From IMG/VR virus record IMGVR_UViG_3300031519_005527, positions 1-32,105 of that record: DNA of 32,105 nucleotides, one strand, 5' to 3'. The notes beneath the pieces were generated by a model. It saw only the letters and a list, made by a program, of their open reading frames with translations. It was not told the DNA's origin and did not search any database. The stretch is from a virus (Duplodnaviria > Caudoviricetes). The position numbers and the translations under genes are program-made. Numbering within the stretch: the stretch's first letter is position 1; every line of letters starts with the position of its first letter. Positions 1 through 32,105 of this stretch are shown here, one piece after another.

Positions 1-21
1 CATCTCCTAGTTCTAAAATAG

Positions 22-94
22 TGGACCCGCTCGGATTTGAACCGAGGACCGATCGGTTATGAGCCGACTGCTCTTACCCCTGAGCTACGGGTCC
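22..94 (-). tRNA. tRNA-Ile2 (anticodon CAU, lysidine type; elongator Met not fully excluded)
   Basis: Reverse complement GGACCCGTAGCTCAGGGGTAAGAGCAGTCGGCT-CAT-AACCGATCGGTCCTCGGTTCAAATCCGAGCGGGTCCA folds as a cloverleaf. The acceptor stem and anticodon arm resemble bacterial Ile2. No encoded CCA. Confidence 0.9.
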
Positions 95-600
95 ATCTTT
101 AAGTATTTTCTATATTTCTCAGGCATTCTATCAAAGTATTTTGTACTTGTCAAGGACTTTCTACCTTTATTCAAGTCGCTTGAACGTGCTACATTTATCA
201 GAAAGCAGGGTGCATGTTGTCTTGGATTGAACCCATCAACCTCAAGGTCGTCGTTTGGATTCATACATATACTCTTGTAATCCTTTATTCCATTTCTTTT
301 CAGAAGTTTATTTAGGAATGACTGGAATGGCGCTGTGTTCTCTTTCTCCAACTCAACTGGAATACCGTCCACAAACAGAGCGAACAGTCCAGAACTGTAT
401 CCATCGTCTATCATCTGCTTAACAACGTCAGGAAATACCTGGACATTCGAATCAAACACATCCACCAGCAACCTGCCCCTTGTTCGCTCTCCCTTGGAAA
501 AGGGGCAGGTTGCCATACCCGAAAACTCCTCCCTTGGAGTCTCGATGTATTCTTTGATGTAAGAGTGTATTCTCTCTATGGTGTTACTCTTTTCTACCAT
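85..600 (-). CDS. hypothetical protein, DUF1415-like
   Basis: 171 aa with a CPF motif near the N-terminus and NPRQHAP-like segment, reminiscent of DUF1415 proteins. The stop codon lies inside the tRNA. Confidence 0.6.
   Translation of the reverse strand: MVEKSNTIERIHSYIKEYIETPREEFSGMATCPFSKGERTRGRLLVDVFDSNVQVFPDVVKQMIDDGYSSGLFALFVDGIPVELEKENTAPFQSFLNKLLKRNGIKDYKSICMNPNDDLEVDGFNPRQHAPCFLINVARSSDLNKGRKSLTSTKYFDRMPEKYRKYLKMDP
125..153 (-). promoter_or_regulatory. sigma70 promoter inside the CDS, upstream of tRNA-Ile2
   Basis: TTGACA-17 nt-TAGAAT with TG extension, ending 30 nt before the tRNA 5' end. Confidence 0.7.
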
Positions 601-727
601 ACAAAATATCCAATCTGTTTTTTCTTTCTTGTTCTGGTGAAGTCGTTGACCTTGCGATCACCATCCTGACCAGTGCTGATGCTGTGTAAGCATAACAAGC
701 CACTAGGAGAACGTACTCTAACTTCAC
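584..727 (-). CDS. small membrane protein, 47 aa (not in ORF track)
   Basis: GTG start overlaps the ligase TGA (GTGA). Translation MKLEYVLLVACYAYTASALVRMVIARSTTSPEQERKNRLDILYGRKE fills the gap exactly. Confidence 0.65.
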   Translation of the reverse strand: MKLEYVLLVACYAYTASALVRMVIARSTTSPEQERKNRLDILYGRKE

Positions 728-1866
728 GCTGTTAGGAACCTGTAGAAGTTGCGGCACACCGTCCTAAAGTAGTTGACCCCACCTTCGTTCTCGTTGTGCA
801 ATTCATACAATACTTTGTAGTCGCCTGAATCATAGGCGTCATCCATCGTATCGTTGACGATATCTACCATTTTGTAGGCGGCCGCCCTTATTTCCTCTGG
901 AAGCATAAACATCATTTTATCTAGGCGACCCTTGATCATACAGTTCATGATGTATTTGTAGCACAACTTACTCTTGACCATCTCGCCGATGTAGTTAATG
1001 TACTTAAACTTGATAAGTTGCCCATTAAAGTTCATGACCCAACCCTCGTGATTTGACACTGAACGACTGCTAATCTCATCGACTAGATCATTCAGAGTCA
1101 TCTCACGAGACTCAGGACATATGAAGAGATGCGGCATTGCTTTGCAAGTATGCTCTAACTCTGTGAGTTTCAGCGACTCACCATCGGAATCATAAGCATT
1201 CAACAGGTATAGTGTTTCCACGTTGTCATAATCAACGAAGACCTTAGTGTAGGGGTGGATCAATTCCACTACAATAGACATAAGTTCCTTACCTACAGTC
1301 TTTTCTACCTGTTGAAAGTCCGAAAGAGTAAGCATGTTACCAGCAATCTCCGCACTAGTTGTTCCAAATTTACCTCGGGTGGAGGAACACAGTTCACCGT
1401 TATGGACAAAGTACTCAATCATATGTCCATCCGCTTTTTCTCGGGCGGTGTATTTACCTGTTCCAAACTTCTGGGTGAGTGCCTCGTATGTATTTTCCGG
1501 CAACTCACTGTAGTTAAAGAACTTCTCGAACCCGCGACTAACGAGAACTGGTTCCTCCACACTGAAGTCGTAGATCATACCACGCATATCGCGCAGGGGT
1601 TGTGACCACCCTTGATCCACTTCATGCAGTACATTGTGTGCCTGACCTGTATAGTTCAACAGGATCAGTTGACGCTCTTCATCAATGTCAAACCCTAGCA
1701 ACTCACCTGGGTTCTTCATGTCTGTGTGCTCAAGGTGTAGCAACTCCTTGAACTTCTGAGCATTTTCTCTCTTGAATGATGCCCACTTAGTCTTCTTGTC
1801 TTCGATAGTACGAATCTCTGAAGTGATAAGTTTAGCAATCACAGGCACGTTTGAATGTACTGACAC
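724..1866 (-). CDS. RNA ligase, T4 Rnl1-like
   Basis: Nucleotidyltransferase motifs: EKADG (I), STRG, VELIHP, LYLL, EGWV (IV), KFK (V). RBS GAAAGGA before GTG. Confidence 0.85.
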   Translation of the reverse strand: MSVHSNVPVIAKLITSEIRTIEDKKTKWASFKRENAQKFKELLHLEHTDMKNPGELLGFDIDEERQLILLNYTGQAHNVLHEVDQGWSQPLRDMRGMIYDFSVEEPVLVSRGFEKFFNYSELPENTYEALTQKFGTGKYTAREKADGHMIEYFVHNGELCSSTRGKFGTTSAEIAGNMLTLSDFQQVEKTVGKELMSIVVELIHPYTKVFVDYDNVETLYLLNAYDSDGESLKLTELEHTCKAMPHLFICPESREMTLNDLVDEISSRSVSNHEGWVMNFNGQLIKFKYINYIGEMVKSKLCYKYIMNCMIKGRLDKMMFMLPEEIRAAAYKMVDIVNDTMDDAYDSGDYKVLYELHNENEGGVNYFRTVCRNFYRFLTA

Positions 1867-1897
1867 GTTAATGTCCTTTCATTTAAGTTGTGAGAGT

Positions 1898-1926
1898 ATT
1901 ATATATTAACTTTGTTTATTTGTCAA
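1898..1926 (-). promoter_or_regulatory. perfect sigma70 consensus promoter
   Basis: TTGACA-17 nt-TATAAT upstream of the RNA ligase. Confidence 0.85.
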
Positions 1927-3146
1927 GACGATGATGAAAGTTTATCGACGAATCGCTTCTGTTGGGGGTGCCACTCATATGCAATGGCAAAACTTTCCTC
2001 AGAAGATAATTGCTTTTCAAATACAACCTTTTGAATCTTAGGGAAAGAGGTTCGGCATAACAATTCGCTTGTATTGTGCTCCAGGATCTCTTGAATGAAC
2101 TTCTGTCTACCGTGGTCTACAGACCTGACAGAAGAAATGTTAGAATCCATCGATTTTCCGATACGGGTAATCAACCATACGTCCCTGGATGTACCACCGG
2201 ATCTTTTCCAGACCTGGTACATTTGATTTTCGAACGCCTGTGGGTGAGCAGACATCACTAGCATGACGGGAGAGTCATCCACACCAGGATGAACCTGAGT
2301 CTGATTCATAGTGTTCCAATCATCGACAGGAAAGAATTCTTTCCACAAGTTTTTGCGCATCCCTTCAGTATTCGCAGATGGTAAAGGTTGTGACCTGTCG
2401 GCAGAAAATGCCTTATTGAGTACGTTACCGACAAAAGATCTATATTCCTCTCGGGCGTAGATCGTACCAGACTCGGTAATCAACCAATTCCTGCCCCAGT
2501 TCTTTTTCTTTTCCAGTGTCCAACTTAAAATCTGTGGATTTTCCTCACAAGCATATTCAAAATTACGTACGAGTTGATGTGGGAGATCCTCCTCTTTATT
2601 TTCTGGTCTTGTGCCATCCACCTCCTCGTTACCGATTCGTGCAAGTTTATTTGCAAACTTACGGATTTTCCAAGTTGGTGTGCCTTCTGGGAATTTAAAT
2701 TTAACCCAGTCGCACTTAGATTTAAACCCCTTTTCATTGATGGCATATTCATGCCCGCGCCCGCGCTCATTACCGATAGCAAAGTACACTAGACTTTCAA
2801 GTTCAGTGCCAAGAAGTATTCTTTTCCTTGGTTCCTCATACTTGTAGAAGGCAGTATACCACTTATGAGGATCATCCTCACCATTGACTCTCGATTGAAA
2901 GTCACTATAGTATTTTTCGGACCTTGGGGCAAAACTAGACATGTCCCACCCCTTTACAATCTCAACTTCCAGACCCTCGACCTGTACAAGTTCAGTCCAT
3001 CGAATGGACCTTGGATCTTCAACGTCTTTGCTGGGATTTATGTACCCCATATCCTCTACTTGTTTCCATACTTTTTCATAGTATTTATCTGTTTCTGTTT
3101 TTAGTTCAACAATTTTGGCAGTTGTTCTATTACTCATTGTCCCCAT
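1923..3146 (-). CDS. hypothetical protein (possible divergent ParB/Srx-like domain)
   Basis: 407 aa ORF with RBS AGGAG; the true start may be the ATG at 3137. AIGNER resembles the ParB GxxR motif, weakly. Confidence 0.6.
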   Translation of the reverse strand: MGTMSNRTTAKIVELKTETDKYYEKVWKQVEDMGYINPSKDVEDPRSIRWTELVQVEGLEVEIVKGWDMSSFAPRSEKYYSDFQSRVNGEDDPHKWYTAFYKYEEPRKRILLGTELESLVYFAIGNERGRGHEYAINEKGFKSKCDWVKFKFPEGTPTWKIRKFANKLARIGNEEVDGTRPENKEEDLPHQLVRNFEYACEENPQILSWTLEKKKNWGRNWLITESGTIYAREEYRSFVGNVLNKAFSADRSQPLPSANTEGMRKNLWKEFFPVDDWNTMNQTQVHPGVDDSPVMLVMSAHPQAFENQMYQVWKRSGGTSRDVWLITRIGKSMDSNISSVRSVDHGRQKFIQEILEHNTSELLCRTSFPKIQKVVFEKQLSSEESFAIAYEWHPQQKRFVDKLSSSS

Positions 3147-3163
3147 CTCCTCTTATCTTAATC

Positions 3164-3192
3164 ATCATATACTTTATTTGTTTATTTGTCAA
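3164..3192 (-). promoter_or_regulatory. sigma70 promoter
   Basis: TTGACA-17 nt-TATGAT in intergenic DNA. Confidence 0.75.
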
Positions 3193-3218
3193 GAACTTAT
3201 TTTGCTGACCACTTCAAT

Positions 3219-3247
3219 AATATAGCAAATCTTTTATCGTTTGTAAA
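3219..3247 (-). promoter_or_regulatory. sigma70 promoter (tandem with 3164..3192)
   Basis: TTTACA-17 nt-TATATT with TG extension. Confidence 0.6.
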
Positions 3248-3265
3248 GTCTTTTCTTTACTTTTT

Positions 3266-3460
3266 TTATACGTGTGGTGCGCCAAAAGGATACGCCGATG
3301 CAAGCACCACTCTTGAGAACTTAATAGATCCTCCGTGCTTCTTTGTTAGGTCTGAAACCTTCTTATCACAAATCTTCCTGGTCGCTATGATCTCTTGACT
3401 TCTTTCTGATCCGACACGATAGCGAACCCTGACTAAATCTTCAGGTGCTTTCTTCTTCAC
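3266..3460 (-). CDS. hypothetical basic protein
   Basis: 64 aa; GTGA overlap with the upstream gene. Confidence 0.55.
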   Translation of the reverse strand: MKKKAPEDLVRVRYRVGSERSQEIIATRKICDKKVSDLTKKHGGSIKFSRVVLASAYPFGAPHV

Positions 3461-3984
3461 TTAAAGTTCTTCTGAATCGCTTCGAAGATTATCTCTTCCA
3501 TGTTGAGTCCTTCGTAACTCTTGTCGGCGCGGACATCGTTTGCGACAACCTCAACTACTGTCTGATCCTCGACTCTGCACTGGACTACGGCATCATTGTT
3601 GAACATTGTCAAGTCTTCAAAGTTGACAACTCCAACCTTTCTCTTACCAGTATCAATAAGGATCATACGGTCGAATGTCTTGTCGGGTATACCGAGGTTT
3701 TTTCCTCTATGGTTTCTCAGTATCACCTTCTTTGTATGATGCGTGGTCGGTTGAAAAATAGTGCCCTGCAACTTACACTCGTAGCGAAGACCATCAGATC
3801 CTTCAAAGTCCATACCATCGGCAGTGTCGCCGACATACTTGAGATTACCGTTACTATACTTATCGATTGCCATTTCAACAATCTCTGTACGCAATGGTCG
3901 AGTCTGGTTGCGAGTGAGTGTACTGACAGAGTTGATGACTCCGAATACTTTCTTCCAATTTACATTCTTTTTTAAGTCAATCAT
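3457..3984 (-). CDS. PD-(D/E)xK nuclease-like protein
   Basis: Helix E (TEIVE), then GMDF...YECK, matching the restriction-endonuclease-fold catalytic pattern. ATGA-coupled to the upstream MTase. Confidence 0.55.
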   Translation of the reverse strand: MIDLKKNVNWKKVFGVINSVSTLTRNQTRPLRTEIVEMAIDKYSNGNLKYVGDTADGMDFEGSDGLRYECKLQGTIFQPTTHHTKKVILRNHRGKNLGIPDKTFDRMILIDTGKRKVGVVNFEDLTMFNNDAVVQCRVEDQTVVEVVANDVRADKSYEGLNMEEIIFEAIQKNFK

Positions 3985-4997
3985 TTGTCTCCCCCTATCA
4001 TCAGTATCTCTGTTGCCTTGGTTGCTGTGTGGGTATCATCTTCTTGTTTCTTCTTTCTACCCACGGTATATGTTATATCAAAGTATTCTATCTTGCAACC
4101 TTTATTTCTTTCTTCAAAGAAGTTATCTCCCCAATCACGGTTCGATAACAAAGAGTATGCTCCACTATCGCATGAATGATGAAAGAAGTCAAGCACTTTT
4201 TCTTGGAAATCGTCACTAAGTTCAGTTCCATAGTCAGCGAACGTCTTCTCATCATCAGACGCGGATCGGTAAGGAGGGTCTAGAAACACATATGATCCCT
4301 TACCGACATGCTCCATGGATTCACTGAAGTCATTGGAAGTTATTACAGAGTTCTGCAATGCCTCGTGCCACAACATCACGTTCTCTTTATTGTAAACCTC
4401 TTTATCATGTCGCATCAACCCGCAGGGCGTATTGAATCTTTCGTGCTCTGCGCCCATTTGCCAGACACCGTTGAATGCAGTCTTCATCAGAAAGTAGAGA
4501 GTTGCTGCCTCTTCGGTTCGGGACCAGTCGTTATAATCCTCTTGGTACATCTGTCTAACTTTAAAGAAGAAAGTTCTTCTTGTCTGTTGTTCTGAGAATA
4601 TCTTATGCCAATCGTACTTGTTGTGTGGCAACTTGTACTTCTTCTCCAAGTCGGCGTCCTTCATGCCAGTTGGATCATCAACCCATTCTACCTTACCGGA
4701 TGACCTATCTCTACGTTTTGGTGGAGACAAAGACATGTATTTTATAGCGAAGCGGTCAGTGATCTTTGTGAACTCATCGACATCATCTCTAATGGATTTG
4801 TATATGTTTACAATATCAGGGTTGATATCATTTATGTAGAACTCTGCATTCGGGTTTGTTTCATATGCCCATATGAACATGGCACCGCCGCCAAAGAAAG
4901 GTTCGTGATACTTATCGAACGCCGGTGGCAGGTATGGTCCGTACTCATTGTTTATTAATTTTGTCTTGCCGCCTGCCCACATGAATAATGGAGTCAT
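3981..4997 (-). CDS. DNA adenine methyltransferase, Dam/D12 family
   Basis: FMWAGGKT, EPFFGGGA (motif I), INDIN, FLDPPY (motif IV), EILM at the C-terminus. Confidence 0.92.
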   Translation of the reverse strand: MTPLFMWAGGKTKLINNEYGPYLPPAFDKYHEPFFGGGAMFIWAYETNPNAEFYINDINPDIVNIYKSIRDDVDEFTKITDRFAIKYMSLSPPKRRDRSSGKVEWVDDPTGMKDADLEKKYKLPHNKYDWHKIFSEQQTRRTFFFKVRQMYQEDYNDWSRTEEAATLYFLMKTAFNGVWQMGAEHERFNTPCGLMRHDKEVYNKENVMLWHEALQNSVITSNDFSESMEHVGKGSYVFLDPPYRSASDDEKTFADYGTELSDDFQEKVLDFFHHSCDSGAYSLLSNRDWGDNFFEERNKGCKIEYFDITYTVGRKKKQEDDTHTATKATEILMIGGDK

Positions 4998-5522
4998 CTA
5001 TTTACAACTGTCCAGAACATCCAGCATGATTCTGCTCACTTGTTCTTTGGTAAAACCGTCTGGACTCATGTGAAACTTAAAGTTCTCCCCCATTGTATAT
5101 TTCGCCAACCGAGACATCTTTTCCAAGCATTCACCCTTCTTTGCTCCCGCACCAGAACAGAAAGTTATATATTTGACGTCGGGGTTGATTGATTTTGCGA
5201 CCGATGCGTTTTTGAACCAGCGCTCGTTTGCGTTTCCAAGTAGGTTTTGCTTCTTGCCCTCGAAAACAGCAACGAGTCTGTCCCCTATGAACCATGATCC
5301 GCCGTCGGGTGCAAATCCGAAGCAATTTTCGCCCACAAGGTCTACCTTCATTTGATTGCTAAACTGTTTGATACTGCGAAAACCAGAGGTATTGGGTATG
5401 AGTTCGTCCGCACACTCTTTCAACAGCTTATCCATCTTTTTACTTTGTTCGTCATACGCTGTAGTACCTGCTTGGATACCGCCGTTGTATCCTTCATCTC
5501 TCTGTGATCTGTTAGACATCAT
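4998..5522 (-). CDS. EcoRI-like type II restriction endonuclease, minimal
   Basis: PDGG...VFEGKKQ...GNANERWFKN parallels EcoRI PDGG...AEAKHQ...GNAIERSHKN. Confidence 0.75.
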   Translation of the reverse strand: MMSNRSQRDEGYNGGIQAGTTAYDEQSKKMDKLLKECADELIPNTSGFRSIKQFSNQMKVDLVGENCFGFAPDGGSWFIGDRLVAVFEGKKQNLLGNANERWFKNASVAKSINPDVKYITFCSGAGAKKGECLEKMSRLAKYTMGENFKFHMSPDGFTKEQVSRIMLDVLDSCK

Positions 5523-6418
5523 TGTTCCCTTTCGTAGTTTGTTATTAGCAATTCTTTGCGCTCTTTTTGCGCTTCTGTATATACCTTACTAGATCGCATT
5601 GTATATGTCAAGTCCCAATCATTAAAATAATAATCTGCGTACCTTTTTCTTAGAACTTCATTTGAATTGTAAGTGATCATCCAATCATGCTCACATTCAA
5701 CTGAGTCTTCATAGAACCTCATGTGATCAAACCCTGAGTGCATGTCCCCGTTCTTACCATACAAGTCATCCTTGATATCATAAGGAGGGTCGAGAAAGAT
5801 AAAGCAATCATCCGCACCTTTGGCACTGAGTAGGTACTCGTAGTCAAGATTGGTAATCTTCCAGTCCTTGATGAGTTTAGAATATGCTGGCAACTTACTG
5901 ATACCATTCATGCTGAAGTTCTGCTCTGATGCCTGCTCCGAGAAAGAACTACTCTCCCCTAGTCCTGAGAAACTACACTTGTTCAGTATGTAAAAGTACA
6001 CTGCTTTAGTCAAGTTATCTGTAGATCCAGTTGAGATGTTACACTTGGCATGATTGAAAAGTTCTCTGTGCTTGTCGATCATTTCCAAGATGCTGGGATC
6101 CCAGTCAATCTTTGGAACCTTTTCCTTGCGTAAAGGTTTCGATACATACTCAATGGCACCCTTGATTCGTACTAACTCCTGATGTAGTTCTGGTCCTCTA
6201 TCTCTTAACTGAACCCAGAAGTTATACAGGTTATAATACGCATCGTTTACCCAGACCTTCGTGTTTGGTCTGGTCTGGGTTACATGCAATGCCATTGAAC
6301 CACCTCCAAGAAAGGGTTCCCGAAACTCACTGAAACTCTCTGGCAAGTCCGGACTCAATTTCTTAATCGCTCTTGACTTACCACCTGGATATCTCAATGG
6401 TGTCTTAAGACTTACCAT
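5519..6418 (-). CDS. dam: DNA adenine methyltransferase, phage Dam family
   Basis: KTPLRYPGGKSR, EPFLGGGS, FLDPPY, WMITYN, ELLITNY. Confidence 0.92.
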   Translation of the reverse strand: MVSLKTPLRYPGGKSRAIKKLSPDLPESFSEFREPFLGGGSMALHVTQTRPNTKVWVNDAYYNLYNFWVQLRDRGPELHQELVRIKGAIEYVSKPLRKEKVPKIDWDPSILEMIDKHRELFNHAKCNISTGSTDNLTKAVYFYILNKCSFSGLGESSSFSEQASEQNFSMNGISKLPAYSKLIKDWKITNLDYEYLLSAKGADDCFIFLDPPYDIKDDLYGKNGDMHSGFDHMRFYEDSVECEHDWMITYNSNEVLRKRYADYYFNDWDLTYTMRSSKVYTEAQKERKELLITNYEREQ

Positions 6419-6581
6419 TATCTCCTCCGAGTCTCTCTTCTAAGACCTCAAGTCTTTTTTTGTTTTCATTGATTCGAACAGTGTTAAGATTGATAACCTT
6501 ATCAATAACTCTAAGCATCAAGTAAAGGGATGCTACAAAACTAATAGCACCCACGATCCAGAAGATGTAAAACCAAGTCAT
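6405..6581 (-). CDS. small membrane protein, 58 aa (not in ORF track)
   Basis: MTWFYIFWIVGAISFVASLYLMLRVIDKVIN...; RBS GAAAGGA; TM helix followed by a coiled-coil-like tail. Confidence 0.7.
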   Translation of the reverse strand: MTWFYIFWIVGAISFVASLYLMLRVIDKVINLNTVRINENKKRLEVLEERLGGDNGKS

Positions 6582-6610
6582 AGTAATGTCCTTTCGGTTA
6601 AGTAAAAAAG

Positions 6611-6684
6611 CGCCCTGGGTAGGATTCGAACCTACGACCTGCGGATTAGAAGTCCGATGCTCTATCCAACTGAGCTACCAGGGC
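6611..6684 (-). tRNA. tRNA-Arg (UCU)
   Basis: Reverse complement GCCCTGGTAGCTCAGTTGGATAGAGCATCGGACT-TCT-AATCCGCAGGTCGTAGGTTCGAATCCTACCCAGGGCG. No encoded CCA. Confidence 0.95.
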
Positions 6685-6697
6685 ATTTGTTGTTGTA

Positions 6698-6726
6698 ACA
6701 ATAACACACTTATTTGTGTTTGTCAA
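6698..6726 (-). promoter_or_regulatory. sigma70 promoter for tRNA-Arg and the MTase cluster
   Basis: TTGACA-17 nt-TATTGT with TG extension, 13 nt before the tRNA. Confidence 0.7.
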
Positions 6727-6732
6727 TAGTTT

Positions 6733-6822
6733 TTATCTTGTTCTCTTGTACCAATCGTATGCGATACTTCCTAAGAATATCGCTGATGCCAAAACAGCAA
6801 CTTCACCAATTAAATCTAACAT
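6733..6822 (-). CDS. small membrane peptide, 29 aa (not in ORF track)
   Basis: MLDLIGEVAVLASAIFLGSIAYDWYKRTR; RBS GGAGGG; overlaps the upstream stop. Confidence 0.55.
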   Translation of the reverse strand: MLDLIGEVAVLASAIFLGSIAYDWYKRTR

Positions 6823-7061
6823 GCCAGTCCCTCCCTCTTTGCTCTAGACAGTATCCTCAGAAACTTTGCACGGACCCAATCACATTCACCTGTAACCAAC
6901 TTAATTCTACACCTATACTCGTCTCTGTGCCATTGGTACTCTTGGGTCGATGGCAAGTCATGAATCCTCTTGCTTTCTAGAACCATGCCAGTTTCTCCCG
7001 CTGCCCCAATTGGTCCGACAAGTTTCACCAAGTCACCAGAATCAAACTCTTGCCTAATCAT
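6816..7061 (-). CDS. small KOW/SH3-like protein (GDLV family)
   Basis: Start moved to the ATG at 7061 overlapping the upstream stop. FDSGDLVKLV...ETGMVL...DWV. Confidence 0.6.
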   Translation of the reverse strand: MIRQEFDSGDLVKLVGPIGAAGETGMVLESKRIHDLPSTQEYQWHRDEYRCRIKLVTGECDWVRAKFLRILSRAKREGLAC

Positions 7062-7494
7062 AATAGTCAAAATCCCAACCAGCAAAGGGATTGTCGCAGT
7101 CATCCGCAATACTTTCCTTCTTCTGGTCTTTTTTGTGAGAATCTTCTCGTTTTTGTTTTTCATCTAAGAACTTTCTTCTCAAAACTTCATACTTATCATT
7201 CTTTTCCATAACTCCATCTGTCATCGCGGGTAGATAGGAAGAGTCGCCGCCGTCATAGACCCTCACCTTTTTGCCGTCCTTGAGCGTAATGACAGGATCT
7301 GAATCCTTTACATCGGGATGCTCGGTGAACTCTCTAGCAGTTAGATCTTTCTTGACAATTCTTCGGCGACCATTCTGCTCTTCAACACTTTTTAATGTGA
7401 AGGTTCCATTGGAGGTTGCCTTCACTACTTTACGCTGACCGTTGAAAAGGTAAGAGATCTTTTCGATGGTTCTGCTTTCTTTTATCTTACTCAT
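7054..7494 (-). CDS. hypothetical protein
   Basis: ATGA overlap start at 7494; basic N-terminus and acidic-aromatic C-terminal tail (NPFAGWDFDYYD). Confidence 0.6.
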   Translation of the reverse strand: MSKIKESRTIEKISYLFNGQRKVVKATSNGTFTLKSVEEQNGRRRIVKKDLTAREFTEHPDVKDSDPVITLKDGKKVRVYDGGDSSYLPAMTDGVMEKNDKYEVLRRKFLDEKQKREDSHKKDQKKESIADDCDNPFAGWDFDYYD

Positions 7495-7715
7495 CGTACC
7501 CAAATTCCGTCCCTACAAACGTGATACTCGTCACAGACTTGCCTTTCAATTGATTCGTTCCAGCAGTAGTGTTCATTGCAGACCCTGACTCTTCCAGTGG
7601 TCCAATAACAATCTGTTTCGGTATATTCGTAATCTGGATGAAGTTCATCACACTCCTCGTCTAGCACGATGAGGCACCCCTGCAAAAACAAAACTAAAAA
7701 CAAAATATATTTCAT
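7491..7715 (-). CDS. Cys-rich putative lipoprotein
   Basis: Signal peptide with lipobox-like LQGC and six further Cys. Confidence 0.6.
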   Translation of the reverse strand: MKYILFLVLFLQGCLIVLDEECDELHPDYEYTETDCYWTTGRVRVCNEHYCWNESIERQVCDEYHVCRDGIWVR

Positions 7716-7724
7716 GACTCAACC

Positions 7725-7979
7725 CTATGCAGTTATTTGTAGTTCCCTAATACGCTTACACAGATTAGCATACTTTCTAGGCACATGTCCAGGTTTTTTT
7801 TGCTTAATCGAGTCTAATATGGGTTCTGCCCATTCATCGACTGATGGGACATAGACCAGGCATTTACCATCGATTGTAGAATACTTGTAGAACATCCCTT
7901 CCTGATCTCGGAGGTTCGTGTCGAACAAGTTGTAGTCTTCTAGAAAAACTACTGCTTCGCCTTTTTTAATCTCTGTCAC
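7725..7979 (-). CDS. hypothetical protein, KOW/SH3-like
   Basis: IKKGEAVVF...GMF...CLVY...EW; RBS AAGGA. Confidence 0.6.
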   Translation of the reverse strand: MTEIKKGEAVVFLEDYNLFDTNLRDQEGMFYKYSTIDGKCLVYVPSVDEWAEPILDSIKQKKPGHVPRKYANLCKRIRELQITA

Positions 7980-8023
7980 TTTTTATCCTTTTTTCTAGTG
8001 AATGAATCTTTACTGTTAATGCT

Positions 8024-8051
8024 ATTATACTCACCACGCTAAAAATGTCAA
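8024..8051 (-). promoter_or_regulatory. sigma70 promoter
   Basis: TTGACA-16 nt-TATAAT, intergenic. Confidence 0.75.
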
Positions 8052-8069
8052 GTAAAGCGCTGATCTTTA

Positions 8070-8276
8070 TTATATTCCAAAACCACATTTTAGGATCCCC
8101 CCTTTGCCCAACTTCTGAACCAATTTTGCGGAGTACCTGACCTTTTTGCCTTCTTTCGTTAAGACAACTACAACCTTCATCAACTTGTCATACGACAGTA
8201 AGAATCCTGGTCCTTGCCACGGTTGATCATCAGTGAGATGATACTCTTTGTATCTAACAAGATCGCCGACTTTCAT
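8070..8276 (-). CDS. small KOW/SH3-like protein (GDLV family)
   Basis: MKVGDLVRY...GPGFLL...VVVL..EGK; ATGA overlap start. Confidence 0.65.
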   Translation of the reverse strand: MKVGDLVRYKEYHLTDDQPWQGPGFLLSYDKLMKVVVVLTKEGKKVRYSAKLVQKLGKGGILKCGFGI

Positions 8277-8461
8277 TTTATTTCCCGCAAACTCCACAAC
8301 CAATGCTGCTCACGATGCCCATTCGTAAATAGGATCTTGACCTGCTTACCTTTCCAAGACAGTACCACTCCTGGTGTTGTGGTATCCACGAAACTAGACC
8401 AGTGCTTTTCGTCAAGTTTAACGAGCATACCTCTCTTCAGGTCTTTCTTCTTAACCTTCAA
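8273..8461 (-). CDS. small KOW/SH3-like protein
   Basis: Probable TTG start at 8461. LKRGMLVKL...PGVVL...VKILFTNG...HW..SL. Confidence 0.55.
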   Translation of the reverse strand: MKVKKKDLKRGMLVKLDEKHWSSFVDTTTPGVVLSWKGKQVKILFTNGHREQHWLWSLREIK

Positions 8462-8675
8462 TCTTAAATCGCCGTGAGAGATGACGAGCGATCTGATGGC
8501 AGGTGTGTAAATCGACATCTTTAATAGTCTCGTCCTTGTTCGCAATTTCCCTAACTTCAATGAATATTTTCTCGAAGTCATTAACCGCTTCGTCAAATGT
8601 TTTGGTGTCCAAGTTGTCGATAGTATACCCAGAAGTTTCAGATAAAATTACTCCACATTTATCAGAGTGTTCCAT
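8451..8675 (-). CDS. hypothetical protein
   Basis: Start moved to the ATG at 8675 to avoid a 100-nt overlap; predicted helical. Confidence 0.5.
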   Translation of the reverse strand: MEHSDKCGVILSETSGYTIDNLDTKTFDEAVNDFEKIFIEVREIANKDETIKDVDLHTCHQIARHLSRRFKIEG

Positions 8676-8908
8676 CTTCCACTTGTATCCTCTTCCTGTT
8701 CTTTTTTCTTTTCTTGTAAAGGACATTCTTGTTTTGTCAAACTCCATTCTTTAAATGATCTGATGGTTCCTGCGTTAGCACCATTTGACAAAAGAACATT
8801 GTAAAAGTCCTTATTCAAATAACCGACGATCTCACCAAAAACGTTCAAAGGTCTACCCCAAGGATAATCTCTGAGATAGACCTTATCACCGATATTGTAC
8901 TCCCTCAT
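8648..8908 (-). CDS. small KOW/SH3-like protein
   Basis: YNIGDKVYL...GEIVG...YNVLL.NG...WSL. Confidence 0.6.
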   Translation of the reverse strand: MREYNIGDKVYLRDYPWGRPLNVFGEIVGYLNKDFYNVLLSNGANAGTIRSFKEWSLTKQECPLQEKKKEQEEDTSGRWNTLINVE

Positions 8909-8925
8909 ACCCTAAATAGGGTATT

Positions 8926-9363
8926 TTACACTACTTTAACCAATTCAATCTCAAAATTAAGATCTTTTCCTGCCATTGGGTGATTAAAATCTACCGTAAC
9001 AGTCTGATCATCGATCGTGTTGATAACACCCCTTACTGGTTGTGACCCCACCTGCCCTTCGATTACGACGCCAGATTCAAACTGAAATCCTTCTGGAAAG
9101 TGCTCTTTGTTGACCACCTGGATCCCTTCGGGGTTGTGAGTTCCGTACGCTTGGTCGGCCGACAACGAAATGGATTTAGTTTCTCCCATCTTCATTCCCG
9201 AGACAGCACTGTCAAAACCAGGGATCATCTCCCCTGCACCCACAGTAAAACTGATTGGTTCTCCTCTTTCATATGAACTATCAAACGTCGATCCGTCCTT
9301 AAAAGTTCCCTTGTAATGTACCTGGACAGCACGTCCTTCTTTTGCGATTGTTTTCTTTCCCAT
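8926..9363 (-). CDS. FKBP-type peptidyl-prolyl isomerase (SlyD/FkpB-like, with insert-in-flap domain)
   Basis: VHYKG...DGSTFDSS...P..FTVG.GEMIPGFD...AYG...VDFNHPMAGKDLNFEIEL. Confidence 0.95.
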   Translation of the reverse strand: MGKKTIAKEGRAVQVHYKGTFKDGSTFDSSYERGEPISFTVGAGEMIPGFDSAVSGMKMGETKSISLSADQAYGTHNPEGIQVVNKEHFPEGFQFESGVVIEGQVGSQPVRGVINTIDDQTVTVDFNHPMAGKDLNFEIELVKVV

Positions 9364-9425
9364 TTTTACTTCTCCTAACTTGTTTAATGTATCGATCTAT
9401 TCTTCAATGTCACTTCTCTAATTGT

Positions 9426-9986
9426 TCAACTGGACTCTCCTTTTTCGATTATAGAGTGCTTCCAGCACACTGGTTGATAGGATTCTGCTCCGCCGACCAG
9501 GATATCCTTATCTTGTTCGCCGAGTCTCTTTGTGTAATGAGCGTCTCGATCACACTCCGAACACACGGCAGGGCACACGTCTATACTGGTTGCCCAAGGT
9601 AATAAATCCTTTACCTCTCGGAAGGGCATATAACCCGTTGGGTGAGAGGACAGTTGCAGGGTAGACACGAGAATGTTCTTGCCTCGTTTGTACAATTCAA
9701 GACACGCTTTGGCGGATCCTGGGATCATAAACAATTCATCGACTGCTATCACATCTGCTCGCATACCCTGTTCCAATATCTCAGATCCTGATTTTACCAA
9801 TATGGATGTGTGCTCCTGCCCCTTATGCGTAACCACCTTGTTGTATGAATACCTATCGTCAATGTCAGGTTTAAACAAGATGACCTCCTTGTGCTGGTAC
9901 CTATACCTCTCTAGTGCGGCAAGCATTCTGGTTGTCTTGCCTCCGAACATTGGTCCAGTAAATATTTTAAGTTCAGGTGGTTTCAT
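9426..9986 (-). CDS. tdk: thymidine kinase
   Basis: GPMFGGKTT P-loop, FKP.IDDRY, VDE, CxxC, VGGAESY.PVC..H. Confidence 0.95.
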   Translation of the reverse strand: MKPPELKIFTGPMFGGKTTRMLAALERYRYQHKEVILFKPDIDDRYSYNKVVTHKGQEHTSILVKSGSEILEQGMRADVIAVDELFMIPGSAKACLELYKRGKNILVSTLQLSSHPTGYMPFREVKDLLPWATSIDVCPAVCSECDRDAHYTKRLGEQDKDILVGGAESYQPVCWKHSIIEKGESS

Positions 9987-9990
9987 TTCT

Positions 9991-10962
9991 TCAAGTCTCC
10001 AAAATGTCCTTAATCATTTCTTCAATCTCTAAACGAGAAACAGACGCAGTTTGCTGTTCGTCGATGACTAGATCGAATGTTTTCGGGACATACTCGCCCT
10101 CGAAAAGTACGTGTTCGTTTTCTGCAAAAAACCTATAACAGGTTTCGGTCTTGTCTTCTGTCGTAGACATTTCCGACTTGAACTCCTCAAACAGATCTTC
10201 ATGCCGTTCAGGTATATCGTAATCCACCGACTCCTCAAGATACAAATAAGCAGCGATTGCTGTTGCATCCTCGATGTTTGTCGCTGTCCTTGACGTTGAT
10301 GTCGTGTGCGGCCGCTTATAGCAGTCGATCGTAGAGACTGCTGTCACAACGTAAATTGGGGCACCATCATCGGTATCGCCGAGTCTCTCTTCTCTGATCT
10401 TCTCCTCCTCTGCCTCTCGATTATACCTAGCAGCCATCTCTTCGTTTGTCTCTTGGTGAGTAGTGTATTTCTTTACAACACACCCGATGAGCGATGTTTC
10501 AAATCCAATGTGACGTTTCTTGCCCTTGAACATTGCCTTGAACTCGTCCTCTGTGAGAACTTGTGTTGTAACCCAACTGGTTGCCCAGTCTTGGTTGCTT
10601 GCTTCGATAATCTCATAGCAATGGTTTGGAGTAACCAAGCGCTCGTCGTCATCGTCAAGAATAATGTGCTCCCTGGTAGGAGACGAATTGGCGAATGCTT
10701 TCTTGCCTGGTCCTGAATAACAACTAAACATGTCAAGGTTTCCGATGCCTCTTACAGGAACCTCAGAAGACTTATTCATAAAGTTATTTGTTCTGTTGTA
10801 AGTCTTCACAATAGCACCTGGGACAATACCCTTCTCTGTTAGTTCTTTTACATAGTCTTGCCTAACCAAGGTGCTTACTTTTAGGTAAGTCTGGAAGTCA
10901 TTGCTAAATTCTTCACACTGCTTGCGAGTGTGCTTTGGGTTTCCACAATAGGTACACGGCAT
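9991..10962 (-). CDS. hypothetical protein with N-terminal CCHC zinc knuckle
   Basis: CTYCGNPKHTRKQC = CX2CX4HX4C. Confidence 0.7.
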   Translation of the reverse strand: MPCTYCGNPKHTRKQCEEFSNDFQTYLKVSTLVRQDYVKELTEKGIVPGAIVKTYNRTNNFMNKSSEVPVRGIGNLDMFSCYSGPGKKAFANSSPTREHIILDDDDERLVTPNHCYEIIEASNQDWATSWVTTQVLTEDEFKAMFKGKKRHIGFETSLIGCVVKKYTTHQETNEEMAARYNREAEEEKIREERLGDTDDGAPIYVVTAVSTIDCYKRPHTTSTSRTATNIEDATAIAAYLYLEESVDYDIPERHEDLFEEFKSEMSTTEDKTETCYRFFAENEHVLFEGEYVPKTFDLVIDEQQTASVSRLEIEEMIKDILET

Positions 10963-11204
10963 TATCTATTTCTCCTCATTTTTCTCTTTAGATAAGAACC
11001 TACGTCAGAGTCGGGAACTTCGATCTCTTCGAGTCCTTCCTCTTCTTCGGGTTCAATGATATCCCAAAACACATTATCCATATTACTCTTTCCATACAGA
11101 GATGTCAAGTGTTTTTTTAAAGTCGTTTCTGTTCTAAATGGAAAATTGGAAGTTTTGGAATTCCAGTCTCCATTGTCATAATAATAAATTGTTGCCTCAA
11201 TCAT
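10962..11204 (-). CDS. hypothetical protein
   Basis: 80 aa, coupled to both neighbours. Confidence 0.6.
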   Translation of the reverse strand: MIEATIYYYDNGDWNSKTSNFPFRTETTLKKHLTSLYGKSNMDNVFWDIIEPEEEEGLEEIEVPDSDVGSYLKRKMRRNR

Positions 11205-11634
11205 AACTAAAAACCCTAAACATTGTTGTGCCTGAACTTCCTGTTTCTATCTCATAGTCCAAATTAAGACTCTCTACTCTGTCAATAAAATATCTTGTAT
11301 CTAAATCAATGTAAGAGTCAAAAGCAATACTGAACGGTGGTTTGGCAAACTTTTCAAACTTTTCAAATTCACTTACCTGTTCTTCACTCAAGTCCTCTCC
11401 TCTCAGGTCGAGGACTCTCATCTTTCTTTGCTTTGTTCTGTATTTTGTCACCTTTACATATGATATTTTTATCTTTCCAAGATCAACGTGCTCCCAAAAG
11501 TCAGACTTCCTCATGCTTATCATCTTGTGCTTAAATAAGTAAAACCACTTTGTTCTCGTTTGGCGCATTAGGACAGCAACACCGACATCTGTCATTATCA
11601 TGTCGCCCTTCTTGACATTATACTCGTACTTCAT
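11197..11634 (-). CDS. hypothetical protein (KOW-like N-terminus, Smr-like C-terminus)
   Basis: VKKGDMI...G.AVL at the N-terminus; VLDLRG...PFSI...GSSG.. resembles a degenerate Smr LDLHG domain. Confidence 0.5.
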   Translation of the reverse strand: MKYEYNVKKGDMIMTDVGVAVLMRQTRTKWFYLFKHKMISMRKSDFWEHVDLGKIKISYVKVTKYRTKQRKMRVLDLRGEDLSEEQVSEFEKFEKFAKPPFSIAFDSYIDLDTRYFIDRVESLNLDYEIETGSSGTTMFRVFSYD

Positions 11635-11753
11635 CGCTTCGATCTCCAGAAAATATACCCCTGGATTGCTCCTAGTACGATCACCAGCGAGATGTATGTC
11701 TCTTTGTTATCCATTGTCACGACGGATTGCCAATCTATACTATCGAACAGCAT
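11631..11753 (-). CDS. small membrane protein, 40 aa (not in ORF track)
   Basis: MLFDSIDWQSVVTMDNKETYISLVIVLGAIQGYIFWRSKR; its stop overlaps the next ATG (ATGA). Confidence 0.55.
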   Translation of the reverse strand: MLFDSIDWQSVVTMDNKETYISLVIVLGAIQGYIFWRSKR

Positions 11754-11925
11754 GTTGCACAACCTTTATGTCCCCTGACCATACCCATTTCCTCTCTCTC
11801 CCAAATAAGACCTTCAAGTTTCCCACATCGTTTGGTTCTATCAATATAATACCAATTTTCATCAATGGTTTCAACAAAAAATCCTCATCCCAGTGAATGT
11901 ATTCCACCAAATCTCCAGGTTTCAA
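11740..11925 (-). CDS. small KOW/SH3-like protein (GDLV family)
   Basis: MKPGDLVEY...IGIIL...LKVLFG...WV...DI; TTGA overlap. Confidence 0.65.
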   Translation of the reverse strand: MKPGDLVEYIHWDEDFLLKPLMKIGIILIEPNDVGNLKVLFGRERKWVWSGDIKVVQHAVR

Positions 11926-12128
11926 TCTTTATCGACGCCCCACTTAAAATTGTACCAAACTCTTTCGTGAAGATAATATAACACTGTTTTTGTCAAGACC
12001 TCAATCGCACTAAACGCAGCACCGAGTTCGATACTACCAGTCAAAAACCATGCTAAAATGAAAGTATCAACAGTGCCTACAACTCGCCACGTGAATGCTT
12101 TAGCAATATGCCTCTTCTTCTGAACCAT
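11922..12128 (-). CDS. DUF2061 family membrane protein
   Basis: RHIAKAFTWRVVGTVDT...LTG...E..TK..LYYLHERVW...WG. Confidence 0.85.
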   Translation of the reverse strand: MVQKKRHIAKAFTWRVVGTVDTFILAWFLTGSIELGAAFSAIEVLTKTVLYYLHERVWYNFKWGVDKD

Positions 12129-13059
12129 ATATCTGTGCCTCCATATTTAATATTGCTCGGTACCGCAATAGTCCGAGTTCTTTCTTTTTGCACTCCAACA
12201 TCATATCATAGTCTACCCCGTAGTTGTCAACAGGTTTATAGATATAATCCGAATGTGCTTGTACTCTAATCTTTTCGTCTTTCTGTTCTGCACGTCGTGA
12301 TTCCGACAAGTGGACGACTGGTTTGATGCCATGCCAAGTCGAAGCAGCGAGTTGCACTGCTTCGCCCTCGGTTTGACCACCGGTGCAGAACCTGTGGTGA
12401 TGGTAGTCAAACACAATAGGGATATGAATTGCCTTGTGAATGTAATCGTAAAGGTGCTGTGTACTCCACATCGATGCCTTGTCATCGTTCTCAAGCGTCA
12501 CTCGATTCTGTGCATTGGGTGATAACTTGAAGAAGTTACGACACCAGCGTTCTGCAGTACCTGCGAAGTCGCCGCCATAGGTACCACCAACGTGAATATT
12601 GATCTTAGCATAGGGTGTCGCTTCCAATCCCATGAGGTCAAACACCTCAGAGTGAGTCTCAAGTTCCTTGATAGTCTTGTCAACTACATCTTCTCTAGGG
12701 GATCCAAGGACATTGAACGGTCCAGGGTGTGTAGTGATACGATGACTGTTGTACCCTGCAAACTCGCCTGCTTCGTCGAGAGCAAGCGCAATGTTTTCGA
12801 AATCTGGAAGATCTCTAATGTTGTATTCTGAAGACCAAGGGAACAAATCAGACGACAAACGAAAGAACTTGACATCGTTCTCCTCGTTCCACTCCAGTAT
12901 TGTTAAAAGATCACGACAGTTCTGAAGTGCAAGTTCTGAGGCATAAGTGATGCCTCTCTCTTTGAATGTCTTCTTCACCATTGAACGATTAGTGGTAACA
13001 CGTTTGGACTTAGGTAGTCCAGACAAGTTCATATTGATACAAGCGTAACCAAGATTCAT
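12100..13059 (-). CDS. uvsE: UV damage endonuclease (UVDE)
   Basis: LGYACIN, FFRLSS, HPG.F.VL.S, INIHVGG, LENDD, PIVFDYHHH, HLS, AHSDY, MLECK.KE. Confidence 0.95.
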   Translation of the reverse strand: MNLGYACINMNLSGLPKSKRVTTNRSMVKKTFKERGITYASELALQNCRDLLTILEWNEENDVKFFRLSSDLFPWSSEYNIRDLPDFENIALALDEAGEFAGYNSHRITTHPGPFNVLGSPREDVVDKTIKELETHSEVFDLMGLEATPYAKINIHVGGTYGGDFAGTAERWCRNFFKLSPNAQNRVTLENDDKASMWSTQHLYDYIHKAIHIPIVFDYHHHRFCTGGQTEGEAVQLAASTWHGIKPVVHLSESRRAEQKDEKIRVQAHSDYIYKPVDNYGVDYDMMLECKKKELGLLRYRAILNMEAQIYGSEEEAYC

Positions 13060-13088
13060 AATGCGGCCTTTCTTCTCATTGTTTATAG

Positions 13089-13117
13089 AATATAACAGAC
13101 TAATTCTGGAATGTCAA
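13089..13117 (-). promoter_or_regulatory. sigma70 promoter upstream of uvsE
   Basis: TTGACA-17 nt-TATATT with TG extension. Confidence 0.75.
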
Positions 13118-13120
13118 TTG

Positions 13121-13747
13121 TTATTCACCCAAAATCTTTTTCTGAATTGATCTTACTGCCATTCTCTGGAGTCGTGGAAGTTTCTCGTATGTTTCCAATT
13201 CTACGCCTTCCTTTGTCATAAAGGGTCTATTGTTAACTCTAGTCATGAACTCGCCTTCTTGACCCATTGCCAGGTCTCCTTGCATAGCCTTCTTGCCATA
13301 ACCAGGATACTCAGCGTTGTTTGTTCCGATCAGGTGTGCGTCTTTGCCGCCCTTTGGAAACACGATAACAGAGTCCTGGCAGAACTTCTCACCCAGGGCA
13401 GCGATTCTACTCACAAAGTCTGCATCATCATTGATGTTTACGCAGAACAAACTGTTCTCTTTAACCTCTTTCGCCAATGGTGTACCAAACTTCTCTATGT
13501 AAGATCCGTCAACCTTGGTAACACCATACCCAAGACCAAGCAATGTCGCCTTGAGGTCTCGGTTTCTCTCCATGTTATCACCACCAATCACTGCCTTCTC
13601 TGTGCATTGGTCTGATTCGTCTGTATCATCTCTGAACGCTGTGATCACAGCACAGTCGTGCTCTTGGATGTGCTTGTAGACCCTACTTAATCCAGATTCA
13701 TTCACGAACCCTCTCCATTCATTTATAATTTTCTTCATGTCAGTCAT
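13121..13747 (-). CDS. conserved phage protein with IxE/VxE leader, probably virion-associated
   Basis: MKKIINEWRGFVNESGLSR leader; ITAFR...RN..L...L...GY...G.Y.E...E.S...F.QDSV core (DUF3293-like pattern). Confidence 0.55.
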   Translation of the reverse strand: MTDMKKIINEWRGFVNESGLSRVYKHIQEHDCAVITAFRDDTDESDQCTEKAVIGGDNMERNRDLKATLLGLGYGVTKVDGSYIEKFGTPLAKEVKENSLFCVNINDDADFVSRIAALGEKFCQDSVIVFPKGGKDAHLIGTNNAEYPGYGKKAMQGDLAMGQEGEFMTRVNNRPFMTKEGVELETYEKLPRLQRMAVRSIQKKILGE

Positions 13748-13759
13748 TTTTTTCTCCTT

Positions 13760-14674
13760 TTACCACCAACTTTCCTGCCAAACGCAGTGCTTTACAGTCC
13801 CCCATGGACCAAACTTCTTGCATTCTGCAAGAGTGTAAATCTTTAATAATTCTCCGCCAAAGGTAGAGACTCCTGGGTCCAGTGCTTTCTCGTACTGGAA
13901 GTGCCACCACTCTGCACCAAGGTAACTGCCACCTCTCTTAAACGACCTTCGCGACTTGATTGGGTGGAACCCGTGTTTCTTGGCGAGATCTGTAAAGGAA
14001 AAGAGTCTGTCCTCTACTTTTACTTTAGTGTTATTGTAAGTATACCCGAGAACCTCTCTGGTGTCAACACTTTCTTTACTGGTTCTACACCAGACATTCC
14101 ATTCCCTGTCTCCCACTTCCTCAATGACGAACATCTCTTTCTTTGGGTTGTTCATACCGGAGTCGAGTGCCATATCGAACGCAAGTCCCGTATAGTGAAG
14201 AGACTTGGAAGATCTGCTTGCAGACTTCTTGCTGTCTGACAGTGGTCTCTTTGCGCCAGCAGAGGTGATAACACCGCCTAGTGACAATACTTCCTCTCTA
14301 AGGGCGTTGTACGCCTCTGCAGCGTCCTCTCTCAACCTAAAGTGTGCATACCCTTGACTGCCCTTTACTTGGTCTGTGTCCACCTTTATCCACTTCATTT
14401 TATCAGAAGGTTCTTTCGGGTCGGGGTGGTCACCTATCTCAAACTTGAGGTTGACGTCGCCCGATGCCTGTAATGCTTCATTCAACTCCTCCAAAGTACC
14501 CTTGCCCACAATGCCATCTGGGTGCAGGTGAGACGCTTCTTGAAAGTGTTCAACCTGGAGTTCTGTTGCTGTTCCGAAAATCCCGTCGGCGATGCCTGTG
14601 TTGTAACCCAGTGCATTGAGCGCTGACTGTAATTCTTTGACGTCTTCGCCTCTTGATCCCTTCTTGATAATCAT
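13760..14674 (-). CDS. endolysin-like: peptidoglycan-binding domain + M15-family peptidase
   Basis: GSRGEDVKELQ..L..LGY....DGIFG..T...V..FQ....L..DGIVG..T (PG_binding_1); SLHYTGLAFD and EWWH zinc ligands. Start moved to the ATGA overlap. Confidence 0.85.
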   Translation of the reverse strand: MIIKKGSRGEDVKELQSALNALGYNTGIADGIFGTATELQVEHFQEASHLHPDGIVGKGTLEELNEALQASGDVNLKFEIGDHPDPKEPSDKMKWIKVDTDQVKGSQGYAHFRLREDAAEAYNALREEVLSLGGVITSAGAKRPLSDSKKSASRSSKSLHYTGLAFDMALDSGMNNPKKEMFVIEEVGDREWNVWCRTSKESVDTREVLGYTYNNTKVKVEDRLFSFTDLAKKHGFHPIKSRRSFKRGGSYLGAEWWHFQYEKALDPGVSTFGGELLKIYTLAECKKFGPWGTVKHCVWQESWW

Positions 14675-15045
14675 AATGCTGATCTCCCGATGTATTTCAC
14701 CCAAGCAAAACGTGGTCTGGTCTCCAGGTATGTTTCGCTCTGGTCGTTGTCATATGCTTCTCTTTCGAATACATTATTGTAGTACGCATCCTTGCCATTT
14801 CCATATTTGATGTATCCTGCCAAATATGATAATCCGTATAATATCCATTGTAAGCAGAACAAAAGTTCTAATTGCTGCTGAAAATGGATCGTCTCGTGCC
14901 TCTTAGTTTTCTCTGACAACTCTCCTCTGCACCAAACCCATATCGCAAAAGAGTTCGCCCACACATTGATAGGCGCGATCTTCGACAACCAAATTGGAAC
15001 TCTTGAGTTCTCTATGAAGAAAGGTTTTAAAGATTTTAAATTCAT
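14671..15045 (-). CDS. HExxH zincin-like protein
   Basis: RHETIHFQQ...FEREAY; RBS GGAGG before the ATG at 15045. Confidence 0.7.
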   Translation of the reverse strand: MNLKSLKPFFIENSRVPIWLSKIAPINVWANSFAIWVWCRGELSEKTKRHETIHFQQQLELLFCLQWILYGLSYLAGYIKYGNGKDAYYNNVFEREAYDNDQSETYLETRPRFAWVKYIGRSAL

Positions 15046-15287
15046 TTGATTTCCTCCTCTTTTTCGTATGCCCACAACCACTTCTTGTATACCCATCCGA
15101 AACCATGTCGTTGTAACGTTTCAGATCTGAAGTATCCCTCATATTTAGTTCCTGGTATCATCTTTATGTATGCTTTTTCGACCAATCCAGCGTGTTTTTC
15201 CTCAAACCTAATCAACATGCCGATCCATTCATATCTGGGGAAGAGACAGTGATGTACTAAATCCCCTATTTTCAGATCCTTCGCCAT
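15042..15287 (-). CDS. small KOW/SH3-like protein (GDLV family)
   Basis: LKIGDLVHH...IGMLI...GWV..KWL. Confidence 0.65.
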   Translation of the reverse strand: MAKDLKIGDLVHHCLFPRYEWIGMLIRFEEKHAGLVEKAYIKMIPGTKYEGYFRSETLQRHGFGWVYKKWLWAYEKEEEIK

Positions 15288-15412
15288 ATACTAACTAGTG
15301 GCGGCGGATGTGTGCCGGATATCGTATTTCCTGCTCCATGTGATCTTTTAAGTAAAATACGGCGAGAGTAAGTACAAGAGACCACAATACAAGAGAGATG
15401 GTTTCCAGCGTC

Positions 15413-15970
15413 TTATGCGATAGTTTGATAGTTTGTAACCTCCACGACCTTGGACAGTACGTATTTATATTTAGATGCGACGTCTACACGCTTTCTCTTT
15501 TCCGCATCGTCGAAGAGAAACTTCACTCTCCTAAATAACAGTTCGCAGTTTATATAGAATTCTATTGCGCTGACGAGTACACTCACTCCAGTGTACCCTA
15601 AAGATTTAGTCCTACCCGAGAAACAAGTTCTATCCTTGCAGTGATTGCTGAACTCCAACTTCATCTCCGTCTTCGACTTGAAGGACACACCCCTCTGTGC
15701 TTTGTGATCGATCTGAAAGTAGACGTCTTCCAATGCAATAGTGTCAAGTGATCCGAACTCTGCGCTGTAATGTCCTACAAGAGAGTTGAATCCAGCATCA
15801 ATTATACCAACGCCGGTGCCGGCGATAGCAGTTACCGATTCTCCATCCTTCACGGATATTTCTATTTTAGATGCTCCCTGTTCTTCAAAAAGATGATAAG
15901 ACACAAGTTCGAGTGATTTCCGACTTATCAAAAACTCTTCGAAATACTGCACAATAGTATCAGTGTTCAT
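15413..15970 (-). CDS. stand-alone LeuA allosteric-domain-like protein
   Basis: GTGVGIIDAGFNSL...L.D..F.I...S......AIEFYIN resembles the isopropylmalate-synthase regulatory domain pattern G.GNGP.DA...AL. Confidence 0.5.
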   Translation of the reverse strand: MNTDTIVQYFEEFLISRKSLELVSYHLFEEQGASKIEISVKDGESVTAIAGTGVGIIDAGFNSLVGHYSAEFGSLDTIALEDVYFQIDHKAQRGVSFKSKTEMKLEFSNHCKDRTCFSGRTKSLGYTGVSVLVSAIEFYINCELLFRRVKFLFDDAEKRKRVDVASKYKYVLSKVVEVTNYQTIA

Positions 15971-16350
15971 ACTGTTGTCTTTTCAAATCCTGATGATACT
16001 TTGAATAGTTTTCTGACGCCTTTGGTCTTTCTGATCAGTCTCAAGATCGAAGACTTGGCGTCTTCTGGCGAGCGAATCTGACCAGGTAAACTGGGAATGA
16101 ACTTAACCTTAAGTCCTGCAACATATTCTGATTCTGATATCTTTTCATTACTTACCATGATGGTAACAACTGTGACGCTAGGGATAGCGCGAATGTCTGC
16201 CACTATGTCCTCAAGTCCTCGATATCCCGTGCTCGCTCCGGACTCGGCCTGATAACCGAGCATGAGGTAAAACTGATATACGCCCGTCTGTCTTGATCGG
16301 TCTGCCCTTTCTGATATCAGTGAGTCAAAGTATTCTTGTATTTCTTTCAT
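15967..16350 (-). CDS. conserved phage hypothetical protein (ferredoxin-like fold pattern)
   Basis: LISE leader; DIRAIPSVTVV and IRKTKGV duplicated beta-alpha-beta pattern. Confidence 0.6.
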   Translation of the reverse strand: MKEIQEYFDSLISERADRSRQTGVYQFYLMLGYQAESGASTGYRGLEDIVADIRAIPSVTVVTIMVSNEKISESEYVAGLKVKFIPSLPGQIRSPEDAKSSILRLIRKTKGVRKLFKVSSGFEKTTV

Positions 16351-16428
16351 AAATTATCCCAATAGTGTGTTTTAAGTAAATAGTCAAAGAAGAAGAGAAA
16401 GGGGAAGCAAATACTCCTCTATTTCACT

Positions 16429-16767
16429 TTAGCAAAAGAGTTGAATTAAAATTATAAGTATAGCAAGTCCAAAACAGACCATTGTCTTAGGCGTGAACAT
16501 GGTTTCACCCAACAGAAACCAAGTTAAGACGGGAAATATGATCAACCCTGCTGACGAACCAATAAATCTCGCTGTCCATGCAGAACCTGTTTCGTCAACA
16601 ATAAGTCTCCACGAGTACCAAAATGACACAGAACAAGGGGCGCCTAAAATTAAAGCAGTTATCCACGGCTTGTTTGACCACCATTCCGACAGGTACTGGG
16701 AGTTTAACTGAAACCACCCGATTACCTGTCCGAGGAAAACCAGTGCTATTCCAATGTAGAGATTCAT
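16429..16767 (-). CDS. 4-TM small membrane protein, DMT/SMR-like
   Basis: 112 aa from the TAATG overlap; four hydrophobic segments; LLGE..T.K...G..L. Confidence 0.65.
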   Translation of the reverse strand: MNLYIGIALVFLGQVIGWFQLNSQYLSEWWSNKPWITALILGAPCSVSFWYSWRLIVDETGSAWTARFIGSSAGLIIFPVLTWFLLGETMFTPKTMVCFGLAILIILIQLFC

Positions 16768-17096
16768 TAATGTAATTCCAGACTTATAGAGGATTTGTAA
16801 AGTTCTTTTTTCGAAGTTGTTAATGCCAACAGACACTTCCAGATGTTGGAGATTTCAGATTCGGTCAGGTCCAAGTGTCCATCTTCCGCCTCCCTTAGAA
16901 AAGGTTCAAGTTCATTTAGATATTCAGAGAACAAATATGAGTTAACATAAGTTTTTTGTAGTTCTACCAAAGTGAACTCTGACAGAAGAATCCCATGAAG
17001 TCCATCGAACTTGCACGTCTCCTTGGAGATGAGATTATGAGTGCTTGCAAGTTGTTGCCATTCTCTGAAAGATTCTGCATTAAACTTGTACGTCAT
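16767..17096 (-). CDS. hypothetical protein
   Basis: Start moved to MTYKFN, just after the upstream stop. Confidence 0.6.
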   Translation of the reverse strand: MTYKFNAESFREWQQLASTHNLISKETCKFDGLHGILLSEFTLVELQKTYVNSYLFSEYLNELEPFLREAEDGHLDLTESEISNIWKCLLALTTSKKELYKSSISLELH

Positions 17097-17097
17097 T

Positions 17098-17493
17098 TTA
17101 TCTTGTTGTGACAATGCCTCGACCCCAAAAATGCTTGCTGTTTCTCTGATCGGTGACCAACAGGGCGCTAATATATATGCCCTCTCCCTTTCGAATGATC
17201 TTGCCACTGTACAGTTCCAGGGAACCATACTTTGGTTTAATGACTCTTCTTTGGAACTTTCTTCTCGGTGGTGGAGTGTTGAGGTACCGCACGCACTGCT
17301 CAAGTATATCCGAATCTGTTGTGTCGCAAGGCAAGTTCTCAAAAAGATCTATTCTCGCCGCTACAACCCACTTTTTCTTTCCAAACCCTGGAATGTCCCA
17401 AAACATAGACCCGTGATACCTGCCGAGTTTTCTCTTGTCGCCACCAGACAAGAGTTCATGTTCTTTTATTTCTCTCAAGTCACACTTAATCAT
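17098..17493 (-). CDS. hypothetical basic protein
   Basis: 131 aa, overlaps the glutaredoxin stop; RBS GAGAG. Confidence 0.6.
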   Translation of the reverse strand: MIKCDLREIKEHELLSGGDKRKLGRYHGSMFWDIPGFGKKKWVVAARIDLFENLPCDTTDSDILEQCVRYLNTPPPRRKFQRRVIKPKYGSLELYSGKIIRKGEGIYISALLVTDQRNSKHFWGRGIVTTR

Positions 17494-17740
17494 TCAATTC
17501 TCTTTTCAAGTCGTCGCAACCACCAATAAACCTTGCAATCGAATCTTCACCACCCAATTGCATAACAATAGGAACTGTCCTGTACTTGTGAAACTCCTTC
17601 ACTTCTGCAAGGAACTCAGGGTCATTTGATAGTTCAAAATACTCATAATCGTACCCCAAAGAATCCAGCAATCCAACAACCTCCCTACAGAAAGGACACC
17701 CGTCTAGTCCGTAAATAATGTAGGTGTTTGATCTACCCAT
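17486..17740 (-). CDS. glutaredoxin
   Basis: CPFC, RTVPIV, FIGGCDDL. Confidence 0.92.
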   Translation of the reverse strand: MGRSNTYIIYGLDGCPFCREVVGLLDSLGYDYEYFELSNDPEFLAEVKEFHKYRTVPIVMQLGGEDSIARFIGGCDDLKRELND

Positions 17741-18011
17741 TGAGGAGCATCCTCGAACTTCTTGATTGCTTTAAGATCTCTGCGTAGCTACCAACAACAA
17801 GAACTCTTTCTGTGCGCCCACCTGCTTGGTATTCAACCTCTGACAGGTCGAAAGAATCCGCCGGTACACCATTGATCTCTTTAAGTACAGACCCGTTGTG
17901 GTATGCTGGCGCGATAGAAATAATGTTGTTAGGATTCAAGCAGAGCGTCTCTGTGTTGTGCTCGTACGTGGGTGGAGGTCCCTTCTTAACCACTTTGAGA
18001 GTCAACATCAC
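17733..18011 (-). CDS. hypothetical protein
   Basis: 92 aa; LNPNNIISI...V.GS..EI pattern; RBS GGAGG. Confidence 0.6.
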   Translation of the reverse strand: MMLTLKVVKKGPPPTYEHNTETLCLNPNNIISIAPAYHNGSVLKEINGVPADSFDLSEVEYQAGGRTERVLVVGSYAEILKQSRSSRMLLNG

Positions 18012-18282
18012 TTACCTCCTGCGTTGTTTCCTGTGGGGTGAATGCCGCTGCGAGAAACCCCGATAAGATAGACTGGCAGTCAGAATAACTTTCCGTCAAT
18101 GCCGAAGACATTTCTTTCAAGTTGCCTAAACTCTTAAGGGAATTAACCCCGAGATCTCCTTCGTGGAGTCTCGCAGAGATCTCTGCCATGTCATCTTGTA
18201 TTTTTTCCGTCTTCTGTACGATATCCCTAACTACTGCGGGGATATCTTCAAAATCAACTGTATACGAAACTTTAACTTTCAT
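17986..18282 (-). CDS. hypothetical coiled-coil protein
   Basis: Start moved to MKVKVSYTVDFEDIP; RBS AAGGA. Confidence 0.6.
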   Translation of the reverse strand: MKVKVSYTVDFEDIPAVVRDIVQKTEKIQDDMAEISARLHEGDLGVNSLKSLGNLKEMSSALTESYSDCQSILSGFLAAAFTPQETTQEVSDVDSQSG

Positions 18283-18293
18283 CTCTTTCCTTT

Positions 18294-18569
18294 TTATAAT
18301 AATCTTATTACTACTGCACTTGTAAGACCTATAACAGCGGTGAAAAGTGTCCATATCACCTTCGAAGCTGTATCTTTCCACGACTCAAGCGATCTTATTC
18401 TAGCATATAATCCCTCATCTGGGTTGTATACCGCTTCTTTAATCTTGGAGACATTTTCAATCATTTCATCCTGTTTATCTCTAACGGACTCCATGGTTAC
18501 ACATAACCTATCTAACTTTCTAGTTAACTCAACAATCAAATCTCTAGGTAGATCATTATTACTGGACAT
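18294..18569 (-). CDS. coiled-coil protein with C-terminal TM helix (XhlA/holin-like architecture)
   Basis: Heptad helix, GLYARIRSLE, then hydrophobic tail; RBS GGAGGG before the ATG at 18569. Confidence 0.6.
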   Translation of the reverse strand: MSSNNDLPRDLIVELTRKLDRLCVTMESVRDKQDEMIENVSKIKEAVYNPDEGLYARIRSLESWKDTASKVIWTLFTAVIGLTSAVVIRLL

Positions 18570-18605
18570 CGCGGACCCCTCCATAACTATTATACTGTAA
18601 GTAGG

Positions 18606-20195
18606 TCAACCCTTGTCAGATTCTTCGATAATTGCAAAATTAGTTGTGAGCAGGGTGCCAGCAGCAGAGACTGCGTTCTGAAGTGCATTCTTTGTAACCT
18701 TCGCTGGGTCTATGATGCCACTCTCATACATGTCCACGGGTTCACTTGTCAGAAAGTTATATCCAACATTGTCGGATTTCTTCCTCAAAACAGCGTCTAT
18801 CTCCTCAAAATCAACGCCAGCGTTATGACACATTGCAGACATCGGCGACCTTAGTACATCATAAAATATTTCTGCGGCAAACTGTTGATCTTCTGTTAGT
18901 TCTATGCCCTTAATGTCCTCTAGGATCGTCTGAGCGATGCGATAGAGGGTAAGACCCCCACCTGGCACAATCCCCTCTTGCTGGGCAGATCTCACCGCTT
19001 CTAGGGCATCTTCGATGCGGTGCTTCTTCTCGGTCATCTCGATCTCTGTCGCTGCGCCCACTCGAACAATGGCAACCCCACTAGCAAGTCTGGTTACGCG
19101 CTCTTGGATCTGCTCTGCATCTGCCAAAGACTCAGCATCCTTAACTTGCTGTTTCAGATCTTCAATTCGTGCAGCGAGTTCAGATACATCACCTCCTCCG
19201 CCAACTATGATAGTACCGTATTTTGATATCTCAATGTTGTGGCATGTACCAAGATCATTGATAGTAACGTCTTTAACTTGGTCACCCATCATCGTCCTGA
19301 AGTACTTTGCACCGGTTGCGATGGCAAGGTCTTGCATGATTGATCGGCGTTCTTCGCCATACTTTGGTGACTTAACTGCTGCAACCTTCATAGATCCACG
19401 TGCGGTGTTCATAACCAGTGCAGAGAGTGCCTGACCTTCAACGTCGTCGCAAACTAGGACGACTGGTTTCTGTTCTCTTGCAGCAATCTCTAATACTGGC
19501 AAGATAGTCTGAACCTGATCAACCTGTGCATCACATAGGAAAATAAGAGCATTGTCATACCTACAAACATTTCTTCTCTCATCCGTTACAAAATAGTTAG
19601 ACAAAAACCCTGACTGAAATCTGAACCCCTCCACCAAGTCGAGAGTTGTCTCAGTAGATCTACCATCCTCGATGGTCACTGAACCACCCTTGCCTACTCT
19701 GTCCACCGCTGTAGAGATCAAGTCGCCAATGACCTGGTCGTTGTTCGCTGATATCATCGCCACGAAAGCAACATCTTCTACGCTTGAGATCGGTTTAGAT
19801 TTCTCTTCGATCTTTTCACATACCAGAGTGCACACCTTGTCAAGTCCTCGTTTAACTTCAACTGGACTCAACCCTCTCTCGATCAGTTCCATAGACCTAG
19901 AGAATACCGCCCTAGCGAGAATAGTTGACGTGGTTGTACCATCGCCTGCGTCCGAGTTTGTCTTCTCGGACGCTTGCTTTACGATTTCAATTGCTGCATT
20001 CTGGAACGGATCTTCGAGAGATACAAACCTCGCAACAGTGACTCCATCCTTTGTAATGATCGGTCTTCCATCTTTCCTCTTTAGTATTACATTGCGACCT
20101 TTCGGTCCGTAAGTAGATGCTACGTTGTCTGCAAGTCTGTTAACTCCATCAAGCATCAATTGATGTAAGTCCTTGCCATCTGAGTAGTGTTTCAT
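18606..20195 (-). CDS. groEL: chaperonin GroEL, phage-encoded
   Basis: TYGPKGRNV, ITKDGVTVA, AGDGTTT, ISANND, RIEDAL, GIVPGGG, GIIDPAKVT. No C-terminal GGM repeats. Confidence 0.97.
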   Translation of the reverse strand: MKHYSDGKDLHQLMLDGVNRLADNVASTYGPKGRNVILKRKDGRPIITKDGVTVARFVSLEDPFQNAAIEIVKQASEKTNSDAGDGTTTSTILARAVFSRSMELIERGLSPVEVKRGLDKVCTLVCEKIEEKSKPISSVEDVAFVAMISANNDQVIGDLISTAVDRVGKGGSVTIEDGRSTETTLDLVEGFRFQSGFLSNYFVTDERRNVCRYDNALIFLCDAQVDQVQTILPVLEIAAREQKPVVLVCDDVEGQALSALVMNTARGSMKVAAVKSPKYGEERRSIMQDLAIATGAKYFRTMMGDQVKDVTINDLGTCHNIEISKYGTIIVGGGGDVSELAARIEDLKQQVKDAESLADAEQIQERVTRLASGVAIVRVGAATEIEMTEKKHRIEDALEAVRSAQQEGIVPGGGLTLYRIAQTILEDIKGIELTEDQQFAAEIFYDVLRSPMSAMCHNAGVDFEEIDAVLRKKSDNVGYNFLTSEPVDMYESGIIDPAKVTKNALQNAVSAAGTLLTTNFAIIEESDKG

Positions 20196-20221
20196 TTGTC
20201 CTCGCTTTATGTGATGTCTAT

Positions 20222-20250
20222 ACTATAAACAAGTATATGCTAGATGTCAA
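20222..20250 (-). promoter_or_regulatory. sigma70 promoter upstream of groEL
   Basis: TTGACA-17 nt-TATAGT. Confidence 0.75.
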
Positions 20251-20256
20251 GTGTTT

Positions 20257-21273
20257 TTATGCATCTTGTGATGCTTTTCTTACCTGACCTGCTTTTCTGG
20301 TGGTCAAGGCCTTTGCCTTGGCTGCGCCTGAATAGCGCCCTGTGGTTTGTGTAGTTGCATCGGTTTTGAACCTGTCTGCTGCGGCATTGAGTTCCTGTAG
20401 TTTCACGAAGAGATCCTTAAACTTGATGTTTAGTGCTTCGAACAACTTCTTGGTGTAATCTTCTGCATTACTCATGTCTAAAGTTCCAAGGTCGAGCATT
20501 GTTTTATCGGCCGCGATTTTCTCAACCTCTTCCCTTGACAGGTTAAATGATCCGCCTTCAAACTCTCCGTCCTTGTTCTTTTTAGCGCCCTGTACGTATC
20601 TATTCTTAATGTTCTTGGTCAAGGTGTTTTTCAACGCAGCAACGCTATTAGCGTCAAAAACAAATTGGTAAAATTTGATTTTCGCGTTGGCGGGATACTT
20701 TTCGCCAACGATATACTTTATTTGTCCGTTATCATTCACTTCTTTTTTCAAATTTTCAAAAGACCCTGCAATTCTAGTGCCTGGCTTGATGAATTTGAGA
20801 GACACCCTACCACCTTCAAAAGTCACGTCGGCAAGATTCGTGGTCGTGCCCTTTTCCACCGTGCCACCAAAAGTCTCTGCAATAAACATCTCAAACTGAT
20901 ACCCTTTTTGAGATGCGCCGCCGCCCTTGTTGGTTGCTGCGTTGCCCAAAAGATTAAGCAAGGTTCTGATAACATCTATCTTTGCTATAACCTCGACATG
21001 CTTGTCCACATCAATGTCACTTGTCAGCACAGCATTGAGACCCTTAATGAAATCACCCAACTGGTTGATATCACCGCCACCTATATTCGAGATTGCAGAT
21101 CTGAATCTCTTAAGTGCCGGTGGTGCAGTTGCATCTGCAGTATCATTCAACCAATTTGGTTCCATCACAATTGGTACATACTCTACAGACTTAGGTTTCT
21201 TAGATTCCAATACAGGTTCAGTGGTCTTACCCACCTGGGCAAACATTTCAACTAAAAGGTCTAGGTCTTTCAT
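20257..21273 (-). CDS. hypothetical protein with LxE leader and restriction-endonuclease-like core
   Basis: LLVE/VLE leader; KGYQFE.FIA..FGG......LADV......VSLK. Confidence 0.55.
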   Translation of the reverse strand: MKDLDLLVEMFAQVGKTTEPVLESKKPKSVEYVPIVMEPNWLNDTADATAPPALKRFRSAISNIGGGDINQLGDFIKGLNAVLTSDIDVDKHVEVIAKIDVIRTLLNLLGNAATNKGGGASQKGYQFEMFIAETFGGTVEKGTTTNLADVTFEGGRVSLKFIKPGTRIAGSFENLKKEVNDNGQIKYIVGEKYPANAKIKFYQFVFDANSVAALKNTLTKNIKNRYVQGAKKNKDGEFEGGSFNLSREEVEKIAADKTMLDLGTLDMSNAEDYTKKLFEALNIKFKDLFVKLQELNAAADRFKTDATTQTTGRYSGAAKAKALTTRKAGQVRKASQDA

Positions 21274-21962
21274 AAATACTCATCTGCGATACCGTACTTG
21301 ATCGCATCCTCTGCAGATAAATAGACGTCAACATTGTTTAAAAGTAACTTTTTAATCTTCCTTCTGGTCAAGTTCGTACAGGTGCAAAGATAGTCAAAGT
21401 ACATCTCCTGAAGTGCTTTCGTTTCCTGCATTTCATTCTCGATGTTTGGGTATGAACCGTGATGACCGCTGATAACACTGTGGAGCATTACTCTACAGTT
21501 TCTACCAATCTTTCTCTTGCCCCTTGTTCCGTTAGCAAGCAATAGTACACCTGCTGACATTACCTTGCCCACGCCCACGGTCTCGATGCTACAGTCATGT
21601 TTAATCATATCCATAACGTCAAGAATAGAAAACATATCAGATACAACACCTCCATGCGTGGAGACATACATTCTAAAAGGTCTATTAACTTCATGTTGGT
21701 TCCCCTGTGCGTCTTCCAAGATGTCTTGCCTTGTATGGTTAAAGTAAAGCATTGCTTGAAGTACTTCTGATGCCATACGCTCAGTGATATCACCATAACA
21801 GTTGATTGCCCTGATGTCGTCTTTATCTGACTTGTCCGCAATGTTGTTTATAATATAAATCGCTTGCTTGCCGTCGATGTCAAGTTGCTGATCAGCAATC
21901 TGCTCCATGGCGTCGTCCTCGGACATTGTCTTACGCTTCTTTTTAGATAGTTTTCTTGGCAT
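21270..21962 (-). CDS. clpP: ClpP-family protease subunit
   Basis: YVSTHGG.V, G.VMSAGVLLL..G..GKR (Ser), MLH (His), D.YLSAEDA.KYG.AD (Asp). Start moved to the ATG at 21962 (RBS GGAGAG). Confidence 0.9.
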   Translation of the reverse strand: MPRKLSKKKRKTMSEDDAMEQIADQQLDIDGKQAIYIINNIADKSDKDDIRAINCYGDITERMASEVLQAMLYFNHTRQDILEDAQGNQHEVNRPFRMYVSTHGGVVSDMFSILDVMDMIKHDCSIETVGVGKVMSAGVLLLANGTRGKRKIGRNCRVMLHSVISGHHGSYPNIENEMQETKALQEMYFDYLCTCTNLTRRKIKKLLLNNVDVYLSAEDAIKYGIADEYL

Positions 21963-22239
21963 TGTATACTCTCTCCTTACCTGTTGGTGTCTTTTCAATA
22001 ATTCTGTATGGGAAACTTTTAAGAAATGATCTCCATTTCTTGTCATCGTCAAACTCCCTTGCAAAAAAGAGCAAACTTTCCTTGTTCCTCGGGCTGTACC
22101 CGTTACCCGTCTCTTTCCACTCGACGAGTTCTTTCAGTACCGTCTTGACTCTTCTCTGGTCCGTGTATTGGACCTGTAGTCTACAGGCGACACTATTATC
22201 TTCCTTCTTCATTTCTTTCCAGCAAACAACGTTAATCAT
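21943..22239 (-). CDS. hypothetical protein
   Basis: 98 aa, coupled to neighbours. Confidence 0.6.
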   Translation of the reverse strand: MINVVCWKEMKKEDNSVACRLQVQYTDQRRVKTVLKELVEWKETGNGYSPRNKESLLFFAREFDDDKKWRSFLKSFPYRIIEKTPTGKERVYNAKKTI

Positions 22240-22582
22240 TTTGATTTCCTTTCTTTATAAGTCTTTTTGCCACATTCCTTGGTATACAACCTAAAACAGT
22301 TGTTGTGTACAATAACGTCCACTGCTTAACGAACTGATCGTCCGCCTTGCATTCTTTGTCTATCTGCTCATCAGACATGCCAACCTCTTTCAACATCGAC
22401 CGTCTCCTGTCCACAGAACTCTGAAGGTGTCCCAAGAACACCGAAGACAATGATATCATATTTGTAATGAAATGGGAATACATATCTTCCTGTTTCTTTG
22501 AGTACTGAAACAGGAAGATACAATGGTGTAGGAATACGCCTATTGAAAACCAGAAGATCGCGTATATTAGTTGTGTGTCCAT
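22232..22582 (-). CDS. hypothetical membrane-anchored protein
   Basis: N-terminal TM helix. Confidence 0.6.
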   Translation of the reverse strand: MDTQLIYAIFWFSIGVFLHHCIFLFQYSKKQEDMYSHFITNMISLSSVFLGHLQSSVDRRRSMLKEVGMSDEQIDKECKADDQFVKQWTLLYTTTVLGCIPRNVAKRLIKKGNQND

Positions 22583-22588
22583 ATTAAT

Positions 22589-22617
22589 AGATTAACAAAA
22601 CCTTTCCGTGGGGTCAA
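22589..22617 (-). promoter_or_regulatory. possible sigma70 promoter (leaderless transcript)
   Basis: TTGACC-17 nt-TAATCT with TG extension, 6 nt before the ATG. Confidence 0.45.
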
Positions 22618-22628
22618 GTAAAACTTGT

Positions 22629-23288
22629 TTATTTTTTAATCTTAAGAGACTCAGTGATGCGATTTGCGACCCGAGTGGCGATTCTTTCTGCGATCTCTTC
22701 GAGTTCTTCTTTGTCAATCTCGTTAAGTTCATCTTCCATCTCTGGTTCAGCGTCCATCTCTGGATCTACGTCCATCTCTGGTTCATCTCCTGCTCCGTCG
22801 ACAGCGGAAAGAATTTGGTCTAAGATATCACGAGCAGTTCTAAGAGAAGCAACGTCACCCTCCGGCACGTCAACCTCTACGTCCTGACCGTCTTCTGGAC
22901 CTTCCTCAGCAGGCGCGTCCATCTCTGGATCTACATCCATCTCTGGTTCGTCCTCTGCTGCTGGTATTCCCATCTCTTCGAGGTCGTCCTCGTTCATCTT
23001 GCGAGGTTTAGCAGTTGTAACTGTTGATCCTTTCGTACCAACTTTTTGTACTTCGATCTCGTCGTCGTTGTCGCCTGGATGGGAATAAACGCCTCGGATT
23101 CCGCTGCCTTGAGGTTTCTTCATTTCATCTACCTCTTCGTCGTCTTCGCTGGTGTGTCGCATCTCTTCGAGTTCTTCATCCTCTTGGAAAAGGTACGCTT
23201 TTTCATGGATTGGTTTAAGACCTGCAAGAGTCCAAAAACGCCTTGTTGTTGCCTCATTTAAGAGTGCCTTTTTTTTGTTGTTTGACAT
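22629..23288 (-). CDS. highly acidic low-complexity protein, scaffold/head-core-like
   Basis: LLNEATTRRFWTLAGL N-terminus, many LxE/MxE motifs, EPEMDVDPEMDA repeats, helical C-terminus. Confidence 0.6.
   Translation of the reverse strand: MSNNKKKALLNEATTRRFWTLAGLKPIHEKAYLFQEDEELEEMRHTSEDDEEVDEMKKPQGSGIRGVYSHPGDNDDEIEVQKVGTKGSTVTTAKPRKMNEDDLEEMGIPAAEDEPEMDVDPEMDAPAEEGPEDGQDVEVDVPEGDVASLRTARDILDQILSAVDGAGDEPEMDVDPEMDAEPEMEDELNEIDKEELEEIAERIATRVANRITESLKIKK
22735..22949. repeat. intragenic 18-nt-period repeat, duplicated
   Basis: TCCATCTCTGG at 22735, 22753, 22771, 22918 and 22936; 22750..22784 and 22915..22949 are 34/35 identical. Confidence 0.85.
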
Positions 23289-23366
23289 GTCATTCTCCTT
23301 TTAACAAAATGGGTTTTGTGTTAACAGTAATAAATAGGATTATTTTTTCCCAAAAGTTATATTAAA

Positions 23367-23651
23367 TTAGTCTTTGATCTCTGTAAAAAGATCTTGAACT
23401 TTTATTTTATTTGATAGTTTTCTCAATGCTGCCATTTCTATCTGTCTTACCTTAAGATAATTGATACCTAAGCGCTCTCCTGTCTCATGTAGAGTTAGAG
23501 ATTTTCCAGCACTTTTGATCTGTTTCTCTTTGATAGAAATCAGGCAACAGTTCTTTTCTTGCTCGTGGTCTATCCACATTCTACACTCCTTGTTTGGGCA
23601 AGAAACATTTTTGTCTTCGCACATCTCTGCGCATTCTGGTAATGTACTCAT
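23367..23651 (-). CDS. stand-alone sigma70 region-4 HTH protein with Cys-rich N-terminus
   Basis: LTLHETGERLGINYLKVRQIE..ALRKL matches region 4.2; six Cys upstream. Confidence 0.8.
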   Translation of the reverse strand: MSTLPECAEMCEDKNVSCPNKECRMWIDHEQEKNCCLISIKEKQIKSAGKSLTLHETGERLGINYLKVRQIEMAALRKLSNKIKVQDLFTEIKD

Positions 23652-23986
23652 TATATGTCATCGTCTCCACTTTCAATCAAATCAAAGACAAAGTCAATAT
23701 CCCTTTCGGTGATCCCAAGATCTTGAAGGGTCTGATTTCCTTGTTTAATGTCTTCATTTTGTTTATCAATCTTCTTTTTTCCAATTTTACCTTTCTCCTG
23801 TTTTACTTTGGTAATATACATTAGTATATTCGGGTCATTGGTTATATAACCCGTAATCATCGACTTGAAAAAGTCAACTTGACTAATTCCGTCTCGGCGT
23901 AACTTCAATCTCAATTCTGCGTGACGCCCATCAGTGTCAGCAAAGGTTATCTTCTTGTCTTCCTCCCCGTAGCAGTAGTAACTCAT
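23651..23986 (-). CDS. hypothetical protein (possible ribbon-helix-helix-like N-terminus)
   Basis: KKITF...HA.L..KL..DGISQ..FF..MI..Y pattern. Confidence 0.55.
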   Translation of the reverse strand: MSYYCYGEEDKKITFADTDGRHAELRLKLRRDGISQVDFFKSMITGYITNDPNILMYITKVKQEKGKIGKKKIDKQNEDIKQGNQTLQDLGITERDIDFVFDLIESGDDDI

Positions 23987-24981
23987 GTCGTTCTCAAAAT
24001 GTGTGTGCTGCTCTCTACTTGAGAGGCAGACGACTGGGCGATAAACTCTGCTCTTGCCTGCAACTGAGTTATGTTTCTCGCTCCCGAATATGATAAACCA
24101 GACCTAACGTTCTGAAGTAGGTTTCTGACTATCTCCTTAACACAACCCTTATGGGTTATTGTTGTAGATATCCCCTCCAGGGATCTTGCTTCGCCTCGCC
24201 AGTCTGTTTGCGCTTCAACTGATGCCATCCCCCTATACACTTTGTACTTATTGCCATCATTGCCCTGGAACACTTGTCCAGGACTCTGGTCCGTACCTGC
24301 CAACATTGATCCAAGCATAACAAAGTCTGCGCCAGCAGCTAGTGCTTTGACAACGTCACCAGCGGTCTTAATTCCTCCGTCGGCAATGATTGCTGCGCCG
24401 TCTTCATAACTACAAGTTAAAACAGATTCAAAAGTCGGGACTCCATGCCCTGTCTGTATCCTAGTGGAACAGATTGAACCACCGCCGATTCCGACACGCA
24501 CTGCGTCTGCACCCCAGTCTGAAAGCGCTAGATACCCTTTCGGGGTGGCAACGTTACCGGCGATAATGTTCAACCCTGACCCGTACTTGTCCCTGATTGT
24601 CTTTAACGCTCTTTCGACTAGAACATGGTGTCCGTGAGCAACATCCAAACAAAAGGTAGTGATTCCTGAATCTTTATTAAGGAAATCAATTCTTTCCATA
24701 AAGTCCCCAGTGACACCTACCGCAGCGGCAGAATGTGATGGCGTTATCTTCGACTGATCGAAGACGCTACAGTACCTGTGGGTTATCGCCAGTCCACCTA
24801 GTTCTGAAAAAGCATTTGACATTGCTAATCCAGTTACCGTGTCCATCGGACTTGAGACAATAGGAATTGAATATCTCTCCGAACCCAGTTGTCTAGTTAG
24901 GTCAATCTCTGACCGAGACTCGATATCACTGTATTGTGGGACAAGCAACACATCATCAAAACTGTTAGTTTGTCTTTTCAT
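23983..24981 (-). CDS. IMP dehydrogenase / GMP reductase family (no CBS domains)
   Basis: [54 protein letters not shown]. Confidence 0.93.
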
Positions 24982-25234
24982 TTACTTCCCTTTCCATCTC
25001 TTTAACGAGACTTGTTGCTTTGTTCCAGCAGTTTGGACAATAAAGATTTACTTTTTCTTCCTCTTCTCTGACCACTACCCGCCAGGATGTTACTTGATCC
25101 CTATTCATCCTATCATAGGGTTCGTGGCAAGTCAAGCAATGTTCTGGTATTTTATCGAATAAACCAAGCGCAACTTGAACATCATTATTTGACTGCTTTT
25201 GCTTTGCTCTTTTTAGTTTTCTCTTGGCACTCAT
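24965..25234 (-). CDS. small zinc-finger protein
   Basis: CLTC...CPNC; ATGA overlap start at 25234. Confidence 0.7.
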   Translation of the reverse strand: MSAKRKLKRAKQKQSNNDVQVALGLFDKIPEHCLTCHEPYDRMNRDQVTSWRVVVREEEEKVNLYCPNCWNKATSLVKEMEREVNEKTN

Positions 25235-25695
25235 GTCAATCCTGTAGATCCCAAACCGCCGGCACCTCGGGCAGTCTTCTTGCCGTATATGCTGTCTTCT
25301 TTGATCTCCCACAATACAGGTTTTTCGATTCTCACAAAAACTCCCTGGGCGATTTTCTGGCCAGGTTCGATAAACTGAATATCCTTACCTATGTTCTGGA
25401 GGTTGACGAATATCTCGCCGTCATACCCCTCATCGACCACGCAGGCACCAGTGATCAACTGTGTCTTTGACGCGATACCAGACTTGTTCATAATCTGGAA
25501 CATGCACTCTGGTGGCACTTCAACCTTCACCCCTGTCTCCAAGAGAACACTCTGCCCTGGTTTAACCCTGACTGCTGCCCCCTCTAATGGACAAAAGTAA
25601 ATATCCAGACCTGCATCACCTCTGTGTGCTCTCGTTGGCAACTTTGCTTCTGGACGGGTCCTAAAAACTTTAACGTAATCCGCTTCCATACTCAT
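25231..25695 (-). CDS. dut: dUTPase (trimeric)
   Basis: AGLDI, KSGIA, VVDEGYDGEI, KIAQ, RGAGGLGSTG. Confidence 0.95.
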   Translation of the reverse strand: MSMEADYVKVFRTRPEAKLPTRAHRGDAGLDIYFCPLEGAAVRVKPGQSVLLETGVKVEVPPECMFQIMNKSGIASKTQLITGACVVDEGYDGEIFVNLQNIGKDIQFIEPGQKIAQGVFVRIEKPVLWEIKEDSIYGKKTARGAGGLGSTGLT

Positions 25696-26075
25696 CTTCT
25701 GTGTATCTCCTCTGTCGCTCCCACGACTACCTTTTTTAATCCTCTGTCTCGCTCAATACTATAGGCGATTGCTCTTAATCCTGATTTTGCAGGATCCATA
25801 TCGTTGATAAGATACCTTGGTCCTCGTTCGATGCCCATCACCAACTTGTCCCACGGTACACCCATAGTGAGAAGTTCCCTAACGGTGTGGTCTCTAAGAT
25901 CTTCAGGGCGGGCAGTTGTGAAAACAATCATGCACCCATCCCTCTTCCAACGCTTGAGTTTCTCCAGTGCACCTGGTGTAAACTCTGATTTTGTCGTCTT
26001 TATCGTTTCAAATTTGCGATACTTGAATATCGTCCCATCTATATCGCAAAATATAGTTCTCTTTTTCTCTACCAT
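25692..26075 (-). CDS. HAD-superfamily phosphatase-like protein
   Basis: DIDGT, TTAR, LINDM; capless 127 aa. Confidence 0.8.
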   Translation of the reverse strand: MVEKKRTIFCDIDGTIFKYRKFETIKTTKSEFTPGALEKLKRWKRDGCMIVFTTARPEDLRDHTVRELLTMGVPWDKLVMGIERGPRYLINDMDPAKSGLRAIAYSIERDRGLKKVVVGATEEIHRR

Positions 26076-26083
26076 GATACCTC

Positions 26084-29000
26084 CTATGCTAAAATCTTAA
26101 AGTTTCTTCTAACTGACCGTGTACTGAACCCCCACTGAGGATCCCACTGAAGTCTAGACATGTAAGGTCTGTTAATATAGACCTTATCTTTCGCTGGATC
26201 CACGCCCCAACACTTGATAGTGTTCTCCTCTGAGTTTGAATCCACAACTTTCACTACATAAAACACCTTACCATTTTTTGTCTTCTTTTGCAAGACTTCT
26301 CTTGGAATAAACCAACAAACACCCAACTCGGGATCGAACTCGGAAATGGGAGGTATCATTTTCTCTTCGAACAGTGCCTGCAACTGTTCACTGACAACGG
26401 CACTTACTGGGAAGATGCCTGTAAGTGTGACAAGGTGTTGCAATTTCTCCTCTTCCGTAAAGTCCCCCTCTGCCTCATACAATACAATGTTCTCATCAAG
26501 GTTCTTCTTCTTTCTTGGACGCTCGATAGCGATCGCTGTCCAAAAGTGCTTCAACCCTGAGAATCTTTCGTCCATCAGGCAGTTGAGTGCTTGTGCTCTA
26601 GTGAGTGCGTCAACTGCTTTCTTGTTCAACTTAGAGTAGACGATGTCATCATTAAAAAGAAAGTCCTCTATCGTTTTGAACGGACGGTTGTTCATTATTT
26701 GTGCGATGGCGGTTGTCCCAAGACCCTTGATAGATGACAAGGGTTGTATGAGAGTCTTCCCATCTTCACTAATCTCCCACACGATACCTGATGTGTTCAC
26801 GTTCAGTGGTTCGATTCTGTACCCGTACGACTTCGCTACATTGATCGCTCGCTCTTTTCTTTTATCTGGTTCTTTGTCCAAGAATGCTGCCAACCAACAT
26901 TCAGGATAATAGTTAAGAAGATAAGCACATTGGTAAGAAAGAACGCAATAGGAGACAGCGTGAGATTTGTTGAAACCATATCCAGAAAAATATTCAAACT
27001 TTTCCCAAAGTTCCTTTGCTTCATGCTGCTTCATTCCCTTCTCTATACATCCTCTACGAAACTTATCGTAGATCTTATCTTTCTCTACTGTTGCTGATCC
27101 GGTACCCGTTTTAGTCAAGATCTTACGCAACTTATTGCCCTCGTCAAGAGACAGGTCTTTGCCCAACTTGTGAGCGAGCATTGCAATCTGCTCTTGAAAT
27201 ATAAGAAACCCGTAGGTCTCCTCGGTCACTTCGCGTACCTGAGCGTTGAGATATTCTACATCTTCGGGGTTCTCTTTAGCACCGACATACATCTTGTCAA
27301 CACCTGCAGAAAGCGGACCAGGGCGATATATAGAAGTAATGGCAGCAAGGTCCGTAATATTATTTGGTTTAGCATTCTTACAGAATGACTGTGCACCAGC
27401 TTCGGTGAACTGGAAGATTCCTGCCCACCTTCCTTCATGAAATACATTTTCCCATACCTCCCTATCGTTCAAGTCAATCTTCTCAGGATGCAACTTCTCT
27501 TCATAAAAATTTCTGATGTCTTCAAAGGTGGGGTCGGTATACCCTTCGTGTCGTACAAGGATGTGGCGAACGGCATCCTCCATCATTCGCAGAGAGGCAA
27601 GACCCAAGATGTCAAACTTAATAAACCCCATCGGTTCAAGATGCCTTACATTCATCCCCTCAGACCAAGGAGTCTGACGTACGCCTCCAGAGTTAATCAA
27701 CGGCATCCACTTGTCCAGGTTCTCACCAACAACAACCCCCCCAGCGTGTCTGGATGCAGATCGTGTCTGACCATACAAAGTATTGACGTGTGTTTCCACC
27801 TCTGGATACTTTCTTAGAAACTTCTGTAGAGAATCTGAGTACTCCATCAGTTCGTCAAACGTTGGATTGTAAACACCTGCTGTGATCCCATGCGCTTTCT
27901 TAGCAAGTGGTGTCGCCTCGAAGACCATCTTGTTCGTTACTGCGTTCACTTCCGTGAATTCAATATCGAAGAACTTTGAGATATCTTTAATCAGCGACCT
28001 GAGTTGCAGCGTGTTCCAATTGGTTATCGGTACAACAACATCGTCACCCCATTCGTTAATCAGATGTTCCTTAAGCACCATTGGATTCGAAACGTCATAG
28101 TCGATATCGGGATATCCAGAACCACCTTTTGTTAAAAAACGCTCAAATTGCAGTCCGTATCGTATAGGATCTACTTGGGTGATGCCCAAGGCATAGGCAG
28201 CAAGAGAACCCGCAGCAGAACCGCGTCCTGCGCCTGTAAGTTGCATCCTCGTCGCCTCTTCTGCTATCTTTTTCATCGTCAAGAAGTACTTGCTGAATCC
28301 TCGCTCATCAATTACTCCAACTTCGTACTTCAGTCTCTCAATGTACTCCGATTTGTCAGCAAACCCCTTCTCCTTCGCGCCTTCTAAACATAAGATTGCG
28401 AGGGCCTGTCCTGCTGTCTCTCCCTCTGGTACAACGAAGTCAGGAAGTCTAACAGTATTGTCCGGCATGAACGATTCAATCCGCTCATGAGCAATCTGGT
28501 ATGTTCTAGAAATAGAGTCTTTTACAAGGTTGTCATCGTATTCTACTCCGCATTCTTTGGAGTATTTTTTGTAACTCTCCCACATCTGGTCGCCATTCTT
28601 TGGATACAGTTCGTACCCGATCTCATCGACGTCGACAGGCAGGTCATCTGATAACCATTCTACCTTCCTACCGAGAAAACCTAGTCTTTTATAGAGTTCA
28701 CGGTCTTTCCAGGCATCTGGTGAATAATAGTGGGAATCTGCGGTAGAGATCAGATCGATACCAAACTCGTAGTGCATCTGGATTATGAATTGATTTAAAG
28801 AGTGCTGTTCTGGTACGTTATTCCATTGCAACTCCCCATACCATCTGTCTCCAAAGATAGACTGCATCTTTTGCGTAGTCTTCCTGAATGCGTCCAGCAC
28901 TGCGTCTTCACCAAACTCTATGTTTGACCTATAGTCACCAGCGTAGATCCCGCCGAGGCAAGCGGATGCAGCGATGACGCCCTCGCTGTGCTTCTTGAGC

Positions 29001-29506
29001 ATAGCATAGTCAATTCTGGGGTACCGATAGAAATTGTCACCCATGTATGATTTTGAGATCATCTTAAAGATATTCTGCAAACCTGTCTGGTTTTGTGCCA
29101 GCAAGATGAGATGACTTCTTTTGTTGAGGGTAGATTTTACTTTTCTTTTCGAACCCTCATCCTCTATAGTTGTGCCGGACTGGGTCGACTCTAGTTGCTT
29201 TTTGTTTTTCGCTTCCTGTCTTATTCTAGTGTAGTCCTCTTTCCAATTTGCCACGCTTGGTACAAAGTATGCCTCACAACCAAAAATTGGTTTGAACTCC
29301 TTACCATCGGCGAGCATCTTCTTGGCATGTAGAACCTGATATGCTAATCCATTAGCGTTGCCGTGGTCCGTTAATGCAAGTGCGTCCATGCCATTGCCAA
29401 ACGCAAAGTCCATATGTTGCTGTGGATATCCCAAAGCGTCGAAGATGGATCCTGCAACTGAGTGGGCGTGCAGACCCACAAACGGTATTGTTGGTTGTTC
29501 TCTCAA
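26084..29506 (-). CDS. dnaE: DNA polymerase III alpha subunit
   Basis: PHP domain (HAH, TDHG, ADSHY); GRGSAAGSL, PDIDYD, KFDILGL, GIFQF, RPGP, FQEQ, YGFNKSH; C-terminal OB fold. Confidence 0.97.
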   Translation of the reverse strand: MREQPTIPFVGLHAHSVAGSIFDALGYPQQHMDFAFGNGMDALALTDHGNANGLAYQVLHAKKMLADGKEFKPIFGCEAYFVPSVANWKEDYTRIRQEAKNKKQLESTQSGTTIEDEGSKRKVKSTLNKRSHLILLAQNQTGLQNIFKMISKSYMGDNFYRYPRIDYAMLKKHSEGVIAASACLGGIYAGDYRSNIEFGEDAVLDAFRKTTQKMQSIFGDRWYGELQWNNVPEQHSLNQFIIQMHYEFGIDLISTADSHYYSPDAWKDRELYKRLGFLGRKVEWLSDDLPVDVDEIGYELYPKNGDQMWESYKKYSKECGVEYDDNLVKDSISRTYQIAHERIESFMPDNTVRLPDFVVPEGETAGQALAILCLEGAKEKGFADKSEYIERLKYEVGVIDERGFSKYFLTMKKIAEEATRMQLTGAGRGSAAGSLAAYALGITQVDPIRYGLQFERFLTKGGSGYPDIDYDVSNPMVLKEHLINEWGDDVVVPITNWNTLQLRSLIKDISKFFDIEFTEVNAVTNKMVFEATPLAKKAHGITAGVYNPTFDELMEYSDSLQKFLRKYPEVETHVNTLYGQTRSASRHAGGVVVGENLDKWMPLINSGGVRQTPWSEGMNVRHLEPMGFIKFDILGLASLRMMEDAVRHILVRHEGYTDPTFEDIRNFYEEKLHPEKIDLNDREVWENVFHEGRWAGIFQFTEAGAQSFCKNAKPNNITDLAAITSIYRPGPLSAGVDKMYVGAKENPEDVEYLNAQVREVTEETYGFLIFQEQIAMLAHKLGKDLSLDEGNKLRKILTKTGTGSATVEKDKIYDKFRRGCIEKGMKQHEAKELWEKFEYFSGYGFNKSHAVSYCVLSYQCAYLLNYYPECWLAAFLDKEPDKRKERAINVAKSYGYRIEPLNVNTSGIVWEISEDGKTLIQPLSSIKGLGTTAIAQIMNNRPFKTIEDFLFNDDIVYSKLNKKAVDALTRAQALNCLMDERFSGLKHFWTAIAIERPRKKKNLDENIVLYEAEGDFTEEEKLQHLVTLTGIFPVSAVVSEQLQALFEEKMIPPISEFDPELGVCWFIPREVLQKKTKNGKVFYVVKVVDSNSEENTIKCWGVDPAKDKVYINRPYMSRLQWDPQWGFSTRSVRRNFKILA

Positions 29507-30324
29507 AGTACTTCCCTTTCGTCTTTCTTAAATGAATTACTAAAACACCATCTCCAGTCACCATTGACCTTTATAGGATCAGTCATCATCTCCCGATAAC
29601 CGTCCCATGTGGATATGTCATAATAATAATCCAACTCGTATGTTCCACTATTCTCAATCATTATATCATCACTGAACACTTTGTCAAGTGTATAGTCGCT
29701 CTTTGTATCCATTCTTTTAAATAGATATGAACAATGTTTAAACTGTCTTGCGTTGAAACTAAATCCAAGGTGGGCACCTGTCCTGGCACTTTGTCCATTA
29801 TAAGTGAGAAACATCGAATCGTTACTTTTCACTAGGGATCTAACTTCTACGTTTTTCGGATAATAGACACCATATGGCATTGATACATAATATCTGTGTG
29901 GGGTTATCCACTTGCTTATCTTGTCACTTATCGTGTAACTCGCATACACTCCCTCCATGACTGACACCCCAATGCCCTCCTTGTTCATGTGCCTATAAGA
30001 GAGGGGGACGTAATATATCGGAACGTGTCTTCTGAGGTCTGAAGAGAACTTTGCATACTTTGCCCTCTCGTGTTGTGCCAGGTTTAAGACAAAATCTCCG
30101 CAGACCTTCTTGAGGACTGGAGCGATCGCCTCGTCACAAACTATCCATATTGTTTTGCATCCGAGATAAGAACACTCTGCTATGCTTCTTTGTACAGCAT
30201 AATAACCATTTGCGATAGGTAGCATACTCGGGTGGAGCAAGAGGTCGATATCAGACTGGACTTTAGATACTGGAATTATCCCTGCGATATGCTTTGAGGA
30301 TGTCATCTCGTTTTTGTCTGTCAT
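29503..30324 (-). CDS. degenerate sugar-nucleotidyltransferase-like (GT-A fold) protein
   Basis: IAGIIPV....HPSMLPI...AV..SI.EC..LGCKTIWIV...YDISTWDGY. Lacks the canonical GxGxR. Confidence 0.55.
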   Translation of the reverse strand: MTDKNEMTSSKHIAGIIPVSKVQSDIDLLLHPSMLPIANGYYAVQRSIAECSYLGCKTIWIVCDEAIAPVLKKVCGDFVLNLAQHERAKYAKFSSDLRRHVPIYYVPLSYRHMNKEGIGVSVMEGVYASYTISDKISKWITPHRYYVSMPYGVYYPKNVEVRSLVKSNDSMFLTYNGQSARTGAHLGFSFNARQFKHCSYLFKRMDTKSDYTLDKVFSDDIMIENSGTYELDYYYDISTWDGYREMMTDPIKVNGDWRWCFSNSFKKDEREVL

Positions 30325-31018
30325 AGTACTCAACCTTCTCATTGCTTCTGTACACCACTTCCTCTAGTGGGGTCACCCTTCTCTCGATAACTTCAAGATT
30401 TGGGTTCCGCCTAGATTCGCCGCGTGTTATGGGTCTGTGTAGTCTTTCGTCTTTTAAGAGTTCTTTCTGACTCACGAACCTAACAATAGTATCAGAATAA
30501 TCAAAGTTTGTCAACTGTTCTTTCGTTAGGTTGCAAACTGCTACCACTTCTTTTTTACCAAAGCATCTAATAAGTTTAACAAACGACTCCTTTGGAAAGA
30601 TTGTATCTATATTAGTCACATTACAAAATTTTAGTCTCATAAAATCCATAGTTTTATATAGATCTTCATGTTCTACCTTGTGTATGTCCAAGTCTGTCCT
30701 GATGTTTTGGGACGGAAAGAGGTGACACTTCTTGAATTCTATGCTGGTATCTCTAAATCCGATATTGTTCTTCTCCACTCTCAAGAAGTCAAGCGTATCG
30801 GGGTTGATGACCAATCCGCGCATCGAGCACAAGAACTTTAACATTGACCAGGCGTCTACTACCTCTGTCGTATTGAGTGTTTCGACTCGTACCGGGTGAT
30901 CGAACACGACGTCTACATCTGGTTCACTCTGGTCAACGAGTATAATTGGGACACTCTCAGAGTACGCCTTGACTAGAGCGTGGACACAAGATCCAACTAT
31001 TACCTCTTCTAGTAACAT
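30263..31018 (-). CDS. hypothetical protein with degenerate Rossmann/FAD-binding-like N-terminus
   Basis: VIVGSCVHALVKAY....PIILVD pattern. Confidence 0.5.
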   Translation of the reverse strand: MLLEEVIVGSCVHALVKAYSESVPIILVDQSEPDVDVVFDHPVRVETLNTTEVVDAWSMLKFLCSMRGLVINPDTLDFLRVEKNNIGFRDTSIEFKKCHLFPSQNIRTDLDIHKVEHEDLYKTMDFMRLKFCNVTNIDTIFPKESFVKLIRCFGKKEVVAVCNLTKEQLTNFDYSDTIVRFVSQKELLKDERLHRPITRGESRRNPNLEVIERRVTPLEEVVYRSNEKVEYYDRQKRDDILKAYRRDNSSI

Positions 31019-32105
31019 ACCATCAAGTCATAGTCATAGCGATTAGAATGCAACGCTGGTTGGAACATAGAATCTTGATCGTCAGGTAGGCATATCTCGT
31101 CGAGAATAGACATAAGATCATTGTACATCTGCTCGGTACTATCAGTCAATACAAATGTGTCACCACCAGTTGGTTGCGTGTATCTGACCCATCGATTCTG
31201 GTAGTATGACCTAGTGAAGACATACAGTTTAGTGTTTGGAGACGCAGACAGGGCAGTGATGAGCGGTGCCGGGTCCAAGACGGGGTCCAAGAATGATTGG
31301 TCTTCCTCATCTGTAAATACAATTATTATTCTGTCTGCCTCGCTCCTCCAGTTCATCAAGAAGTCTCGAAGGACAGGCATAGAATCTATCATGTGAAATC
31401 TATCTGCCCAAGATGCGGTCGAGAGGTCGTATGGAAGACTCGTAGAAATGGTTCTTAGCGAAAGGTAGATCGCGTCCCTCAGCATCTCAGACGTCGTGCC
31501 GCCGAATGACCCGGCGGAAGAAAATGCTGCCATAAAGTCCGTGAAACTAACAATGTCTGCTTCCCTTTTCAACCACTCAGTCTGTTGGCTCGAGTGCAAA
31601 CCTTCCACAGGAAATGATCTAGGACCGGTAATCAACCCCCACTTTAACTTCTGTTCTGCAGAGAACTGACTAGCGAACCTATTCATCGCCGTTCGGACTG
31701 CATTAATACTGTACTCCATTGACCCAGACCAATCGACAATAAAAAGGATGTCTGTATCTGGAATTGCTTCACCAAAGTCCGTGGTTCCGTCACAGTCATT
31801 GTCAGCACCATCGCATATCTCTCTGCTCGGAACAATCTCTCCAGCGCAGAAATCGATAAGCAAGTCTCCGTTCGATAGTTCACCAAACCACTGTCCTTCT
31901 AGGCAAAGCATCTCGCCGAGTGAACATACACCGATGCCACCAGTTCCCTCTGGTCCAGAGTAGCATGGTTTGGCAAGATCTTCGTCAACTAGGTCGTCGC
32001 AGTCTTCATCAAAGTTATTGCAAACTTCTGGGTTGACTGGGATGCCAAGTAGTGCGTTGCACGCTTCTGGATCATCAGCAGGGACTAGTTCCGGAGGTAA
32101 CCAAG
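31009..32105 (-). CDS. Cys/Asp-repeat protein with C-terminal VWA domain (5' truncated)
   Basis: Frame is open to the window edge. Repeats EVCNNFDEDCDDLVDE and EICDGADNDCDGTTD, with CYSGPEGTGGIGVC between them; MIDAS DWSGS and FTDE. Confidence 0.85.
   Translation of the reverse strand, partial: WLPPELVPADDPEACNALLGIPVNPEVCNNFDEDCDDLVDEDLAKPCYSGPEGTGGIGVCSLGEMLCLEGQWFGELSNGDLLIDFCAGEIVPSREICDGADNDCDGTTDFGEAIPDTDILFIVDWSGSMEYSINAVRTAMNRFASQFSAEQKLKWGLITGPRSFPVEGLHSSQQTEWLKREADIVSFTDFMAAFSSAGSFGGTTSEMLRDAIYLSLRTISTSLPYDLSTASWADRFHMIDSMPVLRDFLMNWRSEADRIIIVFTDEEDQSFLDPVLDPAPLITALSASPNTKLYVFTRSYYQNRWVRYTQPTGGDTFVLTDSTEQMYNDLMSILDEICLPDDQDSMFQPALHSNRYDYDLMVCY

What the first reader, a model, noticed from the sequence alone, without database searches (positions are those of the whole stretch)
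1..32105. Near-elimination of RGCY tetramers (AGCT, GGCC, AGCC/GGCT) across the window
Seen: a manual scan found only 7 AGCT (83, 5425, 6673, 17786, 18366, 24337, 27398; two lie in the constrained tRNA TAGCTCA). About 100-120 are expected at ~42% GC. GGCC (about 9) and AGCC/GGCT (about 9) are also rare, while AGCA, AGCG, TGCT and CGCT are common. These counts are by eye and approximate. Known: RGCY is the CviJI target and contains the AluI and HaeIII sites. Inference: the genome has faced long selection from a host RGCY-specific nuclease, or mutational decay from cytosine methylation at RGCY. The two MTases here are Dam-family adenine enzymes and do not obviously explain it, so an unseen host or phage system is implied. 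The signature could also serve for host matching.
Basis: partly seen in the sequence, partly recalled or inferred. Interest (0 to 1): 0.8.

Follow-up and report, generated by a model that had tools for sequence, protein, structure and literature searches.

The report
Marine phage's own RGCY restriction cassette
This marine phage has lost over nine in ten of its RGCY words, likely because it carries its own gene pair, a "Dam"-labelled methylase predicted to mark RGCY cytosines and an unnamed nuclease predicted to cut RGCY, and the same pair goes with the same loss in many unrelated aquatic phages.

Summary
In detail: 25 RGCY sites against about 308 expected, lost in all three reading frames. 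Escape uses transversions as well as transitions, so this is selection, not methyl-C decay. The methylase at 5519-6418 belongs to PF02086, a family that also holds the m4C GGCC enzyme M.Ssp6803II. The unannotated ORF 3457-3984 folds like type II restriction enzymes. All 80 best viral loci with this methylase have RGCY below 0.7 of expectation. Of 80 loci found with the nuclease, 74 carry the methylase and 78 fall below 0.35. Eight near-complete relatives without it are normal. Sister lineages pair HinP1I- and MspI-like nucleases with GCGC and CCGG loss. SMRT data show m4C-RGCY in marine myoviruses with no assigned writer (PMC8919816). Against: three cultured marine myoviruses lack both genes yet are depleted (0.23-0.27), and no enzyme was assayed. 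This scan noted the same principle before, for AGCT in giant viruses. Host unknown.

The parts
1..32105 (.). Window-wide depletion of RGCY (25 sites, 0.08 of expectation) in a fragment of a large marine DnaE/GroEL-encoding phage
   Evidence: gene content; CheckV estimates for relatives imply genomes of about 180 kb
5519..6418 (-). MT2: D12-class (PF02086) DNA methylase, 299 aa, about 50% identical to the cyanophage 'dam' gene; predicted N4-cytosine methylase for RGCY
   Evidence: PF02086 E 7e-26; below the TIGR00571 dam cut-off, 82.5 vs 114.85 bits; best PADLOC model PDLC03247, a different one from MT1's; 80 of 80 homolog loci below 0.7; no RGCY inside the gene
3457..3984 (-). NUC: 175-aa PD-(D/E)xK nuclease of an unnamed, apparently viral family (D59, E69, K71 conserved); predicted cognate RGCY restriction endonuclease
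   Evidence: alignments A1, A2; model pLDDT 92.4; Foldseek top hits Eco15I, NaeI, DpnI, NhoI, later PvuII and EcoRV; Atlas nearest named clusters DpnI, PDDEXK_16, Bsp6I, PvuII; 74 of 80 loci carry MT2
4998..5522 (-). ECO: 174-aa EcoRI-like nuclease, part of a second R-M pair lying between MT2 and NUC; likely AATT-core target
   Evidence: the profile's only PDB hits are EcoRI chains, weak (E 0.007); AATT 0.49 in the window, 0.39 in G003, 0.24 in L150, against 0.76-0.85 in seven other records
3981..4997 (-). MT1: Dam-family N6-adenine methylase, partner of ECO
   Evidence: TIGR00571 above cut-off; found together with ECO in G003 and G049
13121..13747 (-). S-adenosylmethionine lyase-like gene; may limit methylation (inference, untested)
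   Evidence: PF23780 E 7.7e-11, above cut-off
21..94 (-). tRNA-Met holding two surviving RGCY sites (62, 83)
6610..6684 (-). tRNA-Arg holding one surviving AGCT (6673)

Best explanation
The phage carries a methylase-nuclease gene pair (5519-6418 and 3457-3984) that is likely a type II restriction-modification system for RGCY, and selection against likely self-cutting has stripped RGCY from its genome by synonymous codon choice. Shown: the depletion; its selective, transversion-using signature; the operon; the nuclease fold; the co-occurrence of the pair with RGCY loss across unrelated phages. Inferred: MT2 writes RG(m4C)Y. NUC cuts unmethylated RGCY and would shred host DNA (about one site per 64 bp in even-composition DNA) and unprotected co-infecting phage DNA. 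Methylation of rapidly replicating phage DNA is incomplete (17-69% of RGCY sites called methylated in SMRT-sequenced marine viral genomes), so every site kept is a risk. Phages with the methylase alone, or with neither gene, would be protected from or still avoiding such cutters, or carry the loss as a legacy.
For: (a) Selection. After K/E/Q/M/W, Ala GCY is 0.30 per 100 codons in the window against 3.17 in three control relatives, while GCR rises to 5.03 from 3.16. Gly before a pyrimidine uses GGA 0.385 against 0.167. RGCR and YGCY excess (1.22, 1.37) is as large as RGTY and RACY excess (1.14, 1.24). (b) Family contrast. All 15 records with MT2 at E<1e-50 are at 0.01-0.32 (7 came from the DnaE search, 8 from MT2/NUC searches). 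Of 9 records at least 65% complete without MT2, 8 are at 0.88-1.04, six of them measured on 20-23 kb loci only. The ninth (G013, 0.16) breaks off about 1.3 kb short of the cassette slot. (c) RGCY loss appears at three places on the DnaE tree, each with MT2; G041 has MT2 at 80% identity although its DnaE is distant (FastTree, long branch). (d) 80 best MT2 loci: all below 0.7, 75 below 0.5; four of the other five lose AGCT only. (e) 80 NUC loci: median 0.115, 78 below 0.35, 74 with MT2; 68 of 70 with a full-length MT2 hit lie within 150 bp of it. NUC is next to MT2 in 13 of 13 family loci that have downstream sequence, but in only 9 of 65 distant MT2 loci: the asymmetry expected of an R-M pair. 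(f) Dose: clusters with NUC 0.136, without adjacent NUC 0.216 (16 vs 15 clusters, p=0.001, not corrected for phylogeny; 4 of 5 mixed clusters point the same way). (g) Positive controls: HinP1I-like nuclease plus methylase with GCGC 2/57 (G006); MspI-like plus methylase with CCGG 10/35 (G010). (h) PMC6105098: PF02086 protein Sll0729 is a GG(m4C)C methylase. PMC8919816 supplement: 6 of the 9 RGCY-methylated viral genomes (V9, V14, V21, V22, V34, V59) list an M.AvaVII- or M.Ssp6803II-like gene in the rows I saw (12 of 16 M.AvaVII rows).
Against: S-SM2, S-SSM7 and HTVC008M are complete genomes in which no MT2, NUC, D12, C5 or N4 methylase was found, yet RGCY is 0.27, 0.27 and 0.23 on 40 kb of each. 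NUC was found in only 2 of 14 cultured myoviruses, and far from MT2 there, while 9 of 10 MT2 carriers are at 0.11-0.29. So NUC cannot be the only present-day cause outside this family. Relatives also purge words for which no cassette was found: G041 has zero GATC, CCGG, CGCG and nine 6-mers in 145 kb, and G027 has GATC 0/359, which points to strong outside restriction pressure. Foldseek scores are modest (E about 1e-3, TM 0.3-0.47) and include methyl-dependent enzymes. Two RGCY-methylated viral genomes (V20, V24) list no such methylase and their mark was called m5C. I could not align MT2 directly to M.AvaVII, M.Ssp6803II or those viral proteins. No activity was measured, and the host is unknown.
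Confidence: 0.62

Rival explanations
1. Outside restriction. The host, or co-infecting phages, encode RGCY (or AGCT plus GGCC) cutters. Site loss and MT2 are both defences, and NUC is a passenger or has another target.
For: Depletion without MT2 or NUC in S-SM2, S-SSM7 and HTVC008M; total purges of many words with no matching cassette in G041, G027 and G013; site avoidance against host type II systems is widespread in lytic phages (PMC6286503, abstract).
Against: NUC almost never occurs without MT2 (74 of 80) and deepens the loss. The loss follows the cassette on the tree. In PMC8919816 the only non-viral bin with RGCY methylation has 0% completeness. AGCC/GGCT is as depleted as AGCT, which AluI plus HaeIII types alone would not cause.
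Confidence: 0.24
2. Cost of the mark itself. MT2 methylates RGCY, and methylated sites are selected against, for example by host methyl-directed nucleases of the McrBC type (recalled) or by interference with replication. NUC is incidental.
For: Cyanophages with MT2 and no NUC found are still 3-9-fold depleted; survivors show flank bias, CGGCCG 72 of 224 GGCC against 90 of 1658 in controls.
Against: It does not explain the near-obligate NUC-MT2 linkage, nor depletion in genomes without MT2.
Confidence: 0.09
3. Mutational decay by deamination of methyl-cytosine at RGCY.
For: RGTY 1.14 and RACY 1.24 are in mild excess over the codon shuffle.
Against: Equal or larger excess of transversion escapes; Ala codons, where deamination would change the amino acid, are purged too (12 vs 94 expected); no C5 methylase in 40 of 40 relatives.
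Confidence: 0.03

Closest known systems
Chlorovirus R-M systems, CviJI (PMC7019647, passages read)
   Same: Virus-encoded frequent cutter with companion methylase; target RGCY; chlorovirus restriction enzymes are presumed to degrade host DNA early in infection.
   Different: Here a tailed bacteriophage. The methylase is D12-class and predicted m4C, whereas M.CviJI is m5C (recalled). Homology of NUC to R.CviJI was not tested because no sequence was available. In chloroviruses the enzymes do not cause mutual exclusion of viruses.
M.Ssp6803II (Sll0729) and DmtB of cyanobacteria (PMC6105098, passages read)
   Same: PF02086/Dam-like by annotation, yet methylates N4-cytosine in GGCC, a subset of RGCY.
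   Different: Orphan chromosomal enzymes, GGCC only. MT2 is phage-borne, linked to a nuclease, and predicted to cover all four RGCY words.
m4C-RGCY of marine Myoviridae-like viral genomes (PMC8919816, section 16, passages and supplement rows read)
   Same: Same motif, the commonest viral motif in that study (9 genomes). Motif counts in six of them work out at 0.10-0.23 of a GC-only expectation if both strands were counted, 0.20-0.45 if one.
   Different: In the passages read, the paper left nearly all viral methylases unmatched to motifs and names no partner nuclease; 'depletion' and 'avoidance' occur 0 times in its main text.
T4-like cyanophage 'dam' (T4-GC 161)
   Same: About 50% identical to MT2; 456 records match in the phage collection, mostly Synechococcus and Prochlorococcus phages.
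   Different: Annotated as DNA adenine methylase, but its carriers lose RGCY while most keep GATC, and most lack an adjacent NUC.
Restriction-site avoidance in lytic phages (PMC6286503, abstract and three passages)
   Same: Loss of a 4-bp type II site by selection.
   Different: Classically against host enzymes; here it tracks the phage's own cassette.

Membership tests
Type II restriction-modification system (MT2 + NUC) | Methylase gene linked to a separate nuclease gene | tested here: met
   68 of 70 loci within 150 bp; in the window both lie in a run of four abutting or overlapping genes
Type II restriction-modification system (MT2 + NUC) | PD-(D/E)xK restriction-endonuclease fold with intact catalytic residues | tested here: met
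   D59, E69, K71 at least 90% conserved in 74 sequences; Foldseek top hits are restriction enzymes, with modest scores; no Pfam restriction family hit in 112 members
Type II restriction-modification system (MT2 + NUC) | Nuclease cuts the unmethylated site and the methylase protects the same site | not testable with these tools
   inferred from co-occurrence with RGCY loss only
N4-cytosine D12-class methylases (M.Ssp6803II / M.AvaVII type) | PF02086 domain, distinct from true Dam | tested here: met
   below dam cut-off; shares its top PADLOC models with the paralog from a GGCC-purged relative
N4-cytosine D12-class methylases (M.Ssp6803II / M.AvaVII type) | Groups with M.Ssp6803II or M.AvaVII by sequence | tested here: inconclusive
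   reference sequences not obtained; indirect link: RGCY-m4C genome V21 is a Eurybiavirus whose only methylase is M.AvaVII-like, and P-HM2 and MED4-213 (genus recalled) carry MT2 homologs at 46.6%
N4-cytosine D12-class methylases (M.Ssp6803II / M.AvaVII type) | m4C product | not testable with these tools
   needs SMRT or nanopore data or an assay
Dam (GATC N6-adenine methylase), for MT2 | Scores above the dam family cut-off | tested here: not met
   82.5 bits against 114.85; relatives G041 and G043 carry MT2 yet have zero GATC
CviJI R-M family | C5 cytosine methylase partner (recalled for M.CviJI) | tested here: not met
   no PF00145 in 40 of 40 relatives or in the 34 window proteins scanned; it works like CviJI but is not filed as a member
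CviJI R-M family | Homology to R.CviJI | not tested
   no R.CviJI sequence available from the tools
Methyl-dependent nucleases (DpnI, NhoI, Eco15I) | Not paired with a protective methylase (recalled) | tested here: not met
   NUC is paired with MT2 in 74 of 80 loci; the fold alone cannot exclude the type

The most novel reading that the evidence does not exclude
The widespread 'dam' gene of T4-like cyanophages and its relatives is the missing RG(m4C)Y writer, and NUC is a new, apparently phage-only family of RGCY frequent cutters. Together they form a mobile self/non-self system that lets large aquatic phages destroy host and rival DNA without hydroxymethylcytosine, convergent with chlorovirus CviJI. 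Enough phages carry the cutter that even cassette-free marine myoviruses avoid RGCY.
Probability: 0.45. Interest if true: 0.82.

Novelty: new variant of a known kind. Interest (0 to 1): 0.7.

Why it matters
It names a candidate enzyme for the commonest methylated motif seen in marine viruses, which the study that found it left unmatched, and it questions the 'Dam' label on several hundred cyanophage genes. It supplies a compact, unnamed nuclease family whose target can be tested in one digest. It suggests that word loss in a phage genome can report the phage's own weapons as well as the host's, which weakens host matching by avoided sites. An RGCY cutter would also offer a route for host DNA breakdown in marine phages.

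Tried and rejected
Methyl-C decay rejected. A beta-class N4/N6 methylase (PF01555) as writer rejected: 8 of 40 records match, with and without RGCY loss. Host not identified: the three genome-contig hits (Legionellales and Acidiferrobacteraceae bins) look like binned phage contigs and have normal RGCY. Naming NUC by sequence failed: no relevant Pfam hit in 112 members, no PADLOC hit in 13 members plus G017's divergent copy, no informative PDB sequence hit, no informative cluster names. The VIA and viral fold comparisons never ran because the machine was busy, so the fold rests on Foldseek against PDB alone. The ECO structure job had not finished. A SMRT-sequenced viral genome could not be fetched. 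The homolog search with the GGCC-type paralog listed no characterised enzyme in its best 120 of 4275. No RNA holder was listed. L002 (0.54) is not a relaxed lineage: half is 99.9% identical to RGCY-free L001 and the rest is RGCY-normal, a chimera or recombinant; it dropped out of the tree with 14 other duplicate rows. The first tree run did not finish; the FastTree run was used. Literature searches that showed no report of this cassette or of RGCY loss in phages: (listings only; open-licence library).
Full report
Observation. Expected RGCY is 308 under a dinucleotide model. A synonymous codon shuffle over 50 hand-picked genes gives 21 observed against 246 expected, low in all three frames. Contigs from four other marine or brine runs cover most of 1-14000, and one contig spans the whole methylase region 3177-6682 with 116 differing letters.

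What the window is. It is a fragment of a large phage: DnaE-type polymerase, GroEL, ClpP, IMPDH/GMP reductase, dUTPase, thymidine kinase, UvdE, RNA ligase, a peptidoglycan-binding protein, two tRNAs. DnaE retrieved 569 relatives, of which 77 loci were kept. The host is unknown.

Selection, not decay. After K, E, Q, M or W, whose codons must end in a purine, Ala GCY falls to 0.30 per 100 codons (controls G029, G027, G023: 3.17), while Ala GCR rises to 5.03 (3.16). Before a pyrimidine, Gly uses GGA 0.385 (0.167) and GGT 0.329 (0.306). These escapes are transversions, which deamination cannot make. No C5 methylase was found in 40 of 40 relative records, one of them over 90% complete.

The cassette. 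5519-6418 (MT2), 4998-5522 (ECO), 3981-4997 (MT1) and 3457-3984 (NUC) abut or overlap on the minus strand. In most relatives MT2 and NUC are direct neighbours, so ECO-MT1 is likely an insert. MT2 is PF02086 but below the dam cut-off, whereas MT1 passes it. PF02086 does not mean adenine: Sll0729, annotated the same way, makes GG(m4C)C (PMC6105098, passages). NUC has no family hit. Its model (pLDDT 92.4) matches Eco15I, NaeI, DpnI and NhoI first and PvuII and EcoRV lower down, with modest scores. D59, E69 and K71 are conserved; the spacing equals that of PvuII's D58, E68, K70 (recalled). The profile of ECO hits only EcoRI, weakly, and its carriers are low in AATT, though G001, G002, G012 and G018, fragments where the pair was not seen, are also low (0.39-0.56).

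The cassette tracks the loss. In the family, 15 of 15 records with MT2 are at 0.01-0.32; 8 of 9 records at least 65% complete without it are at 0.88-1.04, and the exception ends before the slot. Paralogs at 34-36% identity in G004, G007 and G010 go with loss of GGCC but not AGCC. The DnaE tree (66 of 81 rows after removing duplicates, FastTree) shows RGCY loss in the window's clade, in L021 and in G041, each with MT2; G041's MT2 is 80% identical to the window's although its DnaE is distant, which suggests transfer. Outside the family, the 80 best of 260 MT2 loci are all below 0.7 and 75 are below 0.5. The 80 best of 83 loci found with NUC have median 0.115; 74 hold MT2, four of the other six end at or near the contig edge, and two (L379, L384) have room but no MT2. 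After clustering, loci with NUC are at 0.136 and loci without adjacent NUC at 0.216 (p=0.001, clusters not independent). These sets contain near-duplicates and overlap in part.

Positive controls. Other lineages carry recognisable R-M pairs whose known targets (recalled) are the words they lack: a HinP1I-like enzyme with GCGC 2/57, and an MspI-like enzyme with CCGG 10/35. This shows that the logic 'own cassette, own site lost' holds in this family.

Link to measured methylation. PMC8919816 (section 16, passages, supplement rows) found RGCY methylated in 9 marine viral genomes and one 0%-complete bin, at 17-69% of sites, 7 called m4C and 2 m5C. It matched almost no viral methylase to a motif. 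Six of the nine list an M.AvaVII- or M.Ssp6803II-like gene in the rows I saw; V20 and V24 do not, and I did not see V1's rows. Their motif counts are themselves low. MT2 is about 50% identical to the cyanophage 'dam' gene. Of 14 cultured myoviruses that I chose, 10 carry it, and 9 of those are at 0.11-0.29 on 25-50 kb parts; ACG-2014f, with a more distant copy, is at 0.59.

Results against. Three of the four cultured phages without MT2 (S-SM2, S-SSM7, HTVC008M) are still at 0.23-0.27, with no methylase of three families and no NUC found; only freshwater S-CRM01 is normal at 0.90. NUC was found in 2 of the 14, unlinked to MT2. Loss of an ancestral cassette, or pressure from other phages or hosts, could explain this; I did not test which. 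G041 lacks GATC, CCGG, CGCG and nine 6-mers entirely, with one D12 methylase found, so outside restriction is strong in this family as well. NUC's fold cannot exclude a methyl-dependent enzyme.

Mechanism. Most likely (0.62) MT2 writes RG(m4C)Y and NUC cuts unmarked RGCY, destroying host and rival DNA. Incomplete marking during fast replication makes each site a liability, so codon choice removes them. Survivors sit in tRNAs, in one variable gene (4 of 25 in 20257-21273) and in CGGCCG, which is nearly spared across the clade; this fits an enzyme with flank preference. The chemistry and the target of both enzymes are inferred, not shown.

Novelty. Virus-borne R-M systems and site avoidance are known (PMC7019647, passages; PMC6286503, abstract). 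Earlier notes of this scan describe the same principle for AGCT in giant viruses and for CG in a cyanophage (unchecked, seen after my reading was noted). I found no paper on this nuclease family, on RGCY loss in tailed phages, or on the cyanophage 'dam' as an RGCY enzyme (open-licence library only, REBASE not searchable). Verdict: a new variant of a known kind, interest 0.70.

Noticed in passing
G041 (L237-L244), 145 kb: Zero AGCT, GGCC, GATC, CCGG, CGCG and zero of nine 6-bp palindromes (ATCGAT, CACGTG, CCATGG, CTCGAG, CTGCAG, CTTAAG, GACGTC, GGCGCC, GTCGAC) with only one D12 methylase found; suggests a host rich in restriction systems.
   Followed up: partly
L001-L077: Lineages of this phage family each wipe out different 4-mers (GGCC, GATC, CCGG, TCGA, GCGC, CGCG); G027 has GATC 0/359 and G013 CCGG 0/143 with no matching cassette seen.
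   Followed up: partly
L078-L084, L131, L276, L277: Most methylases in the family sit beside a small nuclease-like gene (HinP1I-like, MspI-like, weak MunI-like, weak PvuII-like and unnamed ones) in exchangeable slots.
   Followed up: partly
Cultured cyanophages L236, L255, L280, L293-L310: CCGG is entirely absent from the 25-50 kb read in 10 of 14 cultured T4-like phages; cause not sought.
   Followed up: no
window 20257-21273 (-): 338-aa gene between GroEL and ClpP with a nuclease-like acidic-lysine motif seen by eye and no family hit; holds 4 of the 25 RGCY sites; in GGCC-purged relatives the gene at this slot is replaced and followed by a GGCC-type methylase paralog.
   Followed up: partly
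window 13121-13747 (-): SAM lyase-like gene (PF23780) in a phage that also carries two SAM-dependent methylases; also present in G012, G043 and G045.
   Followed up: no
L002 / G002: Sharp switch from RGCY-free to RGCY-normal sequence inside the VWA gene; chimera or recent recombinant.
   Followed up: partly
L197, L201, L203, L204: MT2 homologs (49%) in phages that lose AGCT only, a possible narrowed specificity.
   Followed up: no
W04 (S-PM2) 94107-94930: The MT2 homolog appears split over two open frames, and RGCY (0.29) is the highest among close carriers.
   Followed up: no
G029: GTNNAC 6-mers are jointly depleted, and CTCGAG and GAGCTC are absent, in a 96%-complete relative with normal RGCY.
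   Followed up: no
window 31009-32103 (-): VWA protein with Cu-binding_MopE motif; such repeats are common in Myxococcota (recalled), a possible host lead.
   Followed up: no
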